Of a stretch of DNA of 64,000 nucleotides, positions 1 through 64,000 are shown piece by piece. Numbering within the stretch: position 1 is the first letter of the stretch; every line of letters begins with the position of its first letter. The position numbers and the translations under genes were made by a program. This DNA is from Escherichia phage RB43: sequence record NC_007023.1. The stretch is one strand, 5' to 3'. The notes under the pieces are model-generated. The model had not been told where the DNA came from and made no database searches. It saw only the letters and a list, made by a program, of their open reading frames with translations.

Positions 1-495
1 AAAGTCGCTATCTGCTGATACAATCAGGACTCGCTTACCTTGCGCTACTGCGTTTTTTGTAACGACACCTATAATATCATCGGCTTCTGCGAAGTCAACC
101 CTCAAGCCTTTGTACGGAAGATTTTCGCGGATCTCGTCGTAAGTCGGGTGAAGGAAACCGTTCAAAAAATCCCAGTCCCATTCAGATTCCGCGTGTTCCA
201 TTTGTCGTTTCTTTTTGTAGTACCAGGCTTTACTTCTTCGCCAATACTTGTTATCATCAAAGGCTAAGACAATTTCTGGATACTCACCTTTGAATTTAAC
301 CACGTTGTACCGGATTGTGTCAAGAACAATGTGACGAATAATTTGTTGATTGATGTCTTTCTGGTCTTTCGGCTTGAAGTTGTTCATCAACGTCGCTACC
401 GAAAGGTTCGATATATCTACACACATCACATCAACAGGATCGTCGTCATTACTCATAAGACTGTTCAGATTGAACATGCTTGCAAATGAAGACAT
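1..495 (-). CDS. rnh: RNase H / 5'-3' exonuclease (FEN family), N-terminal 165 aa; gene continues beyond window start
   Basis: Minus-strand frame open from position 1 to ATG(rc) at 493-495; translation MSSFASMFNLNSL...WYYKKKR...RVLIVSADSDF resembles T4 RNase H N-terminal region. Confidence 0.7.
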   Translation of the reverse strand, partial: MSSFASMFNLNSLMSNDDDPVDVMCVDISNLSVATLMNNFKPKDQKDINQQIIRHIVLDTIRYNVVKFKGEYPEIVLAFDDNKYWRRSKAWYYKKKRQMEHAESEWDWDFLNGFLHPTYDEIRENLPYKGLRVDFAEADDIIGVVTKNAVAQGKRVLIVSADSDF

Positions 496-572
496 ATCAA
501 TACCTCTTGTTGTTGAATGGTGATGATTATAGTGATCACTTTTTCAAAGTCAATAGATCACTTCAAGATTCT

Positions 573-711
573 GAGCGAAGCGAAGGACACGAACGTAGTG
601 AGTGTCTAACTACAGAACTACACTTTTAAATTTTTATATTTTATATATAGAGAAAAATGTAGTTTTTGGTATGTTTTTTAACCAATATTACCTATCCGTT
701 TCGCTTCGCTC
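573..711. promoter_or_regulatory. Palindromic element in rnh/gp55 divergent intergenic region
   Basis: 12-bp perfect inverted repeat GAGCGAAGCGAA (573-584) / TTCGCTTCGCTC (700-711) flanking AT-rich core with nested imperfect repeat AACTACACTTTT (616-627) / AAAAATGTAGTT (653-664); third CGCTTCGCG copy at 719-727. Confidence 0.5.
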
Positions 712-816
712 ACGGAAACGCTTCGCGTTGTTTTTATTAAATAATATAGATTGGAAGTAGGTTTGAAACCCGTAATTCCATCAGCTATAATGAATGTATT
801 CAATTTGGAGAATATA

Positions 817-1332
817 ATGACTACTAAGATTTATGCAGATAATGATAAGCTGTATCCGGTAATGTGTAAGTGGAAACAGCAGATCCGTGAAACTGGTGAT
901 CGCAAAATGCCTGATGAACTGGGTATTGCAATCATGAACATCGCTCATGGTTTAGCCCGTCGATACAACTTCAACCGTTATTCCGAAGATTGGAAAATGG
1001 ATATGATCGATGATGGTATTTCCGCTACGATTTCCGGTTTACATAATTTTGATGAAACCAAATATACAAACGTTTATGGGTATATCAACAAGGCTTGCTG
1101 GCAAGCGTTTGTAACCCGCATTCTTTACGAGAAGAAAGAGAACGCGAAAAAATACAAATACTTCCTGGAACACGTTTACGATAGTGACGATACTGATATG
1201 ACCGCGATAGCTGATGAAACTTTCATTCAGGATATCCATGATAAACTTAATCAGTACGAAGAGTCTGCGAAAAAACCTAAAGATAAAATCGAGGTTGTGG
1301 ACGAATCGCCAACTTTGGAAATGTTTCTATGA
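817..1332 (+). CDS. 55: Late-transcription sigma factor gp55
   Basis: Translation from ATG 817 (GGAG 8 nt upstream) aligns with remembered T4 gp55 (GLAIMNIAHGLARRYNFN, GLHNFDETKY, ETFIQDI motifs). Confidence 0.9.
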   Translation: MTTKIYADNDKLYPVMCKWKQQIRETGDRKMPDELGIAIMNIAHGLARRYNFNRYSEDWKMDMIDDGISATISGLHNFDETKYTNVYGYINKACWQAFVTRILYEKKENAKKYKYFLEHVYDSDDTDMTAIADETFIQDIHDKLNQYEESAKKPKDKIEVVDESPTLEMFL

Positions 1333-1556
1333 AAATTAAAATTGACCTGAACAAAATTTTAGCAGATGCTGACAACGAAATTGATCTGCTTCCTTACCTT
1401 GTGAAATTAGAGTTGCAGAACGTAGGTGTTCCCGTTATCATCGACCCTACTGATGTACGAGATCCAGACTTCGCTATAGAAAGTGGACGTTTGGACTATG
1501 TAATAAATGCCGATACAATGATCATGGAGATCACTTACTATGAACAAGCAGCATGA
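1329..1556 (+). CDS. hypothetical protein (75 aa)
   Basis: ORF overlapping gp55 stop (ATGA), compact early-gene spacing. Confidence 0.45.
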   Translation: MKIKIDLNKILADADNEIDLLPYLVKLELQNVGVPVIIDPTDVRDPDFAIESGRLDYVINADTMIMEITYYEQAA

Positions 1557-1887
1557 AGTATTAGACGAAGTGGCGCACGAGAAAACAGCAACAGAACTTC
1601 GTGAAGAAGAACTGGAATCCCTGAAAGGTACGCGTGTTGAACAGGAAGCGCTACGCAAAGCACAGAAGTATATGCGTAAGAACCGCGCTGAATGGAAACG
1701 ACTTCACAACCACGCTGAAAATGCCCTGTTTGATGGTAACAAAGCACAGTATGTGTACGCTATCAAAAAGATGCGTGATATGCTCAAACAACCATACAAC
1801 GATGAACTGATTGAAACGATGTGGATCACTTCAAATCAACAGCTTAAAGATCTGTTCGTCATGGCTTCTGAAAAATACGGTAAATAA
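1540..1887 (+). CDS. hypothetical protein (115 aa)
   Basis: ORF followed by hairpin terminator at 1887-1905. Confidence 0.5.
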   Translation: MNKQHEVLDEVAHEKTATELREEELESLKGTRVEQEALRKAQKYMRKNRAEWKRLHNHAENALFDGNKAQYVYAIKKMRDMLKQPYNDELIETMWITSNQQLKDLFVMASEKYGK

Positions 1888-1905
1888 ACCCCTTCGGGGG
1901 TTTTT
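1887..1905 (+). terminator. Rho-independent terminator
   Basis: AAACCCCTTCGGGGGTTTTT hairpin plus T-run. Confidence 0.7.
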
Positions 1906-1914
1906 GAGGTTCTT

Positions 1915-2934
1915 ATGAATTATGTTTTAATTGGTGATACACATGCAGGACTTCGCCAGGATAACCCCTGGAACGAAGAAAACCTGTATGCGGTATTCAA
2001 ACAGATTGTAGAATATTGCAAAGAAAACGGGATCACTCGCGGTTTCCATGCTGGCGATTTCTTTGATGTTCGAAAAGCAACCACACAGACAACGATGAAC
2101 TTCGTTCGTGAAAAGCTGGTTCCTCTTCTGATTGAGGCGGGGATCACGCTGGATGTTCTGGTCGGCAACCACGATTGCCAGTTTAAAGACCGTATACGCC
2201 CCAACGCGCCACGCGAGATATTAAGTCAATACGAATGTTTCAATGTCATTGATGAACCGACTACGGTTGATTTAGGCAACGGGAATTCGATCGACCTGAT
2301 ACCGTGGATCTGTCAGGAAAACAGTCACAGGATTTTCGAGTTTATCAAACAGTCAAAATCGAATTACTGCCTGGGACACTTCGAACTGTCTGGTTATTAT
2401 TTCTACAAGAACAGCAAAGCCGATCATGGGCTAGAACCTGATTTCTTGAAGAAGTACGAGCGCGTTTATTCTGGACACTATCACCACGCTAACGAGGGTG
2501 ATAACGTGTTTTACATTGGTACGCCTCTGACTATGAGCGCGAACGATGAAGACGAAACACGGGGTTTCTATGAATTTACTGGTTCCCCTGAACTAACGTT
2601 CATTGCAAATCCAGTTTGCCACCATCGCCGGATCATGTATCCTTCACAAAAGGATGTCGATTTAGAACAGTTCCGTAATTGTTCTGTACGTCTGATTGTC
2701 AGTGAAGTTGACAGCGGTCTTGCCAAGTTCCAAACCAAGATCGAAGAAATTGCACATGAAATCAGCATCATCGACAAAATCCAGACTGATTCGAACGTCG
2801 ATACAGATTTTGAGATCAAGACCGTTCGTGGCCTGATCGGGGAATACATCGCTAACATGCAAATAAGCGACGACGAAAAAGAAGACGTTAACAAGCTGAT
2901 AAGTGAACTTTACGCGGAGGTGTCAAGTGCATGA
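1915..2934 (+). CDS. 47: Recombination nuclease subunit gp47 (Mre11/SbcD-like phosphoesterase)
   Basis: 339 aa; calcineurin-like motifs DTHAG, GDFFD, GNHD; length matches T4 gp47. Confidence 0.9.
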   Translation: MNYVLIGDTHAGLRQDNPWNEENLYAVFKQIVEYCKENGITRGFHAGDFFDVRKATTQTTMNFVREKLVPLLIEAGITLDVLVGNHDCQFKDRIRPNAPREILSQYECFNVIDEPTTVDLGNGNSIDLIPWICQENSHRIFEFIKQSKSNYCLGHFELSGYYFYKNSKADHGLEPDFLKKYERVYSGHYHHANEGDNVFYIGTPLTMSANDEDETRGFYEFTGSPELTFIANPVCHHRRIMYPSQKDVDLEQFRNCSVRLIVSEVDSGLAKFQTKIEEIAHEISIIDKIQTDSNVDTDFEIKTVRGLIGEYIANMQISDDEKEDVNKLISELYAEVSSA

Positions 2935-3202
2935 ACGATATGAAAAATATTTTGGGGAAACCCCATTATATTTGCCACTGCTTACAACGTTCGGTATTGA
3001 CCATATTGTAAGCAAAAGCGATGATAGTGTATGCTTGACGTTCGTTAAAGATAACTGGCATTCTTCAAGAACGTTTTCTATCCTGATGCTTGATGCGTTA
3101 GACGATGATACATTGTCATACGCTCTTGAGGTCGAACTCGTTAATATGGTTGCAGAACTTAGTGAAGGTATTTTAAGTGAAACTAAACTTCAAAAAAATT
3201 AA
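2926..3202 (+). CDS. hypothetical small protein between genes 47 and 46
   Basis: ORF with GGAGG before GTG 2926; overlaps 47 end and 46 start. Confidence 0.35.
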
Positions 3203-4880
3203 GTATCAGAATATTCTGTCGGTCGGGAATACCCCGATCGAACTCGAATTCGATACTGCAAAGAAAACCCTGATTACGGGTAAAAATGGTGGTGGTAAAT
3301 CCACACTGATCGAAGCGTTGACGTATGCTCTTTTTGGTAAGTCATTTCGTGATCTAAAAGTCGGGCAACTGGTAAACAGTGTCAACAAAAAGAAATGCCT
3401 TGTTGAACTCGAAATTGAATATGGCAAAGACTCGTACAAAATTGTACGTGGACAGAAGCCGAAGGTATTCGAGATCTGGAAAAACGGCGATAAGTTAGCA
3501 GAAGATTCGGCATCGGGTGATTATCAATCTCAGCTTGAATCCATGCTCAATATTAACCTGGTTGGATTCAAACAGGTAATCGTGTTGGGTACTGCTGGTT
3601 ATACTCCATTCATGGAACTGAGAACACCGGATCGCCGTAAACTGGTTGAAGACCTGTTGTCGCTATCGGTTATCAGTGAAATGGATAAGCTGAACAAATC
3701 ATATGTTCGTGGTGTTAATCAGCAGTTGGATACCCTGTCTATGCAGGTGAACCACATCCAGCAGCAGATCGCTACACACCAGCGCTTCATTGATGAACAG
3801 CGAGCTAAAGCGAACCAGAACAACGCACGATACAAAGAGATCTACGATAGTCACGTTGAAACCGCGAAGAACATCAAAGCACAGCTTATGCAGTTGCAAG
3901 CGGAGATCGCAGAAACGGTGATCACTGGTGCAGACCGAACGGAAGATATAAACAAACTCCGTGATGGTTATACGCGCCTCTCTATGACTGTAGAACAGTT
4001 TAAAAAGCTGGAAGTGATGTATCAGAAAGGTGGTGAGTGTCCGGCCTGTAAACAGGCGATTAAGCCCACTCCTGAACGCATGGAAGAGATCGCCAACAAT
4101 ATCAAAGCTGGTACACAACGATTAACGCTGATCAAAACCAAACAGGACGAGTTGCAAGGCATTATGAACGAGTTGCTTCAACAGCAACGCGCACTGAATG
4201 CTATGAAAACGAAATACGAAGCCCTGAAAGGTACTTTACAAAACGAAGTCGCCAACGCTAAACGCGCACAAGCTATTATGGAACAGGCAAGCGCGGAAGT
4301 CGTTATTGACGAAGAACCCGTTAAGCAGTTGCAGCAACAAGAAACAGAACTGAATGATAAACGTCAAGGATACGTGAAAGAAAAATATATCCGTGGTATC
4401 GTTACGGATATGTTAAAAGATTCAGGTGTGAAAGCCAGTATCGTAAAACGATATATTCCGTACTTCAATAAACAGATTGCGTATTATCTGAATCTGTTGG
4501 GTGCTGATTATCAATTTACACTGGATGATGAATTCAACGAATCGATCAAATCTCTGGGACGCGATGATTTTAGTTACGCATCATTCAGCCAGGGTGAACG
4601 CGCACGAATCAACCTATCAATTCTGTTTACATGGCGCGATGTAACAAGTAAAGTCTCCGGCGTGGATCTGTCTCTGCTGGTACTTGATGAAGTGTTTGAT
4701 GGGCCACTTGATAAAGAGGGTTCATTTGCGATTAAATCACTTCTGGATTCTGTCGATGGTAACGTTATTGTCATCAGTCATCAGGATCTTGATCCGCAAG
4801 ATTTCGATCGACACATCATCATGTCTAAGGTTGGACGGTTCACAAAACCATCAATCAAAGATATGGCGGTATCATGTTAG
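3177..4880 (+). CDS. 46: Recombination nuclease subunit gp46 (Rad50/SbcC-like ATPase)
   Basis: 567 aa; Walker A GKNGGGKST, long coiled coil, CPxC zinc hook, signature SFSQGERARINLS, D-loop LVLDEVFDG; start MKLNFKKIKYQNILSVG matches T4 gp46. Confidence 0.92.
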   Translation: MKLNFKKIKYQNILSVGNTPIELEFDTAKKTLITGKNGGGKSTLIEALTYALFGKSFRDLKVGQLVNSVNKKKCLVELEIEYGKDSYKIVRGQKPKVFEIWKNGDKLAEDSASGDYQSQLESMLNINLVGFKQVIVLGTAGYTPFMELRTPDRRKLVEDLLSLSVISEMDKLNKSYVRGVNQQLDTLSMQVNHIQQQIATHQRFIDEQRAKANQNNARYKEIYDSHVETAKNIKAQLMQLQAEIAETVITGADRTEDINKLRDGYTRLSMTVEQFKKLEVMYQKGGECPACKQAIKPTPERMEEIANNIKAGTQRLTLIKTKQDELQGIMNELLQQQRALNAMKTKYEALKGTLQNEVANAKRAQAIMEQASAEVVIDEEPVKQLQQQETELNDKRQGYVKEKYIRGIVTDMLKDSGVKASIVKRYIPYFNKQIAYYLNLLGADYQFTLDDEFNESIKSLGRDDFSYASFSQGERARINLSILFTWRDVTSKVSGVDLSLLVLDEVFDGPLDKEGSFAIKSLLDSVDGNVIVISHQDLDPQDFDRHIIMSKVGRFTKPSIKDMAVSC

Positions 4881-5065
4881 AACGTGAGTTCGATTTAAAG
4901 ACCTCTCCCGAAGTGGATAGGTATTATCTACACAACGAACTGTTGGAAGAAAAACACGTTGTTACTATGGAAGATGTCAAAGAAGCCTTTAAAGACAATC
5001 AGTTAGAGCTAACGCGAATACTGAATAACAAATCGTCTGTATGGTTTCTTGAAAAAATCTATTGA
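4874..5065 (+). CDS. hypothetical protein (63 aa)
   Basis: ORF overlapping gp46 stop; followed by terminator. Confidence 0.4.
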   Translation: MLEREFDLKTSPEVDRYYLHNELLEEKHVVTMEDVKEAFKDNQLELTRILNNKSSVWFLEKIY

Positions 5066-5091
5066 CACCTGAACATAAATACCTTAAAGTT

Positions 5092-5124
5092 GCCCGTGTA
5101 CTGAGTTGCACGGGCTTTTATTTT
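5092..5124 (+). terminator. Rho-independent terminator
   Basis: GCCCGTG...CACGGGC hairpin followed by TTTTATTTT. Confidence 0.65.
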
Positions 5125-5136
5125 GAGGAACGGAAA

Positions 5137-5850
5137 ATGATTAACGAAAAAATGACACATCGCGAAGCGTTGGAAATCTTAGGGGCTACTGGTACTGAAT
5201 CCAAAGCCGAAATGTCCAAACTCTTCAAACGTGCTTCTCTGCGTAATCACCCCGATCGTGGTGGTAGCACAGAACTCATGCAAAAAATTAACCAGGCATA
5301 TGACGTAGTAACGAGAACAAACAGTTCTGGCGAAACTATGATGGATATGCGAGCGCGTCACGCAGCGAATAAAAAAGCGTGGGAAGAAAAACTGGATGCG
5401 TATTTTGTTGTTGCTAAGAACTATTTCAGCACGAAATTTAACGCACAGGAATTCGCTGAATACTTCACCAAATACACCGGACAACCGACGACCTTCACAC
5501 AGGAAGTCAAGAAAGATACAATTTCCGTATCTGCTGTGTTCCGTTTCACTTCTGGTGATGCTCACTTTGATTTCGCTTTCTACTGCAAGCCGGAAGAAGG
5601 TAAAGGTTTGATGTCTCCTGATGCAAGCGCATTGGGTAGTGTTTCTGTCAATACTCTGGTATTGGTTGGAACCAAAAAACATAAAATGGCAAGCCGTGAA
5701 TATCAATGGGGCAAAAACCCAGATAAGATCACACCAGAAAGCCTGTTCCCGTCCAAGAAACTTGCATCAATTTTCAGCCCGACACAAAAGAACCTCAAGT
5801 TCAAACGTGCTGACTATATGACTTCTTTCCGCAAGCACTTAGACGCATAA
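5137..5850 (+). CDS. J-domain (DnaJ-like) protein
   Basis: N-terminal J domain with HPD motif (RNHPDRGGSTELMQKINQAYDVV); start ATG 5137 after terminator and GAGGAA RBS. Confidence 0.7.
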   Translation: MINEKMTHREALEILGATGTESKAEMSKLFKRASLRNHPDRGGSTELMQKINQAYDVVTRTNSSGETMMDMRARHAANKKAWEEKLDAYFVVAKNYFSTKFNAQEFAEYFTKYTGQPTTFTQEVKKDTISVSAVFRFTSGDAHFDFAFYCKPEEGKGLMSPDASALGSVSVNTLVLVGTKKHKMASREYQWGKNPDKITPESLFPSKKLASIFSPTQKNLKFKRADYMTSFRKHLDA

Positions 5851-5913
5851 ATTAGCGGTAATGATATCTATGTTCCTGTAGGCGACCTGAAAGTTCGTTT
5901 CTATCGTCATGTA

Positions 5914-6834
5914 ATGATGCGTAAAGGTGCGTATGTGTTTAGTGCGGTATACGACCCAGCGGTAAGTAAATTCCGTTCTGCTGCAAACCTTCGCGGTACT
6001 ATGTTTGAAGACGAAGACGGCGCATGTTTGGATATGATTATCGACACTTTCAAAGAAATGCAGAAAGCAAAACCGAACGTTAACGGTATTGTCGGTATCA
6101 TTGACAAGATGAACGCAGAATTCGCAGCGGGACACCGTTCAGCATCTTTCGTCAAACGTATGGCACAGCAAGCAGCAGCACCGAAGCCGGAAGAAAAGCC
6201 GAAACGCACTGTTAACCGTATCAGCAAAGATGATTATTTCAACGCATTGAAACAAGCGGGTGCAACATTCCGTAGCAACTACGGTGAGTTTGATAACGGC
6301 GCTGGATTGACTTTCCACTTCAAACGCGAGATCAGCAACCGTAAAGGCTTCTGGAGTTTCAGCAGTTTTAATTTCATGCACTCTGGTCAACGTCATGTTG
6401 AATGGTTGAAAGATATCGACATTGACGAAGACAGCAAAGGTGCAAGTATCGGTCTGATGGTTGATACTCTGAAACAGTTGCGTGGTGTTGCTGATTGGTA
6501 TACTGCAAGAAAGATCCTGGAAGCGATGCGCGACAACTTCAAAGCTGGTAAGTTCTCCGCACCACACGTTAAGAAAGAAGCCGAACAGAAACGCACTGAG
6601 GCGCAAGCTAAGGACGAGTTAGGCGCACAGCCTACCAAACCCCAGGAAGCAAAGAAAGAAGCCCCAGCAGTTGATAAGGCTCATGAGGCGCAAATGGCTA
6701 AAGAGAAAGCACAGATGAATGCAACCATTCGTTCTATGCTCTCCGCTCTGGTTAAAGCTGGACGCAAAGACACGCCGGAAGAAATTAAAAAAGCAGTTGA
6801 TGAAGCAATCGCTCTCTGGCGCTTGAAACACTAA
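5914..6834 (+). CDS. hypothetical protein (306 aa), charged Lys/Ala/Glu-rich C-terminus
   Basis: Long ORF in same frame as the J-domain gene, separated only by one TAA stop. Confidence 0.55.
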   Translation: MMRKGAYVFSAVYDPAVSKFRSAANLRGTMFEDEDGACLDMIIDTFKEMQKAKPNVNGIVGIIDKMNAEFAAGHRSASFVKRMAQQAAAPKPEEKPKRTVNRISKDDYFNALKQAGATFRSNYGEFDNGAGLTFHFKREISNRKGFWSFSSFNFMHSGQRHVEWLKDIDIDEDSKGASIGLMVDTLKQLRGVADWYTARKILEAMRDNFKAGKFSAPHVKKEAEQKRTEAQAKDELGAQPTKPQEAKKEAPAVDKAHEAQMAKEKAQMNATIRSMLSALVKAGRKDTPEEIKKAVDEAIALWRLKH

Positions 6835-6850
6835 CTGATTGTGTTATACT

Positions 6851-6880
6851 GGGAACTGTTGAAAAGCAGTTCCCTTTTTT
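6851..6880 (+). terminator. Rho-independent terminator
   Basis: GGGAACTG...CAGTTCCC hairpin followed by TTTTTT. Confidence 0.65.
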
Positions 6881-6894
6881 ATGAGGAAAATACT

Positions 6895-7221
6895 ATGAGT
6901 TGTCCAACATGGGCGCATTTTGAAAATTTGAAAGAAGGTACGCAGAAACGCGTGTATATCAATCTGGGTTGGATTCCTCCAAGTGATTTTGAATTATCCG
7001 TAATTCTGGTCAATGCCAGCAAAGAGATCAACGAAACTTTCGAATGGGAAAGACTTACTTTGCCTGTTCATCCAGGGTTCTTTATGTCCCGTGAAAAGTT
7101 CGAAGAAATGAAACGAGCGGTAGAATGTATCAATGGGTTTACTACGCCATCTCTACGTATGCACTACCGGAACCTATTCACCCTGAAAAAAGCATGGGAA
7201 ATCGCGGAGGTTGAATTATGA
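6895..7221 (+). CDS. hypothetical protein (108 aa)
   Basis: ATG 6895 with AGGAAAA RBS. Confidence 0.5.
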   Translation: MSCPTWAHFENLKEGTQKRVYINLGWIPPSDFELSVILVNASKEINETFEWERLTLPVHPGFFMSREKFEEMKRAVECINGFTTPSLRMHYRNLFTLKKAWEIAEVEL

Positions 7222-7499
7222 TTATTCAGGTATCCGTACAGGGTAACACTCTGACAGTAACCAATTCCATTATGACCGCTATGGCTGCATGTCGTGATCA
7301 TGTATTGACAACGCCGCCTGTGACTGAAATTTTGGAAATTGATATATGGCACGGTGGTGTAATTTCTGGATCTTATGGATTCACACCACTGGAAGAAAAT
7401 TTAAACACAATGGAAGAATGGTTATATGGGAAATTGTACACCAATGAAACTACCAAAGCATACGACGCTGTTAACTCGCGAAAAACTACATTCTGTTGA
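7218..7499 (+). CDS. hypothetical protein (93 aa)
   Basis: ORF with ATGA overlap to upstream gene. Confidence 0.45.
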   Translation: MIIQVSVQGNTLTVTNSIMTAMAACRDHVLTTPPVTEILEIDIWHGGVISGSYGFTPLEENLNTMEEWLYGKLYTNETTKAYDAVNSRKTTFC

Positions 7500-7701
7500 A
7501 TGGAGTCCCTTAGACGTGATGATCTTTGATATCGAATCACGGATCATCAATGCTCGTATGAACGGATTAGGAATCTTTTCTGTTGAATTCGAAAAGATTC
7601 GCGGTTATAATGCTGAATGTAAAAACAAGTTACGCGTCATGGTGGAAGCAATGGGCTACATCGTGGATATTGAAGACAATAAAATGTGGATCGGATTATG
7701 A
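7426..7701 (+). CDS. hypothetical protein (about 85-91 aa)
   Basis: ORF overlapping neighbours; start uncertain (7426 or 7444). Confidence 0.35.
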   Translation: MGNCTPMKLPKHTTLLTREKLHSVEWSPLDVMIFDIESRIINARMNGLGIFSVEFEKIRGYNAECKNKLRVMVEAMGYIVDIEDNKMWIGL

Positions 7702-8279
7702 GCAAAGTAAAAGCAGTTTTCGCAGTCGGTAATGACGCATATGACGAAGATTTTGCGTTTGGCTACCAGCAGGGTTTACCGTGGGGACACTGCAAAGAGG
7801 ATTTGCAGAACTTCAAAGCAGAAACCGCAAATAGTGTCCTGATCATGGGTGCAAACACTTTTACTTCTCTGCCTGGTAAATTGCCAGGGAGAGTTCATTG
7901 CGTTCTGTCTGCATCCGGTCAACGTTTGGTAACGAAGAACGGGAATACCGCTGATTACATTATTCACTGTGGCGGGTTGTCTGCTGCAATCGACGTGATG
8001 AAAGCAACGCATCCAGATAGTGATGTGTGTATCATTGGTGGTAAGGGGTTGCTTCTGGAAGCAATCAATAATACACTGGTTGATGAATTAGTCATAACTC
8101 ACGTTTATGGACATCGTGTGTATAATGCACCAGCGTTTAAACGTGATGTTTCGTTTAGCGTCAAAGAATTCTATGATGCAGTCTTGAAGTACGGATATTG
8201 TGATTTTGAAACTATCCATATTCACGACAACGAACGCGTTGCAAAACTCGTAATTGATCGATATACGAAAAAGGCATGA
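7698..8279 (+). CDS. frd: Dihydrofolate reductase
   Basis: MSKVKAVFAVGND...GLPWG...LIMGANTF aligns with T4 Frd/DHFR motifs. Confidence 0.85.
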   Translation: MSKVKAVFAVGNDAYDEDFAFGYQQGLPWGHCKEDLQNFKAETANSVLIMGANTFTSLPGKLPGRVHCVLSASGQRLVTKNGNTADYIIHCGGLSAAIDVMKATHPDSDVCIIGGKGLLLEAINNTLVDELVITHVYGHRVYNAPAFKRDVSFSVKEFYDAVLKYGYCDFETIHIHDNERVAKLVIDRYTKKA

Positions 8280-8280
8280 A

Positions 8281-9138
8281 ATGAAACAGTATCTTGATAT
8301 TATCAGGTTGGTTCTGGCAAATGGTGTTGAATCAACCGACCGCACTGGTGTAGGTACTATCCGTATCTTTGGTGCGCAAACCCGCTGGAACCTCGCAGAA
8401 GGTTTCCCAGCAACGACCAGCAAACAGCTATTCTTCAAACCGTGTAAGCATGAATTGCAATGGTTCCTGTCCGGTTCTACTAACGTTGATGAACTACGTG
8501 AAATGACCTGGGGAATAGGAAGCGATAAACGCACTATTTGGGACGATAACTACGAAAATCAGGCTAAATCGCTGGGATACTCTCATGGTTATCTGGGGCC
8601 AATCTACGGTCATCAATGGCGTTCGTTCGGTGGTGATTTGTATGGAAATCACAGCGTTGACCAGATTGCTCGGATCGTCAACGAACTGAAAACCACACCA
8701 GACGATCGCGGGATCATCGTTTCCGCATGGAACCCTGTTGATCTGGATAAAATGGCATTGCGTCCGTGTCACTGTTTCTTCCAGTTCGTCGTAATCAACG
8801 GTAAACTGTCTCTACAGTGGTATCAGCGTTCGGTTGATGTCTTCTTAGGGTTGCCGTTCAATATCGCCTCCTACGCTCTCCTGACGCATATTATCGCTGA
8901 TATTTGCGGGTACGAAGTAGGTGATCTGGTTTGGACAGGTGGTGATGTCCATATCTACAAAAACGCAATCGAGCAAGCGAAAGAACTATTGAAGCCGGAA
9001 CGTGAACCGTTACCGCTTCCGACCCTCTACATGCCGAAGGTAAATAGCTTACTTGATTTGGATCAAGAATTCTTTGACTCCATCCATTTGAAAGATTATA
9101 ATCATCACGGCTCGCTAAAAGCAGCTATGGCAGTATAA
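8281..9138 (+). CDS. td: Thymidylate synthase (intronless)
   Basis: MKQYLDII...DRTGVGT...LRPCHCFFQFVV...QRSVDVFLGLPFNIASYALL nearly collinear with T4 Td; single uninterrupted ORF. Confidence 0.95.
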   Translation: MKQYLDIIRLVLANGVESTDRTGVGTIRIFGAQTRWNLAEGFPATTSKQLFFKPCKHELQWFLSGSTNVDELREMTWGIGSDKRTIWDDNYENQAKSLGYSHGYLGPIYGHQWRSFGGDLYGNHSVDQIARIVNELKTTPDDRGIIVSAWNPVDLDKMALRPCHCFFQFVVINGKLSLQWYQRSVDVFLGLPFNIASYALLTHIIADICGYEVGDLVWTGGDVHIYKNAIEQAKELLKPEREPLPLPTLYMPKVNSLLDLDQEFFDSIHLKDYNHHGSLKAAMAV

Positions 9139-9144
9139 ACAAAA

Positions 9145-9164
9145 GGGGCGAAAGCCCCTTTCTT
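9145..9164 (+). terminator. Rho-independent terminator
   Basis: GGGGCGAAAGCCCC hairpin plus T-rich tract. Confidence 0.6.
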
Positions 9165-9178
9165 AACAAGGTAAGATA

Positions 9179-11434
9179 ATGAGTGAAATTAAGACAGTAA
9201 TTAAATCTTCTGGTGTAAGTCAGCCGTTCGAAAAAGAAAAACTGTTTAAAGTCCTGAATTGGGCCAGTGTTGGAAAGAATATTGATGTTAACGCATTCCT
9301 TGAAAGTGTCGTTGACCTGCTTCGTGATGGTATGACTACCAAACAGATCCAGGGCGTAGCTATCAAATATGCAGCGGATCGTATTTCCGTAAAAGAACCA
9401 GATTGGCAGTATGTAGCGGCGAACCTCGAAATGTTCGCACTTCGTAAAACCGTTTACGGGCAATTCGACCCGATTCCATTTTACGAACACATCACTAAAC
9501 TGGTTGATGCTGGGAAGTACGACAAAGAAATCTTAACCAAATGGACTAAAGCGGATATCGAATATTTCGAAGAGAATATTAAGCACGATAAAGATTTTGA
9601 ATTCTCTTACGCTGGCGTACAGCAGTTGATCGGGAAATATCTGTTGCAGGATCGCACCAACGGTGACATCTACGAAACACCGCAATATGCGTTTATGCTG
9701 ATTGCTATGTGTCTGCATCAGGACGAACCGCGAACCCTGAGCGCATTTAATCATGTTGTCGATTTCTACAACGCAATTTCGGATCGTAAGCTGTCGTTAC
9801 CTACGCCTATTATGGCTGGTGTGCGTACTCCTACGCGTCAGTTTTCCAGTTGCGTAGTGATTGAATCAGGTGATTCACTGGGTTCTCTGAATGCTGTAAC
9901 CTCTGCGATCGTGAAGTATATTTCACAACGCGCGGGTATCGGTGTTAATGCTGGACACATTCGCGCAATGGGTTCTAAAATCCGTGGTGGTGAAGCAGTA
10001 CATACAGGCGTGATCCCGTTCTGGAAACATATTCAGACAGCGGTTAAATCCTGTTCACAAGGTGGCGTTCGTGGTGGTGCTGCAACGTTGTATTATCCGA
10101 TCTGGCATTTGGAAGTTGAAAACCTGCTGGTTCTGAAAAACAACAAAGGTGTTGAGAATAACCGTATTCGTCACCTGGATTATGGCGTTCAGCTTAACGA
10201 TTTGATGTATAAGCGTTTAATCAATAACGATTACATCACACTGTTCAGCCCTGACGTTGCAAATGATCGCCTGTATGATGCTTTCTATCAAGCTGATCAG
10301 ACTGAGTTCGAAGAACTCTATACCAGTTTGGAAAAAGACCCAACGGTACGCAAGAAACGCATTAAAGCAGCAGACTTATTCCAGTTGCTTGTTCAGGAAC
10401 GCGCACAGACCGGACGCAAATATATTTTCAACAGTCATCACGTCAACCAGCAGGGCAGTTTCTCCGTTCCTGTTCGTATGTCGAACCTTTGCTGTGAAAT
10501 TGCGATCCCAACGTCACCTCTGGATGATGACGACAAGTTAGCAGGTGAAATCGGACTGTGTACGCTTATGGCTATCGTTCTCGATAACGCTGATGTAAGC
10601 GAATTCCCAGCCCTTACACGTATTGCAGTACGCGCACTGGATAACCTGTTGGATTACCAGAACTACCCTGTTGCGGCGGCTCTGAAAGCTAAACAGCGTC
10701 GTTCTCTGGGCGTTGGTATCACCAACTATGCTTCGTGGTTGGCAAGTAACTATTGCGACTACTCAGAAGCATACGCCGGAAACGTTCATGAACTGATGGA
10801 AGCGTTTCAATATAACCTGTTGGTTGCCTCTATGGAACTGGCGAAAGAACGCGGTGCATGTGGACTGTTCCATGAAACAAAATATGCACAAGGGCTGTTA
10901 CCGATCGATTGGTACTGCAAAACCGTGGATGAACTCGCGTTACCTGTGTATAATTGCGATTGGGAATGGTTGCGCGGCGAAATCAAAAAATATGGCTTGC
11001 GTAACTCAACTCTTTCCGCTTTAATGCCATGTGAGAGTAGTTCTCAAGTAAGCAACTCAACAAACGGGATTGAACCGCCTCGCGGTCCTGTGAGTGTGAA
11101 ATCTTCGAAAGAAGGTTCATTCAACCAGGTAGTACCGAACCAGAACGATCAGATTGATTTCTATGATTATCTCTGGACAATGGCAAAACGCGGTAATAAA
11201 GGTTATCTGTCTCATGTTGCTGTTATGCAGAAGTTTGTTGATCAAGCGATCTCTGCAAACACCAACTATGATCCGGCTAACTTCCCAGATGGTAAAGTGA
11301 AATCTGAAACCATCATTGATGACCTGCTTTATGCGAACTACTACGGCGTGAAAACTCTGTATTATCACAACACCCGCGACGGTGCAGGTGAAGACGAAGC
11401 AGAAGCCGATGATTGCGTAGGCTGTAAGATTTGA
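9179..11434 (+). CDS. nrdA: Ribonucleotide reductase large subunit (class Ia)
   Basis: 751 aa; ATP-cone N-terminus, active-site NLCCEI, C-terminal CxxC tail; length near T4 NrdA. Confidence 0.95.
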   Translation: MSEIKTVIKSSGVSQPFEKEKLFKVLNWASVGKNIDVNAFLESVVDLLRDGMTTKQIQGVAIKYAADRISVKEPDWQYVAANLEMFALRKTVYGQFDPIPFYEHITKLVDAGKYDKEILTKWTKADIEYFEENIKHDKDFEFSYAGVQQLIGKYLLQDRTNGDIYETPQYAFMLIAMCLHQDEPRTLSAFNHVVDFYNAISDRKLSLPTPIMAGVRTPTRQFSSCVVIESGDSLGSLNAVTSAIVKYISQRAGIGVNAGHIRAMGSKIRGGEAVHTGVIPFWKHIQTAVKSCSQGGVRGGAATLYYPIWHLEVENLLVLKNNKGVENNRIRHLDYGVQLNDLMYKRLINNDYITLFSPDVANDRLYDAFYQADQTEFEELYTSLEKDPTVRKKRIKAADLFQLLVQERAQTGRKYIFNSHHVNQQGSFSVPVRMSNLCCEIAIPTSPLDDDDKLAGEIGLCTLMAIVLDNADVSEFPALTRIAVRALDNLLDYQNYPVAAALKAKQRRSLGVGITNYASWLASNYCDYSEAYAGNVHELMEAFQYNLLVASMELAKERGACGLFHETKYAQGLLPIDWYCKTVDELALPVYNCDWEWLRGEIKKYGLRNSTLSALMPCESSSQVSNSTNGIEPPRGPVSVKSSKEGSFNQVVPNQNDQIDFYDYLWTMAKRGNKGYLSHVAVMQKFVDQAISANTNYDPANFPDGKVKSETIIDDLLYANYYGVKTLYYHNTRDGAGEDEAEADDCVGCKI

Positions 11435-11438
11435 TAAT

Positions 11439-11457
11439 GCCCCTTCGGGGGCTTTTT
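11439..11457 (+). terminator. Rho-independent terminator
   Basis: GCCCCTTCGGGGGC hairpin followed by TTTTT. Confidence 0.65.
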
Positions 11458-11470
11458 ATAAGGTAAACTC

Positions 11471-12646
11471 ATGTTAACAGTAATGAACACAAACCCCGAT
11501 CACAAACACTTAGAACAGCCAATGTTCTTCGGTGAAGATACTGGGGTTGCCCGATATGAAGAACAAAAACATCGCGTATTCGAAACTTTGACTGAAAAAC
11601 AACTGTCATTCTTCTGGCGACCGGAAGAAGTGGATCTGTCGATCGACCGTATGCAGTATGCAAAAATGCCGGAACACGAGAAAATCATTTTTGATTCTAA
11701 CCTGCAATATCAAACCCTGTTAGATACCATTCAGGGACGTGGCCCTAACCTGGCGTTTCTCCCGATTGCCTCTGATGTTTCAATGGAAACGTGGATCGAA
11801 ACATGGGCTTTCAGTGAAACAATTCATAGCCGCAGTTATACACACATTCAGCGTAACTTGCATATCGACCCGGCTAAAGAGTTCGACAAAATCCTTCGTA
11901 ACGAAGCGATTATGAAACGTTCGGCTTCAATGACAAAATATTACGATGACCTGATCGCAGAATGTCATGAACTGAAAAACATCGTTCTCAAGATCGAAAT
12001 GATGACATCCCACGGATACCCAGACGAATCGATCGCTGAATACGAACAGAAACGCAAAGAGCAAATGCGCAAATGTAAGGTTGCTCTTTATCTGTGTATG
12101 CACGCTGTCAACGCTCTGGAAGCGATTCGTTTCTATGTCTCGTTTACCTTTACGTTCAACTTTGCCGAACAGGGCAAGATGGAAGGTAACGCAAAGATCA
12201 TGCGTCTGATTGCCCGTGATGAAGCACTTCATCAGAAAGGTACTCAAAGCAAGATCCGACTCTGGCAGATGGGTAAAGATGACCCAGAAATGGCAGAAAT
12301 CGCGTATCAGTACGAAGAAGAAGCAACACAGATTTTCCTCGAAGTTTACGAGCAGGAAAAAGAATGGGCTGAACACTTATTCAGTATTGGTGATGTTGAC
12401 GGCGTGACACTGAAAAGTACAATCGCCTATATCGAACACTTAACCGACCAACGTATGCGAGCGGTTGGGTTACAGTCTCCGTTTAAACCGAGTCCTAACC
12501 CGTATCCGTGGATGAACAAATGGTTGAAGTCTGACAACGTTCAGGTAGCCCCGCAAGAGGTTGAAGTAAGTTCTTACCTGGTTGGCAACCTCAACACCGA
12601 GATCAGCGACGAAGCCTATGCAAAATGGCGACAAAAATACGCGTAA
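11471..12646 (+). CDS. nrdB: Ribonucleotide reductase small subunit (intronless)
   Basis: 391 aa; diiron/tyrosyl radical R2 fold features; uninterrupted ORF. Confidence 0.9.
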   Translation: MLTVMNTNPDHKHLEQPMFFGEDTGVARYEEQKHRVFETLTEKQLSFFWRPEEVDLSIDRMQYAKMPEHEKIIFDSNLQYQTLLDTIQGRGPNLAFLPIASDVSMETWIETWAFSETIHSRSYTHIQRNLHIDPAKEFDKILRNEAIMKRSASMTKYYDDLIAECHELKNIVLKIEMMTSHGYPDESIAEYEQKRKEQMRKCKVALYLCMHAVNALEAIRFYVSFTFTFNFAEQGKMEGNAKIMRLIARDEALHQKGTQSKIRLWQMGKDDPEMAEIAYQYEEEATQIFLEVYEQEKEWAEHLFSIGDVDGVTLKSTIAYIEHLTDQRMRAVGLQSPFKPSPNPYPWMNKWLKSDNVQVAPQEVEVSSYLVGNLNTEISDEAYAKWRQKYA

Positions 12647-12655
12647 GGACATAAC

Positions 12656-13213
12656 ATGATTGATGCGATTCCCGTTTATACGGGAGTCCATCACAATCTA
12701 TACGCATACCTGGCGGGTTGTGTTGATTGTGATGGATGGATTAGTGAAAAAGGAAAGAATGGTTATCTGGTTGGGCTTACACAGCATATTCAACTATGGG
12801 ATGATATGGTTAGCATTCAATCTGATTTGATTAACGATGGTGTTGATGCAAAATTATATGAAAGAACCAGTAGAACAGGATTAGGTAATACGTTGATGTG
12901 CAACCTAATTATTCAAAAATCATCGGATCTCTTGATTCTGTTACCGAGAATCATTCCATACCTTCGATTTAAAAAGCAAAAAGCAGTTGACGCATATTTT
13001 AATTTGTGTAAACATTCAGATCTTAATGCAAGTTCATCCGATAATGATATGAAAGGAAGTAAACGAAAGTATTGGAAGCCGGAAGAAATATCCGAACTAA
13101 TTCGTTTACATTCGGAGGGTTACAACAACCCAGCGATAGGGATTAAAATGAATCGTTCTACCGATTCAATAAGTCATAAGTTGCATCGGTTGGGTATCAT
13201 GAGAAACGAATGA
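12656..13213 (+). CDS. Free-standing LAGLIDADG-type homing endonuclease with C-terminal HTH-like region
   Basis: Single LAGLIDADG motif YAYLAGCVDCDGWI near N-terminus; I-CreI-like size. Confidence 0.65.
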   Translation: MIDAIPVYTGVHHNLYAYLAGCVDCDGWISEKGKNGYLVGLTQHIQLWDDMVSIQSDLINDGVDAKLYERTSRTGLGNTLMCNLIIQKSSDLLILLPRIIPYLRFKKQKAVDAYFNLCKHSDLNASSSDNDMKGSKRKYWKPEEISELIRLHSEGYNNPAIGIKMNRSTDSISHKLHRLGIMRNE

Positions 13214-13620
13214 TGGAATCGAAAGTTTATAGAATGTCTCTTGACAAATGCGGTCGAATAGACCGCAGTTTTATCAAGTGTGGTGAGTTAAGAAATTGCG
13301 TTTACTGTATTGAAATCGACGGCGTGATCGTGTATGTTGGTAAAGCAAAAGACATGTGGAAGCGATTAGATACGTACAGGAATTCAAAATACTGGAGGGA
13401 AGCAAACCCCAGCAACATTTTGAAAACCGCACGTCTGGAAATGGCAATCAAAAAACGTAAGCGTGTGAATCTCATTGTGACAACACACGATGAAGAGACA
13501 TATCATGATTATGAAATCAACATGATCCGAAAAATCAATCCTGAATGGAACAAACAGCATTATGACAAAGCTAACAAAAAACCAGAAAACACTCTTCAAC
13601 CAATTGATGAAGCTGTGTAA
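13210..13620 (+). CDS. denA: Endonuclease II (GIY-YIG family)
   Basis: 136 aa, same length as T4 DenA; GIY-YIG-like VYCIEIDGVIVYVGKAKDMWKRLDTYRNS. Confidence 0.8.
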   Translation: MMESKVYRMSLDKCGRIDRSFIKCGELRNCVYCIEIDGVIVYVGKAKDMWKRLDTYRNSKYWREANPSNILKTARLEMAIKKRKRVNLIVTTHDEETYHDYEINMIRKINPEWNKQHYDKANKKPENTLQPIDEAV

Positions 13621-14719
13621 CGAAACCGAATGCTTTTACTTTATTGATCAAAAAACCGTAATGCAGACCCACGTTCGCATTTTCAACTATCGTATGGCGA
13701 GTTATTCCGATTGGTTGAAACCTGGTGCGCTGGAATGTCGCGGCATTATGTTTGCAATGGATGGGGATACCCCCGTAAAACTCGTCAGCCGTCCTATGGA
13801 GAAGTTTTTCAACTACGCCGAGGTAAAGGCATGGGAAGCACTTAAAGAGGCTCCTGTGACGATTGGCGACACCGTAGTTGATGTGATGATTAAGGAAGAT
13901 GGTTCCCTGATCTCTACATTCTGTGATTCCGGCTATCTGGGCGTTAAGTCAAAAGCGTCTGTACAGTCTGAACAGGCTATGGACGCAATGAGCGTGATCC
14001 AAACTAACCGCGCATTGTTCGAACGCCTTACAGAACTGGTTCGCGATGGATTCACCGTCAACATGGAATACGTCGCACCAACTAACCGTATTGTAATTGG
14101 TTATCAAGACCCTGCTGTTGTGATTCTGAACATTCGCAACAACGATACAGGTGAATACGTACCGTATCAGGATATTTTTGCTGATGCTGTGTTGCGTCCT
14201 TACCTGGTTGAACGTGAGAAAATCGAAATCACCGATCTGGATGCGTTTATTGCAGATGCGTACACGAAAGAAGGTTTCGAGGGATACGTAATCAAGACGA
14301 ACAAAGGTTTTGTGAAAGCAAAAACAAACTGGTACGTGAATCTTCACCGCACGAAGGATAGCATCACCAATAACAAAGATTTGTTCTTAAATATTGTTGA
14401 TAACACAGTTGATGACCTGAAACAATTATTCCTGGATGATACATATTCACTCAAGAAAATTGATGCGTTTGAAACTATGTTCCTCGATAGTCTGAATCGC
14501 CTGTCTGCAAAAGCATTCAAGGCGATTGAAGATACTAAAGGATTGTCCCGTAAGGATTACGCAATCAAACTGAGTTCGGATTTAACCCCAGATGGGCGCA
14601 TTATCTTTGGCCCGATGATGCGATATTTCGATGATACCGATAAACAAAAATTGGTTGATAACATCGTTTCTCTGATGGTTAAAAATTACGAACAGTTCAT
14701 ACCGGAAGAGTATAAATGA
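13562..14719 (+). CDS. rnlA: RNA ligase 1 / tail fibre attachment protein gp63
   Basis: KEDGSL adenylation motif; N-terminus LFNQLMKLC...YSDWLKPGALECRGIMF aligns with T4 RnlA; start ambiguous (13562 or 13607). Confidence 0.85.
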   Translation: MTKLTKNQKTLFNQLMKLCNETECFYFIDQKTVMQTHVRIFNYRMASYSDWLKPGALECRGIMFAMDGDTPVKLVSRPMEKFFNYAEVKAWEALKEAPVTIGDTVVDVMIKEDGSLISTFCDSGYLGVKSKASVQSEQAMDAMSVIQTNRALFERLTELVRDGFTVNMEYVAPTNRIVIGYQDPAVVILNIRNNDTGEYVPYQDIFADAVLRPYLVEREKIEITDLDAFIADAYTKEGFEGYVIKTNKGFVKAKTNWYVNLHRTKDSITNNKDLFLNIVDNTVDDLKQLFLDDTYSLKKIDAFETMFLDSLNRLSAKAFKAIEDTKGLSRKDYAIKLSSDLTPDGRIIFGPMMRYFDDTDKQKLVDNIVSLMVKNYEQFIPEEYK

Positions 14720-15042
14720 ACATACCAGCTTTACCAAAGTTAAGTTCTTTGGTATGGCCTGTGATTGTGGGGCTATCTTTGATAGCCCTTTTTTATATTG
14801 CAGTCGATACCAAAATAGAAAACAGACAATTGTCTAATGATATCAAAGCATTACAAGCTGATATCAAGAAAGTCAAAGAGACAAACAACACCAACACAGT
14901 GATATACGTAGAGCAAAAGGCGAAGGATCAGCAACTGGTGAAAGATGCGGGACGTAAAGATCTGTTATTCAAAAAGCCAGGACTGATTGAAATCAAGATC
15001 AACAAATCATTCGAAGAGTATATGGAGGAATTCGATAAATGA
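14716..15042 (+). CDS. i-spanin (Rz-like; T4 PseT.3 equivalent)
   Basis: N-terminal TM helix then coiled-coil periplasmic domain; position upstream of o-spanin and pseT as in T4. Confidence 0.65.
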   Translation: MNIPALPKLSSLVWPVIVGLSLIALFYIAVDTKIENRQLSNDIKALQADIKKVKETNNTNTVIYVEQKAKDQQLVKDAGRKDLLFKKPGLIEIKINKSFEEYMEEFDK

Positions 15043-15365
15043 AAATCTCCGTGTTAGTCCTTATCATCGGCGCTCTGTTGGTTGGGTGTGCTGAAAAGCC
15101 CCCAGAAAAGGTTTTACCGACCTTACCTGCTAAAGTGAATCCGGTTGATGTTAAATGGAAAGTGATCGCAGAAGTACGGGAAATCGACGGGAAGAAATAT
15201 CTCGTTATGCCGTTTGACGGAAACCCATATGTTGCGCTATCATATCCAGACTCATTGGTTTTTCGTAGCTGGATGAATGATGTCAAGCGACAGAAAGATC
15301 AAACCGATAATATCCTATGTACAGTGGGATACCCAGAAAAATGTAAGTTGAGAAATTTAAAATGA
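15039..15365 (+). CDS. o-spanin lipoprotein (Rz1-like; T4 PseT.2 equivalent)
   Basis: Signal peptide with lipobox LLVGC. Confidence 0.65.
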   Translation: MKISVLVLIIGALLVGCAEKPPEKVLPTLPAKVNPVDVKWKVIAEVREIDGKKYLVMPFDGNPYVALSYPDSLVFRSWMNDVKRQKDQTDNILCTVGYPEKCKLRNLK

Positions 15366-16249
15366 ATCTGATTATTACTGTAGGCGTACCAGGTAGCGGT
15401 AAAACTACTTGGGCGAAAGAGAAAGCGCGTGAAATGGGGAACACGTTGACTGTTTCCCGTGATGACATCCGTCGAACCCTTTACTGTGCTGGCGGCGATC
15501 TCACAGGATACCGCTTCACCGAAGAGAAAGAAAACCTGGTCACTAAGTTACAGGCAGACATCGTGTTAAACGCTCTTGCTTCTGGTAAGAATGTGATTGT
15601 GCATAACACGCACCTGAAAAAAGGCGACCATGTTTACTGGAAAGAAATCGCGAAGTATACGAAAGTAGATTTTCACATCGAATGGATGGATGCTGATATC
15701 GTTGAACTTCTGAAACGCAACCATAAACGCGGTGTAAATGCTTTACCTGTTTCCCGCTTATGGGAAATGTTCGAACAGTACCGTAAATTACGCGGTTGGG
15801 TTCCGGCTATGCAGTTTGCAGATCCGAGCAAACCGAAATGCGTTATCTTTGATGTTGACGGTACTCTGACCAAAGTCGGACAGCGTAGCCCGTATGACTT
15901 CACGAAGGTAATCGACGATCCTGCTAACCCTCCGGTTCAGGAACTGTTCAGGATGTATAAAGCCGCTGGTTATGCCTGTGTTGTTGTATCGGGGCGTGAA
16001 GGTACGGAACAATGCGCACATGATACCAAAGCAAGCCTTACTGCGTATGATGTTGACCTGAGTGATGGTATTTTCATGCGTGAAGAAGGTGATCATCGTC
16101 ACGATTTTTACGTAAAAGAGCAAATACTTGTTGAAAAGATTCTCGATAAGTATTATCCTGTTCTTGCAGTGGACGACCGAGACACCCCAGTAGGGATGTG
16201 GAGAATGAACGGAATTCCGTGCTTCCAGGTTGATTACGGCGACTTTTAA
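15362..16249 (+). CDS. pseT: Polynucleotide 5'-kinase / 3'-phosphatase
   Basis: P-loop GVPGSGKTT kinase domain plus HAD phosphatase DVDGT; collinear with T4 Pnk. Confidence 0.9.
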   Translation: MNLIITVGVPGSGKTTWAKEKAREMGNTLTVSRDDIRRTLYCAGGDLTGYRFTEEKENLVTKLQADIVLNALASGKNVIVHNTHLKKGDHVYWKEIAKYTKVDFHIEWMDADIVELLKRNHKRGVNALPVSRLWEMFEQYRKLRGWVPAMQFADPSKPKCVIFDVDGTLTKVGQRSPYDFTKVIDDPANPPVQELFRMYKAAGYACVVVSGREGTEQCAHDTKASLTAYDVDLSDGIFMREEGDHRHDFYVKEQILVEKILDKYYPVLAVDDRDTPVGMWRMNGIPCFQVDYGDF

Positions 16250-16256
16250 AAAACAG

Positions 16257-16290
16257 TTGACAGTGAGTGCGGGTATGATAAGATACTCGC
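16257..16290 (+). promoter_or_regulatory. Sigma70-type promoter with overlapping inverted repeat
   Basis: TTGACA then about 16-17 nt then TAAGAT-like -10; GTGCGGGTA / TACTCGCAC imperfect inverted repeat. Confidence 0.45.
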
Positions 16291-16309
16291 ACACAAAAGG
16301 AGATATATT

Positions 16310-16574
16310 ATGATCGAACGTGAAAATGTAAATGTTATGGTTGAACTGGGTGATCGTGTTAAAGTTGACAATCCTGTAGATTTGCAACTAAATTAACCAG
16401 TTAGGCCAACGTCTTGTTGATCGGCTTCCTGCTGGTTATAATGTGAAACTTGTCCGTGACGGTCAGTTCTCCTTCCTGTTGGGGATCATTAGTCAACGTG
16501 GTATCGTTGAACAACAGTTCGGAATCCAATGGAATCCGGTATCTAAATTTGTTACTTGGGCTGGTGTCCTATGA
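16310..16574 (+). CDS. hypothetical protein, apparently split by a 1-nt indel at an AAA run (about 87 aa if fused)
   Basis: Strong RBS AAAGGAG before ATG 16310; 28-codon ORF then protein-like reading continues in +1 frame to TGA 16572-16574. Confidence 0.4.
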
Positions 16575-16840
16575 ATGAAACAAAAAATCCGAGTGATATA
16601 GTTGAGGTTCATGAAGCATGGATTCTCACTGATAAAGATAAGGTTCGGTATGGCTGTCTGTTCGGTTTAGTGTGTTTAGACCCAGAAGTAGACATAATGA
16701 CTAGCCCGATTGTATCTTATAGTCATCCAGCGAACACGGAATTTGTTGAAGTGATTACGCGATCTGGTAGCACGTATCGCGTAGTAAATCCAGATTCTGA
16801 TTTCATGAAGCAGTTATTAACCGTGATGGATGACAAATGA
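16571..16840 (+). CDS. hypothetical protein (89 aa)
   Basis: ATG 16571 overlapping upstream stop (ATGA). Confidence 0.5.
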   Translation: MNETKNPSDIVEVHEAWILTDKDKVRYGCLFGLVCLDPEVDIMTSPIVSYSHPANTEFVEVITRSGSTYRVVNPDSDFMKQLLTVMDDK

Positions 16841-17037
16841 AAAATGTTATCGTAGCGGCAGTGATAATGTGCATCATATCCATTATACTTGTTATAATGA
16901 GCACACCAAACAAACCGACTTCTAAGATAACACCATATCAGTCGAGCAAGACAGAAGAAAGCTCTTGCTCGATGCCAATGTGTGAATCGTTGGGTGGTCA
17001 TGATGCAATTGCTTTACAAGTTATGTTTGGAGATTAA
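16837..17037 (+). CDS. small membrane protein (66 aa)
   Basis: Hydrophobic N-terminal helix VIVAAVIMCIISIILVIM. Confidence 0.5.
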   Translation: MKNVIVAAVIMCIISIILVIMSTPNKPTSKITPYQSSKTEESSCSMPMCESLGGHDAIALQVMFGD

Positions 17038-17562
17038 ATGAAATTACTTCATATGATCCGCGCCATAAAGCAAAGTCAGGGTTCTCGATGTATATCGAAC
17101 CGTGTAGGCGCTGTTATTGTAATGAATGGGCGTGTGGTTTCACAGGGTACGAATAATACGGTTGATTCTGATTGTCGATGCGCCGATCATAACAATCATA
17201 TGCTGAATGATGAAGGTAAGTTGAAAGCAATTCATCGACCAGAACATTCAGCATGGTCGAACGATAACGAAATTCACGCTGAAATGAAAGCGTTGCTAAG
17301 TGCTCATACTAATGGTATCATGCTTAATAACGCAGAGTTATACACAACCGCTTCACCGTGTCCGAACTGTGCAAAACACATCGAATGGTATGTTGCGATT
17401 GGTGCAATAACTTCTGTATATTTCCTCGATAAATACGATCGTGGTAATGATGAATGGATTTCGCGTTTGCAAAAATATGGTTGCAAAGTGGAACAAATTA
17501 AACGGGAAAAGTTGGAACCTCATATCAACTTTTCTAATGTAGTGTTTAACAACAATGAGTAA
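17038..17562 (+). CDS. cd: dCMP deaminase
   Basis: Cytidine/deoxycytidylate deaminase zinc motifs HAEMKAL and PCPNCAKHI. Confidence 0.9.
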   Translation: MKLLHMIRAIKQSQGSRCISNRVGAVIVMNGRVVSQGTNNTVDSDCRCADHNNHMLNDEGKLKAIHRPEHSAWSNDNEIHAEMKALLSAHTNGIMLNNAELYTTASPCPNCAKHIEWYVAIGAITSVYFLDKYDRGNDEWISRLQKYGCKVEQIKREKLEPHINFSNVVFNNNE

Positions 17563-17566
17563 CAAA

Positions 17567-17911
17567 ATGTCTGAACTGAAAGTAAAAGCATCTTTTGAAT
17601 ATGTGATTATCGAAACTGTCGCGCGTCCTGCTGGTTCCGAAATCGTTTCAGAATCTGGATTCCTTATTGGAATTCGTCAGCAAGGCGAAGAACCGATTTC
17701 TGGTAAAATCGTTTCTGTAGGGCCGGATGTACCGGAAGAAAAAGCAAAAGAACTGTTGGGTAAAATGGTTCCTCTTCCGAAAGGTCATATGGCAAATGTT
17801 CCTGATCCAGATTTGGTGAAGGGTGTTATTAGCGCGGAAGATGCACGTACCAAAGAAGTAAAATACGTTTCCGCACATTATAAAGCTGTTCAAGCAATTT
17901 ACGAGATCTAA
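17567..17911 (+). CDS. 31: Co-chaperonin gp31 (GroES-like)
   Basis: MSELKVKASFEYVII...VSVGPDVPEE...YVSAHYKAVQAIYEI aligns with T4 gp31. Confidence 0.85.
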   Translation: MSELKVKASFEYVIIETVARPAGSEIVSESGFLIGIRQQGEEPISGKIVSVGPDVPEEKAKELLGKMVPLPKGHMANVPDPDLVKGVISAEDARTKEVKYVSAHYKAVQAIYEI

Positions 17912-17913
17912 TC

Positions 17914-18165
17914 ATGGCTAAATCTATTCAAGCAATTATCGCTGATACTGTCAGCAAGTCTAAAAAACTGTTTGACAAAGGCGATATCCTGGAAGCCCCC
18001 GCGCGTATTGACGTGATGACAGCAATGATCATCGATGCGCATCAGGGTAAACTTAAATCCCGTGCCGATGAAGTCATGGCATACATCGTCCAGTTCGAAG
18101 ACGTATGTAAGTATGCGAAAGGTGTAGATCCGCTGGTACAAGAAATTTACCGTAAGCAGTTCTAA
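17914..18165 (+). CDS. rIII: putative rIII lysis-inhibition accessory protein
   Basis: 83-aa ORF immediately after gene 31 as in T4 (rIII 82 aa); called from size and synteny. Confidence 0.5.
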   Translation: MAKSIQAIIADTVSKSKKLFDKGDILEAPARIDVMTAMIIDAHQGKLKSRADEVMAYIVQFEDVCKYAKGVDPLVQEIYRKQF

Positions 18166-18171
18166 AAATTT

Positions 18172-18248
18172 GGCCCTTTAGCTCAATTGGTAGAGCGAAC
18201 CCCTCATAAGGGTGTGGTTTCCGGTTCGAGTCACGGAAGGGGCCACCA
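18172..18248 (+). tRNA. tRNA with anticodon CAU (Met or Ile2), atypical T-arm
   Basis: 7-bp acceptor stem GGCCCTT/AAGGGCC, D-arm GCTC-AATTGGTA-GAGC, anticodon loop CTCATAA, T-loop TTCGAGT, 3' CCA; T-stem needs removal of A18233 to be canonical. Confidence 0.65.
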
Positions 18249-18407
18249 AATTAGGGTGCTGGCGCAATGCCGTTAAATGGTTCCGAATATGCAACCGTAT
18301 CTTATGGGATCGGCTCTGTTGGTATCGGGTAATAGGTTCCCTGGAATGCAGGGTGAAGTAAAGAAACTCCCAGCCCACAAATTAAATTAAACTTAAAGAG
18401 AAATGAA

Positions 18408-18836
18408 ATGAATACATCTGGTCTGATTACCCTGTTTAAACTGGCTCCGAAAATGCGTGATATTCTTGTGCATCCTCATGGACACTATAACGAAGAACTC
18501 ATGCGACTATTTCAAGAAGAAATTCCTGATTTTGAACGCGTGTTTGGTGATGCGCTTACCGCATATTCTACACAGGGTTATCTTGCAGCACCGTTAGTAA
18601 ACAACCCCGAAGAATATCGACGGACTTATTTCAACTGGCAGATTATTACACTGATTAAGCGTAGCGGCATTACCCCGACAAACTACAAGCTTTTAACAGT
18701 TGACGCGTCGAAATTTTTGATCCAATATATGATCACGGGTGGATTCAAAAACGAACTCGTACCAGTTGATAATGATGCGTTGCTGGAAGAATTCGACGAC
18801 GCAAAACATTTAATCGATGCAATGAAATCTATGTGA
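18408..18836 (+). CDS. hypothetical protein (142 aa)
   Basis: ORF with AGAGAAATGAAATG start context. Confidence 0.55.
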   Translation: MNTSGLITLFKLAPKMRDILVHPHGHYNEELMRLFQEEIPDFERVFGDALTAYSTQGYLAAPLVNNPEEYRRTYFNWQIITLIKRSGITPTNYKLLTVDASKFLIQYMITGGFKNELVPVDNDALLEEFDDAKHLIDAMKSM

Positions 18837-18843
18837 GGTTTAT

Positions 18844-19125
18844 ATGCAGTTTCGTGAAAAGATGCTATATCATCCAGACGGACATTTTGAGCAAGTATTT
18901 GTTCCGATGTCTCCGGTTAAATTCAAAGAACCCTACGGCGTTACTTTTAAAGAGTGGAAATCAAACCTCCATAAAGACGACTACCGGAAGAAATTCAAAT
19001 TTAATGAATGCTACGTTGAAGATGATCCCTATGATCAGGACGTGTGCGGGGAAACAAACCCAATCATTGAACGAACACCGGAAGAACTTTACGAATCTGT
19101 AATAACCGCAGCATACGAAATTTAA
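18844..19125 (+). CDS. hypothetical protein (93 aa)
   Basis: ORF with GAGG RBS. Confidence 0.55.
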   Translation: MQFREKMLYHPDGHFEQVFVPMSPVKFKEPYGVTFKEWKSNLHKDDYRKKFKFNECYVEDDPYDQDVCGETNPIIERTPEELYESVITAAYEI

Positions 19126-19166
19126 TCAACAGGCTATCTTCGGATAGCCTTTTTTCTGGAGAAACT

Positions 19167-19733
19167 ATGCGCTATTTAAAATACGCAAGCTGGATCTTAC
19201 TGGTTCCGGTAGACATTATCACAGGTGTTCTTGCTATCCTGTTAGCCCCCTTTGTGGTTCCGTTCTATGATGAAAAAGTAGGACATCTGCCTAAAGGGTT
19301 CCGATGGATGGAAACCTATGATAACCCGATTGATGGTGACGGTGGACACATCGAACGCTGGAAAGATATTCGCAAATGGGGCGCTGTCGGTGTCTATGCT
19401 CAACGTGTGGCGTGGCTATGGCGTAACAAGGCGTATAACTTCGCGTATCATGTGTTGGGGCGTGAGTCTATATCACACACCTACTGGAAAGGAAACAAAC
19501 TGGTAGACAGCAGTTCAAGCGATCCTAAACATCATGGCTTCCTGGTGATGTGGAACGAATCTGCGTGGGGTGTATTCGGTTTCGTGCCGTGGCTACGTAT
19601 CCATAACATTCAATTCTGTCTGCGTGTCTATTGCGGGTGGAAACTGAAATCGGAAGTAAACAACCCAGACAACAAAGACCGTGTGATGCTGGCATTCCAC
19701 ATCAACCCGTTCCGGTTCTATAAAATCAAGTAA
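19167..19733 (+). CDS. membrane-anchored hypothetical protein (188 aa)
   Basis: N-terminal TM segment WILLVPVDIITGVLAILLAPFVV then Trp-rich soluble domain. Confidence 0.55.
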   Translation: MRYLKYASWILLVPVDIITGVLAILLAPFVVPFYDEKVGHLPKGFRWMETYDNPIDGDGGHIERWKDIRKWGAVGVYAQRVAWLWRNKAYNFAYHVLGRESISHTYWKGNKLVDSSSSDPKHHGFLVMWNESAWGVFGFVPWLRIHNIQFCLRVYCGWKLKSEVNNPDNKDRVMLAFHINPFRFYKIK

Positions 19734-19742
19734 AGGTAATAT

Positions 19743-20105
19743 ATGAAAGCGTATCAAATTTTAGAAGGTTTACATACTGGTACTATCTATCTGGAAGAAG
19801 GAAACGATGTTCGGATCGTAGTATCAAAAACTCTCGAAGTGGATTCAGTGATCGGAAAATCTCGCGTTGTACCATTCGCAAAACGTGAAGTTGATATTGA
19901 GTTTCAACCGACTGTTAAAGTTGAAGGTGGACAGCACCTAAACGTGAATGTGCTACGTCGCGAAACCCTGGAAGATGCTGTGAAACATCCTGAGAAGTAC
20001 CCACAGTTAACGATCCGCGTTTCAGGTTATGCAGTTCGCTTTAATGCACTGACTCCAGAACAACAGCGCGACGTTATCGCCAGAACCTTTACGGAAAGCA
20101 TGTAA
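19743..20105 (+). CDS. Autonomous glycyl-radical cofactor (GrcA/YfiD-like)
   Basis: C-terminal [58 protein letters not shown] with RVSGY glycyl-radical motif; closely resembles enterobacterial GrcA from memory. Confidence 0.8.
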
Positions 20106-20329
20106 TGTCTATTGAAGATATCAAGGGGTATAAACCCCATACTGATGAAAAAATTACGATCGTGAATCGTATCAAAGCAGCAGAAAATGAACTGGGTGCT
20201 ATCCTGGATGATCTTGATAAACGATATTCAGGTGATTACGCCTGTTCAGATCTGGAATCACACACAGAAAAAGAACTTGATGAAATGCTCGAACGTACAC
20301 ATCAAATTCAATGGCAAAAGACCGACTGA
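20105..20329 (+). CDS. hypothetical acidic protein (74 aa)
   Basis: ORF overlapping GrcA-like stop (ATGTAATG context). Confidence 0.5.
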   Translation: MSIEDIKGYKPHTDEKITIVNRIKAAENELGAILDDLDKRYSGDYACSDLESHTEKELDEMLERTHQIQWQKTD

Positions 20330-20391
20330 AAGAAGCCTCTATGTGGGCGTGTCGTGCGGTGTTCCAGCCAGAAGAAAACTATTAAAATCAA

Positions 20392-20419
20392 GCCGTTGCC
20401 GAAAGGTGACGGCTTTTTT
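20392..20419 (+). terminator. Rho-independent terminator
   Basis: GCCGT...ACGGC hairpin followed by TTTTTT. Confidence 0.6.
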
Positions 20420-20440
20420 CGTTTATATCGAAAATAATGC

Positions 20441-20469
20441 TTGCGTTGAATCCGGCTTTCTTGTATCTT
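20441..20469 (+). promoter_or_regulatory. Conserved promoter cassette (TTGCGT-N17-TATCTT)
   Basis: Same -35/17-nt/-10 architecture as six other copies; spacer contains CCGGCTTT. Confidence 0.5.
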
Positions 20470-20487
20470 TAACCACGTAGGCAAGAC

Positions 20488-20545
20488 AACTTAACTTTGA
20501 GGATGACATTATGAACAACTTAACTTTGAGGATGACATTATGAAA
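20488..20545 (+). repeat. 29-bp tandem duplication spanning RBS and start codon
   Basis: AACTTAACTTTGAGGATGACATTATGAAC (20488-20516) repeated at 20517-20545 with one mismatch; first copy creates a 10-codon mini-ORF whose TGA overlaps the second ATG. Confidence 0.85.
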
Positions 20546-20829
20546 ACTTACAACATGAAAGACCTGGTTGCTTCAAAACTCGTCGTGAAGCCCGTGCGTA
20601 TGTTCTGGCGGCTGGTAAAAATACCTCTGCTGTAATCGACCTGGGTACTGATAAAGAGGTTGGTGCTCGTTGGGCCGCTGTTGTGGTTATCGCTGTCCCT
20701 GTTACCCCTGCTAAAACTCTGGTTCTGGGTGCTCGCAATAGCGAAACTTTGAACACCAGCACTTGCAATAACAGAGGAGTTCATAGTGTCAAAGTGTTCA
20801 AACGTCGCAGCATTGGTGCGAGGGCTTAA
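20540..20829 (+). CDS. hypothetical protein, apparently frameshifted (about 96 aa if one A is added to the AAAA run near 20575)
   Basis: ATG 20540 gives 31 codons; protein-like reading continues in the -1 frame to TAA 20827-20829 with no in-frame start of its own. Confidence 0.4.
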
Positions 20830-21038
20830 TGATGGTAAATTTCAAAGCAGGTGATCTTATTTCACCAAAGAACCGAGAATGCATTAAAGAGTTCCCATAT
20901 TGGGAAAATCTGGAGATTGTATCTTTCTGCTCTGATTTGTGTGAAGCGGTAGTACGTCAAAAGGATGGTTGGATGTGTAATCATTTTAACCTCGACCCAG
21001 AATTTGGTGAAGAGTTCGAAGTTGTTGGGAGTGTATGA
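20829..21038 (+). CDS. hypothetical Cys-containing protein (69 aa)
   Basis: ATG overlapping upstream stop (TAATGATG). Confidence 0.5.
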   Translation: MMVNFKAGDLISPKNRECIKEFPYWENLEIVSFCSDLCEAVVRQKDGWMCNHFNLDPEFGEEFEVVGSV

Positions 21039-21039
21039 A

Positions 21040-21244
21040 ATGAGCAAAACCAAAGAATTAGAACAGAAAGTATTGGGGTTCATGAGTAACAGCGAAGATC
21101 GCTATGCGAAACACCTCATTGTTGAACTGATCACCGAGTACGCCGCCGTGACAAAGAGATAAAGATCTGAAAGATGAAAAGCGTGTGGTTCGCGAGGTTG
21201 TTGTAGAACCAGTTGAATACAACTTTGGCCCTGGTGGTGCATGA
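21040..21244 (+). CDS. hypothetical protein, apparently split at an AAA run near 21155 (about 67 aa if fused)
   Basis: ATG 21040; stop at 21160-21162 but protein-like reading continues in +1 frame to TGA 21242-21244. Confidence 0.4.
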
Positions 21245-21471
21245 TGCGATATGGTAAAAAAGACTATGTTCTTATAGTCGGTCAGCAATACGTAAAGCGT
21301 GATTTCTTCGGCGAACTGTTCCTTTCGAACAATCCTGAATTGATGTACTCATTCGAAACGGAAGAAGACGCGTATATTGCTAAGAACAACAGCAGAAATG
21401 CAGATATTCGTAACTTTGCTCGCGTATACGAGCGCAACACTTTAATAACTTACGAGGCATGTGATCAATGA
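21241..21471 (+). CDS. hypothetical protein (76 aa)
   Basis: ORF with ATGA overlaps on both sides. Confidence 0.5.
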   Translation: MMRYGKKDYVLIVGQQYVKRDFFGELFLSNNPELMYSFETEEDAYIAKNNSRNADIRNFARVYERNTLITYEACDQ

Positions 21472-21698
21472 AATACGTTTTAGAATATTGCGAACATGAG
21501 TTCACCGAAGACATGATGAACAAAATGCGGGTGTATAACCAAAATATTACCAGCATCACCCCTGTTACAGCTTGTCGTGAATTCGTGGGTTATTCGTTTA
21601 CGATTTACACAAATTCAGAAGATGACGCAACCGCATATCTGAAAAGCATTAATGCAATCTTCGACAAATTCGAAAAAGTATGGAAGGTAGGTTACTAA
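21468..21698 (+). CDS. hypothetical protein (76 aa)
   Basis: ORF MKYVLEYCEHEF... Confidence 0.5.
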   Translation: MKYVLEYCEHEFTEDMMNKMRVYNQNITSITPVTACREFVGYSFTIYTNSEDDATAYLKSINAIFDKFEKVWKVGY

Positions 21699-21861
21699 TG
21701 AATTTTATCAACGCAGCATACAAGAAATTTTCGACGCGCTGGAAGCCTGGAAGACACGCACAGACGTTTCTATCACTTCGGCATCCAACGGTACTACATA
21801 CGACCGTTACGACCCTTCTCGTGGCTTACACAAGCCGTATGAGACTAAGGAATCAAAATGA
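21698..21861 (+). CDS. hypothetical protein, apparently frameshifted near AAATTTT at about 21690-21710 (about 54 aa if fused)
   Basis: ATG 21698 (MNFINAAYKK) then protein-like -1 frame EIFDALEAWKTRTDVSITSASNGTTYDRYDPSRGLHKPYETKESK ending TGA 21859-21861. Confidence 0.35.
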
Positions 21862-22010
21862 AGTATTACGGGTTTAAAACGAGTCATTACGGTAAAGCGT
21901 ACCGAACTGATAACATCGATCGCAAACGTCCGTATTATGATTCTCTGGTACGTGCAGGTCGTAAACGTGCTCGCCAGGAAGGGAAGAAGGAAGGAGAAGA
22001 CCGTGGTTGA
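21858..22010 (+). CDS. small basic protein (50 aa)
   Basis: AAGGAA RBS before ATG 21858. Confidence 0.5.
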   Translation: MKYYGFKTSHYGKAYRTDNIDRKRPYYDSLVRAGRKRARQEGKKEGEDRG

Positions 22011-22155
22011 TAATTCAGATCTGAATGAAGCACTTCGTTCTATTACTGCGAATACTAAACCGAAAAAGAGAACAGGAGAAATCATCTTTTTATGTGTATG
22101 GTATTTTGTGTTTAGCTTTGTTGTTGGCGCTGCATTTGCGAAATGGTTCTTATAA
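22003..22155 (+). CDS. small membrane protein (about 50 aa, GTG start)
   Basis: AGGAGA RBS before GTG 22003; hydrophobic C-terminal helix IIFLCVWYFVFSFVVGAAFA. Confidence 0.4.
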   Translation: MVDNSDLNEALRSITANTKPKKRTGEIIFLCVWYFVFSFVVGAAFAKWFL

Positions 22156-22595
22156 TGGATATCGGATCAGGTAGTCAATACCCATCATGCGCATTGAGCA
22201 ACTTTGCACCGCATCCGTTTACATTCGACGGGGTAGAATGTGCATCAATGGAGGGCTTTTTACAAAGTCTGAAATTTAGCAATCCAGATATGCAAGCGCA
22301 TGTGTGTACTCTGGTCGGTAAAGCCGCGAAGTTCAAAGGCAAAAAGAAAAAATGGTGGACAACTCAAACCCTGTATTGGAAGGGTATTCCGATACATCGT
22401 GAATCCGAAGCCTATCAGATCCTTATCGAAAACGCGTACAATGCGTTGTTCCTGAATGAAGGGTTTCGCCGTGCGCTGAAAGCAACCGGAAAAAGTACCT
22501 TGACTCATTCAATGGGAAAGAATAAGATGAATGAAACGGTGCTCACTGAACGTGAGTTTGTGCGAAATTTAACCCGACTAAGGGATCTGTTATGA
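22143..22595 (+). CDS. NADAR-domain (YbiA-like) protein
   Basis: N-terminal NADAR signature LSNFAPHPFTFDGVECASMEGFLQSLKF; about 150 aa typical of the family. Confidence 0.7.
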   Translation: MVLIMDIGSGSQYPSCALSNFAPHPFTFDGVECASMEGFLQSLKFSNPDMQAHVCTLVGKAAKFKGKKKKWWTTQTLYWKGIPIHRESEAYQILIENAYNALFLNEGFRRALKATGKSTLTHSMGKNKMNETVLTEREFVRNLTRLRDLL

Positions 22596-22856
22596 GTGAA
22601 AAAGAAAGAGTAGAATGCGTGTTCCTGTTCAAAGGCGCGATTAATCCATTAGCGTTACTGTATGCACAACATGCATTACGTTCAACGTTGATTCAGAGTG
22701 TTATCTATAAAGGCAGGTGTGTATTATGTTACCATCGGCGCAAATAACATGGTTGTTATTGAATCCTATGTTAAGGAATGCGCATCAAACGGCGTTGTCT
22801 TTGATAAAGTCGATTTTGATGCTGGGGTAGATGCTGTTTATATGTATAAGGGTTGA
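22592..22856 (+). CDS. hypothetical protein, apparently split at an AAA run near 22709 (about 88 aa if fused)
   Basis: ATG 22592 overlapping NADAR stop; reading continues in +1 frame to TGA 22854-22856. Confidence 0.4.
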
Positions 22857-22857
22857 T

Positions 22858-23055
22858 ATGAGTTACGTAGTTTATTTTGATTGTTCGGATCTCGATCCGT
22901 TCGTTCTTCAACAGGCAAAGAAATATCATCAAGATGTCGTTGGCATTGGTGTAACAAATGATGATATGTTGTGCATCGAATTTGAATATTATCGGACATT
23001 TGAGCGTGAACAATTCCTGGGTGAATTGAATGCATTCAAAAGTACCCTTTCTTGA
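22858..23055 (+). CDS. hypothetical protein (65 aa)
   Basis: ATG 22858 (MSYVVYFDCSDLDPF...). Confidence 0.5.
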   Translation: MSYVVYFDCSDLDPFVLQQAKKYHQDVVGIGVTNDDMLCIEFEYYRTFEREQFLGELNAFKSTLS

Positions 23056-23073
23056 TCGTTATGAGGTTATATC

Positions 23074-23586
23074 TTGACAGAACTTGATGAACTCATTGAC
23101 AGTTTACGAATAGATTTCGAAGCTGGTAAGTGTTTCTGGGCTAAGAAGATAACCAAAAAGACTGTTGTTGGAGAAGAAGCGGGTTCCGTCCGTCCCGATG
23201 GTTATTGTAGAATCCGGTTCAAAGGAAAATATTACTACCGTCATCGAGTCATCTTTTATGCACGGAATAGGTTTCTTCCTGACGTTGTTGACCACATAAA
23301 AGAGGTTGACAATGGCGACGGTGTAGGTAATATTCAGGCAGCAACTCATCAACAGAATATGATGAAACAAAATATCAATTCGTTGAATAAATCTGGTTGC
23401 CCTGGTGTATCATGGGATACACAAAGAAACAAATGGCTTTCCACTATTAAAAAGGATGGAAAGAATATCTATATAGGTCGGTTTGCGTCTTATGATGACG
23501 CGGTTACTGCCCGAATTAACAAAGAAAAAGAACTATTTGGAAACTTTTATAATGAGCACAAACGCAAAGCCTGTAATTCTGACTGA
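23074..23586 (+). CDS. HNH homing endonuclease with C-terminal AP2 DNA-binding domain
   Basis: HNH motif region GYCRIRFKGKYYYRHRVIFYA...DHI...N...THQQN; AP2 domain GVSWDTQRNKWLSTIKKDGKNIYIGRFASYDDAVTARINKEKELFG; TTG start. Confidence 0.8.
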   Translation: MTELDELIDSLRIDFEAGKCFWAKKITKKTVVGEEAGSVRPDGYCRIRFKGKYYYRHRVIFYARNRFLPDVVDHIKEVDNGDGVGNIQAATHQQNMMKQNINSLNKSGCPGVSWDTQRNKWLSTIKKDGKNIYIGRFASYDDAVTARINKEKELFGNFYNEHKRKACNSD

Positions 23587-24181
23587 TATTGACGGGATCG
23601 CCGTAAAATGGCAGTCGGGGTTGCCGTTCTTTTTGTCTAAACACAATATGCCTACTGATATTGCTCTGGACATGGTCACCGATGAAAGATTTCGTGATAT
23701 GACCGAAATATTCGGGTGTGATCACCAACTGGCTAAAATCCTGATGGAAGAATATAACAACAGTTCGTTTATTCGCTATCTAAGCGCGTATGACGATGCG
23801 TTAGTTGTGATCAACCGTCTGAAAGCCAAATATGATTTCGTCGCTGTCACGGCGCTGGGAACCACTCCTACGGCAAGTCTGAACCGTATTGCAAACCTGA
23901 ACACATTGTTCCCGTCTGCATTTCGTGAAGTGATGGTCGTCGGGCATGGTGAAACAAAAACACATCGTTACCTGGAAGCGAAAGCCAAATACGGATCGCG
24001 GTTGGTTTGCTTTGTTGATGACCTTGCGGTAAACTTAAACGAGTGTCATAACGTTATCAGTCAGTTGCCGTTATTTCACATGTTGCGTGGTGAACGTGAA
24101 CAACCAAATGTTCCGCACAGTATCGTAAAATCATGGTTTGAAATTGAAGAGAAATTAGATGATCTTATCAATATTGAATGA
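23552..24181 (+). CDS. HAD-superfamily hydrolase (putative 5'-nucleotidase/phosphatase)
   Basis: N-terminal DxDG motif ILTDIDGIA; about 210 aa. Confidence 0.5.
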   Translation: MSTNAKPVILTDIDGIAVKWQSGLPFFLSKHNMPTDIALDMVTDERFRDMTEIFGCDHQLAKILMEEYNNSSFIRYLSAYDDALVVINRLKAKYDFVAVTALGTTPTASLNRIANLNTLFPSAFREVMVVGHGETKTHRYLEAKAKYGSRLVCFVDDLAVNLNECHNVISQLPLFHMLRGEREQPNVPHSIVKSWFEIEEKLDDLINIE

Positions 24182-25682
24182 ACTTGCATCGACTCTGAAA
24201 ACCTCAGAGAAGGAAGCAATTTTAAAACGTAATGCAAACAACCTATTGTTGAAAGAGATTTTCCGAATTACGTACACAAAACAGATTATGTTCTATGTGC
24301 GTAAGTTTCCCCAGGTGGACGGCAAACCAGGAACAACCCCGCTATCAAATGCAATCGCGGACCTGATGTCCGATTTAGCATCGCGGAAGTATACAGGTAA
24401 TGCAGCCCGCGATCGCCTGATGGATATTGTGTCATCAGTAAACGAGAACGATCGCGAAGTGTTGCGCCGTATCATTAACCGCGATCTTGAATGTGGTGCG
24501 GGTACAACTCTGCCAAACCGCGTATGGAAGAAACTTATTCCAGAACAGCCTCAATGCCTCGCTACGCCGTTTAGTGAAAAAGCCTTAAAACGTATTCGCT
24601 TCCCTGCTTACTCTCAGCTTAAAGCCGATGGTGCGCGTTGTATGTCGGATCTGTTAGAAGACCAGATTCGCAAAGCAACCCGCGCTGGAAATGAGTATAC
24701 AGGTTTGGTTGATCTGGATAAGGATTTGAAAAAGATCCGCGAATATCTGGGTTATGATGTTGTGCTGGATGGAGAATTGATTTATGTCCCTACTGAAAAA
24801 GCTGTTATCGAACCTGCAAGCGGGATTCCTTTTAGTCTTGCTGGGTTTATGGATGATGACGACGATGATATTTCTGGTCTTGTGGCAGATGTTCGACGGG
24901 AAACTACCGAGAACGAAACACTGGAAGAAGCGAAACGCGAAGAGGGCAACGGGATTGTAAACAAATCCCTGAAAGGCACTATTAGCGACGAAGAACAGCG
25001 CAACATTGTATATGTTGTCTGGGACATCATACCGTATGAAGTTTATTATGGCGATGCTCCGAGTGTTCAACCGTATTGCGATCGTTTGTCTATCCTGGAT
25101 GGTGCTCTGGCTGGTTCTGGGGTATCGTGTGTTAAGTTAATCCCTTCTCGCGTTGTGTATAACATTGCAGAAGCAAAACTGGATTACAACAACTATCGAA
25201 ATGACGGTAAAGAGGGTTCTATCCTGAAAAATACCGATTTCGTCTGGAAGGATTCACGCGTTGCGGACCAGGTTAAGTTGAAGAACAAAACCCCGATTGA
25301 ACTACGGATCATCGACGTATACGCGCATACCAAAGAACCCCATAAAGTAGGTGGTTTTGTGGTTGAAGACTTATCAGGCGAAGCCAGGACAAACACAGGT
25401 TCCGGTCTGACTGATACAGACTACCGCTATGATGAAGATGGTATTACGCGTGTGTATATCCCGTTAGAAGAACGCGGAGAACTGGATCGCGAATACATCA
25501 TGGCGAACAAAGATGACTATATCGGCGCTATCGTCGAAATGGAAGTTGACGGACTCCAGAAGTCTAAGACGCGTAAGAAGGGCGAACCTGAATACAGTTT
25601 CTTCTTACCAATCATCAAGAAGATTCGACGCGACAAGACCGAACCGGATGACATTCACGTTATCTTTGCAGATTTGTTTTAA
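24159..25682 (+). CDS. 30: ATP-dependent DNA ligase gp30
   Basis: MILSILNELAS...KADGARC (adenylation KxDG)...collinear with T4 DNA ligase; 507 aa. Confidence 0.92.
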   Translation: MILSILNELASTLKTSEKEAILKRNANNLLLKEIFRITYTKQIMFYVRKFPQVDGKPGTTPLSNAIADLMSDLASRKYTGNAARDRLMDIVSSVNENDREVLRRIINRDLECGAGTTLPNRVWKKLIPEQPQCLATPFSEKALKRIRFPAYSQLKADGARCMSDLLEDQIRKATRAGNEYTGLVDLDKDLKKIREYLGYDVVLDGELIYVPTEKAVIEPASGIPFSLAGFMDDDDDDISGLVADVRRETTENETLEEAKREEGNGIVNKSLKGTISDEEQRNIVYVVWDIIPYEVYYGDAPSVQPYCDRLSILDGALAGSGVSCVKLIPSRVVYNIAEAKLDYNNYRNDGKEGSILKNTDFVWKDSRVADQVKLKNKTPIELRIIDVYAHTKEPHKVGGFVVEDLSGEARTNTGSGLTDTDYRYDEDGITRVYIPLEERGELDREYIMANKDDYIGAIVEMEVDGLQKSKTRKKGEPEYSFFLPIIKKIRRDKTEPDDIHVIFADLF

Positions 25683-25708
25683 ATAGCACTTTTTGTTAAA
25701 GAAGCCCC

Positions 25709-25737
25709 TTGCGTAAGTGAGGGGCTTTTGTTATTGT
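25709..25737 (+). promoter_or_regulatory. Conserved promoter cassette (TTGCGT-N17-TATTGT) embedded in terminator hairpin
   Basis: CCCCTTGCGTAAGTGAGGGGCTTTTGTTATTGT followed by leader CATCGAAACGAAACAGACAAAAGGAAC. Confidence 0.55.
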
Positions 25738-25774
25738 ACACACATCGAAACGAAACAGACAAAAGGAACATCCC

Positions 25775-26044
25775 ATGAACATCAATAAAGAACTCGAAGG
25801 CAAAGTAATCAACCTGGCAGACCGTGCGCGGTTTGAAAAGCTGGCTAATGGTGGTGAATCTCTGGGTGATGCAGTAGCATTATTCGAAAGACTTCGTGTT
25901 AAACGTGTTGTAGATGGCTGGGTTATCGCTCTCCCTGTTGCAGACGAAGACAAAGCGGTTTACGATCCTGTTGCCGATTCATGGGATATTGAAATCTGTC
26001 TGGTTAATATTGAAGTAGAACTTTGCTTCGAGGAAGAAAAATAA
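25775..26044 (+). CDS. hypothetical acidic protein (89 aa)
   Basis: ORF downstream of conserved promoter/leader. Confidence 0.55.
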   Translation: MNINKELEGKVINLADRARFEKLANGGESLGDAVALFERLRVKRVVDGWVIALPVADEDKAVYDPVADSWDIEICLVNIEVELCFEEEK

Positions 26045-26057
26045 TTAATTAAACCAC

Positions 26058-26086
26058 TTGCACATCGCGAGGGGTTTTGATACATT
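26058..26086 (+). promoter_or_regulatory. Conserved promoter cassette (TTGCAC-N17-TACATT)
   Basis: TTGCACATCGCGAGGGGTTTTGATACATT followed by leader ATATCGAAACGAAAGGAG. Confidence 0.55.
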
Positions 26087-26115
26087 ACCCATATCGAAAC
26101 GAAAGGAGAAACATC

Positions 26116-26295
26116 ATGAAAGTTATGCACACTGCGAACCAACTTCAAAACGGCAACTACGCGATCCACGATGCTATCGGTGCGCTGGTTGGGGTTTATC
26201 TTCCTGGTAGCAAATACCTTGAAGTTAGTGGGAATACCTTTACTGATGTTGAAAACATCGAAGCAGCAATGGAAATCATTGGTGAACTGAAATGA
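26116..26295 (+). CDS. hypothetical protein (59 aa)
   Basis: ATG 26116 with AAAGGAG RBS. Confidence 0.55.
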   Translation: MKVMHTANQLQNGNYAIHDAIGALVGVYLPGSKYLEVSGNTFTDVENIEAAMEIIGELK

Positions 26296-26483
26296 GCAAG
26301 AAACTCGAAACATGGGAAACCATCAGCGAAGATCCGAATCTTCGTTGGTGTTGTGCGAAAACTGGTTTTGATGCTGCATGGGGTGCTACTCCAGAACAGG
26401 CGCGAGAAAACTGGGAACATCAGCAAATGTTCTTTGCGCATAAAACCCCATTCAATTATGACGGGAGTCACATAGCAGCATGA
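26292..26483 (+). CDS. hypothetical protein (63 aa)
   Basis: ORF with ATGA overlap. Confidence 0.45.
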   Translation: MSKKLETWETISEDPNLRWCCAKTGFDAAWGATPEQARENWEHQQMFFAHKTPFNYDGSHIAA

Positions 26484-26788
26484 AAGAGCTAAATCTATCA
26501 AAAGAAGAAGTTGAAAAGCGGATTGCCGAAGGACTTGAAGTGATCAAGTCTATCGACTGGGGAAAAGTGATTGATTCAATGCCTGATATCCCTGATACGA
26601 TTTGCCTTAATTGTGGGCGATCCGTAATGGTTGGAAAGTGCTGTGATAATCAGAATATCGTTATCATGGAAAGGAAAGAAGTTTCACCGGAAGTGTGGGA
26701 TCAGATTCAAGAAATCATCAAAAACCCACCAAAACCGACGAAACGTTTACGCGAACTTATGAGCAGGACACCACGTTATGAAAAATGA
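26480..26788 (+). CDS. hypothetical protein with CxxC...CC cysteine cluster (102 aa)
   Basis: ORF; ICLNCGRSVMVGKCCDN. Confidence 0.45.
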   Translation: MKELNLSKEEVEKRIAEGLEVIKSIDWGKVIDSMPDIPDTICLNCGRSVMVGKCCDNQNIVIMERKEVSPEVWDQIQEIIKNPPKPTKRLRELMSRTPRYEK

Positions 26789-27155
26789 ACCAAGCAAAAC
26801 TGTGCGCCTTATCCGTTGGGAAGGTAACGAACTCCGTTATGAAGACGGCGATCGTGAATTCGTTCATGAAATGCTGGCGCACAATCTGGGATTGAAAAAC
26901 GCTAACCTGGTGCAGATGCAGCAGACAGCAGATCCCGACACATGGCAATGTGTTATTGTCGAACTGAACCCTAACAAGGAATACACAGAAGATGAACTCT
27001 TTGTGCTTGTTCAGGACGTTCCAGCGCGTCAGAAATGCTTTATGATCGACATGCCACGGGAAAACTATGAGAACATCAAGAAAGCCCGTCAGAAGCCCAT
27101 ACACAACGTATTTGATTTGTTTATGGGCTATCATGAGGAACCGGAAACGGCCTAA
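26778..27155 (+). CDS. hypothetical protein (125 aa)
   Basis: ORF converging on gp27. Confidence 0.45.
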   Translation: MKNEPSKTVRLIRWEGNELRYEDGDREFVHEMLAHNLGLKNANLVQMQQTADPDTWQCVIVELNPNKEYTEDELFVLVQDVPARQKCFMIDMPRENYENIKKARQKPIHNVFDLFMGYHEEPETA

Positions 27156-28255
27156 GCCTCGCTTGTTTTGCTGTCGTCGTTAGTCGATGCCGCCACCTGT
27201 ACACATTCTAATGTTTGCAGGTGGAAATCTTTTGATACGTCACGAATACATTCAACAATCAAATATTTTCCCGCGTATTCGTCGCCTAATACTTCAATTA
27301 ATGCCCCCACTTTTACATCCATTCGACCTTGATTAATATCAAACTTAATCCGTTTTTCATAGCTGGACAGCAACTGACATTTAACCGCCTGGAATGGCTG
27401 GCCTTGTTTGTCTGGGTTCTGAAAGTTGGTATCATATACCGCGTTTCGGTTCATGGTGATCCACGCGTTCTCTATGTCTGTACTTGCGAGGATATCGCTA
27501 TACAGCTTTTTATCTGTCATTGAGAAGCTAAAGAAACTTGCATCACCTAATAATGTGGTGTTATCCTTATACGTAATGTATTCGCCTTTGGTAAACACCA
27601 GCGAATCACCTAAAAACGGGTTGCTCACGTTATACTTGTAAGCCTTGATCGGGGTTTGTGCAAGGATCTCCGTATTACTTTTCATAAAGATACCGGAACC
27701 ATCTTCCCACAAATAACAGAAGTCGGACGAATCAACGCTCTGACCATTATCCCTGATGTAATCAAACACGGTTTCATATGTCCCGCTTAAACATGCCGGA
27801 GGTATACGCACGTTTGATGCGTCAATCGTTGGGGTGATCAGTTTCTTATCGTTGTATAGTGCCGTCATGCACTCTGTAATCGTCTGTACGGCGTTATTAC
27901 TGAATGAACGGGAAAACTTACGACGAAACACCGTATGCACCGGAGAAAGGTTTAGGCGCAATATAGAGCGGTTCATATCATCCGTTTCTACGTTCGAATA
28001 CAGAACACCATAGTAATGCTGTTCCAACGTCTGATTATACTGGAAGGATACCTGTATGATCGGTTTCTCTGTCAACTGATAGATTAACTGGTTATCATAT
28101 ATCTGCATCAATGTTTCAGAAGTCCCGTTGATTATGGTCTTCTCACTCATTGAGACAAGGGCAGGTAGCAATTCAAGATAGACGTTATCAGCAAACTTTT
28201 CATATGTTGGATATAATTTAACCGATACGACACGGTTTATAACTTTATTGGACAT
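27152..28255 (-). CDS. 27: Baseplate hub subunit gp27
   Basis: 367 aa; pattern resembles T4 gp27; divergent from gp28 across TAAATA-containing late-promoter region. Confidence 0.65.
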   Translation of the reverse strand: MSNKVINRVVSVKLYPTYEKFADNVYLELLPALVSMSEKTIINGTSETLMQIYDNQLIYQLTEKPIIQVSFQYNQTLEQHYYGVLYSNVETDDMNRSILRLNLSPVHTVFRRKFSRSFSNNAVQTITECMTALYNDKKLITPTIDASNVRIPPACLSGTYETVFDYIRDNGQSVDSSDFCYLWEDGSGIFMKSNTEILAQTPIKAYKYNVSNPFLGDSLVFTKGEYITYKDNTTLLGDASFFSFSMTDKKLYSDILASTDIENAWITMNRNAVYDTNFQNPDKQGQPFQAVKCQLLSSYEKRIKFDINQGRMDVKVGALIEVLGDEYAGKYLIVECIRDVSKDFHLQTLECVQVAASTNDDSKTSEA

Positions 28256-28315
28256 TAGACATCCTCCCTTTATTCTATTTACTAAATAGTAAATATCGGG
28301 ATACTTGAGGCGATT

Positions 28316-28891
28316 ATGAAAAGAAAGAACACACTTGATAAATTTATGGTTACTCGTTTAAACATCAAGAACAGCAAGAACAAAACTGTTACCTTGCCTA
28401 CTGGTGAAGAAGTCACGATCCCGCGTCTGGGTTATCGTCATTTCACCCAGATTAAAGCAATGAAAGACCCTATGCAGTTACTTGATTATATCATCAACGA
28501 GATTAAACCACGCGATCTAACAGCAGCAGAAACCGAATTCCTTTTGATTCATTTGCACTATCATAACGATGATAAAGCAATGGAAGCATTGAAAGAGATC
28601 GGCATTAATCTTGATGATATGAAAATCAGTGAGGCTAAGTATGAATACACTTTCGATAACATCAAATTGGTATTCAATAAACCGACCCTGATGCTGGATG
28701 AACTTTCATTACTAATTAAAGAAGCATACGACAACGGGCAACCGATCGAGCTTACGGACGAAAACCGGATTCAATTAATTAACAGCCTGTATCGTTATGA
28801 ATATGACGAGGTAAAACGTGGCGTACTCCAGGAAGTATATATTGTGCATGAGGGGAAAACCATCAAAGGGCTTAACATCATCGGTGAATGA
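28316..28891 (+). CDS. 28: Baseplate hub distal subunit gp28 (putative)
   Basis: 191 aa ORF heading hub operon; called from size and synteny. Confidence 0.5.
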   Translation: MKRKNTLDKFMVTRLNIKNSKNKTVTLPTGEEVTIPRLGYRHFTQIKAMKDPMQLLDYIINEIKPRDLTAAETEFLLIHLHYHNDDKAMEALKEIGINLDDMKISEAKYEYTFDNIKLVFNKPTLMLDELSLLIKEAYDNGQPIELTDENRIQLINSLYRYEYDEVKRGVLQEVYIVHEGKTIKGLNIIGE

Positions 28892-30625
28892 TAATGGCTA
28901 AAAACCCATATTACAGCGACGAACAACGTCGCAGGATGCAAAATCCACAACAGCCACAACCCACCGTTCGTAAGATTAACGCAACGTTGGATAAGGCTTC
29001 AATGAACGAATTGAAGGACATCAACAATAACACTCTTGAAACCGCGCTGAATACGCTGGATATCAAAGAGGGTATGAAGTCCTTTGAAGATAGATTTAAA
29101 GACAAATTTGCAGGGTTTAAAGAGCAATTCGAACAGGATCAGGAACCTCTTGCAGAACAGTTACCTGATTTTGTCGGCCCCGCACGACCTGCATCACTGA
29201 CAGACAACAGCACAACCACTGTTGACAATTCCGTTAGTGTAAGAAACCATCCGTTTAGCAAGCTGGAAGAACATACAGGCACTATTGCAGAAGCGATAAC
29301 ATCGTTTATCGCTCTTGCAAGCAAGAAGCCGGAACCAGCACCTGAACCGGAACCCGTGCCGGAAGAAGAACCAGAAGTTGATAAGACGAAGAAGAAAATT
29401 CGTGATAAAGACAAAGACGAGAAGAAATTCAGTAAACGTGTATTAGCATTGCTTGATTCAATCAAAAACAATACATCAGGGATACTGTCTCGCTTTATTG
29501 GTTATTCACTCGAAGCACTGGCTAAATTCGCTAAGTGGACATTGATTATTGGTAGCATTGTATTCGCGATCGACGTTCTGGCTAAGGTTGTTCAGAAGTG
29601 GTTCCAGGATATTCTAAGCGAGGGTGAAGCCTCGAAAGAATTGTTCGGATCATATTTCAAGAACATCAAAACACTTGCTGAAAAAATCAATGATGGTCTG
29701 GAAAACTTCGATATGAGCAATCTGGGCGACTCACTGAAAAATCTCTTTTTGGAACCGTTCAAAGTTCTGGGTGATACGATTAAAACCGCTATCACTGAGG
29801 GTATCGGTAATCTGATTTACGCACTGGGTGAATATACCGGATCGGAAACCATTACTGATGCAGGGCGCGGAATGAAAGTATCTGCGTTGCGTGATAAACA
29901 GAAATATGGTTTAGAGATTGATCAGGATGACCTGATTATGCTCAAAGAGCAAGAAATTCAGGATCAGAAAGATAAGATTGTTGAAGCCCGTTCTCAACTT
30001 ACGGATCAGGTTAAAGCGACACAGGGCGCGTTCTCCTATAGTTTCGGGAAGCAGACAGACGCACAGAAAGCATTGTCTAAGCAACTCGAAGAAATGCGCG
30101 ATCGTGTTTCTCTGGAAGAACAGATCACGAAGGAGAAAGAAAAGGAACTCCAGATGCTGAAAGACAACCCTACTCTGTTAAAAGAGCAGGTGCAGAAGGA
30201 GAACACCGAGAACCGGAAACGTGTTGATGATTCTAAGCAGATCGAAGCAGCACAGCAGACAAGCTAAACCAAAAGCCGAAAGCGAGTTTGATCGAGGTGA
30301 AGAAATTTTGGGTAAAGACGATATCACCGCGAAAGATAAAGAGTTGATGGATAAGATCATGGAATCTCTTGAAGAGAAAAATGCTACCCAAAAACTCGAC
30401 GAAGACGATCGCGAAAAATATCGTGCGATGCTGGAACAATGGCAGAACAAGATTGCAGTAGTACCGGAAAGCAGCGCACCAATTGACAAGCAACCGGAAC
30501 CTGTGAGAGCACCAGTTGATGCAGTTGCTTCTAACAACGTCCAGGTAAACCAAAAAACAGTTAATAACATGGTACAACATTCAGTACAACGCACTGAACG
30601 TAAGCCATTGATTGCATTAGCATAA
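28888..30625 (+). CDS. 29: Baseplate hub / tail-length determinator gp29, apparently split into two overlapping frames
   Basis: 459-aa ORF (28888-30267) plus 134-aa continuation in +1 frame (30221-30625); sum about 590 aa equals T4 gp29; removing one A near 30258 fuses frames. Confidence 0.6.
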
Positions 30626-30636
30626 GGGAAATTTAC

Positions 30637-31722
30637 ATGAAAATCAAAGTATTACAAGACACTGTGCAATCATTTGCTGAAATAAAAAATGCTGGCATCC
30701 CCTCTGGGGGTGCTACAACCACGAAAAACGCATTGAGTCAACCTATTGTAACAGCGGAATTTCCTTCCCAACGTGCAGCAGGTATTGATAACGCGTACAA
30801 CGCATCAAGCCTGTATAATAACGGCTTGCTGTTTACTGCATATGATTTCACTGGTGGTCTTGCACCAGGTAGCAAAGATAACTATCGTTCATTACGTCAA
30901 GCAGCACAGAACGCAAAACAGATATTAAGCGCTAACACAGGTAATGTTCGATATAAACAGGTTTTGAATACCCGTACTATGGGTACATTGAACCCGATTT
31001 GTCAAATACTTTTACCTCGAAGCCTTAACGACAACGAAGTAAACAGCCACCGTTACCAGGATGCAACCGATAGTATCGTTGCTAAAGGTTTGTCCCGTGC
31101 GGTGTCTAACGTTATCTGGGGTGCTGTAGAATCGGTTTCTGGTGGTATTCTGGCAGACCGTAGGGAAGCGATCGATATTGGTACGAAAGCAGCGTTTCAA
31201 GGCTCCGATAAACGTACAAAGATGTATTACAATACATTCGTAATCGAAAGCCGTTATGATCTGCTTGAACTGATTAAAATCTATTACCTGTTTACTGTTC
31301 TGGGTTATGGTACTACGTCAGGTGGTACACCTGCTGAACTGGCTGGCCTTGTTAAAACGGCGTATAACAATACAGCGTCTAAAGTGGCTAACGTGTTTGC
31401 ACCATCCAGCAACCAGACAACAGCAAGCGATTTCAATGACAGTATCGGTGATCAGATTGTTGACTTCGTATCGAACGTTGAGGTTATTAAATCGCCTCCA
31501 GTATGGTTTATTCGTGATTTCCAGACAGGTGACAGTCTACGCTTCCCGCATTCTACATTCGGGCCAGCAGGTATTACCAGCGTTCGTTTCGGGCGTACTA
31601 TGGATAATATCGTAAATACATTAAGAGAGTCACCCAATACACCGATATCCGTTGAAATCGAAATTCAGTTTATGGAATTGATCGACATGCGTCAAGATTC
31701 TATTTTCGATGTTCAATACTAG
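30637..31722 (+). CDS. 48: Baseplate tail-tube junction protein gp48
   Basis: 361 aa (T4 gp48 364 aa); position between 29 and 54. Confidence 0.7.
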   Translation: MKIKVLQDTVQSFAEIKNAGIPSGGATTTKNALSQPIVTAEFPSQRAAGIDNAYNASSLYNNGLLFTAYDFTGGLAPGSKDNYRSLRQAAQNAKQILSANTGNVRYKQVLNTRTMGTLNPICQILLPRSLNDNEVNSHRYQDATDSIVAKGLSRAVSNVIWGAVESVSGGILADRREAIDIGTKAAFQGSDKRTKMYYNTFVIESRYDLLELIKIYYLFTVLGYGTTSGGTPAELAGLVKTAYNNTASKVANVFAPSSNQTTASDFNDSIGDQIVDFVSNVEVIKSPPVWFIRDFQTGDSLRFPHSTFGPAGITSVRFGRTMDNIVNTLRESPNTPISVEIEIQFMELIDMRQDSIFDVQY

Positions 31723-31730
31723 GGGGAATA

Positions 31731-32594
31731 ATGTTTTATAGCGTAGATGAATTCTTATCTGGAATGGCAAACAAAGATTTTCAACGCAGCAACTTGTTTA
31801 GCGTTGTGTTCGCCACGAGTCCAGCATCACGCATTCTTGATAGCACGATCGGAAGTATTCGAGATACGTTGATTGACGGCACAATGAGTTCAATCAACGC
31901 GAACAACCCGAACGAGTTCATGAACGCTATCACAGGGGGTGTAAGCAAATTATTCAGCTATACAGTTGATAAAGCGATTATGTCCCTCAACAAAACAGGA
32001 TTCAGTAAAATTATGGGGGCGTTAAGCCCTCGCCTTGTTACTTCCCTGTTTGGTGATAGCGTTTACGGACAACTGTTGACAGAATTCCGTGATAAAATGA
32101 TGTACAATATGGGGTTGAGTATCGTCGGTGTTCAGTTGCCCGGTAAAACACTGGGATATGAATATGTTTATAACGGCGGTGTACCCCAGATCCGATTTAC
32201 CCGACCGGAGAATGGAGAGCTATCTCTTACATTCCGTGTTGATTCAGAAGCACGTAACCTGAAAGTGTTTAACGAATGGATATCCGCTATTCGTGATGAC
32301 ATTACAGGGCAGTTTGCTTTCATTGATGAAGTATCCAGCGCGATCCAGGTTAACTTACATAACCGTGATGGTGTTCCGCATAGCACATACATATTCCAGA
32401 AGTGTTTACCTGTTAAGGTCAGCAGCCCTGAATTAAGCTATGAAACAAACAACGAAATCTGGACATTTACGGTTGACTTCGCATATAAAACTGCGTGGAT
32501 CGTAGAAGCAGACAAAGAAGGTTGGGACGGATTCAAACAATCAATGATTGAAGGTGCAGCGGTTGCCCTTCGTGGTGTGGTATCAGGACAATAA
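31731..32594 (+). CDS. 54: Baseplate tail-tube initiator gp54
   Basis: FQRSNLFSVVFATSP..., LSLTFRVDSEARN, VNLHNRDGVPHS, SSPELSYE align with T4 gp54. Confidence 0.85.
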   Translation: MFYSVDEFLSGMANKDFQRSNLFSVVFATSPASRILDSTIGSIRDTLIDGTMSSINANNPNEFMNAITGGVSKLFSYTVDKAIMSLNKTGFSKIMGALSPRLVTSLFGDSVYGQLLTEFRDKMMYNMGLSIVGVQLPGKTLGYEYVYNGGVPQIRFTRPENGELSLTFRVDSEARNLKVFNEWISAIRDDITGQFAFIDEVSSAIQVNLHNRDGVPHSTYIFQKCLPVKVSSPELSYETNNEIWTFTVDFAYKTAWIVEADKEGWDGFKQSMIEGAAVALRGVVSGQ

Positions 32595-32612
32595 GGGGCG
32601 TAAGCCCCTTTT
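32595..32612 (+). terminator. Rho-independent terminator
   Basis: GGGGCGTAAGCCCC hairpin followed by TTTT. Confidence 0.6.
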
Positions 32613-32621
32613 GAGGTTAAT

Positions 32622-33365
32622 ATGATTGATGTAATTCGCGTCAAACTCCCTTGTGGGGTAAAACGTTTTCCGATGTTCACTGTACGCGATCAGTTGAGTT
32701 TCTTGCTCACCAGCGCGGATATGGAAGGGAAAACATTAACAGAACAGCAGCAGATCCTTGATGAAATTTTAGATATTCTTTATCCGGGTTATTCAAAAAC
32801 CGAACAGGAAAATATATTCACTAAGGTTTATTGTGTATCGTTTGGTAAGAACGTCATTAAGATCCGAATCAAAAACAAAGACAGTTACGCAGAAACATTC
32901 ATGCAGGTCAAAGACTATGAATTGCAGAATGAATATGCTCTTGATGATTCTCTGACCCTGGGGTTCCGGTTCCCAAAACACAGAAAGAGCAGTGAAGAAT
33001 TGTTCCTTGAATGTATCCAGTATGTCAAGCAAAATGATACCCGTTATGAATGGGAATCACTCGACGAAGACACGAAGAATGCTATACTTGATTTGGTATC
33101 TATCACCGATATGGAAAACATTGTGAAGATGTTACGTAAATCCTGTCATGTTGTCGTTCGCGACCTTGAATTCAGTGATTTGCTTACCCTTTACAAGATC
33201 CTGTTTAACAAATCAGAATTGAATGAGTTCTTCAAGACAAACTATTTGTTAAATAAGAATGAAGTACATATTGAACCTATCATGAATGCAAGCCCGATGG
33301 AACGGTCAATTTACGTTGCAATACTGGCAGAAGATTTAAAACAGAGACAAAATACAAATGCGTAA
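32622..33365 (+). CDS. 51: Baseplate hub assembly protein gp51 (putative)
   Basis: 247 aa (T4 gp51 249 aa); called from size and neighbourhood. Confidence 0.45.
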   Translation: MIDVIRVKLPCGVKRFPMFTVRDQLSFLLTSADMEGKTLTEQQQILDEILDILYPGYSKTEQENIFTKVYCVSFGKNVIKIRIKNKDSYAETFMQVKDYELQNEYALDDSLTLGFRFPKHRKSSEELFLECIQYVKQNDTRYEWESLDEDTKNAILDLVSITDMENIVKMLRKSCHVVVRDLEFSDLLTLYKILFNKSELNEFFKTNYLLNKNEVHIEPIMNASPMERSIYVAILAEDLKQRQNTNA

Positions 33366-33915
33366 ACATACTCCAAAGCATATCCAAAAATATAATGTGA
33401 CTTATCGCCCGTTGACTATTGGTGATGTGAATGACACGGATAACTTCATTTTAGAAGGGAAGGTGTTTAAGCATCAACGCGATTATGTGTATCTTATGGC
33501 CTTGTTTGATTCAATCAATAAAGATACTGTCGACCTACAAATCAAGTGTCCTGATTGCGGTGAACTGATTAAGTTCACGTTAAACCGTCATCATATCATG
33601 ATTGACGAGTTCGAAGAAAAACTCTTCGGTAATGAAATTAAAATTGCGGTCAGCCCGTATGTTACCGGAAAAGAAGAATTACCGGATCTGATTAAGTTTG
33701 TTGTCATCGACGGCGAACAAATCTTATGGGAAGACTGCAAAGAGTCAGAAAAGGAAGCGGTGTTAGATAGCATCGACTATCCGGTCTTTAAATCGATAAA
33801 TACCGCGCTGGAATCCCCAGCAATGGTCGCAAACATTCCGGTCGGGTGTTCGTGTGGCTATAAACACATAGTCTCTCTGCGTGGCTTAGAGGCGTTTTTA
33901 AAGGTGGTTGGATAA
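33358..33915 (+). CDS. 26: Baseplate hub subunit gp26 (putative), zinc-ribbon containing
   Basis: 185 aa with CPDCG...CSCGYKH cysteine pairs; adjacent to gp25. Confidence 0.45.
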   Translation: MRKHTPKHIQKYNVTYRPLTIGDVNDTDNFILEGKVFKHQRDYVYLMALFDSINKDTVDLQIKCPDCGELIKFTLNRHHIMIDEFEEKLFGNEIKIAVSPYVTGKEELPDLIKFVVIDGEQILWEDCKESEKEAVLDSIDYPVFKSINTALESPAMVANIPVGCSCGYKHIVSLRGLEAFLKVVG

Positions 33916-34308
33916 ATGGCTGTTAACCTTCGCTTACTATACAGCGATATCGATCCGAACCTTACGAAAGATTGGAATAAAGATGTTGCCGCCTCGAAAG
34001 GGGCGGCAGCAGTAAAGAACAGTCTGATCGGTATCGTTACTACCCAGAAAGGCACACGTCCTTTCGATAGCAATTTTGGATGTGAGATCGGGGAACAGAT
34101 ATTCGAAAACATGAACCCGCTAACAGCGGAATCAGTACGAACTTCGATTACCTCCGCAATACGAACCTACGAACCCCGCGTTTATAACCTTAATGTTGAA
34201 GTGATCCCGCAGTATGACGAAAACGCGATTACTGTTACGATTTACTACAGCATCATTGATGAACCGGAAGAAGTAGAAAAAATCAAACTCCAGCTTTCAT
34301 CCTCATAA
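33916..34308 (+). CDS. 25: Baseplate wedge subunit gp25
   Basis: LYSDIDPNLTKDWNKDV...GTRPFDSNFGCEIGEQIFENMNPLTAESV...YEPRV...IKLQLSSS near-collinear with T4 gp25. Confidence 0.9.
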   Translation: MAVNLRLLYSDIDPNLTKDWNKDVAASKGAAAVKNSLIGIVTTQKGTRPFDSNFGCEIGEQIFENMNPLTAESVRTSITSAIRTYEPRVYNLNVEVIPQYDENAITVTIYYSIIDEPEEVEKIKLQLSSS

Positions 34309-34310
34309 CA

Positions 34311-34333
34311 AAAAGCCCCTTTCGGGGCTTTTC
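34311..34333. terminator. Bidirectional terminator at strand switch
   Basis: AAAAAGCCCCTTTCGGGGCTTTT flanked by A-run and T-run between convergent genes. Confidence 0.7.
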
Positions 34334-34831
34334 TTATTCCATCACGATCCAGCCCATTAGCTGTTGATATCGCAATTCGAACGGGGTGATGAAAGAGCGG
34401 TTATTGATAACCTTCGTCCCGTTGTAGGACTTAATCACTTCCTCACCACGAAGCACATATTCGTATACTTCGTCCATAGTGTCGTAACGCACTTCTTCGA
34501 CTTCGAAGCAGAAGTTGGAATACTCAATCATCCCAATCTTGTTCGCGTAACGGCGTTCGATACAACCCTGTTTTTCAACCAGAGTGATCGCAGTATCAAT
34601 GAACTGCGCAAGTGCTTGCATGAAATTACCACATTCGACTTCACGCCCCCCGCTTGAGATAGCCAGATAAACGCGGCTCAATCCATCATTGCCGATGTAA
34701 CCGATGCAATCACCACCAATGTTAACAGACCACACTTTGCCAATCGGCCCCATACCCATTCTGTTTTCACTGCGAGAAACACCTTTCAGTAACAGTGCCA
34801 TGATGCCGCCGCGAACGTAATTCATTTTCAT
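34334..34831 (-). CDS. hypothetical protein (165 aa)
   Basis: First ORF of the minus-strand block. Confidence 0.55.
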   Translation of the reverse strand: MKMNYVRGGIMALLLKGVSRSENRMGMGPIGKVWSVNIGGDCIGYIGNDGLSRVYLAISSGGREVECGNFMQALAQFIDTAITLVEKQGCIERRYANKIGMIEYSNFCFEVEEVRYDTMDEVYEYVLRGEEVIKSYNGTKVINNRSFITPFELRYQQLMGWIVME

Positions 34832-34841
34832 GATAAGCCCC

Positions 34842-35072
34842 TTATTTTTTCAGGTTGATTAACCAAGACGGTTGGGTTTCTAAACTAACCTCTTTCCAAG
34901 CATATGCAACACTATAACCGGAATACGTCTGACATACAACAGCATTTTCATTTAAATATTTCACTTTGTGATCTGCCTCTTGTTCATTCAGGGCAGCACA
35001 TACGATATTCTTTTCATACACTCCGCCGTTTGGCTGGATAATTGTTTCTTCAATCAGATAAACGCTGTTCAT
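34842..35072 (-). CDS. hypothetical protein (76 aa)
   Basis: ORF. Confidence 0.5.
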   Translation of the reverse strand: MNSVYLIEETIIQPNGGVYEKNIVCAALNEQEADHKVKYLNENAVVCQTYSGYSVAYAWKEVSLETQPSWLINLKK

Positions 35073-35281
35073 GCTAATTCCTTCTCGATTGCTTCGATGA
35101 TGTGGAGAACATAACCATTCAATCTTTCGGCTTGTTCAGCGGCTTCGATCATACCGTAACGAGGAACTTCTAAAACGTCGAAACCTTCGATCGGGTTGCT
35201 TTCGATATCAACGATGATATAGCTTTCACCGATCACAGCACCTTTTCTCCAGTCTTTTACGAATTTCATTTTAGCGTTCAT
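35069..35281 (-). CDS. hypothetical acidic protein (70 aa)
   Basis: ORF downstream of conserved promoter cassette. Confidence 0.5.
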   Translation of the reverse strand: MNAKMKFVKDWRKGAVIGESYIIVDIESNPIEGFDVLEVPRYGMIEAAEQAERLNGYVLHIIEAIEKELA

Positions 35282-35319
35282 TTTCTCGTTCCTTTTGTCT
35301 GTTCCGTTTCAACACCCCT

Positions 35320-35348
35320 AATATACAAAAACCCCTCGCGATATGCAA
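35320..35348 (-). promoter_or_regulatory. Conserved promoter cassette (TTGCAT-N17-TATATT)
   Basis: Minus-strand CCCCCTTGCATATCGCGAGGGGTTTTTGTATATT then leader GTTGAAACGGAACAGACAAAAGGAAC. Confidence 0.55.
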
Positions 35349-35360
35349 GGGGGTTTTCGA

Positions 35361-35753
35361 TTAATTAAACTTATTGTACAGCATGAAGTTTACACCGATT
35401 GAACTTAGGGAGGTACAAGCTCGTTCCAGGTCGTCCGCTTCAATTTCGATAACGAATTTCGTTCGTATTAAAGCTGGCGCGACTTCTTCGACAGAAGGTG
35501 TAGTGACTTCTACGACAGGTTTATATACGTTCTTATCATGATCAGGAACATCATCGAGATACTTCAACATTTGATTGATGTATCGTTTATCTGAGTATAC
35601 AAACCGCTTCGCATTCGTCAGAAGAGAACGCATTTTAGAGCGGGTTGTAACTTTTGTACTTTCTTTGTATCCGCTACTTTCGGTGTTAAGAAAGTTTGGA
35701 TTGCTATCCAGCATAATGATAGACGCTAGATTGTTTTTGTGGAAGTATCCCAC
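35361..35753 (-). CDS. hypothetical protein (130 aa)
   Basis: ORF. Confidence 0.5.
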   Translation of the reverse strand: MGYFHKNNLASIIMLDSNPNFLNTESSGYKESTKVTTRSKMRSLLTNAKRFVYSDKRYINQMLKYLDDVPDHDKNVYKPVVEVTTPSVEEVAPALIRTKFVIEIEADDLERACTSLSSIGVNFMLYNKFN

Positions 35754-36004
35754 GAGTTCATTACGAGACTGAGAGAAACAAGCACATAAGCCTCTTCACC
35801 TACCAGATACATTTGTATATGTACTGGCGCTGTAAACATTTTGTTTATGATTTTATGGAATCGAGTGTTTTCCGATAAACTGCGTTGTCTTGTATAACTT
35901 TTGAAAATGTTATCTTTGACAATGGTCGCCATCGTTTCGATGTGGTTTAGCGATTTCCCAAGTAACGGGTTCAGAAAAACTTCTTTTTTCGGTACATAAG
36001 CCAT
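35726..36004 (-). CDS. hypothetical protein (92 aa)
   Basis: ORF. Confidence 0.45.
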   Translation of the reverse strand: MAYVPKKEVFLNPLLGKSLNHIETMATIVKDNIFKSYTRQRSLSENTRFHKIINKMFTAPVHIQMYLVGEEAYVLVSLSLVMNSWDTSTKTI

Positions 36005-36020
36005 ATTTCAAATTCTCTTT

Positions 36021-36311
36021 TTAGTGCATGAAAGATTTAACGTACTTCAATATTTCTTCACGACATGTGTCAACGCTTGTGTTTTCGGCAATCATAGCAT
36101 GACAAAGTATCTCACCGTCAAGCCAAAACGTCAGCATGTATTGAATATCACGACCTTCTGTTGCTTCCTGATGATACTTGATTTTCGCGAAAGCAGTTTC
36201 GATACTTTCGGTTACTGTCAACATTTCGGAATCACCATCTACAGCAGCCATTTCCCCAGCTTCTTCGCTGAATTCGCTTTCCAGTTCTTCCCAGTATACT
36301 ATCGTTATCAT
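36021..36311 (-). CDS. hypothetical acidic protein (96 aa)
   Basis: ORF. Confidence 0.5.
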   Translation of the reverse strand: MITIVYWEELESEFSEEAGEMAAVDGDSEMLTVTESIETAFAKIKYHQEATEGRDIQYMLTFWLDGEILCHAMIAENTSVDTCREEILKYVKSFMH

Positions 36312-36444
36312 TGATTACCCCAAACATACTTTACATTTGCATAAAGGGCATTCAGCCTCTTTGATGCGTAGACGTTTCGTTGTTGTCTTCTTCTCCGTAT
36401 TGTGATCATATACATGAAGACAACGGAAGCAGATCACCCAACGT

Positions 36445-36912
36445 TTATCCGTCATAACCGCCACCGCACTTAACCTCACCTTCAATGAACAGTTCGCGGT
36501 TGTCTCTCAAAAGATTGTATTTCTTTTCGAGTTCCGGCCCGAATGCGTCAGCGTCTTCATAATAGCTATAATTATAACAACCGCATTCATCATCCCATTC
36601 AGGTTCATCACCGCGTTCGTTGAAGTGTACGACTTTGAGATCGTCAACTCCAGACTCTTTCATTTTATCCCAGATATACCGGATGTCAACGCTATGGTAA
36701 CTGAATGCTTCAAGGGTGATGTTATCACCATCGATTTGAGGGATACCCCATTTAGGACGTTGGTCATCGGTGATGATATCAAGCAAAGATTCTACGTTTT
36801 CGTGTCCGTAAATCTTCGCGACCTCTTCCTCTTTACCAGGACGAACAAGCCCGATCCCGATAATAAAGCTACTGCTTGAACTGTTACTTACAAAACCAGA
36901 ACGGATCTTCAT
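36445..36912 (-). CDS. Acidic protein, paralog A of MKIRSGFVSNSSSSSF family (155 aa)
   Basis: First 16 residues identical to ORF 40362-40844; Glu/Asp/Tyr/Cys-rich remainder. Confidence 0.6.
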   Translation of the reverse strand: MKIRSGFVSNSSSSSFIIGIGLVRPGKEEEVAKIYGHENVESLLDIITDDQRPKWGIPQIDGDNITLEAFSYHSVDIRYIWDKMKESGVDDLKVVHFNERGDEPEWDDECGCYNYSYYEDADAFGPELEKKYNLLRDNRELFIEGEVKCGGGYDG

Positions 36913-37100
36913 CGTCTTGCCTCATATTTCGCGTTCTCCGCGATTTTTTCTTGATAGATGTTATATGACATTACCAGAGGCGCAATCGCCACGATAAGCC
37001 CTATAAAGCACACAGAGAACTCACGTTTATTGAAAGCCAGGAACGCAATTGCGCTCCCGACTACAAACACACCTAATGCCAGTAAGAAGAATAGCGTCAT
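36909..37100 (-). CDS. small membrane protein (63 aa)
   Basis: Two hydrophobic helices. Confidence 0.45.
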   Translation of the reverse strand: MTLFFLLALGVFVVGSAIAFLAFNKREFSVCFIGLIVAIAPLVMSYNIYQEKIAENAKYEARR

Positions 37101-37714
37101 TTCGGCAACGTGTCCATTTTGCGTGATTTTTCCAACAGGGTGTTGATTACCGTATCCATCGCCTGTTCTGTATCACCATCATGATAGATGATCGCGGTTT
37201 GATGCAAACCTTTCACCAGACGATTAATAATGTACGCCATTTCGGTCGGTAACAGTTTACCCGTTTCGTTGAATTTTTCAAACAGTTTGAACAGTTCTTC
37301 ATTATTCCCTTTCTTACTGAAATTGAAATCGTGCATACCAGACAGAAGACCATCCAGATACAGAACTGTTTTGTTATCAGAGCGGAGGTGTCCACCGATT
37401 TTGTAGTAGTTGCTGAAAACGTATGGCGCTTCACGAACATCATTGATTTCGAAACCAGCATCATCGATATTGCCTACGTGGGAGAAGAAATCCGCATCGT
37501 TATCGAACAGGTTGATCGCGCCTTTCTTGTACGGGAAGCCAGCCAGGTTAATGACTCCCTTTTCATACGCATCATCGTTATCAACGACAACGTATTCAGG
37601 AAGCATAGGGGCATACGGTTTGTTTTTGTCGTGGTTTTCGCGATACGCTAAAGGTTCAGCCAGATAGAGGATATCGCCTTGTTTGACTTCATCCCAAAAG
37701 ATATTACGTGACAT
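37097..37714 (-). CDS. hypothetical protein (about 205 aa)
   Basis: ATG(rc) 37714 with GAGGAA RBS just after hairpin following vWA gene. Confidence 0.5.
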   Translation of the reverse strand: MSRNIFWDEVKQGDILYLAEPLAYRENHDKNKPYAPMLPEYVVVDNDDAYEKGVINLAGFPYKKGAINLFDNDADFFSHVGNIDDAGFEINDVREAPYVFSNYYKIGGHLRSDNKTVLYLDGLLSGMHDFNFSKKGNNEELFKLFEKFNETGKLLPTEMAYIINRLVKGLHQTAIIYHDGDTEQAMDTVINTLLEKSRKMDTLPK

Positions 37715-37754
37715 ATTAAATTCCTCAATATGCCCCCTTTCGGGGGCTATTTCA

Positions 37755-39974
37755 TTACAGTTTAACTTCTTTTTCTTCCAGAACGATTTCGCAATCGAAT
37801 GTTGCACCTTCCCAGAATTTATGCGGGATAATGTCAGTCGCTTTAACCGATACTTTGGTTTCTTCAAAATCCAGATCCGCAAACCAGGCGTGGCCTACAA
37901 CGATACCATACATTACACGGCTCAGGCGCTTGTTCAGTGCGCGTACTTCGTTGATGGTTGCCTTTGTTTCTTTATCAAGGTACTCGATTACCTTATCCTT
38001 GTCAAGCGCTGCGAGTTCAGCTTTAACAGAATCGTAAGCCCACAGGATGATCAGGTCGCCGTTGTTCAGTTTCTTCTTACCTTCGGCACGTTTCGCAACG
38101 GTTGCCGCTACAGCAGGAAGGGAGGAAACACCCTTGATTTTCAGATTCAGTTCTTTCGACATATAAACATCAGTCGAATCGGTACTGGTTACTTTCGGGG
38201 AGAATCCATAATCACGAATACCCTGTTCAGATAACCATTCACCAGCGGCTTCACCGTATTTCTGTTTCAGACCTTCGGCATTACGTAAACCGATCGCGTC
38301 GTCACGGAAGAACTTCATCACCTTCTGGCGACCTTTCAGGATTTCCAGACGGATAGAGTCGTTTACATACTCTTTACCGGAGATCCCGCGAGTCATCGCA
38401 CGGTTAACCAGGGGCAGACTGGTAAAGTCAACCAGTACCGACATGCGGTCTTCACCGATTTTTGCCAGCGGCTTGATAGTCAAACCAGAAGCGCGAAGGT
38501 TTTTCAGTGTCGGAATATCAGTTTCCAGCGGCAGAACCTTAACGTTTACGATACCGTCTTTAACGATGGTAAAGTTACGTACCTGCTTAGTTTCGATCTG
38601 TTCAGGCAGTTTCAGTTCTTTCTGTTTGCTTTCTGGGATAGTTACGTAACCCATCAGATCCGTGTTAATGGAAATGTTAGGACGTGAACTGTTACCGACC
38701 AGGTGCTTAACCGATACTTTGGTTGTAGTCTGGGTAAATTTCGGTGTCCAGATTTCATGCGTTACCATTTGCGCCGCAAGTGCTTTGCGTTCTTCCGGTG
38801 TTTTCGCGTTTGCAATCTGTTCAGACAGTTGATCCAGAGTATCATCTTCTTTCTGTACCGTCTGACGGCCTGTGCGGTTGTACGCCCAGTGTTCAGAGGA
38901 CAGGTCGATCACAGTGTCGGTTTCTGCCAGCAGTTCGAGAGCGTCAACCAGAGTGAACGCGTTTTCGTCTGGAACCATGTTGTAATCAACACCATCGAGC
39001 AGACGTTTAGCCGGATCAACTACCGCTTCCGCGATCAGGTCTTTCGCGTTGGAATAGTCCTGTTTGGTAAAGCAGTTATCATACGCCTTAATCAGACGAA
39101 CATCACCCAGCTTTTTCAGCACTTTCCATGCAAGGTCAGGGTTCATTGTGTGTAGCGCATGATACAGCACGACATACAGAACCTGTTCACCTTCCAGAGT
39201 AGCCGGATCGAAACCGTCGATGTCGTTGATTGCGTTATCACCCAGCGCCCAGATGTTTTTGATGTGCTCAGGAACCAGAACAACACCGTTTGCAGCGTTC
39301 AGGACATACACACGCCCTTCGTCCAGGTAGATAGCATGGGTTGCGTCAGCAACTTTAACTTCGACGCGAGCGGAGGTTTGCGCGGTGATGATTTCAGCAA
39401 ATGCTGGCTCGTATGCGTCGAAACCTTCAACGAATTTATGCAATGCGTTGGTTGCTTCTGCCATTTTTTCCAGCAGAGGACGGTTAACATAATAGCCGTA
39501 TTCCAGGAATGCAATGCTGTTAAACGTCAGCGGGAGAACCGCACACGCTTTCAGGATGTCATCGGTACGCCAGCAGTTATCATAACCATCAGTCAGGAAG
39601 ATCAGGCTGTTCAGGTTGCCGTTTTCGGATTGCAGGTCGGTTGCGATTTCAGCAGCCAGATTCAGTGGTTCAACAAAACCAGTACAACCAGTAGGTTTCA
39701 GATAACGGTCGATCGCGGTACAGATATTGGTCAGATCCGATACGTTGCTAACCTTCTCACCACGGAACACAGTACCGTAATCGCCTTTGCTGGAGAAGTA
39801 CAGGATCGAAACGGTGTCATCCTGTTTAACCAGACTCGCCAGGTTTGCTTTCAGGTGCTTACGGATCTTCGGCAGTTCGTTATACATTGAACCGGAAACG
39901 TCGCAAACGAAAACGTGGTTGGTCGGAGTCGGCTTAGATACTGCGTTTTTGAATTCGATATTTGTAATTGACAT
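37755..39974 (-). CDS. Large vWA (MIDAS-containing) domain protein, 739 aa
   Basis: N-terminal vWA with DxSxS MIDAS motif (HVFVCDVSGSMYNELPKIRKHL...ILYFSS...FLTDGYDN); about 530-aa C-terminal region unrecognised. Confidence 0.7.
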   Translation of the reverse strand: MSITNIEFKNAVSKPTPTNHVFVCDVSGSMYNELPKIRKHLKANLASLVKQDDTVSILYFSSKGDYGTVFRGEKVSNVSDLTNICTAIDRYLKPTGCTGFVEPLNLAAEIATDLQSENGNLNSLIFLTDGYDNCWRTDDILKACAVLPLTFNSIAFLEYGYYVNRPLLEKMAEATNALHKFVEGFDAYEPAFAEIITAQTSARVEVKVADATHAIYLDEGRVYVLNAANGVVLVPEHIKNIWALGDNAINDIDGFDPATLEGEQVLYVVLYHALHTMNPDLAWKVLKKLGDVRLIKAYDNCFTKQDYSNAKDLIAEAVVDPAKRLLDGVDYNMVPDENAFTLVDALELLAETDTVIDLSSEHWAYNRTGRQTVQKEDDTLDQLSEQIANAKTPEERKALAAQMVTHEIWTPKFTQTTTKVSVKHLVGNSSRPNISINTDLMGYVTIPESKQKELKLPEQIETKQVRNFTIVKDGIVNVKVLPLETDIPTLKNLRASGLTIKPLAKIGEDRMSVLVDFTSLPLVNRAMTRGISGKEYVNDSIRLEILKGRQKVMKFFRDDAIGLRNAEGLKQKYGEAAGEWLSEQGIRDYGFSPKVTSTDSTDVYMSKELNLKIKGVSSLPAVAATVAKRAEGKKKLNNGDLIILWAYDSVKAELAALDKDKVIEYLDKETKATINEVRALNKRLSRVMYGIVVGHAWFADLDFEETKVSVKATDIIPHKFWEGATFDCEIVLEEKEVKL

Positions 39975-39984
39975 TTAGTTTTTC

Positions 39985-40221
39985 TCAGTATTTGGATTTG
40001 GTTGTTTTGTGTACATTTAAAATGCTTTGGATTTTTTCGGAAATCGTTTGCTGGTCTGGTTCACATCCCAACTTACCGCCAATCGCCTTGTAAAAATCTT
40101 CAACAGAGCTTACGTTGAAATCCGGCATATGGAAACCTAACGAGTACATATGCGGATTGTGGAATTCGTAAACATCCACATTGTATTCGTTAAGATCGAA
40201 ACGTTCAAGATATTTCTTCAA
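39985..40221 (-). CDS. hypothetical protein (78 aa)
   Basis: ORF immediately upstream of vWA gene. Confidence 0.5.
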   Translation of the reverse strand: MKKYLERFDLNEYNVDVYEFHNPHMYSLGFHMPDFNVSSVEDFYKAIGGKLGCEPDQQTISEKIQSILNVHKTTKSKY

Positions 40222-40361
40222 AGAAAATAAATCGAACGGTAATGGGAGGTGCTGTTCAATCGTTACAGGTTCCCCCAGCTTGTGCGCTTTCAGGGGTTGC
40301 CCCTTTCGCGTATGTCAGTTCTGTTTTCATCAGTGGTGACTCTTTTGATGTATATTCAAGG

Positions 40362-40844
40362 TTACGGAAAGATGTTTCCATGTTCCAGTTGGGTTCCAAT
40401 CGGGCCGCACTCGTCAGAGTACGTAAACTCGTAGATAAACACGCCGTTTTGATTCCCGTACTTCGTGTTGTATTCTTCATACAGCCACATCTTGATCAGA
40501 GCGTCTTTCTCTTCGGTTTCTAAATCGTACCAATCCCGACCATCATATGCAAGCGCAATTTGCGGATTTGAACGATAACGGGTTTCGGCGCTGTCTTCGG
40601 TTTCCCAATCATAACGCTTATCATCATAATACGATTCAAAGCTATTACCCATGTGACCGCCTAAGTCACGGTGAACGTGTTGAACAACTTCTTCGGATGT
40701 CAGCGGAGGATTATAATAACCGCAATTGGGAGAACAATCACCCATCATTTCGCGAAGGTTGTCGATATCAATCGGATCTTTCGGGAACCGGACGATAAAA
40801 CTACTTGATGAACTATTGCTCACAAAACCAGAACGAATTTTCAT
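40362..40844 (-). CDS. Acidic protein, paralog B of MKIRSGFVSNSSSSSF family (160 aa)
   Basis: Identical 16-aa N-terminus to ORF 36445-36912; acidic, Tyr/Cys-rich. Confidence 0.6.
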   Translation of the reverse strand: MKIRSGFVSNSSSSSFIVRFPKDPIDIDNLREMMGDCSPNCGYYNPPLTSEEVVQHVHRDLGGHMGNSFESYYDDKRYDWETEDSAETRYRSNPQIALAYDGRDWYDLETEEKDALIKMWLYEEYNTKYGNQNGVFIYEFTYSDECGPIGTQLEHGNIFP

Positions 40845-41086
40845 TTTAACGCCTCGAATTTGATTTCTTTCAGTGATTGTGTGTGATTATAACAAACCAC
40901 TCCGCGATGTGTTTTCTTTCCGGTAAATCCGTCGAATATGGTGACATAATAATGATAGCAACAATCATCAAGAGGATTGTTTCTGATATAGTCTAACACA
41001 ACGTCCAACGATACGGTAGAGCATACGCAATCAGATTCATTGTCACGACCATCATAGAAATCTTTTTCAATACTATAAATTTTCAC
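40841..41086 (-). CDS. hypothetical Cys-rich protein (81 aa)
   Basis: ORF. Confidence 0.45.
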   Translation of the reverse strand: MKIYSIEKDFYDGRDNESDCVCSTVSLDVVLDYIRNNPLDDCCYHYYVTIFDGFTGKKTHRGVVCYNHTQSLKEIKFEALK

Positions 41087-41356
41087 GATACTTGCCTCAT
41101 GTTAGACATAATTTCTTCAAAAGTCACGGGGAATTCTTTGGGTTCGCAATCGTCATCCCATTCTTCTCGATATCCGTTAATTTTGCTAACCGCGATCATC
41201 TTATCGTTTTTCCCATACAGTCACTTCAATACGATCACCAAGATAGGGAAAGCTGGGGTGCTTGTTGATTACATCAACACACGTTTGAAGAGATTCAGAT
41301 ACTTGAATTACTTCACCAAAATCATAATCGCCGTGACGCGACAGAACATAAATCAT
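41083..41356 (-). CDS. hypothetical protein, apparently split at an A5 run (sense) near 41215 (about 89 aa if fused)
   Basis: ATG(rc) 41356; two consecutive protein-like frames joined by removing one A from GAAAAACG. Confidence 0.35.
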
Positions 41357-41544
41357 AAAACCCTCGCCCACCAAATAATGTCAGTAATTACGTCATAGAT
41401 CATGAGAGGGAACACTGTAAGAGCAATACACAAAATAAACACAGTTGCCCACAACCCCAAAACTTTACGACCCGATAAAACACATCCAATAACAGCAATC
41501 ATTCCTACTACTGCAATGATCAACATAATGATAGATGCAACCAT
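41353..41544 (-). CDS. small membrane protein (63 aa)
   Basis: Two TM helices. Confidence 0.5.
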   Translation of the reverse strand: MVASIIMLIIAVVGMIAVIGCVLSGRKVLGLWATVFILCIALTVFPLMIYDVITDIIWWARVL

Positions 41545-41585
41545 AATAAAACCCTCACGAAAAGCCCCTTTCGGGGCTTGATTAA

Positions 41586-41873
41586 TCAGTGTCCGAAGAT
41601 GTGTTTAACAGACTCAGCGAAAGCGTAAAACACCGGATTGTTTTCTTTTAGCATCGCTTCTGATTTCAGAAGATACTCGCTTTTGAACTTAGCACCGAAC
41701 AGGCAGTAAGAAAACGATTTGTCCCAGTAAAAGCAGTTGTAACCACCATCAACAAATCTCACTTCAACCAACAGATAACCCACATCTTCCGGTTTGGTAT
41801 TCGAATAATCTTTCAGAAGATTCGCGCTTACTACTTCGTATGCTTTGCCAGCAACCAAATCGTTATAAGTCAT
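41586..41873 (-). CDS. hypothetical protein (95 aa)
   Basis: ORF following hairpin 41558-41577. Confidence 0.5.
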   Translation of the reverse strand: MTYNDLVAGKAYEVVSANLLKDYSNTKPEDVGYLLVEVRFVDGGYNCFYWDKSFSYCLFGAKFKSEYLLKSEAMLKENNPVFYAFAESVKHIFGH

Positions 41874-41887
41874 GATGTGGTTCCTTT

Positions 41888-42358
41888 TCAGTTTCGTTTC
41901 GATAAAGTTAAGGTATCACTGTTCTTACGAAGATGCAAACACTTTTTTGAAGAATTTGTTTCCGGTCTTTCTTTGTATGGGCGCATGGTCAACCGCTTAC
42001 CGTCCAATACTGTTGGTTTTCCATCCAGTTCAATCAGGATAAAGTTGCCTTTGCGATACTTCAACACGCCCTGGCTTGCCGACCATTCATCGTTATCCCA
42101 GTGGTTGTAATGCCATTCAACAACGGTATCGATTGGTATTTCTGGTTGATTTCTCATATTTGCTTTCCTTCGTTCTGATGCTTCTTTCAATTGTCGTATT
42201 TGTGGTATCAACTGTTGTGGTGGAACAGTATCTTCCCGTTTCAATGCCTTTCGAACTTGATCAACAAACCATTCGTATTTCGGACGGCGGTTAAGTTCTT
42301 CCCTTAGTCGGGCATTCTCTTGTTCGGCAATGCTTGCGCGTTTTCTGTAATCGGTCAT
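41888..42358 (-). CDS. hypothetical protein with N-terminal coiled coil (156 aa)
   Basis: ORF overlapping methyltransferase stop by 4 nt (likely co-translated). Confidence 0.5.
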   Translation of the reverse strand: MTDYRKRASIAEQENARLREELNRRPKYEWFVDQVRKALKREDTVPPQQLIPQIRQLKEASERRKANMRNQPEIPIDTVVEWHYNHWDNDEWSASQGVLKYRKGNFILIELDGKPTVLDGKRLTMRPYKERPETNSSKKCLHLRKNSDTLTLSKRN

Positions 42359-43263
42359 AGAACTTTCCTTATCTGTTTGGCTATTGCCTCGATAACTGGC
42401 ACGGAAACGGAGTTACCCGCTTGCTTGTATGCTTGTTTTTTACTCGATGGAATAATAAACGAATCTGGGAAGCCCTGCAAGCGAAAACATTCACGCGGGG
42501 TTAATCGTCGTGGGTTCTTCCCATCCTGTAACACCAGACACTGAACGCCGTCCTTGTAGTATTGCGCTGTGATGGTTCCTGTGTGCGTAGAATCGGCTGT
42601 GACGGCCTGATAACCAAACCCCTTACCGTTTGCCTTATTTCGTTCCTTACGCTCTCTAAAGCCTTTCCACGCGTTATCTGATAGGGTGTACGAATCATCA
42701 ACATCTTCGAGGATATCACCTACGCGCGTAGGGGTGCGCGGGGGAACCGGAAACGAAAAGAATACATCATCCAGGAAGCAGACAATAAACACACGTTCAC
42801 GTCGCTGGGGTAATCCGAAATCTTTCGTATTCAGTCGTTGATAGAATACGTTGTATCCTTCGGCCTCCAGAAGCCCGTAAATCGTTTTAAACGTCTTTCC
42901 CTTGTCATGGGTTAGCAATTCAGGCACATTCTCAAAGAACAGCACACGGGGCTTTTTAGCGCGTATAATGCGGAGGATTTCAAAGAACACCGTACCGCGA
43001 ACATCATCGAAGCCCAGTTTTAATCCGGCTTTACTGAATGCCTGACACGGGAACCCAGCCAACAGGATATCGTGATCAGGTACTTTGTTTTCATCAATGG
43101 CGAACAAGTCACCTTCGAGATTATCACCGCCCCAGTTAGCGGCGTATGTTTGCTGTGCGAATTTGTCGATCTCAGCAGTAAGCACACATTCAACACCGTC
43201 AAATGCGCGATCAAAGCCCATACGAACGCCACCAACGCCAGCGCATAAATCAATCAGTTTCAT
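42355..43263 (-). CDS. DNA (cytosine-5)-methyltransferase (Dcm-like)
   Basis: Canonical m5C MTase motifs: I DLCAGVGG, IV GFPCQAFS, VI ENV, VIII QRRERVF, X GNSVSVPV. Confidence 0.9.
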   Translation of the reverse strand: MKLIDLCAGVGGVRMGFDRAFDGVECVLTAEIDKFAQQTYAANWGGDNLEGDLFAIDENKVPDHDILLAGFPCQAFSKAGLKLGFDDVRGTVFFEILRIIRAKKPRVLFFENVPELLTHDKGKTFKTIYGLLEAEGYNVFYQRLNTKDFGLPQRRERVFIVCFLDDVFFSFPVPPRTPTRVGDILEDVDDSYTLSDNAWKGFRERKERNKANGKGFGYQAVTADSTHTGTITAQYYKDGVQCLVLQDGKNPRRLTPRECFRLQGFPDSFIIPSSKKQAYKQAGNSVSVPVIEAIAKQIRKVL

Positions 43264-43290
43264 AAATATACCTAAAAAGAGGGTAATAAC

Positions 43291-43992
43291 ATGCTAATAT
43301 CAGCAAGCAGTGTAGACGAATTGAACAGCAAGGTCAACGAAATGCTGTCACAAGGGATGTACTTATGGGGAAGCCCGTTCGTTGTCCCATCCGATTATCT
43401 GAACCAAACACGATTCTTTCAACAGGTTTCAAACGTAAATCCTTCGAGCGGCGGAACCGATGGAAAGAGTGCGTATCAACTATGGGTTGAACAACCAGGC
43501 AATGAAGGGAAAACACTAGATGATTTCTTTGATTCCATTGCAGGGGTTCGCAAAAAATCAGAGGTGTTCTGGACGGGGCTTAGTCTGGTGATCCCAGAGG
43601 ATACGCCGACCAACTTCATCAACCTGATTAAAGGGACCATTCCGACTACCGGAACATTAGAACCGTTCTTCAAAATTACAGACAATAAGTTACACCCGTT
43701 TAACGAAAACTCAACATTAACGTTTAAGCTGAACCTGAAAGGTACTTTCACAGGGGCAACAACCGCACAGCGTAGCGTTACACTTGATTTTGTCGGTACA
43801 CAGGGCAACACCCTCACTCTGAACCGCAGCCAATCGGTAACTACTAGCACCCTTTCTTTCGTCACGTTCTTTAGTGTCGATAAAAACGGAAATATGGTTA
43901 CTAATGGTACTGCATTCAACATTTTCGCAAACGGTAGCCCGTTTACTGTATCCGAAGTTCTTTTAGTCGCCGAACAGCGTACTACTCAATAA
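43291..43992 (+). CDS. Lone plus-strand gene: beta-rich Thr/Asn/Gly-rich protein with tail-fibre-like motif (233 aa)
   Basis: AGAGGG RBS; motif GKSAYQLWVEQPGNEGKTLDDFFDSIAG resembles conserved tail-fibre segments; bounded by bidirectional terminator. Confidence 0.6.
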   Translation: MLISASSVDELNSKVNEMLSQGMYLWGSPFVVPSDYLNQTRFFQQVSNVNPSSGGTDGKSAYQLWVEQPGNEGKTLDDFFDSIAGVRKKSEVFWTGLSLVIPEDTPTNFINLIKGTIPTTGTLEPFFKITDNKLHPFNENSTLTFKLNLKGTFTGATTAQRSVTLDFVGTQGNTLTLNRSQSVTTSTLSFVTFFSVDKNGNMVTNGTAFNIFANGSPFTVSEVLLVAEQRTTQ

Positions 43993-44012
43993 CAAAAAAG
44001 CCCCGAAAGGGG
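43985..44012. terminator. Bidirectional terminator
   Basis: AAAAAAGCCCCGAAAGGGGCTTTTC. Confidence 0.7.
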
Positions 44013-44019
44013 CTTTTCT

Positions 44020-44283
44020 TTATGCTTCAAAATCAATTTCGTCGATCTTGTAAGACTCTTCATCGATATCAGCCCACAGAGTGACTTTAACCGTTTTACG
44101 GTCTTCGTACATGTCACGACCATCATAGCCGCCCGTGTACTCGCTGTGCGTCTGTTCATCCACTTCTAAACGCAGACTATCGCGCATGATTGGACAACAG
44201 CCTGTCCAGCGTAACAGAATCTGGGTGCTGTTCTGTGCCACCAACTCGAACATCTTTCAGGTGTAAAATAATATCGCTCATTA
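44020..44283 (-). CDS. one or two small hypothetical proteins (34 aa + 57 aa, or a fused form)
   Basis: Two overlapping protein-like frames (MSDIILHLKDVRVGG... and ...MRDSLRLEVDEQTHSEYTGGYDGRD...). Confidence 0.35.
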
Positions 44284-44559
44284 GTAGAACTTTCCATATG
44301 TGTTGAAATTGATACTTTCGTGGTTACGTTCATTGATCGTGATTTCATAATCGTAATCTTCATTAGTAACCGCGCGGTCGTGTTTGATAACGTTCACGTC
44401 ATAAACGCGGGATAACGCATGATACAAAGAATCACGGATCTTTTCAGCAATCTTCGCGGGTTCGCTATACATATTGAGCATATCAGCAACAATACCTTCT
44501 ACTCGCTGAATATCTCGCTGTTCGATGTATCCTACGTACAGGCTTACGTCTTTAATCAT
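44281..44559 (-). CDS. hypothetical protein (92 aa)
   Basis: ORF overlapping nucleotidyltransferase gene stop. Confidence 0.5.
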   Translation of the reverse strand: MIKDVSLYVGYIEQRDIQRVEGIVADMLNMYSEPAKIAEKIRDSLYHALSRVYDVNVIKHDRAVTNEDYDYEITINERNHESINFNTYGKFY

Positions 44560-45554
44560 TTGTAATACCCCAGAACATGATCTTTGTATACCTGTTCGAT
44601 AAAGTCATTCCAGAATTCCCGATCGACTTCTTTCGGATAGGTAGAGATTGCAGCAAGGCGTTCAACTTCGCCCATCACTTCCTCCAGTTTTTCCTGTACT
44701 TCGGCAAACGGGACATTACCAGCTTTAACCGATTTCAACAGGTCACTCTCAGGAAGAGGGTACACGATATCGCCGTGTTTGTAAATCTGTACTAACTGCA
44801 TACCACCGCGCAATGCGTGACTTAATGCTTTCCAATCGATCCCGTTGTTGGCTTCTGCTTGTCGTGCGCGTTCGCCATATTCATCCCAGAGCTTGTACAC
44901 GGATTTCTTCATTTCCGCTACGGTGATCGTGAACTGGAATTTACGACCCAATACTTCATAGAAATTCTGCATACCGCCTTTTTCGCTATAATGCAAAATA
45001 GAACGACAGAATTCATTGGTCGGTAGTTGGTCTTTGATGTCGCCAACTTTGATGTTTTCTATTGCATCACCCAGATTGGAAGGCATACGCACAACGCGAG
45101 TATTTGGGGTGTCTTGTAACACGTCATACACTTCACGCAGTGCAGCCAGGCGAGAACCTTTCACACCATATTTCGCGGCTTGCTTACGGACATAACCGAA
45201 CAGGCCAGTTAACTCCGTAGTGTAGAAACGCCAACGGTTAGCGCGGATATACTGCCAGATTTCAGAGTTAGCGATCAGCTTGCTATCATCAGCATGAAGC
45301 ATATCGAGCGCTACGGTATCACCATCACACGCAAGGCTGATGAACTTAGGCAGACTATACAACTGACGGTCTACGTCATCAACGGTGTTTTTAGAGTTCT
45401 TATCGCCCGTGCTCGTGTCGATAGTCTTCGGGGCTTTACCTAGCAAGATATCGCGTGGATGCGGGAGGAAGATCCCTTTATAATCTTTGTCGCTTGTCGG
45501 GGTGTTCAGCCCGTACAGGTGAGAACCGAACACAGTTTCCATTACAATTTTCAC
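44556..45554 (-). CDS. Pol-beta superfamily nucleotidyltransferase-like protein (332 aa)
   Basis: N-terminal minimal NTase motif VFGSHLYGLNTPTSDKDYKGIF (GS...hDhD) with later acidic residues; helical C-terminal domain. Confidence 0.55.
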   Translation of the reverse strand: MKIVMETVFGSHLYGLNTPTSDKDYKGIFLPHPRDILLGKAPKTIDTSTGDKNSKNTVDDVDRQLYSLPKFISLACDGDTVALDMLHADDSKLIANSEIWQYIRANRWRFYTTELTGLFGYVRKQAAKYGVKGSRLAALREVYDVLQDTPNTRVVRMPSNLGDAIENIKVGDIKDQLPTNEFCRSILHYSEKGGMQNFYEVLGRKFQFTITVAEMKKSVYKLWDEYGERARQAEANNGIDWKALSHALRGGMQLVQIYKHGDIVYPLPESDLLKSVKAGNVPFAEVQEKLEEVMGEVERLAAISTYPKEVDREFWNDFIEQVYKDHVLGYYK

Positions 45555-45943
45555 AATTCAACTCCCAGAGTTTTTGCAATTTCTTTCAATTGGTCAGTTG
45601 TGATATCAGGAACAGTCACACCGTAACTATGTCCAAACACGTATTTGATCTTAGCGGATAATTCCTCGCGATACAACTTTTCTTTGTACGCCTCTTCGCT
45701 GCGATAAACCTTAATACCGTTCCAATCGTTAGAACTTCCGGTTTTGCGGTCCAGCTTTTCGACGCAATATGATTTAAGATCTGTTTCTGTAGGGTTAGGC
45801 GATGCGTACAGATACTGACGCGCAACCTTATGAACATACAGAATACGCGGTTTTACACGGCAACGGTTATCATATCCACGTTCACCAGGATCATATAAGG
45901 TATCGCCTACTTTAACATCTGTTAAACTCATTTCATTTTCCAA
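45551..45943 (-). CDS. hypothetical protein (130 aa)
   Basis: ORF overlapping NTase start by 4 nt. Confidence 0.5.
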   Translation of the reverse strand: MENEMSLTDVKVGDTLYDPGERGYDNRCRVKPRILYVHKVARQYLYASPNPTETDLKSYCVEKLDRKTGSSNDWNGIKVYRSEEAYKEKLYREELSAKIKYVFGHSYGVTVPDITTDQLKEIAKTLGVEL

Positions 45944-46179
45944 CGTTTTGTTTTATCACAATAGAATACTGGCAATTTGGACAGGACAGGAGTCACCACA
46001 TCTTCACCAGTTTTCGTGTTATGCGTCATTTCGATTGTCAGCGAACGACCAGGCACGGGTTTCACAATATCCAGTTCCATGATCTCCCGATTACCTTTTG
46101 TGTTGATTTCTGCAACATAGTAATCGTTCCCGTTGATGTTAACAACATCACCCATAATTACGCTTCTGCTGTGTTTCAT
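45928..46179 (-). CDS. hypothetical protein (83 aa)
   Basis: ORF. Confidence 0.45.
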   Translation of the reverse strand: MKHSRSVIMGDVVNINGNDYYVAEINTKGNREIMELDIVKPVPGRSLTIEMTHNTKTGEDVVTPVLSKLPVFYCDKTKRWKMK

Positions 46180-46565
46180 TTGTTAATAAACCTTAACGTA
46201 ACGTGCAGGGATTCTAACACTCGTGCGTCAGTACCGTCAATAATCATCATTCCGATAAATTCTTTAGAGCTAACGGAATACATGCGACATAACAGGGAAC
46301 CATCTTTCGCGATATATTCAACGATATACTCACGGCGTGATGATTTGAACGAATCACCGACCATGACCGGACGTTCGACATTCTGGCGTTTTTTGGCTGT
46401 ATAACACAACTCGTTTTCGCCGTTTGGTGCGCAATCTTTACTTCCGATCGACATATCCGTTACAGTAACAGAATTCACAGAACCGCCGATCAGTAAGCTG
46501 GGTTCGCCAGCACCTACTTTCATGATTAGTGTCGAACGGTTTGCAACGGTTTCAGTCACAAACAC
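46176..46565 (-). CDS. hypothetical protein (129 aa)
   Basis: ORF; start uncertain. Confidence 0.45.
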   Translation of the reverse strand: MFVTETVANRSTLIMKVGAGEPSLLIGGSVNSVTVTDMSIGSKDCAPNGENELCYTAKKRQNVERPVMVGDSFKSSRREYIVEYIAKDGSLLCRMYSVSSKEFIGMMIIDGTDARVLESLHVTLRFINK

Positions 46566-46716
46566 GTAGCACTGTGGATTCGTTTTCTTTGGCGATTGAC
46601 TGCAAAATGAATTTGGTCTTCTCAGGCGTTCTCGAATGTCCGATTTAAAACACGATCACCGATCGTCAATGTTGTGGTTGAATCGACATCTTCGGTAGTA
46701 CGAATAATTGCTGTTT

Positions 46717-46986
46717 TCATGATAATTTCCTCTCAAATTCTTCATCAGATTTCCAGTACACGTTAAAGTTACGGCAATCGTGATCAGAAGTCAACGTATA
46801 TTTTTCATTTGTTTTTTCATCGGTGATAACCATCGTTTCATTCTCGATCGAGTCAACACCGTACACAAACACTTTGTCACCGCGTTTATTCAGGAACGCA
46901 TCACCTGTTTCAATCAACTGCCAGCAACTAACTGGCAACCCGCCCGAACAGATCGGACGGTTTACTAAACAGTAAGGATGTTTCAT
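46717..46986 (-). CDS. hypothetical Cys-containing protein (89 aa)
   Basis: ORF. Confidence 0.45.
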   Translation of the reverse strand: MKHPYCLVNRPICSGGLPVSCWQLIETGDAFLNKRGDKVFVYGVDSIENETMVITDEKTNEKYTLTSDHDCRNFNVYWKSDEEFERKLS

Positions 46987-47171
46987 TAATCAGCAAGCCT
47001 TATATTGTTCGGATCGGGAACGAAAGTATCCTTTTGAGTAACCATAAACACCAGGAAAGTAGCGATTTCAGGATCATCAATCACGTTGAATTTACGCTTA
47101 CCTTTCCAACGCACAGCGAGTTTGCCATTGTCCAGTTTCTTGATTGCTGCGACTTCTGATTTCGTAGTCAT
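46986..47171 (-). CDS. hypothetical protein (61 aa)
   Basis: ATG(rc) 47171 with AAAGGAG RBS downstream of conserved promoter. Confidence 0.5.
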   Translation of the reverse strand: MTTKSEVAAIKKLDNGKLAVRWKGKRKFNVIDDPEIATFLVFMVTQKDTFVPDPNNIRLAD

Positions 47172-47199
47172 GATTATCTCCTTTCGTTTCAGTACCCCT

Positions 47200-47228
47200 A
47201 ATATAACAAAAGCCCTACACGAATGCAA
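47200..47228 (-). promoter_or_regulatory. Conserved promoter cassette (TTGCAT-N17-TATATT)
   Basis: Minus-strand GCCCTTGCATTCGTGTAGGGCTTTTGTTATATT then leader ACTGAAACGAAAGGAG. Confidence 0.55.
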
Positions 47229-47333
47229 GGGCTTTTTCAACTTATCGACAGAAAGGACAACTAAAAGAGTCGCCGCTTCCACCATGTTTACGACACGCCG
47301 ATTTCTCGATCGGTGTCATTGTTAAAATTTTCA

Positions 47334-48392
47334 TTAGATACCTGTAAATGCTACGACAATCTGATAGTGGTCATCGAAGAATTCCCCTTGTCGTTGTACG
47401 ACCTCATGTAAGGGCATCCAGAACGCGTCTAACGCATCGTCAGAACCGCCCATAATACGTGGTAAACTTCCATCATTGTTAGGTTCTAACTTGATGTATT
47501 GCGCCACAGTCGGTTTTGAGAAGTGTACAGAACGCTTCGGATGATCGAACAGCATCGAATTGCGGATTGAACCACGAATAACCTTTTCAGGAACCTTGAT
47601 CCGAACCTCTTCGAGCAGTTCGCGGATCGCACAATCCAGGAACGTTTCATTTGCGTTTTTGTGTCCACCTGGCAGGGCTAGTGCGCCTTTTCCTGGTGCA
47701 AACTTACGACGAATTACCAGCAGGTGATTGTTGCACACAACCACGTTATCACCCGTGCAGCAGTTTAGCGCTTCTGGGTATGGGTAATTTTTGAATTTCT
47801 CCAATTCACTTTCCCATTTTTCGAATTCGTAGTACAGTCGCCAAAATGTATCCGTCATCATCCATGAATTGATATAACTCACAGTAGACGGAGGAACATA
47901 ACGAGATAGTTTCTTGTCCCATCCATTCTTATGCAAAAAGGATGGTTGGTCGTAAATCGGTCGCAGATAAATCTTCCCATCAACCTTAACCGGATCTACC
48001 GGAACATGAGTCCATCCAAACGCTTTCAGCCAGTATGAATCAGCATCTTTTTCGTAACCATAGATCGCGATGTTATCGCCTTTGGTTTCGTTGATTGCTG
48101 TACGAACAGAAGTTTTCCATTTTTCTTCGTTGTAAAGATAATCAGGAATATGAGCAAACTTAACACGACAAACATCTTCGTATTTGTATTCAGTCATCAG
48201 CCACGAAAAGATCATTCTTTCGCGTTCGTTCGCGGTCAGAGGATTTAAAACGTTGGGGTATGCGTAGGCAGAACCCAGGAGGATGTAAACGGTCTCCGAC
48301 TCTTCCAGTGCTTTACGCACCATCGCCGCATGACCATTATGGAAAGGTTGGAATCTGCCAATCACGACAGCTTTATCAAATTTGTGTTTCAT
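47334..48392 (-). CDS. Bifunctional NMN adenylyltransferase / Nudix hydrolase (NadM-Nudix type)
   Basis: N-terminal HxGH motif GRFQPFHNGH; C-terminal Nudix box GGHKNANETFLDCAIRELLEEV; GGAG RBS before ATG(rc) 48392. Confidence 0.85.
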   Translation of the reverse strand: MKHKFDKAVVIGRFQPFHNGHAAMVRKALEESETVYILLGSAYAYPNVLNPLTANERERMIFSWLMTEYKYEDVCRVKFAHIPDYLYNEEKWKTSVRTAINETKGDNIAIYGYEKDADSYWLKAFGWTHVPVDPVKVDGKIYLRPIYDQPSFLHKNGWDKKLSRYVPPSTVSYINSWMMTDTFWRLYYEFEKWESELEKFKNYPYPEALNCCTGDNVVVCNNHLLVIRRKFAPGKGALALPGGHKNANETFLDCAIRELLEEVRIKVPEKVIRGSIRNSMLFDHPKRSVHFSKPTVAQYIKLEPNNDGSLPRIMGGSDDALDAFWMPLHEVVQRQGEFFDDHYQIVVAFTGI

Positions 48393-48588
48393 AACGTGCT
48401 CCACGTTTAAAGGGTAATCATAAAACAGACGCAATAATCAATACACCAAGCAAACCGCCAATAAAGCCGAAGAATGACGAAATGAAGATAGACAATATAA
48501 TCTGTTTTATGTTCATTGTAGTATTCTCGTTTTAAGAGTCAAGCCCCCAGAACGGGGGCTTTAAAATCTTATTTACGAGAATCGAAAA

Positions 48589-49494
48589 TCACTTTGCCAG
48601 CGTAATCAGAACCCATGACAGTTTGAGGTACACCACCTTGTAGCGGGTAGAGTAGTTCATCTGTACATCCAGTTCTTTCCAGCGGATCATTTCTGGTGTA
48701 ATGGTGCGCTGCAACACGGCGTTCGCTTCTGCTTCTTTACGGGCCGCATACAGTTTAGCATCAGCATCACGTTCGTTTGCGAGTGCTTCATTTTCACGCG
48801 CCTGACGATTTGCTTCTGCCTGTTTTACCTGTTGTTGAGAAGTTTGCTCAACCTTCGCCAGTTCAGCACGAGCGGCGTTAACCTGTTCTTCACGGATCTT
48901 CGTGTTAGTTACCTGTTCCATGATAACATCTGGCAGGGTAATATCCTGCAAGAATACCTGTTTCACGGTGTAACCATACGGTCGCGCATACTCTTCAACT
49001 TCCTGCTGAATCGCAGTTTGCAACTGGTTCTGGATCTTTGCGTCGAACAGATCCTGTGCTTTCGGAACTGATTTACCGAATTCGCGAACAGTGGACAGCA
49101 ATTTTTCGGTTACGTATTTATCCAGAGCTTGTTCCTGGTCGCCAGCGTTGATACGGTTAATCGGTGCTTTGTTACCGTCGAATTGCAACATCACGGTCAT
49201 GTCAACAGTCGATTTAAATTTATCCTGGGACGGAACCTGCAACTTGTCGAATTTCTTCGCGATATCTTTCGTACTGAAAGTATCGAAGTCAGCCAGTGGG
49301 TTTACGATATGGAAACCAGGCATGACAGGTTTCGGAGAAACTTTACCCATAAAGGTCTGGGTTTTGACCGTACCGTCCTGTACGATGGTAAAGGAGTTCG
49401 GAACCAGCCACAGTGCAGCAACTACGCCCAGAGCGATCAGAGTGGTTTTCTTCGGGTTGTCACGGATAGTATTAATATTCATAGTATGTCTCAT
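48589..49494 (-). CDS. SPFH/band-7 (prohibitin-like) membrane protein
   Basis: N-terminal TM helix then SPFH-like core and long Ala/Glu/Gln-rich coiled coil. Confidence 0.6.
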   Translation of the reverse strand: MRHTMNINTIRDNPKKTTLIALGVVAALWLVPNSFTIVQDGTVKTQTFMGKVSPKPVMPGFHIVNPLADFDTFSTKDIAKKFDKLQVPSQDKFKSTVDMTVMLQFDGNKAPINRINAGDQEQALDKYVTEKLLSTVREFGKSVPKAQDLFDAKIQNQLQTAIQQEVEEYARPYGYTVKQVFLQDITLPDVIMEQVTNTKIREEQVNAARAELAKVEQTSQQQVKQAEANRQARENEALANERDADAKLYAARKEAEANAVLQRTITPEMIRWKELDVQMNYSTRYKVVYLKLSWVLITLAK

Positions 49495-49713
49495 TTGATT
49501 AAAGTTTATGTTTCAATTCGATAGTTATTCTATCATCACCATTTCGCTTGTCAAATACTTTTTTAAGAAAGTTTTGTCAGCTTGTAAATCGTTTGATAGC
49601 ACAAGCCTTTGATCTCGTCCAGTATGTTCTTCAATGAACTGTCTACTGATTCGTAGATATCGTTGGCTTCGGTGGCTATTTTACGGAGATACGCTACCGT
49701 GTCAAGCACATTT

Positions 49714-49947
49714 TCAACTTTTAATACGGGGTTTATAACGTCCTGTAATGCCTATATGGATTTCGGTGAATTTGTCTACCAAATCCTGCATATCTTCGTA
49801 AAAACCCTCGTATGCCTTATGTTGCGAATATGACCCCGTCATAAAATGTGCGCTGTGCATATACGTAACAGACATCAGGCATGTGCCAATAAAGGCATCT
49901 ATTTTACTTGTATTATCGCGCTCGACGATTTCGTTAAACGTTTGCAT
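49714..49947 (-). CDS. hypothetical protein (77 aa)
   Basis: ORF. Confidence 0.45.
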   Translation of the reverse strand: MQTFNEIVERDNTSKIDAFIGTCLMSVTYMHSAHFMTGSYSQHKAYEGFYEDMQDLVDKFTEIHIGITGRYKPRIKS

Positions 49948-49957
49948 CTTTCATCCC

Positions 49958-50242
49958 TTATGAACGGTGAATAGAAGCAAATTCAGTTGCTACCCTAAGC
50001 CCTAAGCGTTTGCATTCAGGTTCAGATTTACACTGCTTCTGCTGCCATTTTCGTTCCATGTAATTATAGAATAGTTCACTGGTATTTACGCTGGGAGGGA
50101 TGGTGTCTAGATACACCTGTAGCGCTGCATTGATGTAATAGTCGAACTCTTTTGCGACCACAGAACGGTCGTCTGCTTGCGATGCTGGAGACAAAATTAA
50201 CAAACCAAACATCAGCGCTTTTGATATGCGTTTAATGTTCAT
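49958..50242 (-). CDS. secreted small protein with signal peptide (94 aa)
   Basis: Signal peptide MNIKRISKALMFGLLILSPASQA; Cys pairs. Confidence 0.55.
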   Translation of the reverse strand: MNIKRISKALMFGLLILSPASQADDRSVVAKEFDYYINAALQVYLDTIPPSVNTSELFYNYMERKWQQKQCKSEPECKRLGLRVATEFASIHRS

Positions 50243-50347
50243 AGCAATTCTCTAAGTGCTTACGGATCAACAATAGACCCGTTCCTGTATATATTTATAG
50301 CAAAAAAGGGGCTAAAAGCCCCTTATGTTAAATTAATCTAAAAATAC

Positions 50348-50741
50348 TTATGTTATATCGTACCAGCATAAACCACGTTCATAAGCACGGATCTTATTGG
50401 CATTGTGAATGTTTTCATCCCATCCAATCACACCCGCTTTCATGCGTTTCAGTTCCTGGCGCATTTTAACGCGTACTTTTGAATCAATCTTTTTCTTTGC
50501 GATCGAAAGCATCGCGGGAGATATCACCATGCGCCTTGTTGCCGTCACGATTCAAATTGTTATCGAACCGGATATATGCGCAACCTGATTTATGTTTCCA
50601 GTTGGTTGTGTACCAACGAAGACCATCAGGATCGCGCCCGTGTTGTGCATAATACTCAGAATATGCCTTTGTCTCTTCGATCTGTTCCAGAGAAGAAAGG
50701 TCACGGATAGGAACATATTTGTTACGGTAAGTACGGCTCAT
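50348..50741 (-). CDS. hypothetical protein, apparently split at an A5 run (sense) near 50500 (about 129 aa if fused)
   Basis: Two overlapping protein-like frames joined by removing one A from GAAAAAG. Confidence 0.35.
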
Positions 50742-50771
50742 AGATATCTCCTTTTGTTTTCTAATTGCAGA

Positions 50772-51353
50772 TTAGCAATCTACGCCAACTTTATCAAGCA
50801 CTTTTTCATGATAATGTTTCCGGCATAACGAAACATATTTGTCTTCGGCTCCGATTTCGACTTGCTCCCCTTCGGTTACGAAGTTGCCTTGTGCGTCGAT
50901 ACGCGCGACCGTGGTTGCTTTGCGCCCACAGTGACACATTCCCCGTAGTTCTCGGATCTCGTCAGCCCATGCGAGCAACCAGTAAGAACCCTCGAACAGA
51001 TTCAACTGAAAGTCGGTACGCAGCCCGTAACACATTACAGGAATTTCGAGTTCATCAACAACGCGACACAGATCGAAAACGTTTTTCTTCGAAAGGAACT
51101 GTGCTTCGTCAACAAAAATACAGGAAATATTATTCCGGCGTTGAATGTCCCAGAACAGATCCATGCTGGGTGAAATCAGTTCACATGATGCGCTTAACCC
51201 TACGCGAGAAGACACCGTATGTGAACGAGTATCAAGCATAGGCTTGTAAATCACTACGTTCATACCACGTTCTTTGTAGTTGTATGCGTCGGTCAGCAGT
51301 CGTGCGCTTTTACCAGCATTCATTGATGCGTAATGATAATACAGTTTAGCCAT
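50772..51353 (-). CDS. tk: Thymidine kinase
   Basis: 193 aa; P-loop SMNAGKSARLL, VDEAQFL, zinc ribbon CHCGRKA...SLCRKH; collinear with T4 Tk. Confidence 0.92.
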   Translation of the reverse strand: MAKLYYHYASMNAGKSARLLTDAYNYKERGMNVVIYKPMLDTRSHTVSSRVGLSASCELISPSMDLFWDIQRRNNISCIFVDEAQFLSKKNVFDLCRVVDELEIPVMCYGLRTDFQLNLFEGSYWLLAWADEIRELRGMCHCGRKATTVARIDAQGNFVTEGEQVEIGAEDKYVSLCRKHYHEKVLDKVGVDC

Positions 51354-51529
51354 TTGCAGCGTCCTTGATCTCTTTCTTCACGAACAGAATGATATCTTCG
51401 ATTTTGTTTTCGATGTAGCACATGTTTGACATTACGCGCTTCTGTATCATCATCGGTCGCGTAGTCCATGTATAATTCACCCAGTTCTTTCAGTTTGTGC
51501 GTCAACAGCTTTTCTTCTTGCGGTCTCAT
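51320..51529 (-). CDS. hypothetical protein (69 aa)
   Basis: ORF. Confidence 0.4.
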   Translation of the reverse strand: MRPQEEKLLTHKLKELGELYMDYATDDDTEARNVKHVLHRKQNRRYHSVREERDQGRCKWLNCIIITHQ

Positions 51530-51711
51530 TCGCGAGATTCCCTTCTTTCATCGTCGATTAGCTGGTCGATGAAATCAACGATGTCATCAAACCAATCTAC
51601 GGCTTCTTGAGCAGAAACCGAACCTTTCCCACTACCACTCATAAAGCGTTCGCGAGCGTCAGCAAACTTTTCGAGTTTTGAATACAGCTTTTCTTTATGT
51701 TCCTGGATCAT
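51526..51711 (-). CDS. hypothetical acidic protein (61 aa)
   Basis: ORF. Confidence 0.45.
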   Translation of the reverse strand: MIQEHKEKLYSKLEKFADARERFMSGSGKGSVSAQEAVDWFDDIVDFIDQLIDDERRESRE

Positions 51712-52200
51712 GATAAATCTACCGTTTTCATGTTAACGTAGGGATCGAAATGTACCACGATGATTGGATAGTCGCCAGTGGCCTTATCAATGATGTCATA
51801 GATGCGCATCCAATCGCCCCCAGCAAGCCCCGCACCAATAAGAGGGGTAACGATAGGCAATTGAACAGGACACGCCTTAGCGCGTTCTACAGCAGATTTG
51901 AAGCATGATTCAATCGCATCATAATCGACTTGTGGGCCTTCACCCCAAAATTTGTATTGGGTGTACGCGTTAAACAGAAGTTTGTTTCCGTCCTGATAAA
52001 CGGAGTTACGCCCCAACTTAGATTGATTGCCCTTCATCGTCATTGCGTCTTCTTTAAACGCACCAGGGATCTTTTTCTTCACTTCTTTGGCGATACCCGC
52101 GCCCATGTTACCAGAAACCAGTTACCACCCCATGAATTAGGTGTACATCGCGATTAAGGAACAGTTCAACCGCGTTACCTTTGATTTCTTTAATGATCAT
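51708..52200 (-). CDS. TARG1/OARD1-like macrodomain protein, interrupted by a frameshift
   Basis: N-terminal 30-codon ORF (MIIKEIKGNAVELFLNRDVHLIHGVV...) then +1 frame MGAGIAKEVKKKIPGAF... resembling the TARG1 CRMGAGIAVLFKKKFG core; frames join if one T is removed from sense GGTTTC or a 7-nt unit from GTTACCA-GAAACCA-GTTACCA. Confidence 0.6.
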
Positions 52201-52434
52201 TGTTTATTACCCATTCGATAGCCGATCCCAATAACCAGCCCCATTATAATCACAACAGTGATCAGTATTGCAAATTGCATACCTATGCTCATTTGAATTG
52301 ATCATCCCATATTTGCCACGCTTCCAGTTCATCATTGTATTCAGGTAATGAACGTTCGCCAGGCTTCATTAAACAGTACCATATGATAATTGCAACAGCA
52401 ATAACCATTCCATAGAAAATAATTAGTCCTATCA

Positions 52435-52758
52435 TCAATATAATCCTATTCCGGCGTTGTACTCGTCAACCAAGTAGGTACGCAACTTTTCACAACGTTC
52501 CTTATTTGGTGCGCTAGTACATAGTTTCATCATCGGTTCAGACTGCAAAAACTCACGCTGTTTAGCCAGCTTTTGACGCTTAACCAGGTGCGCGTTTTCT
52601 TCGCCCCACACATAAGCAGCGTCCAGTTGTTCCGCGATCACCTGATAACATACAGCAGTATCTTTAATGTCGCGATGGTCGCAGAGTTCAGAAAGACGGT
52701 TGTCGTCTGCATACGCGAAACCAGAAACCAGAGTCAATAAAAGCGCAAGTTTTTTCAT
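52435..52758 (-). CDS. secreted small protein with signal peptide (107 aa)
   Basis: Signal peptide MKKLALLLTLVSGFAYA; four Cys. Confidence 0.55.
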   Translation of the reverse strand: MKKLALLLTLVSGFAYADDNRLSELCDHRDIKDTAVCYQVIAEQLDAAYVWGEENAHLVKRQKLAKQREFLQSEPMMKLCTSAPNKERCEKLRTYLVDEYNAGIGLY

Positions 52759-52759
52759 G

Positions 52760-53425
52760 TTAACCTCGATATGTCACGTCTTCGATAGGGTTATAGTAAT
52801 GATTCTTGCAAATATACGCAAGTGTTTTTCGTAGGCTTGCGCTGGCAAACAGAGGATCGCGGTTGTACGTCATAGAACGATAGGTGTGTACTTCCCAGAC
52901 TTCCCGATCAGTATCATACACGAAGCAATAGCTTTCATATTCAGACAGCATATGATCCATGATGTCGAAATACAGTTGTTTGTTTTCGTTCATCTTAACA
53001 AACGGCTTGATCAACTTGATTGCTTCATAAACCTGGTCAAGATTGCTATGGTCTTCATTCATCGCAACACGAATAACTGATTGATTCGTGTCTGGATTAT
53101 ATGTGTTGGTTGCAACACCAAGTTCATAAAAGAAGTTAGCAGCATCGCGATATGTTTCACCACCAGTGCGGGGAGAATTCAGGTAATACTCAATACGTTT
53201 TTCTACAGAGGAACTCCGCATAATGACGGCCTTTATGTCATCAATTCGTTCCTGCAAGTCAATACGCTTTTTGTTTAGTTCCGTAGCACGTTTTTGGAGT
53301 GGTTCAAGCTGGGTTCTTACTTCGTCAAACTCACTTGTAATGGCTGTCAACTGCTTTTCTAAGGTTTGGCTCAACATAGAAGTTGCGTTTTCGTTTACCT
53401 TATTCATAGCTTCTGCGTATGTCAT
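52760..53425 (-). CDS. hypothetical protein with N-terminal coiled coil (221 aa)
   Basis: ORF. Confidence 0.5.
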   Translation of the reverse strand: MTYAEAMNKVNENATSMLSQTLEKQLTAITSEFDEVRTQLEPLQKRATELNKKRIDLQERIDDIKAVIMRSSSVEKRIEYYLNSPRTGGETYRDAANFFYELGVATNTYNPDTNQSVIRVAMNEDHSNLDQVYEAIKLIKPFVKMNENKQLYFDIMDHMLSEYESYCFVYDTDREVWEVHTYRSMTYNRDPLFASASLRKTLAYICKNHYYNPIEDVTYRG

Positions 53426-53427
53426 GA

Positions 53428-53829
53428 TTATTCCCCTAATACATATTCAAAACGATGTTCCAGCGCATCATTAACGCTTTCGTAAACTCCCCCAATACGT
53501 GTAGCCTTACGAATGCCGGACTTGACAATATTCATGATCTCGACGTTACTACCCCAAACATTCAGGTTGAAATACAATTCGCAATCGATCGGATGGTCGT
53601 TTGTGTCGTAATACATGTCACAACCTTCGCAAACAAACAGTGTACGCTTTTCGTCGCCATACTGGAAGTGAATGTTAAACGCAGACATACTATCTTTATC
53701 AACAGTAATGTCAATGATGCGAACCTTTGGGTTGCTTTTCAGTTCGGTAAGAACACTTTGGATAACATGCAGAGTGTTCAGCTTGACAATCCCTACTCTG
53801 CCTACAATGACTCGATGTGATGTACTCAT
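53428..53829 (-). CDS. hypothetical protein (133 aa)
   Basis: ORF downstream of conserved promoter. Confidence 0.5.
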   Translation of the reverse strand: MSTSHRVIVGRVGIVKLNTLHVIQSVLTELKSNPKVRIIDITVDKDSMSAFNIHFQYGDEKRTLFVCEGCDMYYDTNDHPIDCELYFNLNVWGSNVEIMNIVKSGIRKATRIGGVYESVNDALEHRFEYVLGE

Positions 53830-53857
53830 AATTTAATCCTCAATGGTTGATGCACAC

Positions 53858-53886
53858 ATAATAAAAAAGCCCCTGCAAAAATGCAA
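53858..53886 (-). promoter_or_regulatory. Conserved promoter cassette (TTGCAT-N17-TATTAT)
   Basis: Minus-strand GCCCTTGCATTTTTGCAGGGGCTTTTTTATTAT. Confidence 0.55.
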
Positions 53887-53896
53887 GGGCTTTTGA

Positions 53897-54532
53897 TCAA
53901 ATAATTTGCTTTTCTTCTAACAGTTTCGCGGTATGGTTAACCATGCGAGCATATTCACGGGCTTCTTTCTTTCCATACTTAAAGCCAGCGTTATAACTCG
54001 CGAGCGCCTTTTTCAAGTCGCCTTTGTGGTAATCAAGCCAGTATTCCAGTTCATGAATAGCGTACTTAGAACCGCCCCGAAGGGTTTCAAGCGTTTTGAT
54101 TACTACGCGTTTGGAATATGATTTATCCATCCGTGCTAAAGCACTATTTGCGGTTACTTGCCAGCACCCGTAAGCGTGATGACCTTTCTTACCCTTTCCG
54201 GTGTTCTCACATGCGCGAGACTCGATCCAGGCAATAGCCGCTAAATGATATCCCAAACGTTTCGATTGTTCCGTTTCAACAGGTTTTGCAGTTTTGAGAT
54301 CATACTCGTTTCCGATCCTGAAAGCATACTCCAAAACCTTTTTCTGCTTTGGTGTAATTTCGTCCAGTTCCTTCACATATGATGGTGCTTTCTTGATCAC
54401 TGTTGCTTGTTGAAGCGGTAATGTTGACTGATAAGCCGGAAGTTTTTCGATGAATTCCCCAAGCGGATCTGTCTTTGCGTGACCAGAAAAAGAGCATAAG
54501 AAAATGCTGGTCGCTAAAATAATTTTCTTCAT
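53897..54532 (-). CDS. Secreted lytic transglycosylase (SLT domain; T4 Vs.1-like)
   Basis: Signal peptide MKKIILATSIFLCSFSGHA; SLT motifs AIAWIESRA and YGCWQVT. Confidence 0.65.
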   Translation of the reverse strand: MKKIILATSIFLCSFSGHAKTDPLGEFIEKLPAYQSTLPLQQATVIKKAPSYVKELDEITPKQKKVLEYAFRIGNEYDLKTAKPVETEQSKRLGYHLAAIAWIESRACENTGKGKKGHHAYGCWQVTANSALARMDKSYSKRVVIKTLETLRGGSKYAIHELEYWLDYHKGDLKKALASYNAGFKYGKKEAREYARMVNHTAKLLEEKQII

Positions 54533-54584
54533 TGATTAATACCTTTTGTAACAAGAGAGGGCAATGATACCCTCGCCTTATTAT

Positions 54585-55145
54585 TTATGCAAGTACAATC
54601 TTGCATTCCACCAGTTGATTTTGAATGAATTCAGCAACGTTATAGTTCATAATAGAACGGTTTGCATCATACAAAGCAACCAGGTCTTCAAAAGAAACCT
54701 GAACCACTTTTTCGAAGTGTGTACCCCAGTTAGTAGCAAGGATCTCTTTGTTGTCAAATCCACAGTCAGGACTGAATATGGCACGATATTTGTAACCAGA
54801 ATAATCCCGAAGACGGTTAACATTATGCGCGTTGCTGGTAATCAAAAACTGACCATGTTTAGTTTGAACAACGAAGAAATAACCAAAGAGTTCCTCACTA
54901 CCAAACATATTTTCGAACTTATTGATTTTGTCTTCTTTATCAACACGGGTTTCGATCATCTTCCAGACCTGTTCATATTCAGGCCAATCGTGTTCAACAA
55001 CAACCGCTTTCAGTGGTTCCTTTCCGCGTTTAACGCGAGATTTTTCTAATTTGCGCAACAGCGCACGAAGTTTCAGTTGATCATCATAATCCATATGATC
55101 CGTATCTGAAAGTTTGATTACAGCATAACGATTTTCACGATTCAT
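54585..55145 (-). CDS. hypothetical protein (186 aa)
   Basis: ORF. Confidence 0.5.
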   Translation of the reverse strand: MNRENRYAVIKLSDTDHMDYDDQLKLRALLRKLEKSRVKRGKEPLKAVVVEHDWPEYEQVWKMIETRVDKEDKINKFENMFGSEELFGYFFVVQTKHGQFLITSNAHNVNRLRDYSGYKYRAIFSPDCGFDNKEILATNWGTHFEKVVQVSFEDLVALYDANRSIMNYNVAEFIQNQLVECKIVLA

Positions 55146-55152
55146 TTCACAA

Positions 55153-55320
55153 TCACCTTATTAGAACAAACCGGACAAGTGATCACGCGGTAGGTGTCTC
55201 GACCACCAGTGTAATCGGTATGAACTTCTTCACGCACATCAGATGCGACGTAAGACAAACGAGATTCACATTTGCGGCAAGTAACCTCTTTTGGCTTCAT
55301 TTCAATGACTTGTACCATAA
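55153..55320 (-). CDS. small zinc-ribbon protein (about 55 aa)
   Basis: CxxC...CxxC (TCRKCES...ITCPVCS). Confidence 0.4.
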
Positions 55321-55325
55321 TAACC

Positions 55326-55523
55326 TCAGTTCAATTTTAATTTAACTTCACTACCGCATTTCGGGCAGGTAATGAACTTTATCACTTTGTAGTCAGCAGC
55401 ACGATAGAAACCATTGTAGATAGGTTTCGTCCTGCCTTGAATGTCTTCAAGTTCGTATTCTAACCCACTTTTGCAGGATTCGCAAACAGTAATTAGCTTT
55501 GGTGATACAATAACGTTAATCAT
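55326..55523 (-). CDS. small zinc-ribbon protein (about 65 aa)
   Basis: CxxC...CxxC (VCESCKS...ITCPKCGS); paralogous pattern to neighbour. Confidence 0.4.
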   Translation of the reverse strand: MINVIVSPKLITVCESCKSGLEYELEDIQGRTKPIYNGFYRAADYKVIKFITCPKCGSEVKLKLN

Positions 55524-55560
55524 ATATTCCTCACGAAAAAAGGGGCCGAAGCCCCCTTTG

Positions 55561-56910
55561 TTAAAAGTTATCTTCGACGAATGCAGCGAGTCGCCCACGA
55601 TATACGGTATCCAGGATCACATGACTTGAATGACCGTACTCTTTAAGTTTTTCAACCGCATACACAAAACCGTTGTTTACGGCAGTGTTGCGCGGGTTGT
55701 CAATCTGTTTAATGTTCCCGCATAGTATCAGAAGTGTGTTCTCACCGCAACGGGAAATGATGGATTTAATTTCGTGATTGCTCAAGTTTTGACATTCATC
55801 AACAATCAGAACGGAACCTTTACCCGGATCAGGATGCCCGATTGAGCGCCCACGGAAGTAATACAGGCTGGGGAACTGTACAACGCCTTTCTCTAACAGC
55901 CCTTCGACGTACTTATCAACTTCCGGTTGATCTTTAAACAGAATGTTCAGGCTTGTAATACATGGTTCAATAGACGGTCGTAATTTTTCTCCCAGTGTAC
56001 CAGGTAAGAACCCGATTTCGCCCGACAGTGGGCTATCCGATTTTACATACATCACATTAGCAAAATGACCAGCATTTACCAGGTGCATAGCACCAGCAAC
56101 CGCCAGCATTGTTTTACCGGAACCAGCCGCGCCCATAATGGTCACTGCATCAATGTTTTTATCCAGAATGGAATCAACGAAAGACGCTTGCAACGCATCG
56201 CGAGGTTGAATTGTTTTCATCAGCTTGCGTTTCATCAGGTGTTCGTGTTTCAACGGCAACACTTCAAGCTGAAACTCTCCAGCATCCACCACACGCCCGA
56301 CAACCTCACCATAGGACAGGATGTATTGGTTAGGGTAGAAATCTACCTTGTAGTCGGCAAACGACGCATAGCTAATCAACGCAATATCGCCATTGTACCC
56401 AACAACATCAACGATGTTCCAGAAGTCGGTCAGTTCAATATAACCGGAATACAGAACATCACTATCTTTCAGTGTGTCATCGCCCGTGTACTGTTCAACA
56501 GGACAACCCTTAGACATTGCGATCAACAACATATTGATATCGCGGGTTACTAAGGTCGCTTTCTCCTGCAAACAGGTAGCGATAATGCGAGCATCTTGCT
56601 TATCAAGCGGGAACTCTTCACCACCGACATAATCGACGATACGCAGAGTAACGCTATCGGGTAAAGCTGGGTTTGTTTGGCCCAACGAAACCCCAGTTTG
56701 GGTAATTGCTTCATACTTCTGTCCCAGGACAATTTTAGACAGAAGTCGGATCACTAAACGTGCTTCGCGGGAAGTGTGTTCCTTTGATTTCAGGTGATCC
56801 AGTTCTTCCATTGTTGCAGCGGTAATGATGATCTCAGTACCAGGGGCAACATAAGAATAGATTGAATATGGGTTCGAGATTAAAACGTTGGTATCTAGAA
56901 CATATTTCAT
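55561..56910 (-). CDS. PIN-PhoH fusion ATPase (PhoH2/YlaK-like)
   Basis: N-terminal PIN domain (MKYVLDTNVLISNP...) and C-terminal PhoH P-loop GAAGSGKT with DE box LIVDECQN; AGGAAAA RBS. Confidence 0.85.
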   Translation of the reverse strand: MKYVLDTNVLISNPYSIYSYVAPGTEIIITAATMEELDHLKSKEHTSREARLVIRLLSKIVLGQKYEAITQTGVSLGQTNPALPDSVTLRIVDYVGGEEFPLDKQDARIIATCLQEKATLVTRDINMLLIAMSKGCPVEQYTGDDTLKDSDVLYSGYIELTDFWNIVDVVGYNGDIALISYASFADYKVDFYPNQYILSYGEVVGRVVDAGEFQLEVLPLKHEHLMKRKLMKTIQPRDALQASFVDSILDKNIDAVTIMGAAGSGKTMLAVAGAMHLVNAGHFANVMYVKSDSPLSGEIGFLPGTLGEKLRPSIEPCITSLNILFKDQPEVDKYVEGLLEKGVVQFPSLYYFRGRSIGHPDPGKGSVLIVDECQNLSNHEIKSIISRCGENTLLILCGNIKQIDNPRNTAVNNGFVYAVEKLKEYGHSSHVILDTVYRGRLAAFVEDNF

Positions 56911-57029
56911 AGAAGTTTTCCTGTTAATTGCGAGGTACGCGGATTCGCACCCCGCGTACTGCAATTACATACCCAAACGGATAATGTGAATGTATGGGAA
57001 AGGATGCAGGTTACTATTTCTCATGCAGA

Positions 57030-57422
57030 TCATGAGTGTTTGAACCAGTTCCCAACGGTCATCAAATTTTGTATTACATTCATCAAAATCAGATTGATCG
57101 CCTGATGCTTGATACTTCTACCACGAAAGATTGTGGTTAAATCCTGTCTAGCAGACAGCAGCATCAGATTTTCACAGTCGGCTTCATATCGTTGGGCTTC
57201 ACCTACTGCAAGTTGCTTTGTCGGGGCAACATAGATGTTCAGTGTACCTTTCGACTGTCTGATAATTTCAAACGCCGCTTTCGTTTTACCAGATCGACGG
57301 CCCATATCAAGCGCCGTTTCAAACGCCGCAACGCCCGTTGTATCTGCTTGTCCTTCCATTACGCGCATCAGGTGCATATTGCGCGATTGCTTAACAGCAT
57401 CAACGTAAAATTTTGAAAACAT
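57030..57422 (-). CDS. small P-loop-containing protein (130 aa)
   Basis: Walker A-like GRRSGKT. Confidence 0.4.
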   Translation of the reverse strand: MFSKFYVDAVKQSRNMHLMRVMEGQADTTGVAAFETALDMGRRSGKTKAAFEIIRQSKGTLNIYVAPTKQLAVGEAQRYEADCENLMLLSARQDLTTIFRGRSIKHQAINLILMNVIQNLMTVGNWFKHS

Positions 57423-57431
57423 GGTGAGTCC

Positions 57432-57827
57432 TTATGCAAGTTCAATATGCGGTGCGTCGATGAATTTTGTTTCGATCGGAAGATTAGGATCATTCTTCCA
57501 GTTGATACCGAAACGCAGTTTCACACCGAGTTCATCACCAGCTTTTTTCATTGCATTCAGAACAGGCAACCACACTTTCGGGTTTTTCTGCCAACCTTCC
57601 GGCAGTTTGCTAGGATACAGATCCACAGCATCGCCTGTAATGTGTTTTGAATTCATGGTTTGTGACGCGCCAGTGCGAACGTATTCGCGTTGCTGTTCGA
57701 CGGTACGCAATCCTTCACGTACACCGAAATCTTCTGGGGATAGCTCCAGAGCGCGTTGTACAACCTTAACCAGTTCAGGTTTAACACCTTTCAGGTTATT
57801 GATACTTTTTTTGGCTAATTTAAACAT
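57432..57827 (-). CDS. Endolysin, peptidase M15 family (L-alanyl-D-glutamate peptidase-like)
   Basis: 131 aa; zinc-binding pattern SKHITGDAVDL ... DAPHIE typical of M15/VanY-like phage endolysins. Confidence 0.6.
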   Translation of the reverse strand: MFKLAKKSINNLKGVKPELVKVVQRALELSPEDFGVREGLRTVEQQREYVRTGASQTMNSKHITGDAVDLYPSKLPEGWQKNPKVWLPVLNAMKKAGDELGVKLRFGINWKNDPNLPIETKFIDAPHIELA

Positions 57828-57893
57828 ACATACCTCTTTATGAAAATACCCTATGGGTTACACAGGGTATTTACGGTTTAAGAGGCGCAACGA

Positions 57894-58316
57894 TTACATG
57901 TCGTACAGAGCATCTTCCGCACGACGAACGATCCATTCACGGTGCATTTTACGGCTAGTCTCTCTCAGTTCGGGAGGGAGTTGGTCGTTGTTGATTTGGT
58001 CAACATATTCCTGTGCATCTTTTTTACTCAGGAAAAGTGCGTGGAAGTTATAATTATTGCGCCCTATTACATTGTGGTCCATTAAAGACATATGTTGACG
58101 ACCTTCCCAATCATCATAAACGGTGATCGCGTCAACGAACAACCCTATACTCAAGTGCTGGAAAGGTAATCCAGTGATAATTTTTTTGGGACCCATTTCA
58201 GCTTTAACACCATTGATGCTAAAAACTTCATACAGGATAGCGCCAGGTTTGATGTCTTTAAGTTGAGCACGTTTTTCAAAAGCATTCATAATATATTCCT
58301 CACAATTAGTTTTCAT
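57894..58316 (-). CDS. hypothetical protein (about 130-140 aa)
   Basis: ORF. Confidence 0.45.
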   Translation of the reverse strand: MKTNCEEYIMNAFEKRAQLKDIKPGAILYEVFSINGVKAEMGPKKIITGLPFQHLSIGLFVDAITVYDDWEGRQHMSLMDHNVIGRNNYNFHALFLSKKDAQEYVDQINNDQLPPELRETSRKMHREWIVRRAEDALYDM

Positions 58317-58344
58317 ATACAGATTATCATAATCTGTTTTGGTG

Positions 58345-58665
58345 TCAACAAGGTTTATCGTTTTTTGATGGAAAAGTTAACTGGAACAGGCGATCATGTA
58401 GTGCGTCGATGCGTTCACATGCCTGTTTCAGTATGACTTTATCACCCGCGCTTGTTGTCTCAATGCAGCCTAATTCGTCTGCGTCGATCGCTATAACGTC
58501 ATCCATCAGGGAAGCAAAAACGTTAGCGTCAGGGTGTGTCAGTTCCTGTATCTCCGCTTGCATCCCGTCATGTTGGGATAACAGTTCAATGATATCTCTT
58601 TGCAGATCTCCCTGGTACGGGAAGCCTGTTTGAAGATGGTTAATGATTCTCTCTGCTTTGGTCAT
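58345..58665 (-). CDS. hypothetical acidic protein (106 aa)
   Basis: ORF. Confidence 0.45.
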   Translation of the reverse strand: MTKAERIINHLQTGFPYQGDLQRDIIELLSQHDGMQAEIQELTHPDANVFASLMDDVIAIDADELGCIETTSAGDKVILKQACERIDALHDRLFQLTFPSKNDKPC

Positions 58666-58702
58666 ATTTCACCTACAAAAAAGCCCCTTTCGGGGCTGGG
58701 AA

Positions 58703-58966
58703 TTAAAGGTCTTTACACTGACAAACACCGTATTTGCTGAAAGGCTTTTCACCGCTCAGGTAAGACCAGAAGTCGCAAGCCTGTTCAGCGGTTTCGAAGA
58801 TTGCAGCATCATAGAAGCCGTGTTCTTCGTTACCTTGTTCATTGAGGAACACAGGAAGCCAGCTTTGAGGTTTGTAGCAGTCAGTAACAACTACCCAACC
58901 TTCTTTCGCTTTCATCGCTTCTTTGTTCGCTTCAACCATTTCCAGCATTTCGTTCAGTAAGTTCAT
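58703..58966 (-). CDS. hypothetical protein (87 aa)
   Basis: ORF. Confidence 0.45.
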   Translation of the reverse strand: MNLLNEMLEMVEANKEAMKAKEGWVVVTDCYKPQSWLPVFLNEQGNEEHGFYDAAIFETAEQACDFWSYLSGEKPFSKYGVCQCKDL

Positions 58967-59040
58967 TTTTAATCCCCTTTGTTAATCCGTTTCGTTGTCT
59001 ACGAGAGAGATATTATCACAACGGGGATCTATGTCAACAC

Positions 59041-59310
59041 CTATTCGAAACGAATCGTGCTATTTTTGAAAAATAATCCAGAGCATACCGCACCAGCGAT
59101 CGGCTTACCGTTTACACCTGTTGCGGTGAATCCGGTTGCGTATGTATCCTTTTCAGAACAGGAAAACCAGCTATATCCTGTGAACTGAATATTCGAATAC
59201 CCTTGCGCTTCCAGGATACGTTGTGCTTCTCGTTCATCGGTACAGCCTGATTGCAATAAAACGAGAACCACAACCAGTAATACACATCCAATAACTTTAA
59301 ACATAATCAC
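59041..59310 (-). CDS. lipoprotein-like secreted protein (89 aa)
   Basis: Signal peptide with lipobox LLQSGC. Confidence 0.5.
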   Translation of the reverse strand: MIMFKVIGCVLLVVVLVLLQSGCTDEREAQRILEAQGYSNIQFTGYSWFSCSEKDTYATGFTATGVNGKPIAGAVCSGLFFKNSTIRFE

Positions 59311-59783
59311 ACTCTTTTTAAGTTGGTTTTACTTGCTTGAACCCAGCTAACACCTAACGGACCACCACGGAAACCGCTGATAGCACCGAGACATACAGTT
59401 GTATGGCTAAACGTGTTAGGTAAATCGACCTGGTTATCGGGAGAGATACCCAAATCGTGTACGCTTACATCAGTTGCATACAGATAACCACCAGACACAT
59501 ACAGGGAATTGATTGAACCGTAAGCATCGTTAGGCCATTTAAAACGGTATTTGTCGCCCCATAGTTCAACTTCATACACCTGATATTCATCGAACAGAGG
59601 ATCATTACCCTTTGTTGCTGTATAAAGAGCACTACGCCATTCATACAACTTTGCTTCAATGTCACTGACATTGATTTCTTTGCCAGCGCTTAAATCATCA
59701 AGCACCTGTTCAAGTTTGCGGATTGCCCCGCTTAATTCATGAGAAAGATTCATACAATACCCTCTTCTTCTAGCACTTCCCAA
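59307..59783 (-). CDS. hypothetical protein (about 150 aa)
   Basis: ORF. Confidence 0.45.
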   Translation of the reverse strand: MGSARRRGYCMNLSHELSGAIRKLEQVLDDLSAGKEINVSDIEAKLYEWRSALYTATKGNDPLFDEYQVYEVELWGDKYRFKWPNDAYGSINSLYVSGGYLYATDVSVHDLGISPDNQVDLPNTFSHTTVCLGAISGFRGGPLGVSWVQASKTNLKRV

Positions 59784-60109
59784 ATAAGTTTATCCATGTG
59801 CATTAGGTTCCACATAACAGAGTCATACGAACCCAGTGAGCGGGAGTAAATTACACCCCAGGAACGATACGCTTTTTGAAACTCTTCCGCGCTGTTTGTA
59901 TCGCACGGCATATCATCACCAGAAGCGATCAGAAGTTTCAGAACCATCAGACTATTGAGCAGTTTTGAACTTGCGTCCTGTTCTCTCAGTTTAGACCAAT
60001 ATCTTTCGATAATCGCTTTTGCTTTCGGTTCAGTAATACGTCCGTTGTTACAACGTTCACGATACGCATACATCAGTTCATCGAGTATTTCGGTCATAAC
60101 ACACCCCAT
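59750..60109 (-). CDS. hypothetical protein (119 aa)
   Basis: ORF. Confidence 0.45.
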   Translation of the reverse strand: MGCVMTEILDELMYAYRERCNNGRITEPKAKAIIERYWSKLREQDASSKLLNSLMVLKLLIASGDDMPCDTNSAEEFQKAYRSWGVIYSRSLGSYDSVMWNLMHMDKLIWEVLEEEGIV

Positions 60110-60432
60110 TTACTTTTGATTCTGCTGCATTCTTCCTCACACTCTTTTTCCGCAAGGATTTTGCGAACAACAGTATTTCTGATTTTCCAGAGATAATCAA
60201 TCATCTGCATATCTTCGGGAGTGTGATAACCTTTCATATCACATTCAAATACGATAGCATCGCGTTCTGACATTGCCATTATCGCGGTAGCAGAACAAAT
60301 GGTCATCCCACTATATTTTTCAATCAACGATTCCAGTGTACGCTTTTCTGCCGGAAGGTCAATAGTTATCGGAACAGGACGGATTCTTGTAGTTGAATCG
60401 TCAAAGGATTGATAAATCATATCATCCACCAT
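60094..60432 (-). CDS. hypothetical protein (112 aa)
   Basis: ORF. Confidence 0.45.
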   Translation of the reverse strand: MVDDMIYQSFDDSTTRIRPVPITIDLPAEKRTLESLIEKYSGMTICSATAIMAMSERDAIVFECDMKGYHTPEDMQMIDYLWKIRNTVVRKILAEKECEEECSRIKSKWGVL

Positions 60433-60715
60433 ATTTGAGAGTATTCATATAACCGATGATGTATTCAACAACAGCATCGCGTTCTTCTTCACATTCATAT
60501 CCACCCCACGTTACCGACTGATTATGTGCTAAATGAAACGTAATCGCAGGTTTCCATGTTTTGTTAATACAAGGAATTTTAGCGTCGGTCTGAATCCATA
60601 AAACGTGCTCTACGTTAACAGGATAGTTAACACATTCCACCTCTGCGTTACTATTGTATACAAAATGGTCTGCGTATAAACGTTTATACGATTTAATTTC
60701 TGACACAATAATCAT
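60422..60715 (-). CDS. hypothetical protein (97 aa)
   Basis: ORF. Confidence 0.45.
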   Translation of the reverse strand: MIIVSEIKSYKRLYADHFVYNSNAEVECVNYPVNVEHVLWIQTDAKIPCINKTWKPAITFHLAHNQSVTWGGYECEEERDAVVEYIIGYMNTLKYGG

Positions 60716-60835
60716 TTTAACTCCACTGCATAAACATCGGTTTCAGGGGCTTTGTGTACGCGCATATCTTTACCACATACCGCATAAGCCGGACAGTTGC
60801 GACAACCGTTATGATCCGTGTTGCCTGTCAGTTCT

Positions 60836-61870
60836 TTACGGAACTGTTTTGTTCGCGGGTGTTCCCAGATATCTTTGATAAAAATCATCTGCTTCCAGAA
60901 CGTTCAAACCTTCGCCCCAGCCACCTTCAACCCAACGTTCGGTAAACGAGCAAGGGAAGAATTCGCCTTTTTCGTTGATGTAAGAGCTAAACATCGTCGC
61001 TTCGCAATCTTCCGCATACTGCTTGTATTGTTCGAAGTTCGGGTGTCCCTCCATCGCTTCAACGAAAGCGGGTGCTGAACAACTATCGAATCCAAATCCT
61101 ACACCAGAATCGAGGCAATATTCAACAAGTTTTTTGTATTGTTCGCGGGTGACGGTATCCCAGTTCTTACCGCGTCCCTTTTGTTTCAGACCCAGGAACA
61201 CGATCGCATTGACTTGTTTCAGGCGTGGATCGTTACGCACGGCATCAACAACGGTAAACGCATCATCATAGGTCTTTGAGCTAACCATGAAATGTAGGTT
61301 GATTTGCTGTTGTCCTGCTTCTGCCAGGTTCGCTACGGAATCGAAAGCAACATCGAAGCCAGCATGTTTATACACCGATACCGCAACAGCCCCAGCAACC
61401 GCCGCTAAACGCGCTGCAACGTCTTTTGATACATCAGCAATGGTAAGGTTCGGCACAATGCCTTTAGAACGCGCATAGGCCATCATATCAAACATATCAG
61501 GGTTTGTTTGTCCCTGTGCATCAGCACCGAGTGCGCATTGGGTTAACCAGGGCATTTTATCAATGATGGATTTGAAAGAAGCGAGATCCATATTGTAGCC
61601 GTTCGGGTTATTGGACTTGTAACAGAACCCACACAGCTTACCAGCAGGACCGTTGCATTTGGTAGTGACCTCAATATCGAGAATCTCAGGGAATGGGGCA
61701 TAAGTCGGATCGTTGTCAAAGGTTGTACCCCAACGAGCAAACTGACCAGTTTTAACGTTGAAATCGTAATTGTACCATTTGGATCTAGCGTGGCGCATAT
61801 CTCCAGCCTGGTAGATAAACAACGTAGGCGCTTTCATAACAGTATGTGCATTATTCATAATATTTCTCAA
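60836..61870 (-). CDS. Cys-rich candidate Fe-S / radical-SAM-like enzyme (344 aa)
   Basis: Cx8CxxC cluster in IEVTTKCNGPAGKLCGFCY plus C-terminal Cys cluster (GFDSCSAP...DCEATMF...FFPCSF); assignment tentative. Confidence 0.4.
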   Translation of the reverse strand: MRNIMNNAHTVMKAPTLFIYQAGDMRHARSKWYNYDFNVKTGQFARWGTTFDNDPTYAPFPEILDIEVTTKCNGPAGKLCGFCYKSNNPNGYNMDLASFKSIIDKMPWLTQCALGADAQGQTNPDMFDMMAYARSKGIVPNLTIADVSKDVAARLAAVAGAVAVSVYKHAGFDVAFDSVANLAEAGQQQINLHFMVSSKTYDDAFTVVDAVRNDPRLKQVNAIVFLGLKQKGRGKNWDTVTREQYKKLVEYCLDSGVGFGFDSCSAPAFVEAMEGHPNFEQYKQYAEDCEATMFSSYINEKGEFFPCSFTERWVEGGWGEGLNVLEADDFYQRYLGTPANKTVP

Positions 61871-62314
61871 AATTGAATGTGTGAACGGAATACAGCACGA
61901 GCGGTTACTTCATTATCAAACGGCATTGAAGTACCGGATTTTTCGTTTTCCACGTTAACGCGCCAGAAAGAAGAAATGTCGTTACCTTCAACATACTGAA
62001 ACAGCGTTACAGTTTTGTTTGGTAATTCGCGTTTGTCGATTTCATACTTTTTCATTTTTGCCACCAAAGCGGGATTGACGTTCTGCCATGAGTTCACGGC
62101 GATAATGTTTAACGTAAACCCCGTTGAGTTTACGCAGTTGTCCGAATACTTTGTTAAACAGGGCTTTCTTCGCCTTGTATTCGTCGGTCATGCGGATAGA
62201 CTCGATGGTCATCCCCATTTCATTTTTCGGATATGCTCTAAGTTCACTTCCTATATCAGAGCACCAGGATTCAAGATAGTCACGCTGGGTTTTGTATTGT
62301 TCAAACGTTAACAT
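61867..62314 (-). CDS. hypothetical protein, apparently split at an A5 run (sense) near 62060 (about 145 aa if fused)
   Basis: Two overlapping protein-like frames joined by removing one A from GAAAAAG. Confidence 0.35.
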
Positions 62315-62545
62315 AGTTCACCTCTCCGTTTCTGTATGGGTGTAAGATAACATCATCAAACACCCAGCGCAAGCATTATTTGTTGTATTCAAGGAAGAAT
62401 TTAATTGCTTCTTCCGGTGTCATATCATCGGAGAACAAACCAAAGAAAGTACGATGATGATCATTATAGGAAATGTTCAGAGGTTGCAATAAATCCCGAA
62501 CCTGTTCAGCCCATTGGCGATATTTTTTACTAAATGGTTGATTTC

Positions 62546-62746
62546 TCATTCTTCCTCTCCTTCCTGTGCGAAGTATTCACACACCGCATCTTCGGGGGTA
62601 CAACCATCAGAGTAAAGGGCATACATGAAATCTTCATCATATGCAGAACTACCCAGCATGTTTTCAACAGAGCGTTTCCATTTGTTGTAATTCTTTTCGC
62701 CCTGGGTTACTTCGTTTTCTGCTTTACACATTTCATACATGTTCAT
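62546..62746 (-). CDS. hypothetical acidic protein (66 aa)
   Basis: ORF. Confidence 0.4.
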   Translation of the reverse strand: MNMYEMCKAENEVTQGEKNYNKWKRSVENMLGSSAYDEDFMYALYSDGCTPEDAVCEYFAQEGEEE

Positions 62747-63060
62747 AAAAATCTCCCAAAATCTTTTGCTACATCTTTCGGATCGGCTTCCAGTTCGTAC
62801 AGTTCACGGGCTAAGGAACTGGGTTTTATATCACGCCCTAAATGGGTGCTAACGTTACGTAACCACTGAATATAGGGATCGAACTTGCTCATAACACCAC
62901 CGCATTACCAGACTTTATTGAACGCTCCAGGGATTCAGCAGTGACAGTAAATTCAGGGAACCACACACCGAGATTACTTGACCACCACCAGACATTACCA
63001 CCATCAGTTTTAAATTCAAGATTCAGGTAGTTACTGAAAATGCGTTTCATATTATTCCCC

Positions 63061-63339
63061 TTATGCCATTTTCTTAGCGAGTTTCCAGGCGGCTTTGAAC
63101 GCCGGAACATCGTCAATTTCAATCCAGAAACCAGAACCGAAACCATCATTGTAGCAAGGGCAACCGTCGCAGTAGTTTTCCCAGGTCATCACTTCGCCAC
63201 CAACAGAAGCACCAGTTTCCATCGCACGTAACGCATCTTCAACTTTTTCCAGTTTTTCCGCGTTGTCGTCATAAATGATGAAGTACCATTTGCCGTTGTA
63301 TTCGTTACCCAGTTTGATTGCTTCGCGAACAAGTTTCAT
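63061..63339 (-). CDS. hypothetical Cys-containing protein (about 92 aa)
   Basis: ATG(rc) 63339 with AAAGGAA RBS downstream of conserved promoter. Confidence 0.5.
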   Translation of the reverse strand: MKLVREAIKLGNEYNGKWYFIIYDDNAEKLEKVEDALRAMETGASVGGEVMTWENYCDGCPCYNDGFGSGFWIEIDDVPAFKAAWKLAKKMA

Positions 63340-63376
63340 GATGATTTCCTTTTGTCTGTTTCGTTTCGATGTGTGT

Positions 63377-63405
63377 AATATAACAAAACCCCTCACCATA
63401 GGCAA
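63377..63405 (-). promoter_or_regulatory. Conserved promoter cassette (TTGCCT-N17-TATATT)
   Basis: Minus-strand CCCCTTGCCTATGGTGAGGGGTTTTGTTATATT then leader CACACATCGAAACGAAACAGACAAAAGGAA. Confidence 0.55.
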
Positions 63406-63430
63406 GGGGTTTCTTTAACAAAAAGTGCTA

Positions 63431-63961
63431 TTACCATCCGTTAGGGTTGCGGAAATGTGTCTGCCAGTAACGCAGTTGTTCGCGGCTCATTTGCTGGGTG
63501 TCAATTACCATGCTATGAATCATTTCTAACATAACACGGGTTTGTGCGACATCCTCCAGGCTCGCTATACGCTGTTTTAAGGCTTCGTTCTCTTTCTCCA
63601 ACTCAACCATACGGTCGTATGCTTTGATGCGCTCCAGTGGCATATCAGGGCGCTCTTTGAGGACACGGGCGCGGGACACTTCACATTCATGATTCGCTTT
63701 CCAGTGTTCAGCCTCTTTGACGGCTTTTTGTTCGTTATGACGTGACATAGAAAGGTCACTAACCAGATCCATAACAGTTTGCGGATCTACGGTTTCAAGG
63801 TAATTCCCCAGATCCGTTTCCCATCCTTTAACCTGTGTCGGACTATCACCATAAGGAACTACATACTGAAATACACGTTTATATTCTTTCCCACTGAATC
63901 CGTAATCTTGATTACCGCGAATAGAACCATTATCAGCAGCAGTCCATTTAGAACCCATCAT
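63431..63961 (-). CDS. hypothetical protein with C-terminal coiled coil (176 aa)
   Basis: ORF. Confidence 0.5.
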   Translation of the reverse strand: MMGSKWTAADNGSIRGNQDYGFSGKEYKRVFQYVVPYGDSPTQVKGWETDLGNYLETVDPQTVMDLVSDLSMSRHNEQKAVKEAEHWKANHECEVSRARVLKERPDMPLERIKAYDRMVELEKENEALKQRIASLEDVAQTRVMLEMIHSMVIDTQQMSREQLRYWQTHFRNPNGW

Positions 63962-64000
63962 GTAAGAGACTTTACGCGCCGCCTCAGCAATAGCGCCAAT

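Follow-up and report, generated by a model that had tools for sequence, protein, structure and literature searches.

A mirrored hairpin element present in three copies in phage RB43 as a candidate replication origin

The spacer between the divergently transcribed rnh gene and gene 55 of Escherichia phage RB43 carries nested inverted repeats around AT-rich DNA, which raises the question of what this symmetrical arrangement is for. A sequence-only reading of a 64,000-nucleotide stretch of the genome (NC_007023.1; hereafter the window) had offered two answers, a bidirectional operator bound by a dimeric regulator or an origin-like DNA unwinding element, and had preferred either to a simple promoter. 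A review of the T4 field lists among its questions the use of R-loops at origins beyond oriF and oriG and the control of origin usage, and a conserved three-copy element of defined architecture constitutes a concrete and easily testable origin candidate in a phage group that lacks MotA. The Pseudotevenviruses are, moreover, used in phage therapy against Klebsiella, Enterobacter, Cronobacter and Citrobacter, and their engineering would benefit from defined origins. A search of the literature on origins of RB43 or the Pseudotevenviruses, and on the present repeat, yielded nothing.

Anatomy of the element

The rnh/gene 55 spacer occupies positions 496–817 of the window (322 bp). All the repeat features described earlier were found there, at positions that were exact or at most 1 nt off. 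The outer inverted repeat is perfect and extends over 13 bp, rather than the 12 bp first reported, with arms TGAGCGAAGCGAA (572–584) and TTCGCTTCGCTCA (700–712) lying 115 nt apart, and a third copy of CGCTTCGCG is located at 719–727. The inner, imperfect inverted repeat pairs 616–638 with 642–664 over 23 nt at 74% complementarity, and its best-matching part consists of AACTACACTTTT (616–627) with AAAAATGTAGTT (653–664). The core is AT-rich as claimed, with a GC content of 19% in 608–695 and 10.8% in 626–662, compared with 43% for the whole window. Among dinucleotide-shuffled versions of the 322-bp spacer, 2.7% contained a perfect inverted repeat of at least 13 nt, in most cases an AT palindrome, and, therefore, the outer repeat by itself is only marginally significant. 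The sequence GCGAAGCG occurs six times in the window against 1.5 expected, a number reached in one of 100 shuffles.

The element that we define extends over about 160 bp (569–729) and comprises four mini-hairpins arranged around the AT-rich core (Table 1). They follow the pattern GA-NC-GAA-GN'-GA, built on the d(GCGAAGC) motif, and the GAA strand is the top strand in the two left hairpins and the bottom strand in the two right hairpins. Hairpin A1, which corresponds to the left outer arm, has a C-GAA-G triloop and, in its stem, one G-C pair, a tandem G.A/A.G step and four further pairs. The four triloops lie at 577–579, 595–597, 705–707 and 722–724. At the position of B1, phages Phynn and L086 carry GACCGAAGGGA with a C-G pair. 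The stem flanking A2 covaries, becoming GTTCTA/TAGAAC in Phynn, as does that of A3, which reads AGCGC/GCGCT in GAP161 and ATGACC/GGTCAT in copy 3 of JC221.

The central module is constant in length, at 48–49 nt in all 16 copies examined, and its arms show compensatory changes between genomes. The core sits inside a 34-nt stretch (639–672) that is identical in all three RB43 copies of the element, and it is kept in Phynn, JC221 and L086. Eight of the 30 genomic AACTACA sites fall in the three element-bearing spacers, and the extra direct 7-mer is conserved while remaining unpaired. The 7-mer shifts in concert in all copies of one genome, to ATGTAC in GAP161, ATGTCTA in EC-W2 and ATGTCCA in both Phynn and JC221. 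Such concerted change could reflect gene conversion between copies as well as co-evolution with a binding protein.

Table 1. Features of the rnh/gene 55 spacer and locations of the three element copies. Positions are those of the window, except for the copies, which are given in RB43 genome coordinates.
Feature	Position	Strand	Remarks
rnh	start 495	-	From RB16, Miller and CfP1 annotations of the near-identical locus
Sigma70-like promoter reading into rnh and the 32-kb cluster of replication genes	526-553	-	TTGACT, 16-nt spacer, TATAAT; 11/12 matches (promoter scan)
Mini-hairpin A1, TTCT-GAGCGAAGCGA-AGGA	569-587, cap 573-583	+	Covariation supports register (38 distinct instances)
Mini-hairpin B1, GACAC-GAACGTAGTGA-GTGTC	586-606, cap 591-601	+	Architecture of A1, with A-T instead of the G-C pair
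7-mer AACTACA	608-614 and 616-622	+	Two direct copies
Central module	616-664	none	Arms AACTACAC (616-623) and inverted 7-mer TGTAGTT (658-664) around AT-rich core
Invariant core TATTTTATATATAGAG	637-652	none	Candidate DNA unwinding element
Mini-hairpin A2, CCGT-GAGCGAAGCGA-(A)ACGG	696-715, cap 701-711	-	Right arm of outer inverted repeat
Mini-hairpin A3, AACGC-GAA-GCGTT	717-729	-	Contains the third CGCTTCGCG
Sigma70-like promoter of gene 55	763-791	+	TTGAAA, 17-nt spacer, TATAAT; 11/12 matches (promoter scan)
Gene 55	ATG 818	+	From RB16, Miller and CfP1 annotations of the near-identical locus
Copy 1	32161-32323		rnh/gene 55
Copy 2	103245-103431		gp3/gp2, beside conserved ORF
Copy 3	137973-138131		gp24/uvsY

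Syntenic copies and covarying hairpins

A self-BLAST of the spacer against the 64-kb window revealed no second copy; the paralogues lie outside the window and were found in the whole assembled RB43 genome. A search for further sites had been proposed as a check, and a genome-wide search located them: GAGCGAAGCGA occurs exactly six times in the 179,839-bp genome, where about 0.09 occurrences would be expected (4^-11, both strands), and the six sites are both ends of three paralogous copies of the element that are 81–83% identical to one another. The same three loci (rnh/55, gp3/ORF-gp2 and gp24/uvsY) carry the element across 62 Pseudotevenvirus-like phage records, and a check by eye upheld their synteny in RB16, GAP161 and JC221, a distant Yersinia phage that, at about 70% identity, keeps all three copies. 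In relatives with conserved flanking genes the motifs are invariant although the flanks are only about 70% identical. This comparative evidence is decisive for the reality of the repeats.

The additional, fourth place listed for RB16 and Lw1 probably reflects copy 3, the more palindromic one, matching itself on the reverse strand. As seen in KP15 and in a survey of regions upstream of uvsY, other T4-like lineages hold different AT-rich repeated sequences at the same loci.

With four hairpins per copy, a total of 64 instances was collected, 38 of them distinct. Pairing is Watson–Crick at offsets 1–2 in all 38 distinct instances and at offset 5 in 35 of the 38, while offsets 3–4 carry either tandem G.A/A.G or Watson–Crick pairs. 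The C-G closing pair is invariant and the next pair is G-C in 24 instances, A-T in ten and C-G in four, but is never unpaired. The covariation score amounts to 0.426 against 0.149 in shuffles, none of 500 of which reached the observed value, and did not exceed 0.141 with slid partners. The definition of a mini-hairpin, a stem of at least two G-C pairs closing a GNA triloop with pairing maintained, describes these structures and, judged by this covariation, the GAA mini-hairpins are real.

Nearest-neighbour DNA folding of the half-elements revealed no unusual stability (-3 to -7 kcal/mol, z -0.03 to -1.7), and the stability that we ascribe to the hairpins derives from published work on d(GCGAAGC) and not from these energies. 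Hairpins of the d(GCGAAGC) type are experimentally very stable and bind SSB poorly, and those of phage N4 are extruded from supercoiled double-stranded DNA at the N4 promoters. Wobble asymmetry between G.T and A.C as an indicator of the folding strand, seven against four at offsets 5–7, was uninformative.

These results bear directly on the proposal that the outer arms are the half-sites of an operator for a dimeric regulator, and they count against it. Each arm is self-complementary, and in copy 2 of JC221 the left arm, CCGACC-GAA-GGTCGG, keeps its local hairpin having lost its complementarity to the right arms. The long-range symmetry is thus a by-product of mirror-oriented copies of a single hairpin motif. 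Pairing between the two 13-bp arms, on which the RNA minimum-free-energy fold relies, was also considered and was set aside in favour of local hairpins, on account of JC221 copy 2 and of an A/B swap seen in copy 3 of RB16. The inner 7-mers (AACTACA in RB43) may, nevertheless, be bound by a dimeric or multimeric protein, and this would be compatible with either an initiator or a regulator.

Promoters and alternative explanations

The view that the element is something other than a simple promoter is upheld by the location of both strong sigma70-like promoters, which lie outside the element and are directed away from it (Table 1). The position of the leftward one is annotated as a promoter in phage CfP1, and the first 32 kb of the RB43 genome carry minus-strand genes exclusively. 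Each copy of the element has at least one sigma70-like promoter directly downstream of it, and copies 1 and 3 are flanked on both sides by such promoters, which diverge and show 11/12 matches each. The leftward promoter at copy 3 (TTGACC, 17-nt spacer, TATAAT) is conserved; it serves no gene and runs antisense into gene 24, a late gene. At copy 2 the neighbour on the left is served by a late promoter, TATAAATA. No inward promoter in a conserved register was found at the three copies. An extended -10 promoter inside the element (TGGTATGTT, 667–675) was flagged in copy 2 only and its register is unconserved in JC221, Phynn and L086. Similarly, on the plus strand A3 resembles a weak terminator in copy 1, owing to T-rich sequence downstream, and an intrinsic terminator at 717–741 scores in that copy alone (5-bp stem); the T-run is missing from copies 2 and 3, at which no terminator-like site was found.

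The disposition of the promoters is what a transcription-control or insulator site might be expected to show, with a phage or host protein on the 7-mers, the GC boxes or both regulating or isolating the flanking early promoters, namely those of rnh and the replisome cluster, gene 55, the ORF at copy 2 and uvsY. A specific, co-evolving binding protein would be expected to produce concerted change of the 7-mer; rnh, 55 and uvsY are middle-type genes of replication, recombination and late transcription in a phage without MotA; and similar hairpin pairs occur ahead of promoters in unrelated phages. However, promoters as close to consensus as the flanking ones need no activator, the -35 boxes are some 90–110 bp away from the core and 7-mers, at distances that vary among the copies, and at copy 3 the leftward promoter has no gene that could be regulated, while at copy 2 the late promoter serves the left neighbour. 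Moreover, the behaviour of the GC boxes, whose stems covary and whose loop alone is conserved, is that of hairpins and not of double-stranded half-sites, and we consider a control or insulator function unlikely.

Covarying stems could belong to a structured RNA, whether a small RNA, a 5' leader or a structure for processing or termination, and a 181-nt stretch does fold at z = -6 on either strand. The terminator-like appearance of the last hairpin of copy 1 and the location of the left hairpins of copy 3 just downstream of late gene 24 would also fit. This explanation appears quite improbable given that the strong promoters all read outwards, with none directed inwards in a conserved register, and that the T-run is confined to copy 1. 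In addition, the GAA/tandem-GA form lies on opposite strands in the two halves so that no one transcript has all four hairpins in this form, the arm-to-arm pairing of the fold is broken in JC221 copy 2 where the local hairpins persist, and the additional direct 7-mer is conserved without pairing. An Rfam scan of 400–900, with E-values up to 10, detected no family, the best E-value of 5.5 being at chance level.

A third possibility is that a small mobile or selfish palindromic element (MITE-like), or a PeSL-type recombination cassette, has left the present element as its fixed relic, with no function of its own beyond recombination; this view draws on the terminal inverted repeats, the length of about 160 bp and the several copies per genome. 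Homing-endonuclease genes are located near copies 2 and 3 in some phages, and PeSL promoter/stem-loop cassettes are reported from T4-like phages, in which they bring about shuffling (PMC2839356). Against this, there are no target-site duplications, and the copy number and the three loci are constant in about 60 genomes and in JC221, among which no empty sites, new loci, or extra or missing copies were seen apart from artefacts. Since the loci are also junctions between core genes and not hyperplastic regions, and the internal sequence is strongly constrained with compensatory changes, a mobile relic seems very improbable indeed.

A possible origin and its relation to known systems

We regard the element (569–729) and its two paralogues as a candidate replication origin of the RB43-type T4-like phages, a reading that we prefer to the others but hold tentatively, as somewhat short of probable; in more cautious form, the element is a candidate site for DNA opening and loading of replication proteins. 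The earlier suggestion of an origin-like unwinding element is thus favoured by the copies, their location, the core, the 7-mers and the hairpin motifs, although these arguments are positional and structural, and circumstantial. Cumulative GC skew has just two V-shaped minima in the genome, both of them switches from minus to plus coding strand, and copies 1 and 2 lie there; oriE, oriF and oriG of T4 have also been located at strand switches (PMC3016281). A strand-compositional switch combined with conserved synteny, as expected generally of an origin, is therefore present. The minima, however, do no more than follow the coding-strand switches, where any bidirectional promoter region would fall.

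The copies also lie near the counterparts of T4 origins. Copy 3 directly abuts the promoter of uvsY (PHROG UvsY), at the start of which T4 oriF is annotated; copy 1 adjoins rnh, from which T4 oriG is 2.2 kb distant; and copy 2 lies between genes 3 and 2, with T4 oriE 3.4 kb off in gene 5. The match is close for uvsY only, being 2–3.5 kb off for the other two, and was noticed post hoc. RB43 has neither a motA orthologue nor a middle-promoter consensus (PMC1524935), which makes T4-type MotA origins impossible there. The invariant AT-rich core, the two direct and one inverted 7-mers that change in concert, and the outward promoters argue further for an origin. So, too, does the geneless antisense promoter at copy 3, which recalls the primer RNAs of T4 oriE and oriG that are antisense to late genes, and the documented occurrence of GCGAAGC-type mini-hairpins at priming and initiation sites. 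The analysis identified no initiator protein, and fold matching of the conserved ORF next to copy 2 was uninformative.

On the firm framework of anatomy, hairpin covariation, three syntenic copies and their positions, a course of unwinding, extrusion and initiation can be envisaged. Transcription from the strong outward promoters would generate negative supercoiling of the spacer, and the AT-rich core, with about 11% GC, would melt, possibly aided by a protein on the 7-mer repeats. The four C-GAA-G hairpins could then fold on whichever strand carries GAA (top on the left side, bottom on the right) and would keep the bubble open with opposite strands single-stranded on either side. Strands exposed in this way would provide the geometry for loading a 5'→3' replicative helicase-primase outwards in both directions, and the leading strand might be primed by the outward early transcript, as at T4 oriE.

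In its fullest form, which we consider distinctly more doubtful, the proposal is that the MotA-less RB43-type phages employ a previously undescribed origin design. Here, the core and lineage-specific 7-mers would be flanked by four mirrored GAA hairpins which, when extruded by supercoiling, would pin the bubble on the leading-strand templates and leave the other strands exposed for bidirectional loading of helicase-primase, with three homologous copies replacing oriE, oriF and oriG of T4. If correct, this would constitute a second origin design within one virus family, and would assign a role in a double-stranded DNA genome to the extraordinarily stable d(GCGAAGC) mini-hairpin, hitherto described chiefly at N4 promoters and in single-stranded initiation signals. 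The presence of the same hairpin cap in many unrelated phages suggests that it may be a general single-strand signalling module.

Among known systems, the T4 origins oriF (uvsY), oriG (34) and oriE resemble the RB43 element in that several occur per genome, at or near transcription and skew strand switches (PMC3016281). They also share a location at the uvsY promoter for one of their number, an AT-rich unwinding element in each and, from the T4 annotation, promoters with transcripts antisense to late genes; oriE, in addition, is dependent on an early promoter and carries short repeats (iterons). However, there is no sequence similarity, and a search of oriE, oriF and oriG revealed no GCGAAGC-type motifs. 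At oriF and oriG a MotA middle promoter, with a Mot box at -30, lies upstream of the unwinding element and so permits an R-loop, whereas the RB43 promoters have sigma70-type -35 boxes and the strong ones all face away from the core. Two hallmarks of the T4-type R-loop origin, a MotA promoter and a core downstream of a promoter, are absent, and the three RB43 copies are mutually homologous whereas the T4 origins carry no common motif.

GCGAAGC-type mini-hairpins have been described at the G4 origin, at ssiA of RSF1010 and at the N4 promoter P1 (GTTGCGAAGCAAC) (PMC13037366, PMC12633501). The hairpins of the G4 complementary-strand origin, ssiA and N4 carry, like those of RB43, a C-GAA-G triloop on a G-C stem, with stems of 5–7 bp, and the CCGAAGG of ssiA has a counterpart, CCGACCGAAGGTCGG, in JC221 copy 2. 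The G4 origin and ssiA work on DNA that is already single-stranded, unlike the double-stranded RB43 genome, and those of N4 serve as promoters for the virion RNA polymerase, an enzyme that, to our knowledge, T4-like phages lack. In such systems a dedicated enzyme (N4 virion RNA polymerase, RepB' or DnaG primase) recognises the hairpin on DNA that is single-stranded or extruded. In RB43 the four hairpins are mirrored around an AT-rich core, most of them with an extra tandem G.A/A.G step.

Iteron origins, including phage lambda ori and plasmid oriV and gamma ori, are similar in placing short repeats beside an AT-rich region, and the lineage-specific sequence of the RB43-type repeat suggests a cognate binding protein. 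The RB43 element differs in having just two to three repeats of 7 nt, no identified initiator gene, and flanking hairpins that are without counterpart in the iteron systems. Finally, PeSL cassettes also place a stem-loop directly upstream of an early promoter in a unit repeated in the genome; they are, however, reported to be short and numerous, and to shuffle genes in hyperplastic regions (PMC2839356), whereas the RB43 element is present in three fixed copies at junctions between core genes and carries a complex mirror architecture of 160 bp.

Mini-hairpins of the rnh-gene 55 spacer

The window is 100% identical to HE981739 from position 31598. The element, a unit of about 160 bp at 569-729, occupies the divergent spacer between rnh and gene 55, and strong promoters stand at both edges of this spacer, directed outwards (Table). 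All genes at 0.5-32.1 kb of the RB43 genome lie on the minus strand in a replication-gene block ending with rnh, which makes the spacer a major site of divergent transcription. A direct repeat, GATCACTT, is present in the leftward rnh promoter region at 534-541 and 556-563, 22 nt apart, its copies overlapping the spacer/-10 side and the stretch immediately upstream of the -35 box. A 52-codon GTG-start ORF across the element (602-760, plus strand), where a hypothetical protein is annotated in some relatives, is very likely spurious, since the three paralogous copies differ by non-multiple-of-three indels and hairpins, not codons, are conserved.

The sequence-only reading described a perfect 12-bp inverted repeat with a third copy, bracketing an AT-rich core and an imperfect inner repeat, and all of these were recovered. 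The outer repeat is perfect over 13 bp (572-584 and 700-712), the third copy is CGCTTCGCG at 719-727, the inner repeat (616-638 and 642-664) is 74% complementary and best matched where AACTACACTTTT pairs with AAAAATGTAGTT, and the core (626-662) has 10.8% GC compared with 43% for the window. In 2.7% of dinucleotide shuffles of the spacer a perfect repeat of this length arose, so the 13-nt repeat alone is only marginally unusual for such AT-rich DNA. It is considered non-random because its boxes are conserved across relatives, not because of its length: when the spacer was aligned with those of RB16, GuL6, KPN-12i, GAP161, EC-W2, Phynn and JC221, the GC-rich boxes were invariant in surroundings falling to about 70% identity, and several stems carried compensatory changes. 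The proposed genome search for further sites found six instances of GAGCGAAGCGA in the 179,839 bp and no more, each at an end of an element copy.

The long-range symmetry assumed for the two arms did not survive comparison. In copy 2 of the distant Yersinia phage JC221, arm complementarity is lost but a local hairpin persists at the left-arm place (CCGACC-GAA-GGTCGG), and the 12-13-bp repeat is therefore regarded as a by-product of a mirrored hairpin motif. Judged from their sequences, the arms are predicted mini-hairpins, mirror-oriented copies of one motif rather than long-range partners. Each contains the self-folding GAGCGAAGCGA, with a GAA triloop, a C-G closing pair, a G-C pair and a tandem G.A/A.G step, followed by an outer stem of 2-5 Watson-Crick pairs drawn from flanks that vary between copies.

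We surveyed 16 element copies from eight phages or contigs, and each carries exactly four hairpins, two at the left with GAA on the plus strand and two at the right with GAA on the minus strand, giving 64 instances of which 38 are distinct. Among the latter, the closing pair is invariably C-G (38/38) and the pair following it is never unpaired (G-C in 24, A-T in 10 and C-G in 4); the next two positions form the tandem G.A/A.G in 29-30 and Watson-Crick pairs in 8, and the fifth position from the loop is Watson-Crick in 35 (20 C-G, 10 T-A, 5 A-T). The covariation score of 0.426, against a shuffle mean of 0.149, was attained in none of 500 shuffles, and slid pairing registers scored at most 0.141. 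JC221 copy 3 has TTCGC-GAA-GCGAA, with Watson-Crick pairs replacing the G.A step, and ATGACC-TTC-GGTCAT in the position of AACGC-TTC-GCGTT, and in RB16 copy 3 the G-C and A-T versions are exchanged between the two right-hand hairpins. Nearest-neighbour DNA energies of the standard kind, in which d(GCGAAGC)-type hairpins are not modelled, gave no significant stability, and the folding strand could not be told from wobble asymmetry.

The pattern TCGCTTCGCTC-N(3-14)-CGCTTCGCG also occurs in 98 stretches of many unrelated viral contigs, against a rough expectation of about two (IMG/VR loci L010-L107, e.g. L012 5350-5900, L041 8000-8150, L025 and L039). There the 11-mer is bracketed by complementary stems of unrelated sequence and is therefore a hairpin cap in diverse phages; these arrays are unidirectional, and a T-run and/or a sigma70-like promoter often comes after them.

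Three syntenic copies and their central module

The whole RB43 genome was assembled for analysis because BLAST matches revealed at least two places per genome, and it carries two further copies (Table), their neighbours being named from PHROG matches and the GAP161 and RB16 annotations. All three copies share a 34-nt core, TTTTATATATAGAGAAAAATGTAGTTTTTGGTAT, without a single difference, and the genome has no further occurrence of it; symmetry is highest in copy 3, with an A-type (G-C) and a B-type (A-T) box on either side. The family is present in 62/62 Pseudotevenvirus-like records, typically at three places each and at 186 in total. Its three loci are syntenic between RB43, GAP161, RB16 and the distant JC221, and in a metagenomic relative (L127), where the loops are GTA, it is retained upstream of uvsY.

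A 7-mer beside the AT-rich core is arranged as two direct copies at the left, the outer one in some cases degenerate or overlapping a hairpin stem, and one inverted copy at the right, with 48-49 nt from left 7-mer to inverted partner in every copy examined. It is uniform within a genome and differs between genomes: AACTACA in RB43 and RB16, ATGTAC in GAP161, ATGTCTA in EC-W2, and ATGTCCA in Phynn, JC221 and the viral contig L086. Eight of the 30 AACTACA sites in RB43 fall inside the three element-bearing spacers. The extra direct 7-mer lacks a pairing partner, which argues for protein recognition, and the 7-mer may thus be iteron-like, besides or in place of forming a hairpin. Gene conversion between copies is an alternative explanation for the uniformity within genomes.

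Features of the element, its copies and compared loci (window positions unless stated)
Feature	Position	Strand	Remarks
Divergent spacer	496-817		322 bp, between rnh and gene 55
rnh	start codon 495	minus	named from annotation of near-identical RB16, Miller and CfP1 loci
Gene 55, late sigma factor	ATG 818	plus	named from RB16, Miller and CfP1 annotation
Leftward sigma70-type promoter	553 to 526	minus	near consensus; TTGACT, 16-nt spacer, TATAAT
Rightward sigma70-type promoter	763 to 791	plus	near consensus; TTGAAA, 17-nt spacer, TATAAT
Second left mini-hairpin	586-606	plus	GACAC-GAACGTAGTGA-GTGTC; arm architecture, A-T replacing G-C pair
Right mini-hairpin 1	696-715	read on minus	CCGT-GAGCGAAGCGA-(A)ACGG
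Right mini-hairpin 2	717-729	read on minus	AACGC-GAA-GCGTT
Copy 2	genome 103245-103431		81% identity over 175 nt; between gene 3 (minus) and conserved ORF of unknown function (plus), then genes 2, 4, 53
Copy 3	genome 137973-138131		83% identity over 114 nt, plus inverted arm; between gene 24 and uvsY
Copy 3 leftward sigma70-like promoter	genome ~137943-137971 (locus L109 42944-42972)		strong; TTGACC, 17-nt spacer, TATAAT
KP15 spacers	locus L118 7783-8086; L119 7801-8169, 42302-42605		304-369 bp, 18-25% GC
T4 oriF	start of uvsY (T4 record)		nearest: copy 3, directly abutting uvsY promoter
T4 oriG	in gene 34, 2.2 kb off rnh start (T4 record)		nearest: copy 1, adjoining rnh
T4 oriE	in gene 5, 3.4 kb off gene 3/2 junction (T4 record)		nearest: copy 2, genes 3-2

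A candidate origin and the alternatives

The element is a candidate phage origin or initiation signal, and that it is a replication origin seems to us almost as likely as the converse. Our literature search found no description of the element or of any RB43-group origin. Of the two functions suggested from sequence alone, an origin-like unwinding element gains circumstantial support from the conserved copies, the skew minima and the AT-rich core, while a dimer operator on the arms is disfavoured by their self-folding hairpins. Two V-shaped minima, and no others, appear in the cumulative GC skew of RB43. They lie at about 32 kb and about 103 kb and correspond to copies 1 and 2 and to the two minus-to-plus coding-strand switches.

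The main alternative, that the element serves to regulate or insulate the promoters on either side, accounts for its location and for the concerted 7-mer changes, but is less successful with the hairpin covariation, with the long and variable spacing from promoters that are near consensus, and with the copy 3 promoter that has no gene to serve. That promoter, retained in GAP161 and JC221, comes directly downstream of late gene 24; no gene follows it, and it would yield RNA antisense to the gene 24 3' end. A structured RNA is disfavoured: a terminator-like tail occurs, in copy 1 only, there is no Rfam match and no promoter that reads inwards, and the GAA form lies on opposite strands in the two halves, which speaks against a single transcript. 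A mobile element is similarly disfavoured, since copy number and loci are fixed and there are no target-site duplications.

At phage N4 promoters, hairpins extrude from supercoiled DNA. For an origin in RB43 we infer a sequence of events in which divergent transcription would render the spacer negatively supercoiled, the AT-rich core would open, and GAA-strand hairpins would fold, those at the left from the top strand and those at the right from the bottom strand. The opposite strands, in which the hairpins would have C.T mismatches, would remain single-stranded and be exposed with the right polarity for 5'->3' helicase-primase loading, outward on both sides.

Comparison with other phages and known origins

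The Klebsiella phage KP15 (Slopekvirus) has the same gene order and three syntenic spacers without mini-hairpins, which are GATC-rich (9, 10 and 5 sites) and have in common the short motifs ATGATCTATAAT and TAGATCTGATCT, found nowhere else in the 62 kb examined. Upstream of uvsY, according to an IMG/VR survey, T-even-like phages have the T4-type Mot-box promoter, low-GC relatives have a pair of direct repeats, AT-rich and about 100 bp long, and Pseudotevenvirus has the hairpin element. Because of these spacers and this survey, the three loci look like a conserved 'slot' for lineage-specific AT-rich repeated DNA, a pattern which fits origins and for which promoter clusters are also an explanation. 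In three low-GC T4-like IMG/VR contigs of 162-168 kb (L133, L144 and L145), two AT-rich direct repeats, each of about 100 bp, enclose the GC hairpin ctggagcgcagctccag at about 300 nt before uvsY, a further lineage-specific repeated structure at the oriF-equivalent position.

In T4, oriE, oriF and oriG lie close to transcription/skew switches; oriF and oriG combine a MotA middle promoter with an AT-rich unwinding element, and oriE is early-promoter dependent (PMC3016281). From the annotated origin places, copy 3 is the positional counterpart of oriF, and copies 1 and 2, given their offsets, match no more than the vicinity of oriG and oriE, whose primer RNAs are antisense to late genes in the T4 record. 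Whereas T4 oriF and oriG need the MotA promoter, RB43 has neither motA nor a middle-promoter consensus (PMC1524935) and therefore cannot use their design, and no element-like motifs were found in the T4 origins. The RB43 mini-hairpins resemble sequences related to d(GCGAAGC), a hairpin shown experimentally to be extraordinarily stable and to bind SSB poorly, which occur at the G4 complementary-strand origin, RSF1010 ssiA (CCGAAGG) and the N4 early promoters, including P1, GTTGCGAAGCAAC (PMC13037366, PMC12633501).

Follow-up and report, generated by a model that had tools for sequence, protein, structure and literature searches.

We conclude that the rki gene of RB43 is very probably the product of a recent nonsense mutation that truncated a 565-aa J-domain gene, and that the open frame following it, ORF058w, is most likely a remnant of that gene which is translated poorly or not at all. 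The evidence comes from the window, i.e. the whole 64,000-nucleotide stretch of DNA that was analyzed, and from the equivalent locus in related phages.

The window is 100% identical to the RB43-GVA isolate of Enterobacteria phage RB43 (HE858210.2), whose genome was sequenced by Perrody et al. 2012 (PLoS Genet 8:e1003037, PMC3486835). The ORF at 5137-5850 is Rki, or RB43 ORF057w (AAX78579.1/CCK73906.1), and the downstream ORF is RB43 ORF058w (AAX78580.1/CCK73907.1). Rki was characterized in that work, by experiment, as a DnaK-binding J-domain protein: it binds host DnaK through its HPD motif, its J-domain can replace that of DnaJ (J-domain swaps complement), its toxicity needs DnaK and His38, and the H38Q mutation abolishes both toxicity and complementation (PMC3486835). 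Rki also stabilizes sigma-32, northern and western evidence indicates that rki is expressed early, and the delta-rki phage shows impaired growth in the cold, a defect that is suppressed by dnaK mutations. According to the same authors, Rki diverts DnaK, so that sigma-32 escapes DnaK-dependent degradation, heat-shock proteins increase, and growth of RB43 is aided (PMC3486835).

Perrody et al. also noted that the TAA stop of rki in RB43 is GAA (Glu238) in RB16, which yields a 565-aa "Rki-58 fusion" called Rki16, confirmed by western blot in RB16 and showing lower toxicity and weaker complementation than Rki. They took the 237-aa Rki as the reference form and the RB16 and KP15 proteins as "fusions", and listed RB42 and Aeromonas phage 65 as unfused (PMC3486835). 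Nothing relevant on Rki after 2012 was found within the literature searched. The observation and its obvious interpretations are thus already known, except for the direction of change; this direction (GAA to TAA) and the position of the stop inside a domain are the additions of the present analysis.

The features of the locus are listed below. Structural boundaries marked AF2 come from an AlphaFold2 model of a 565-aa homologue, 94% identical, with a mean pLDDT of 81.9.

5062-5090, plus strand: early sigma-70-type promoter of rki (TTGACA, 17-nt spacer, TAAAGT), from a consensus scan with 10/12 matches
5092-5125, plus strand: intrinsic-terminator-like hairpin with T-run, right after the -10 box (9-bp stem, 6 GC pairs)
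5125-5129, plus strand: Shine-Dalgarno (SD) sequence GAGGA of rki, anti-SD duplex -6.2 kcal/mol
5137-5850, plus strand: rki (ORF057w), 237 aa, with J-domain, long helix, and domain A, then domain B as far as its first helix
5155-5349, plus strand: J-domain, residues ~7-71, HPD at 5248-5256 (residues 8-62 in AF2)
residues 68-100: long helix (AF2)
residues 103-212: domain A (AF2)
5803-6177, plus strand: domain B, residues ~223-347, spanning the TAA (AF2, pLDDT 90+)
5848-5850, plus strand: ochre codon TAA, codon 238, almost certainly a former GAA (Glu) changed by G to T at 5848
5851-5913, plus strand: 21 sense codons (ISGNDIYVPVGDLKVRFYRHV), aligned and conserved in all homologues
5914-6834, plus strand: ORF058w, 306 aa from ATG 5914, distal part (residues 260-565) of the putative ancestral 565-aa protein
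residues 355-359: low-confidence linker (AF2, pLDDT below 50)
6220-6546, plus strand: domain C, tandem duplicate of B, residues ~362-470 (hhalign, AF2)
residues ~481-512: disordered charged linker (AF2, pLDDT below 50)
6676-6828, plus strand: C-terminal helical hairpin, residues ~514-564 (AF2, helices 514-542 and 547-564)
6851-6884, plus strand: intrinsic terminator closing the rki-058w transcription unit (10-bp stem and T-run)

Direct reading confirms the layout given in the preliminary description, in which a J-domain ORF is followed by open sequence in the same frame across a single TAA. The J-domain with an intact HPD motif that it described is also found, with HPD at residues 38-40 and support from profile search, and the DnaK recruitment that it read from this domain has been demonstrated for Rki in the published experiments (PMC3486835); the 20 sense codons that it placed before the first ATG are in fact 21. 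The rki frame stays open after 5850 up to the TAA at 6832-6834, and the first in-frame ATG lies 64 nt past the internal stop, the GenBank start of ORF058w being the next codon, ATG 5917 (305 aa). The Rki translation matches positions 1-237 of the phrog_7739 profile and the translation of 5851-6831 matches positions 239-565, and the RB43 frame aligns with the 565-aa homologues with zero gaps, the order J-A-B-C-tail being collinear throughout. Nevertheless, the uninterrupted single polypeptide of the phrog_7739 members is not encoded in RB43, which has TAA at codon 238.

The J-domain assignment relies on several searches. Pfam PF00226 (DnaJ) matches with an E-value of 1.5e-5 and 25.4 bits, slightly under its gathering score of 27.8 bits, and a family profile of 21 members matches E. 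coli DnaJ J-domain structures over residues 7-71 with an E-value of 1.3e-8; the helical fold of a J-domain is present. Pfam and profile searches detected no G/F region, zinc-finger (DnaJ_CXXCXGXG), or DnaJ_C domain, the J-domain alone being recognized. Because these three elements were not detected, Rki belongs, on sequence grounds, to class C (type III) of the J-domain proteins, in agreement with the published assignment.

In the AF2 model, domain B consists of a helix (224-235), six strands between residues 238 and 290, and three helices (296-347), and domain C (residues 364-469) has the same topology. Comparison of residues 222-341 (B) with residues 362-480 (C) by hhalign gives a probability of 99.3% and an E-value of 3.4e-20 over 117 columns. 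The B/C repeat starts at a conserved KRADY motif, 15 residues before the RB43 stop. Residue 238 is not in a linker but opens the first strand of domain B, and the first three strands (238-240, 243-248, and 251-260) all show pLDDT above 90. Region 5851-5913, which contains no start codon and no ribosome-binding site (RBS) in RB43, encodes these three beta-strands in the relatives and is homologous to the start of domain C. Met260 and Met261, the two proposed starts of ORF058w, are conserved internal residues at the end of the third strand.

Naturally short homologues, such as the 337-aa protein of Aeromonas phage Assk, which is related to phage 65, carry domain A and then domain B; of the nine that were tested, six have B over nearly its entire length, and in two (L028 and L029) it was not detected. 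J-A-B looks like the conserved core of the family, and no other version examined ends where RB43 Rki does, after J-A and a single helix of B. Domain A was also considered as a third copy of the B/C repeat and rejected, with an hhalign probability below 1%. Sequence searches with domains A, B, and C gave no matches outside these phages, and a fold search returned a weak resemblance to actin-capping protein and PsiB.

We extracted the gene from nine relatives, each of which has one ORF of 565-567 codons from the conserved start (annotated CDS of 565-575 aa). Codon 238 is GAA in seven of them (RB16, CfP1, Xman, Miller, IME-CF2, Lw1, and GuL6), whereas Citrobacter phage Margaery and phi1_146002 have AAG as the aligned codon; the remaining aligned relatives show other sense residues. 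In the 1698 nt of the frame, a single substitution, the G to T at 5848, separates RB43 from Citrobacter phage CfP1. There are 3, 4, and 8 further differences with Xman, Miller, and IME-CF2, respectively; all of these are synonymous, which indicates that the distal part is under purifying selection in the RB43-CfP1 clade and that the RB43 stop is very recent.

The same picture emerges from wider sampling. A homologue is present in ~200 phage genomes, and all aligned homologues read through the position of the RB43 stop, none being ~237 aa long. Wider searches gave protein clusters of two sizes, 18 with 561-573 aa and 3 with 349 aa, all reading through; in IMG/VR, 8 loci encode 565-575 aa and another 8 encode 332-361 aa, with no form of ~237 aa. 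In a 21-protein cluster at 90% identity, the only split entries among the 15 members listed are the two RB43 halves, each deposited in two independent submissions. A 70-nt probe with the stop at its centre finds 100% identity, among 13 close records, only in those of wild-type and delta-rki::gfp RB43, and the TAA-containing 23-mer is absent from all IMG/VR contigs scanned. Judged from these comparisons, the ancestral state is, nearly certainly, the long form, of which RB43 Rki is a recently truncated allele.

Two entries among the relatives call for caution. The sole relative examined with a broken copy is Klebsiella phage CPRSA (OM971648.1, L012 1501-3210), in which the annotation divides the rki16 homologue into three successive ORFs (486, 666, and 453 nt), and tblastn covers it only in two pieces; RB43 alone stops at codon 238. 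The CPRSA break likely results from assembly-error frameshifts rather than from another natural split, and the reads would have to be checked before CPRSA is taken as a second "unfused" case. The other entry is a 590-aa protein of the Rki16 90% cluster (P0027, MEG1902774.1), which is labelled "MAG: Bacteroidales bacterium" and lies on a 61-kb contig; this contig is almost certainly a Pseudotevenvirus sequence mis-binned into a bacterial MAG.

Upstream of rki, the TTGACA and TAAAGT boxes were named as the rki early promoter by Perrody et al. (PMC3486835). We observe that this promoter, with its -35 box at 5062 and its -10 box ending at 5090, adjoins a strong hairpin (5092-5115, plus T-run), whose equivalent is annotated as a terminator in CfP1, Miller, and Margaery. 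The hairpin presumably ends upstream transcripts from genes 46 and 45.2. The rki transcript would start inside its 5' arm, so that read-in from 46/45.2 would be stopped and rki transcripts spared. The terminator at 6851-6884 has an equivalent annotated as such in CfP1 and Margaery.

The neighborhood shows some further particularities. The 63-aa ORF at 4874-5065, between gene 46 and rki, is a homologue of gp45.2, as annotated in RB16 and Lw1; an overlap of 7 nt between its start and the end of gene 46 suggests that the two are translationally coupled. A homing-endonuclease gene is found between 46 and 45.2 in RB16 (L002 768-1343), phi1_146002 (L004 559-1269, minus strand), and Lw1 (mobE, L009 1-69), and is absent there in RB43 (window ~4874-4880), CfP1, Miller, and Margaery; this looks like a mobile-element presence/absence polymorphism adjoining the rki locus. 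The annotated start of the thymidylate synthase CDS of Margaery (L003 4409-4633) lies ~220 nt after the end of frd, compared to 2 nt for td in the other relatives, a gap that could be due to an intron, an insertion, or a mis-annotated start.

The translation initiation signals differ between the two ORFs. The SD of rki is at a site where an RBS is annotated in Miller and Margaery, and the next gene after ORF058w has an anti-SD duplex of -6.3 kcal/mol. No SD sequence was found at the two ATGs of ORF058w, with duplex energies of +1.2 kcal/mol (5914) and +0.9 kcal/mol (5917). The best in-frame alternative start is GTG 5935, with an SD-like AAGG (-3.9 kcal/mol), and the ATGs closest to the internal stop (5861 and 5870) are out of frame. 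ORF058w is probably little translated, since it has no RBS and its first ATG comes 64 nt past the stop. It is most likely a remnant translated poorly or not at all, and neither an independent gene nor a readthrough extension.

The preliminary description had left three options for the TAA: a separate gene, a readthrough extension, or a point error splitting one larger J-domain protein, and had proposed to compare fused and separate orthologues. The relatives show one continuous frame, the three ORFs of the CPRSA copy aside. Two real genes, with ORF058w translated from ATG 5914/5917 or nearby and cooperating with Rki in trans, would agree with the intact state of ORF058w, its annotation as a CDS, its location on the rki early transcript between one promoter and one terminator, and its complete domain C and C-terminal hairpin; a possible cooperation of rki and ORF058w was also suggested by Perrody et al. 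(PMC3486835). Nevertheless, we consider this option improbable. The annotated starts have no SD and fall on conserved residues in the middle of a folded domain, within the strands of domain B; the openness of ORF058w is explained by the single-base distance from CfP1, and the two-gene layout of RB43 occurs in no relative examined. Moreover, when ORF058w, over-expressed in that study from a plasmid only, was produced together with Rki, the activity of Rki was unaffected in the assays (PMC3486835).

Programmed or suppressor-mediated readthrough of the TAA, giving a mix of Rki and the 565-aa protein, appears more improbable still. The common frame and the 21 intervening sense codons, which encode conserved protein sequence, are compatible with it, as is the base after the stop, an A. 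An A at this position is not the strongest termination context in E. coli. However, UAA is the least leaky stop in this host, and a search for a suppressor tRNA in the 64-kb window gave only a tRNA-Met (CAT) at 18172-18248. As no relative keeps the stop, no recoding signal can have evolved, and the flanks are identical to those of CfP1, which has GAA there, leaving no dedicated signal. Neither a conserved stop, nor a leaky or stimulatory context, nor a suppressor tRNA in the window was found, and the readthrough option is unsupported. In the text and legend of the published work, a fusion band is mentioned for RB16 only, and Rki for RB43 and RB42 (PMC3486835).

As for the point error, the split was indeed caused by a point change, but this change is a real mutation and not an error in the sequence. 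A sequencing or assembly error could be suspected from a single-base difference from very close relatives. It is excluded because the split, with 237-aa and 305-aa products, is seen in two independent RB43 submissions (AAX78579.1/AAX78580.1 and CCK73906.1/CCK73907.1). The TAA junction is also retained in the delta-rki::gfp derivative, and the anti-Rki antibody is reported to show Rki in RB43 infection and a larger fusion in RB16 (PMC3486835). We regard this explanation as effectively refuted.

The recent nonsense truncation is the explanation that best accounts for these data: CfP1 is the same but for the stop codon, this codon lies within domain B, and downstream initiation signals are missing. 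The ancestral gene would have encoded a 565-aa class C protein with J-domain, long helix, A, B, linker, C, charged linker, and hairpin. A single G-to-T transversion at 5848 in the RB43 lineage almost certainly changed Glu238 (GAA) into an ochre stop, so that translation from the early promoter and strong RBS now stops at residue 237, yielding Rki. The 327 downstream codons would still be open only for lack of time to decay further since this recent mutation. With 5848 as its sole difference from CfP1, RB43 has evolved nothing for independent initiation or for readthrough. Some ORF058w product may arise by reinitiation past the TAA or by weak initiation at GTG 5935, and its domain C and C-terminal hairpin would be intact; a product from Met260/261 would miss one helix and three strands of domain B.

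What the truncation means for the phage can be approached from the properties of Rki16. The lower toxicity and activity of the full-length RB16 protein suggest that the truncation is a gain-of-activity allele, and we infer from the same comparison that the B-C-tail module might moderate or redirect activity. It is conceivable, although doubtful, that Rki is a recent hypermorphic truncation, that B, C, and the tail restrain or redirect the J-domain in the native protein, and that ORF058w is a non-functional remnant. Loss of B, C, and the tail, perhaps selected when a Citrobacter-type phage grew on E. coli, would then have produced a more potent DnaK hijacker, stabilizing sigma-32 more strongly; the adaptive and autoinhibition parts of this proposal are speculative. 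On E. coli, the truncated form may bring an advantage or be neutral. Given that RB42 is also split according to Perrody et al. (PMC3486835), the mutation may predate laboratory passage, which leaves room for selection favoring the split. With one substitution only, there is no statistical signal, such as relaxed constraint, for a lost function downstream.

These results imply that the only phage J-domain protein characterized by experiment comes from a truncated allele, with the cut inside a domain, whereas the natural forms in the relatives, the CPRSA copy aside, are J-A-B proteins of ~340 aa or J-A-B-C proteins of ~565 aa. Any generalization from Rki, regarding toxicity, the strength of sigma-32 stabilization, or the monomeric two-domain structure, should consider that the full-length protein is the natural form. 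RB43 ORF058w is best annotated as the distal part of a disrupted gene.

The locus is identical in sequence to that of Perrody et al. (PMC3486835), and the interpretation alone differs, the long form being ancestral here. The closest proteins are the phrog_7739 members Rki16 (RB16p058, UniProt D9ICB9) and those of Citrobacter phages CfP1, Miller, IME-CF2, and Xman, Escherichia phage Lw1, and Buttiauxella phage GuL6, which are collinear with RB43 over 565 codons; they have Glu at codon 238 and form one polypeptide, whereas RB43 stops there, and the CfP1 protein is the same as that of RB43 except for residue 238. The short homologues of phrog_13942 (332-361 aa, from the Aeromonas phage 65/Assk/AS-sw group and metagenomic viral contigs) have J, A, and mostly B in the same order, with 24-54% identity, but end after B, without C and tail. 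The Aeromonas copies occupy a different genomic neighborhood from RB43 rki, and none ends at the RB43 position. Outside this family, viral T antigens, TIM14/Pam18, and E. coli DjlA or HscB have, like Rki, an HPD-containing J-domain at the N-terminus and no Gly/Phe or zinc-finger regions. Class C J-domain proteins use Hsp70 for a specialized task rather than for general folding, and Rki does likewise.

Follow-up and report, generated by a model that had tools for sequence, protein, structure and literature searches.

The open reading frame (ORF) between nrdB and denA of Escherichia phage RB43 is probably a free-standing LAGLIDADG homing endonuclease gene, I-CreI/I-MsoI-like and with a single motif, that spreads by intronless homing. 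In sequence comparisons with related phages, the ORF appears to behave as a recently transferred selfish gene cassette. LAGLIDADG endonuclease genes are a familiar feature of phages, whether carried in inteins or free-standing. The RB43 ORF is a well-supported addition to a known type of element and no new kind of system, and the literature contains a weak prior indication of it. The window referred to throughout is the whole 64,000-nucleotide stretch of the RB43 record NC_007023.1 that was analysed; the records HE981739 and HE858210 (Pseudotevenvirus RB43) are 100% identical to the window region 11400–14800. A sequence-only reading of the window had placed a LAGLIDADG-type ORF between nrdB and denA, and the ORF was confirmed at exactly those coordinates, as was the identity of the two flanking genes by profile searches (Table 1).

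Table 1. Coordinates of the ORF, its parts, the neighbouring genes and the variable segments of the nrdB–denA region in the RB43 window.
Feature	Coordinates	Strand	Description
td	8254..9138		Single unbroken ORF; Thymidylat_synt profile 1-266/266
nrdA	9179..11434		Single unbroken ORF
nrdB, ribonucleotide reductase small subunit	11471..12646	+	Uninterrupted; PF00268 E 6.9e-39, profile 8-281/281
Putative transferred (gene-conversion) tract	12599..13490	.	892 bp with 100% identity to RB16; spans 48 bp at the nrdB 3' end, the ORF and 281 bp at the denA 5' end
Segment without counterpart in 'empty' IME-CF2 (52 bp there)	12643..13227	+	blastn breakpoints 12642 and 13228
Shine-Dalgarno AAGGA	12645..12649	+	6 nt 5' of the ORF ATG; read from sequence
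LAGLIDADG-HTH endonuclease gene RB43ORF066w	12656..13213	+	ATG start, 185 aa; free-standing
Stable hairpin, codons 3-13 of the ORF	12662..12692	+	RNA fold z = -2.7
22-bp pseudo-palindrome GATTCCCGT-TTAT-ACGGGAGTC	12667-12688	+	Within the hairpin
Nuclease core, residues 13-123	12692..13024	+	alpha1-beta1-beta2-alpha2-beta3-beta4-alpha3-alpha4 (AF2 secondary structure and profile alignment)
LAGLIDADG motif, residues 16-29 (YAYLAGCVDCDGWI)	12701..12742	+	Single motif; residues 19-27 = LAGCVDCDG
Linker, residues 124-135	13025..13060	+	pLDDT 76-79 in blocks 121-140; length varies in the family (gapped columns)
Predicted three-helix HTH (Myb / HTH_38 / GcrA-like), residues 136-180	13061..13195	+	W140 invariant
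denA, endonuclease II	13210..13620	+	phrog_1111 'endonuclease' E 6.9e-44

The ORF, whose name is taken from the KP27 annotation, begins 9 nt after the nrdB stop codon and ends in a TGA that overlaps the denA ATG (ATGA, 13210–13213), such that the insertion would leave denA coupled. The gene order continues with denA (annotated as DenA endonuclease II in RB16, KP27, and Miller), rnlA, two spanin genes, and pseT. A promoter scan found no promoter-like site between nrdB and the ORF, which points to co-transcription of the ORF with nrdB. No sigma-70-like site is present directly upstream of the ORF and no T4-type late promoter (TATAAATA) occurs near it, the one match in the whole window being at 50292.

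T4 has introns in td and nrdB, and the bI3 maturase turns up in both the sequence and the fold searches with the RB43 protein, observations that would favor an RNA maturase or the remnant of an intron-encoded ORF. The anatomy of the locus effectively refutes this reading and leaves it with a negligible probability. There is no intron at the site, where the ORF nearly abuts nrdB and overlaps denA; td, nrdA, and nrdB are each continuous and match their profiles over the full length, in agreement with the intron-less td and nrdB claimed from the sequence; Rfam at gathering thresholds found no group I intron in the 64-kb window, its sole match being one tRNA; and the catalytic residues of the protein look intact. 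The ORF lies outside any intron or intein, in an intergenic position and with its own translation signals, and the earlier description of the gene as free-standing is borne out by the lack of room for an intron and of an Rfam intron match.

The single N-terminal LAGLIDADG motif that had been claimed is present, positioned at the C-terminal end of alpha1 and with the conserved acidic residue ahead of the final Gly. Searched alone, the 185-aa protein matches Pfam LAGLIDADG_3 with an E-value of 1.4e-3 (19.3 bits, under the 22.5-bit cut-off), and phmmer against PDB sequences returns weak matches (E 3.3e-5 to 0.1), all of them to LAGLIDADG proteins. The PHROG family to which the protein belongs (PHROG 16747) is without an assigned function. 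A word-indexed homologue search gave two proteins only and an exhaustive profile (HMM) search was needed to find more, identifying 823 relatives, about 50 of which are full-length (175–200 aa) with the same two-domain layout. The family alignment and profile were constructed from 45 of these full-length relatives. This profile matches I-MsoI (E 5.9e-20 for the tandem chain and ~1e-10 for the monomer), I-CreI (E ~1e-8), and I-CvuI (E 1.2e-8), with matches to all three enzymes spanning positions 5–115 and thus the whole core. Individually, 24 of the 45 members match Pfam LAGLIDADG_1 and 18 match LAGLIDADG_3.

Structure prediction with AlphaFold2 (AF2) was unusable when based on a 3-sequence alignment (pLDDT 48.8), and the 45-sequence alignment was used instead, which gave a predicted, not solved, structure with a pLDDT of 91.5 and a pTM of 0.75. 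The core elements of the model (helices 13–26, 45–60, and 89–102; strands 27–32, 36–44, 66–74, and 77–86) are arranged in the alpha-beta-beta-alpha-beta-beta-alpha fold with a four-stranded DNA-binding sheet. The best 47 Foldseek matches in the PDB are all LAGLIDADG proteins at a probability of 1.00, led by the homodimeric enzymes I-CvuI, I-MsoI, and I-CreI, and the three matches listed after these are engineered I-OnuI and I-CreI variants, LAGLIDADG proteins too. A fold search of BFVD recovered phage LAGLIDADG proteins, the best of which is the homologue in phage ukendt that carries the UniProt name 'Homing endonuclease LAGLIDADG domain-containing protein'. The LAGLIDADG fold, on which the sequence-only reading had staked its claim, is therefore supported by the profile matches, by the confidence of the model, and by the structural neighbors of the model.

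I-CreI, I-MsoI, and I-CvuI are homodimeric single-motif enzymes encoded within group I introns of the chloroplast 23S rRNA of algae. They are the best sequence-profile and fold matches of the RB43 protein, at an identity of only 15–20%, and like it have an N-terminal single motif, the same core topology, and aligned Asp, Gln, and Lys residues. Six columns of the 45-member alignment are invariant (A20, D26, G27, Q43, K106, and W140). In the printed profile alignments to I-CreI-derived chains, D26, Q43, and K106 align with I-CreI D20, Q47, and K98, with Q43 and K106 at the TQ and LK(Q) positions of those chains. In I-CreI, the Asp at position 20 binds the metal, and Q47 and K98 belong to the active site. 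The RB43 protein lacks an obvious counterpart of I-CreI R51. As judged from these alignments, its active site seems to be intact. A dimer is implied by the presence of one motif only; I-CreI-like single-motif enzymes are homodimers that recognize a pseudo-palindromic site of ~22 bp and perform Mg2+-dependent double-strand cleavage with 4-nt 3' overhangs, and from this likeness we infer nuclease activity, dimerisation, and a target site for the RB43 protein. The RB43 gene differs from the I-CreI group, which is intron-encoded, in being free-standing in a phage operon, and its protein has a shorter core (~111 aa) that ends after alpha4, with the linker and predicted three-helix HTH taking the place of the C-terminal helices and loop found in I-CreI.

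The C-terminal HTH-like tail noted from the sequence was recovered both as an HTH_38 match at residues 136–178 (E 9e-5, 22.6 bits, under the Pfam cut-off of 27 bits) and as a three-helix bundle in the AF2 model (helices 142–153, 158–164, and 169–178), in which pLDDT rises above 90 after the lower-confidence linker. HTH matches among the 45 members were to HTH_38 (12), GcrA (5), Myb (3), and sigma-70 region 4 (3). The same HTH module is found as 3–11 tandem repeats in many unrelated large proteins. Organelle and archaeal LAGLIDADG enzymes have been described as compact, and the phage HNH, GIY-YIG, and EDxHD enzymes as elongated with tethered NUMOD modules (Stoddard review, PMC3943268); on the basis of its model, the RB43 protein unites both types, combining a LAGLIDADG core with a tethered predicted DNA-binding module. 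We do not call this architecture new because LAGLIDADG+NUMOD architectures are already listed in Pfam-based surveys (PMC11270868).

The ORF is not fixed among its relatives. The protein is encoded at nrdB–denA in only 10 of the 172 phage records sharing the locus (6%), namely two each for RB43, RB16, and KP27, together with R2_1, R6_1, CPRSA, and CPRSB, and close relatives have other cassettes or about 30–50 bp at this position. The slot has at least four occupancy states: the LAGLIDADG-HTH gene (RB43, RB16, and KP27), a 179-aa HNH_3+AP2 endonuclease (Kp_GWPR59), a 103–109-aa DUF4326 protein (Miller and KP15), and about 30 nt with a TGnTATAAT element (IME-CF2). Its left edge is the nrdB stop codon, which has the context GCG TAA GGA in either type of endonuclease allele and GC(T/G) TGA TTGT in the remaining alleles, and homology to Miller and IME-CF2 stops at 12642. 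The right boundary lies at the denA start or a few codons inside denA. KP27 and KP15 share 99.3% identity on the nrdB side, as far as 2 nt short of its stop codon, and 99.1% from the denA start, with the cassette alone exchanged. The comparison of this junction with relatives lacking the insert, which the sequence-only reading had proposed, thus gave precise breakpoints against IME-CF2, Miller, and KP15 and presence/absence polymorphism at a fixed locus. HNH-AP2 genes, of the type found in RB43, RB16, and RB49, include the one that fills the exact same slot in Kp_GWPR59, where it has the same left junction (GCG TAA GGA-ATAA-ATG) and likewise overlaps denA. The HNH-AP2 and LAGLIDADG-HTH products are both two-domain proteins of ~180 aa, but the nuclease (HNH_3) and DNA-binding (AP2) domains of the former are unrelated to those of the latter.

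The tract shared with RB16 stands out against an identity between RB43 and RB16 of 86.7% outside it, from nrdB to pseT. The comparison with Miller has the opposite form: from nrdB to rnlA (11471–14719) there are 40 substitutions, 39 of which fall in denA at 13257–13476 and 1 outside this patch, and within the patch the cassette differs as well. The substitutions of IME-CF2 relative to RB43 are clustered in the same manner, and the flanks of Miller and IME-CF2 are 98–99.9% identical to those of RB43. A patch of ~830–890 bp, made up of the ORF plus ~270 bp from the 5' end of denA, has been transplanted between otherwise diverged backbones, and the tract reads as the probable signature of gene conversion with co-conversion of the flank. 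It is short and centred on the ORF. As a control, ~48 kb of RB43 and RB16 were compared, and one other block of comparable identity was found at about 31645–36938, in which no endonuclease gene was recognised; identical tracts between these phages are rare, and not unique to the ORF. Composition also sets the ORF apart, with a GC of 0.369 and a GC3 of 0.317 vs a GC3 of 0.41–0.48 in the neighbor genes. Between RB43 and KP27, dS is 0.69 for the ORF and 1.53 for nrdB, a value for the ORF of under half that of its neighbor.

The second block indicates that general recombination alone is able to yield such tracts, and it bears on an alternative in which the ORF is a passive passenger. Under this alternative, the LAGLIDADG-fold protein would be a sequence-specific DNA-binding regulator and the cassette would be moved by ordinary homologous recombination between co-infecting phages or by breaks that other endonucleases (e.g., HNH-AP2) introduce. 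Several unrelated cassettes occupy the slot, including the non-nuclease DUF4326, the HNH-AP2 endonuclease in the same slot of other phages could drive exchange there, and the HTH fused to the core is of a DNA-binding type, all of which are compatible with a passenger. Conversely, the identical tract is tightly centred on the ORF, and the active-site Asp, Gln, and Lys are invariant in 45 of 45 diverse members, which would be unexpected for a purely DNA-binding derivative. We consider the passenger alternative unlikely, and a LAGLIDADG homing endonuclease that is itself the agent of transfer remains the preferred explanation.

The distribution of the family beyond this locus also counts against a passenger, in that its members show the same polymorphism at other, unrelated sites of phages that are themselves unrelated. 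In Certrevirus and Phapecoctavirus, free-standing homologues at 36–41% identity are flanked by unrelated small genes, and in Phapecoctavirus a homologue is present in about 15 of the 73 records that share the flanks. The copy of the gene in phage ukendt is frameshifted. Scanning IMG/VR with the family alignment yielded a single further informative locus, on an environmental T4-like contig, where a relative at 33% identity is free-standing and adjoins clamp-loader genes. Elsewhere, then, the family appears to behave like the RB43 gene, being sporadic and free-standing.

Selection on the protein was assessed from the comparison of RB43 and KP27, for which dN/dS of the ORF is 0.078, a value that indicates purifying selection, as for a functional protein. 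Such strong constraint could be read as support for an exclusion or competition nuclease, kept mainly for cutting the genomes of competing related phages (marker or partial exclusion). [quoted passage not shown] However, exclusion is indistinguishable from homing in that one break gives both outcomes, and the sporadic 6% occurrence and the frameshifted relative fit a selfish cycle of gain, decay, and loss better than a fixed weapon. A role mainly in exclusion is judged to be quite unlikely as the reason for the maintenance of the gene, and homing remains the more probable one.

The hairpin near the 5' end of the ORF, with the pseudo-palindrome it contains, is identical in KP27 and is located in an N-terminal extension missing from most of the family. 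The best-conserved stretch between the RB43 and KP27 genes is the first ~100 nt (bin 12668–12767, 95%). The pseudo-palindrome has no counterpart in the endonuclease-less alleles, and its 9+4+9 format is found 22 times in the window vs 8.4 times in shuffles, such that palindromes of this format are not rare in the window. The hairpin may be a translational attenuator or an operator; an operator at the 5' end of the gene would also suit a DNA-binding regulator, as proposed in the passenger alternative. Among the candidate target sites checked, none tells endonuclease-bearing from endonuclease-less alleles. A hairpin at 13249–13267 in denA was rejected as a target, since it occurs whether or not the allele carries the endonuclease. 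Changes within denA that might confer 'immunity' are not supported either, in that the denA substitutions private to RB43 and RB16 are not common to KP27, whose denA sequence is the same as that of KP15. With KP27 and KP15 the same outside the cassette, a target within the swapped segment or at its borders would be expected if KP15-type phages are the recipients.

These observations can be assembled into a putative mechanism for the homing endonuclease. The protein would be translated from the nrdA-nrdB-denA transcript by way of its own Shine-Dalgarno sequence, and two ~111-residue cores would dimerise through their LAGLIDADG helices, as in I-CreI, to form two active sites. In each of these, D26 together with Q43 and K106 would bind Mg2+ for the cutting of both strands across the minor groove, a chemistry modelled on that of I-CreI. 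The two tethered HTH domains would stand in for the C-terminal helices of I-CreI and may add DNA contacts beyond the central site, a role played by NUMOD modules in the HNH and GIY-YIG enzymes of phages. During a mixed infection, the enzyme would cut the nrdB–denA region of a co-infecting relative without the gene, and repair from the endonuclease-bearing genome would copy the cassette and a variable flank. Of this scheme, the exchange of cassettes and the co-converted tract have been observed, and the initiating break by this nuclease is presumed.

A broader and more tentative proposal is that the PHROG 16747 family (~50 clusters at 50% identity) represents a distinct compact class of LAGLIDADG enzymes, one that unites both modes by which homing endonucleases are known to read long sites. 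In this class, cutting of a central palindrome would fall to a dimeric saddle of ~111-aa cores and reading of the flanks to a pair of tethered Myb/HTH arms, giving an extended symmetric site of >30–40 bp, and the gene would compete with the HNH-AP2 and DUF4326 cassettes for one slot. The 22-bp pseudo-palindrome would then perhaps be an uncleaved operator or attenuator, as in the autorepression of I-TevI. We regard this proposal as possible and offer it at a considerably lower confidence than the assignment of the RB43 gene itself.

It should be noted that the gene has been listed before. Nolan et al. 2006 included 'RB43ORF066w, LAGLIDADG endonuclease, E 0.15' among putative mobile elements, with no comment in the text (PMC1524935). 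A 2010 survey of T4-related endonuclease genes has no LAGLIDADG column and assigns RB43 four genes, 1 mob-like and 3 HNH-AP2 (PMC2993671), which agrees with the statement of the sequence-only reading that this is an uncommon family for T4-like phages. In the RB16 record, five further genes in this span of the genome are annotated as putative homing endonucleases, and the homologue of the ORF is entered as 'conserved hypothetical'. When KP27 and KP15 were compared, the only endonuclease genes recognised as unique to KP27 were two of the HNH type (PMC5219037).

The closest functional parallels are the T4 Seg (GIY-YIG) and Mob (HNH) genes, such as SegF, SegG, and MobE. Like the RB43 gene, these are intergenic, free-standing, sporadic, and situated among nucleotide-metabolism genes, they are transferred with co-conversion of the flanks (intronless homing, PMC2993671), and their products combine a nuclease with a tethered DNA-binding module. 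They differ in the catalytic family, which is LAGLIDADG in RB43 and GIY-YIG or HNH in T4, and for the RB43 enzyme cleavage and marker exclusion are putative. Other phage LAGLIDADG genes share the catalytic family and are either intein-borne (in NrdA, helicase, and terminase) or free-standing in actinophages; the majority of the described examples sit within inteins or carry two motifs, whereas the RB43 gene is free-standing, single-motif, and HTH-fused.

The analysis of the RB43 gene adds LAGLIDADG to the homing-endonuclease repertoire of T4-related phages, for which the standard survey lists only GIY-YIG and HNH, implying that such elements are under-counted when detected by single-sequence domain searches. 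It also offers a function for PHROG 16747 and for genes labelled 'hypothetical' in RB16, in KP27, and in several genomes of Phapecoctavirus and Certrevirus, and the combination of a short core with a tethered HTH could be of interest to meganuclease engineers. Outside of a ~830-bp patch, RB43 and Miller are almost isogenic and therefore provide a ready system for measuring LAGLIDADG intronless homing and co-conversion in crosses. The main value of the finding lies in the correction of the annotation, in this extension of the T4-related repertoire, and in the availability of the near-isogenic pair.

The intergenic position between nrdB and denA, held in RB43 by the LAGLIDADG-HTH endonuclease ORF, is occupied by unrelated alternatives across the relatives, including two DUF4326 proteins, an endonuclease of a different type and, in IME-CF2, only a short spacer (see table). 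The left junction TAAGGA-ATAA-ATG is common to the HNH-AP2 and LAGLIDADG cassettes. The denA annotation of IME-CF2 (locus L001, 1778-2188) begins only at 1898 and yields a truncated product of 96 aa, but a full-length denA frame (MTVNTYRMSLDKCGRIDRSF...) runs from ~1781, and the start in the public record is thus probably an annotation error. A start codon is also at issue for RB43 td, where the mechanical ORF (8254-8280 region) begins at TTG and the Pfam match begins at an ATG nine codons further on (MKQYLDII...); on this reading of the sequence, the ATG is likely the true start.

Features of the RB43 window and of the nrdB-denA position in relatives (L numbers denote loci of the named phages)
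Feature	Coordinates	Location or remark
HNH_3+AP2 endonuclease	L003 1758-2297	Kp_GWPR59, nrdB-denA
DUF4326 protein	L002 1719-2030	Miller, nrdB-denA
DUF4326 protein	L008 3907-4236	KP15, nrdB-denA
~30 nt with extended -10-like TGTTATAAT	L001 1748-1780	IME-CF2, nrdB-denA
GC-rich terminator hairpin	11439-11452	RB43 nrdA-nrdB gap
Stable hairpin	12662-12692 (core 12667-12688)	codons 3-13 of endonuclease ORF; z = -2.7
Terminator-like hairpin TGCGGTC-GAATA-GACCGCA, then GTTTTAT	13249-13267	40 nt into denA
tRNA gene	18172-18244	sole tRNA and sole Rfam match in window
Segment without RB16 blastn match	6886-7217
Segment without RB16 blastn match	16587-17038
Segment without RB16 blastn match	18386-19122
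Segment without RB16 blastn match	20766-22150
Segment without RB16 blastn match	23077-23567
Segment without RB16 blastn match	43263-44019

The hairpin at the 5' end of the endonuclease ORF contains a 22-bp pseudo-palindrome (GATTCCCGT-TTAT-ACGGGAGTC), is present in KP27 with no differences, and lies within an N-terminal extension absent from the majority of the family. This hairpin could act as a translational attenuator or operator; the 9+4+9 palindrome format itself is not rare, as it occurs 22 times in the window versus 8.4 in shuffles. The stem of the hairpin inside denA is kept in RB16, IME-CF2 and Kp_GWPR59 (with a single loop change in the last) and is not conserved in Miller, KP27 and KP15.

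Beyond this position, the C-terminal HTH module of the endonuclease family is also found as 3-11 tandem repeats in large metagenome proteins. The four repeat proteins examined from the profile search (P0005, P0028, P0045 and P0051; 446-1570 aa) match HTH_23, HTH_38, Myb and GcrA, with TFIIB repeats additionally in one. In phage ukendt (Phapecoctavirus; L007 3980-4523) a frameshift divides the homologue, which is annotated as two separate ORFs (ukendt_29 and ukendt_28) and therefore looks like a decaying copy. The gene is absent from most phapecoctaviruses whose flanks are 98-99% identical.

The nrdA-nrdB gap, where T4 has mobE, holds 'putative homing endonuclease RB16 3' in RB16 (L004 11-499) and is only 36 nt long in RB43 (11435-11470). 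RB43 also lacks four further endonuclease genes annotated in the RB16 span matching the window. A second near-identical RB43/RB16 block (~31645-36938), in which stretches of perfect identity reach 1160 bp against a ~91% background, sits in the baseplate-gene region, and the RB16 annotation of this block includes no endonuclease gene. Where RB43 has one tRNA, the corresponding place in RB16 has two (Met and Gly). Against the aligned RB16 region, blastn gives no match for six RB43 segments, and these may represent additional variable cassettes or endonuclease genes.

Follow-up and report, generated by a model that had tools for sequence, protein, structure and literature searches.

The window analysed here, 64,000 nucleotides of Escherichia phage RB43, holds a ligase/baseplate block and clusters of small novel early-type genes. 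Its open reading frame fragments are byte-identical to deposited RB43 proteins (AAX786xx/YP_239xxx), and its source is the original RB43 record NC_007023/AY967407 (180,500 bp) from Nolan et al. 2006. We compared the window with the Illumina-sequenced RB43-GVA and its gfp derivative, and with five relatives sequenced independently by other groups (Miller, GuL6, RB16, CfP1 and Lw1). RB43-GVA is a sister stock that was propagated separately for about 20 years and is not the stock sequenced in 2005 (PMC3157838).

At positions 1-16392 the window and RB43-GVA are identical. In 49.6 kb they differ by 37 one-base indels, all absent from both RB43-GVA records, and by only five substitutions, and all of these differences lie within 16393-62998 (Table 1). 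Three indels are intergenic. The other 34 affect 23 protein-coding genes, and 21 of these are split, truncated or left with a false terminus. In the remaining two, a compensating +1/-1 pair (5 nt and 34 nt apart) keeps the length of the protein and scrambles residues.

Table 1. Differences between the window and RB43-GVA, with the gene junction near 62060. "Noted" gives the approximate position of a break in the initial annotation.
Position	Strand	Feature	Window state against RB43-GVA	Relatives or deposited product	Noted
16310..16574	+	88-aa hypothetical, downstream of pseT	two A missing (16393, 16395); window alone split between frames 2 and 3	single frame in 5/5 relatives	16390
18932		substitution	C for G	G in Miller, GuL6, CfP1
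20540..20829	+	96-aa hypothetical	T missing at 20568 (TT for TTT), codon 10	5/5 as GVA	20575
21031..21244	+	71-aa hypothetical	T missing at 21139 and 21160	Miller, CfP1, GuL6 as GVA	21155
21698..21861	+	54-aa hypothetical	T missing at 21719 (codon 8); N-terminus lost or replaced		21700
22592..22856	+	87-aa hypothetical	extra G at 22712 (GG for G)	5/5 as GVA	22709
22858..23077	+	73-aa hypothetical	two T missing (23051, 23052); C-terminal 9 codons	RB16, Lw1 as GVA
26220		substitution	T for C	C in Miller, CfP1
28894..30625	+	gp29-type baseplate hub, 576 aa	stray C at 30260 (AGA[C]AAG); split at codon 456	N-terminal part deposited as 457-aa RB43ORF103w	30258
35361..36004	-	214-aa hypothetical	A missing at 35776	deposited as RB43ORF114c (92 aa) and ORF113c (117 aa)
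39985..40330	-	114-aa hypothetical	extra G at 40293 (GGGG for GGG), codon 13	5/5 as GVA
40330..40844	-	170-aa hypothetical	extra T at 40343, extra A at 40368; C-terminus changed	deposited 160-aa RB43ORF121c
41083..41356	-	90-aa hypothetical	extra T at 41207 (T5 for T4)		41215
41879		intergenic	extra G (GG for G)	Miller, GuL6, RB16, CfP1 as GVA
41925..42358	-	144-aa hypothetical	T missing at 41955; C-terminus changed	deposited 156-aa RB43ORF126c
44020..44281	-	87-aa hypothetical	T missing at 44190 and 44205
46176..46720	-	180-aa hypothetical	stray G at 46569, extra T at 46644; three frames	GuL6 as GVA
47216		intergenic	T missing within a terminator-like hairpin (AAAAGCCCTT..AAGGGCTTTT)
47334..48392	-	NMN adenylyltransferase/Nudix, 352 aa	extra G at 47940, T missing at 47974; compensating, about 11 residues scrambled	deposited RB43ORF138c
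48569..49482	-	SPFH/Band 7, 304 aa	T missing at 48638 (codon 282)	deposited 297-aa RB43ORF139c
49563..49947	-	rI.-1 (DUF5856), 127 aa	extra G at 49728	deposited 77 aa
50348..50741	-	130-aa hypothetical	extra G at 50516 (GGG for GG)	deposited 85-aa RB43ORF143c	50500
51346..51529	-	60-aa hypothetical	extra T at 51425	deposited 69-aa RB43ORF145c
51708..52200	-	Tk.4 macro-domain, 162 aa	four extra C in 17 nt (52112, 52119, 52126, 52128)	deposited 132 aa	52115
52016		substitution	A for G	G in GuL6
56965..57422	-	152-aa hypothetical	A missing at 57085	deposited 130-aa RB43ORF158c
57432..57827	-	endolysin, 131 aa	extra T at 57812, A missing at 57817; compensating, residues near N-terminus changed	deposited RB43ORF159c
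57837		intergenic	T-run TTT for TT; sole ambiguous site	RB16, Lw1 as window; GuL6 as GVA; Miller, CfP1 differ again
60712..61858	-	radical SAM/SPASM, 381 aa	extra A at 60880 (A5 for A4), codon 326, in SPASM domain	deposited 340-aa RB43ORF169c
61628		substitution	C for A	A in 5/5 relatives
62042..62055	-	14-nt overlap of genuine genes RB43ORF171c (90 aa) and ORF170c (62 aa)	no difference		62060
62998		substitution	C for A	A in GuL6

The initial annotation had proposed a comparison with orthologues, and this comparison favours GVA: the five relatives have the GVA length in 128 of 136 informative comparisons, and at each indel site at least one relative agrees with GVA. At all five substitutions the window is the odd one out against GVA and the relatives. 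Using the affected GVA proteins as tblastn queries, we found single-frame, full-length matches in all relatives that have them, and splitting or truncation of the frame was confined to the window. For the 180-aa protein at 46176..46720, the relatives other than GuL6 are too divergent in DNA but single-frame in protein. Near 41879, Lw1 has a T-run difference of its own.

The deposited products can also be told apart at the level of protein families: in the 90% clusters full-length forms dominate, and the window fragments are conspicuous among them. The 12 other members of the gp29 cluster have 575-578 aa, except for one 71-aa fragment, and all 14 other members of the cluster of the 130-aa protein have 130 aa. 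Among the members listed, the others in the rI.-1 cluster have 127-129 aa, and those for the gene at 40330..40844 have 170 aa with one 333-aa exception. Both length-preserved proteins, the NMN adenylyltransferase/Nudix protein and the endolysin, are the sole members of their clusters. Repaired gp29 covers positions 1-579 of PHROG 7361, which the window fragments cover as 1-459 and 454-579, and repaired Tk.4 covers positions 1-114 of Pfam Macro, while the window fragment begins at profile position 10.

The pattern of the differences is unlike mutation, as seen in a cluster of C insertions, the compensating pairs and a base bias. The ratio of indels to substitutions is 7.4:1 between the window and GVA, whereas it is 1:17 to 1:42 between truly diverged relatives. 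The indel bases are T (18), A (7), G (7) and C (5); all missing bases are A or T, and all G or C events are extra bases. Locally, two to four indels lie within 5-75 nt. Of the 37 events, 35 lengthen or shorten a run of identical bases, and the other two are stray bases outside any run; the true run length is 0 in two events, 1 in six, 2 in ten, 3 in 11, 4 in six, and 5 and 6 in one each. The error rate per run rises about 50-fold, from about 0.02% at length 1 to 1.2% at length 4. Outside the shifted stretches, identity between window fragments and GVA protein is 97-100%, and a search of these fragments for extra substitutions or further stops, as expected under relaxed constraint, found no such signs.

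The initial annotation had listed ten breaks, each to be mended by adding or removing one A or T in a short run. Nine of them are real, each lying 2-19 nt from an indel between the window and GVA. At all nine, the relatives encode the GVA protein at full length in a single frame, while in the window it is spread over two or three frames or has lost N-terminal codons (10 at 20568, 7 at 21719). According to our arithmetic, about 26 indel loci of 41 nt each cover only about 2% of the 46-kb span, hence this agreement is not due to chance. The proposed correction of one A or T fails at four of the nine sites, which involve an extra G (22712, 50516), a stray C (30260) or the four extra C at 52112-52128, and at three of the nine sites two or four corrections are needed instead of a single one. 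The description as single A/T changes in short runs is thus only partly right: 12 of the 37 events are in G or C, two are strays, and most lie in true runs of just 1-4 bases, although the error rate does rise with run length. Moreover, the list was incomplete, since it missed over half of the broken genes. The tenth break, at about 62060, was rejected: here the window does not differ from GVA or GuL6, and the site is an ordinary junction of two genes (62042..62314 and 61867..62055, both on the minus strand), the downstream one starting with an ATG at 62055 behind a GGTGG Shine-Dalgarno sequence. The pair is identical in GVA, has the same geometry in GuL6 and consists of separate genes in every relative, among them Miller, RB16 and CfP1.

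The indels are not evenly distributed. Per kb there are 1.35 indels between 16393 and 23052 and 0.99 between 35776 and 62998, against 0.08 in the ligase/baseplate block, and their absence from positions 1-16392 has a probability of about 2e-5 under a uniform distribution. They are concentrated where small novel early-type genes cluster. The original authors reported that the novel-ORF regions of RB43 were under-represented in plasmid shotgun libraries and could be recovered only through PCR across the gaps (PMC1524935), which plausibly accounts for the clustering, although this is a general statement of the 2006 paper, without a locus-by-locus record. PCR-closed regions may have had thin, lower-quality read support, and errors in genes with recognisable T4 homologues may have been easier to spot and correct. 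The case shows that errors persist preferentially in ORFan regions, where no homologue was at hand during annotation to expose them.

Overall, we have very little doubt that the frame breaks arose through mistakes in base calling or assembly of the Sanger-era RB43 record and are not biology, and the phage itself almost certainly encodes intact proteins. On this reading the record contains 37 one-base indel errors and five miscalled bases within 16393-62998. Since GVA is a sister stock, a few of the differences could be true polymorphisms. The discrepancy was already in print in 2012, when the published RB43 sequence and GVA were stated to differ by at least 107 nt (PMC3486835).

The initial annotation had preferred assembly error over pseudogenisation, and our data agree, with the Illumina data of the sister stock contradicting all 37 indels and the orthologues of the five relatives carrying the GVA state. 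Pseudogenisation would mean that the stock sequenced in 2005 truly carried frameshifts in accessory genes which the Geneva stock lacks. The separation of the stocks for about two decades would allow for this, most of the affected genes are small accessory ORFs, perhaps not needed under laboratory conditions, and at 57837 two relatives share the window state. We nevertheless consider it very improbable, because the proportion of indels to substitutions is more than 100-fold off that between real relatives, the clusters and compensating pairs and the chemistry-like base bias do not fit, the fragments lack decay and the window states are all derived with respect to the five relatives. It would also require a tolerated break in the gp29 baseplate hub. 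Gene 29 is essential in T4, so that a phage whose gene is broken at codon 456 of 576 is unlikely to be viable. Frameshift pseudogenes and phase-variable contingency loci likewise have accessory genes truncated by single-base changes in run length, but the RB43 breaks recur neither in the sister stock nor in any relative, their flanks are undecayed and the indel:substitution ratio is implausible for such loci.

Programmed recoding, in which ribosomal frameshifting or transcriptional slippage would fuse the frames at each site, is refuted for practical purposes, and we give it next to no probability. Several sites do adjoin short A or T runs, programmed frameshifts are used in some phage genes, and, as in tail assembly chaperones or at dnaX-type A_AAA_AAG sites, two consecutive frames that look protein-coding overlap over a short A/T-rich stretch. 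However, the RB43 breaks lack a slippery heptamer, the runs are mostly 1-4 nt and thus well below what slippage requires, and several loci would need two to four separate shifts within a few codons. We searched the relatives for a conserved break with a slippery site and found none of them broken at any site; as the other RB43 records are unbroken too, there is nothing conserved to recode. It is just as hard to credit that the errors sit in the RB43-GVA records and that the window is correct. The GVA coverage is only about 99%, and a single laboratory produced both GVA records with one pipeline, but the genomes of other groups side with GVA, ORFs in the GVA state are intact and match full-length orthologues throughout, and Logan and ENA assemblies, in which we searched for the window fragments, contain the full-length forms and none of the fragments.

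Interrupted coding sequences in finished Sanger-era genomes have been traced to sequencing errors, for example in a study of Mycobacterium smegmatis (PMC1852416). The RB43 breaks resemble these in that adjacent ORFs fuse upon correction of one nucleotide, re-sequencing removes the breaks, orthologues are uninterrupted and broken products have spread into protein databases. They differ from these in their very high local density, about one per kb, and in their confinement to clusters of small novel phage genes that, according to the original authors, were hard to clone and were closed by PCR. With the homopolymer errors of 454, Ion Torrent and ONT they share the change in run length and the rise with run length. 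In contrast to these, 29 of the 37 events lie in true runs of at most three bases, two are stray bases, all four bases are affected and there is a bias of direction, with only A or T lost and G or C only gained; the concentration in runs of about 4-5 bases or more that marks these platforms was not found among the 37 events. We take the method behind the record, plasmid shotgun libraries with PCR closure, to be Sanger sequencing.

The errors have no biological import, as the genes are intact in the phage, but they matter for curation. From this 64-kb window alone, no fewer than 23 proteins remain truncated, split or locally scrambled in the RefSeq/GenBank record of RB43 and in UniRef, among them gp29, Tk.4, rI.-1, the radical SAM/SPASM enzyme and the SPFH protein (lengths in Table 1). 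The warning of the initial annotation that ORF boundaries in the accessory regions are unreliable and that repaired frames are needed was therefore justified. RB43 gives its name to a Pseudotevenvirus species, hence the fragments can mislead comparative work: they can seed wrong ORF boundaries, inflated ORF counts and false singleton families, and can suggest spurious pseudogenes or frameshift candidates. Analyses are better based on HE858210.2 or on repaired frames.

A further break, at about 20311 in Vs.4 (Acb2/Tad1 family), was missing from the initial list. Here a single T is absent (CAATTGG to CAATGG), and the change is common to both GVA records, so that this is the only break in the window that is reproduced by independent sequencing and the sole candidate for a real frameshift pseudogene. 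Members of the Acb2/Tad1 family are anti-CBASS nucleotide sponges. We consider it somewhat less likely than not that the break is a genuine mutation in the laboratory lineage of RB43; otherwise it would be a 38th error that went uncorrected. A -1 slip at CAA_AAG just before the premature Vs.4 stop would restore the normal C-terminus, which is far less likely. If the mutation is real, the Acb2 of RB43 would have 74 aa and lack the C-terminal third of its domain, compared with the 92-93 aa form.

We found that the recurrent frame breaks in the window are an artefact of the old database record. By megablast, the window is 99.9% identical to the records of RB43-GVA (GVA; HE858210.2), a sister stock of this Pseudotevenvirus, phage RB43, and of its orf057::gfp derivative (HE981739.1). 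The Citrobacter phages Miller and CfP1 show about 96% identity to the first half, the Buttiauxella phage GuL6 about 97% to the second half, and RB16 and Lw1 84-89%. Positions 1-14903 are 100% identical to GVA, and a full alignment of 14403-64000 yielded 37 one-base indels and five substitutions, so that all differences fall between 16393 and 62998. Exact look-ups demonstrated that the ORF fragments of the window are byte-identical to the deposited AAX786xx/YP_239xxx proteins ("RB43ORFnnn"); the record, NC_007023, is the original RB43 genome of Nolan et al. 2006.

For each indel, 90-nt segments with the run length of the window and with that of GVA were compared with five independently sequenced relatives (Miller, CfP1, GuL6, RB16 and Lw1). 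The GVA length was matched in 128 of the 136 informative comparisons (37 indels, five relatives) and, by at least one relative, at all 37 sites. Of the other eight comparisons, some reflect how larger indels found only in RB16/Lw1 align at the gp29 site, and the rest concern the intergenic sites 41879, 47216 and 57837; only the last (TTT versus TT), where RB16 and Lw1 have the window state, is truly ambiguous. The window is also the odd one out at all five substitutions. In tblastn searches, every affected GVA protein has one full-length, single-frame match in each relative having the gene; in the window the same proteins are truncated or split over two or three frames. The opposite reading, that GVA is wrong rather than the window, was rejected, being opposed by the five outgroups as well as by the protein lengths in Logan and ENA assemblies. 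Comparison with orthologues had been proposed as a check in the initial annotation, and the five relatives back the GVA state. A first frame-break scan with the relatives' stop-to-stop ORFs was noisy from antisense frames and upstream extensions and was then confined to the coding strand. In this blind scan all window-specific breaks map to the 37 indels, and Vs.4 holds the only well-supported extra break. Exact-pattern IMG/VR scans for the macro-domain cluster gave 0 matches each for the window and the GVA version.

The initial annotation had listed ten breaks, each put down to the gain or loss of a single A or T in a short homopolymer, and had preferred assembly error as their cause. This interpretation is right and the observation largely so, with details (A/T only, single base, ten sites) in need of correction. 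Nine of the ten coordinates lie 2-19 nt from at least one indel between window and GVA (see table). The tenth, at about 62060, is a false positive; window and GVA are the same there. An upstream minus-strand gene (62042..62314, TGA at 62044-62042) overlaps by 14 nt with a downstream minus-strand gene starting at ATG 62055 after a GGTGG Shine-Dalgarno sequence. The geometry is the same in GuL6, the protein pair in Miller, RB16 and CfP1 is encoded by separate genes with a short overlap of different size, and both proteins are separate products in RB43, GVA, GuL6 and Logan or ENA assemblies. The restriction to single A/T changes holds only partly, as there are G/C events and loci that have to be corrected repeatedly (twice at 16393/16395, 21139/21160, 23051/23052, 44190/44205 and 46569/46644, and four times inside 17 nt at 52112-52128).

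Positions of listed frame breaks, genes with compensating pairs and a tRNA (window coordinates unless stated)
Feature	Position	Strand	Indels or remark	Basis
Frame break	16390		16393, 16395	window vs GVA alignment
Frame break	20575		20568	window vs GVA alignment
Frame break	21155		21139, 21160	window vs GVA alignment
Frame break	21700		21719	window vs GVA alignment
Frame break	22709		22712	window vs GVA alignment
Frame break	30258		30260	window vs GVA alignment
Frame break	41215		41207	window vs GVA alignment
Frame break	50500		50516	window vs GVA alignment
Frame break	52115		52112, 52119, 52126, 52128	window vs GVA alignment
NMN adenylyltransferase/Nudix gene	47334..48392		compensating +1/-1 pair	
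Endolysin	57432..57827		compensating +1/-1 pair	
tRNA-Met	18172..18248; 3771..3847 in comparison sequence L004	+	one found	ARAGORN

The 37 indels span 16393-60880; three are intergenic and 34 lie in 23 genes. The frame is broken in 21 of these genes; the other two carry compensating pairs, which preserve the length and scramble the residues. The bases concerned are T (18), A (7), G (7) and C (5), with an extra base in the window at 20 indels and a missing one at 17. All missing bases are A or T (12 T, 5 A) and all G/C events are extra bases (7 G, 5 C), a bias that points to a systematic cause in the chemistry or the base caller and not to random noise. The true run lengths are 0 (2 events), 1 (6), 2 (10), 3 (11), 4 (6), 5 (1) and 6 (1). 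By our own arithmetic, normalised to run counts, the rate per run rises from about 0.02% at length 1 to about 1.2% at length 4, so that a run-length effect is present; however, the indels do not show the pattern of long-homopolymer errors typical of flow-based or nanopore platforms. At 47216, the intergenic indel sits in a terminator-like hairpin (47195-47245), whose stem AAAAGCCCTT/AAGGGCTTTT has 9 bp in the window and is a perfect 10 bp with the missing T restored.

Several lines of evidence mark the breaks as errors and not as biology. The indel:substitution ratio is 7.4:1 between window and GVA, whereas it is 1:17 to 1:42 between truly diverged relatives in the same region, and the tight clusters, compensating pairs and base-direction bias form a pattern of base calling, unlike mutation. 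Outside the shifted stretches the fragments retain 97-100% identity to GVA and thus show no decay. Programmed frameshifting or transcriptional slippage was rejected, since the breaks are absent from re-sequenced RB43 and from all relatives. Moreover, the fragment lengths deviate from the dominant full-length forms in 90% clusters (457 vs 575-578, 132 vs 162, 85 vs 130, 77 vs 127-129, 130 vs 152, 92+117 vs 214 and 160 vs 170 aa), and none of the window fragments was seen in Logan and ENA assemblies.

Perrody et al. 2012 sequenced GVA and the gfp derivative by Illumina and reported at least 107 nucleotide differences, unclassified, from the published RB43 genome (PMC3486835). The discrepancy was therefore already in print in 2012, and 42 of these differences fall in the window; neither Perrody et al. 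2012 nor Petrov et al. 2010 holds a statement calling them errors. A C-to-A change at 41631 (27235 in comparison sequence L002) occurs only in the orf057::gfp derivative, is absent from wild-type GVA and may be the mutant-only mutation mentioned by Perrody et al. Indel density varies along the window. It is 0 per kb over 1-16392, where rnlA and pseT lie according to the Miller and RB16 annotation, reaches 1.35 per kb among the clustered small ORFs of 16393-23052, drops to 0.08 per kb across the ligase/baseplate block (23053-35775) and is 0.99 per kb over 35776-62998. The sole hit in the baseplate block is gp29, which has no T4-homologue label in the original RB43 annotation. This distribution agrees with the account of Nolan et al. 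2006 that novel-ORF regions were under-represented in plasmid shotgun libraries and identified only at PCR-based gap closure (PMC1524935). Thin Sanger coverage of the PCR products would have introduced errors, which may have escaped notice where homologues were lacking. For work on RB43, HE858210.2 or the repaired frames are preferable.

Several affected proteins carry functional labels. The gp29-type baseplate hub, whose counterpart gene 29 is essential in T4, is cut at codon 456 of 576, which likewise speaks for error. Repaired, it matches positions 1-579 of PHROG 7361 "baseplate hub" (the window fragments 1-459 and 454-579), and this together with the gene's position between gp28 and gp48 supports the earlier label. 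The label "macrodomain" is also borne out: in its repaired form of 162 aa, Tk.4 aligns with positions 1-114 of Pfam Macro; the match of the deposited 132-aa fragment begins at profile position 10. SPFH/Band 7, Nudix plus cytidylyltransferase, DUF5856 (rI.-1) and SPASM-domain radical SAM proteins are also affected, the last inside its SPASM domain. Petrov et al. 2010 counted 292 ORFs in RB43 (NC_007023) and 260 in RB16; split genes such as ORF113c/114c, or ORF103w and its unannotated C-terminal part, may raise the RB43 count.

The break in Vs.4 (20105..20382) is shared with GVA. At about 20311 the window and both GVA records read CAATGG, and all five relatives CAA(T/C)TGG, so that Vs.4 is cut to 74 aa in RB43 versus 92-93 aa when intact. 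The protein belongs to Pfam Acb2_Tad1_hairpin, with profile positions 1-58 of 58 matched by the intact protein and 1-31 by the RB43 form; the Acb2/Tad1 family is an anti-CBASS sponge. The 74-aa form is confined to the three RB43 records. The surrounding 171 nt in Miller, CfP1, IME-CF2 and Xman are the same as in RB43 except for the one base, and with one T added the RB43 sequence encodes exactly the Vs.4 protein of Miller. A search for an independent RB43 assembly via the exact Vs.4-neighbour protein returned RB43-GVA records only. Two origins are equally conceivable, a true mutation in the laboratory lineage of RB43 or a 38th error carried over into GVA; the latter would fit the missing T (the commonest error signature), the next error 257 nt away and the GVA coverage of about 99%. 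Speculatively, a -1 slip at CAA_AAG (20315-20320), ahead of the premature TGA, would regain the normal C-terminus.

Other records have discrepancies of their own. CfP1 differs in frame from RB43, Miller and others at about 4935-5164 and 12155-12478 of its sequence (L007), corresponding to about 18776-19050 and 26120-26472 of the window; one gene is shortened, and two adjacent small genes are merged into one 107-aa ORF. Either CfP1 truly differs at these places or its record is faulty. The homologue of the tRNA-Met is annotated on the minus strand in the Miller RefSeq record and on the plus strand in GuL6, RB16, CfP1 and Lw1; the Miller strand is probably an annotation error.
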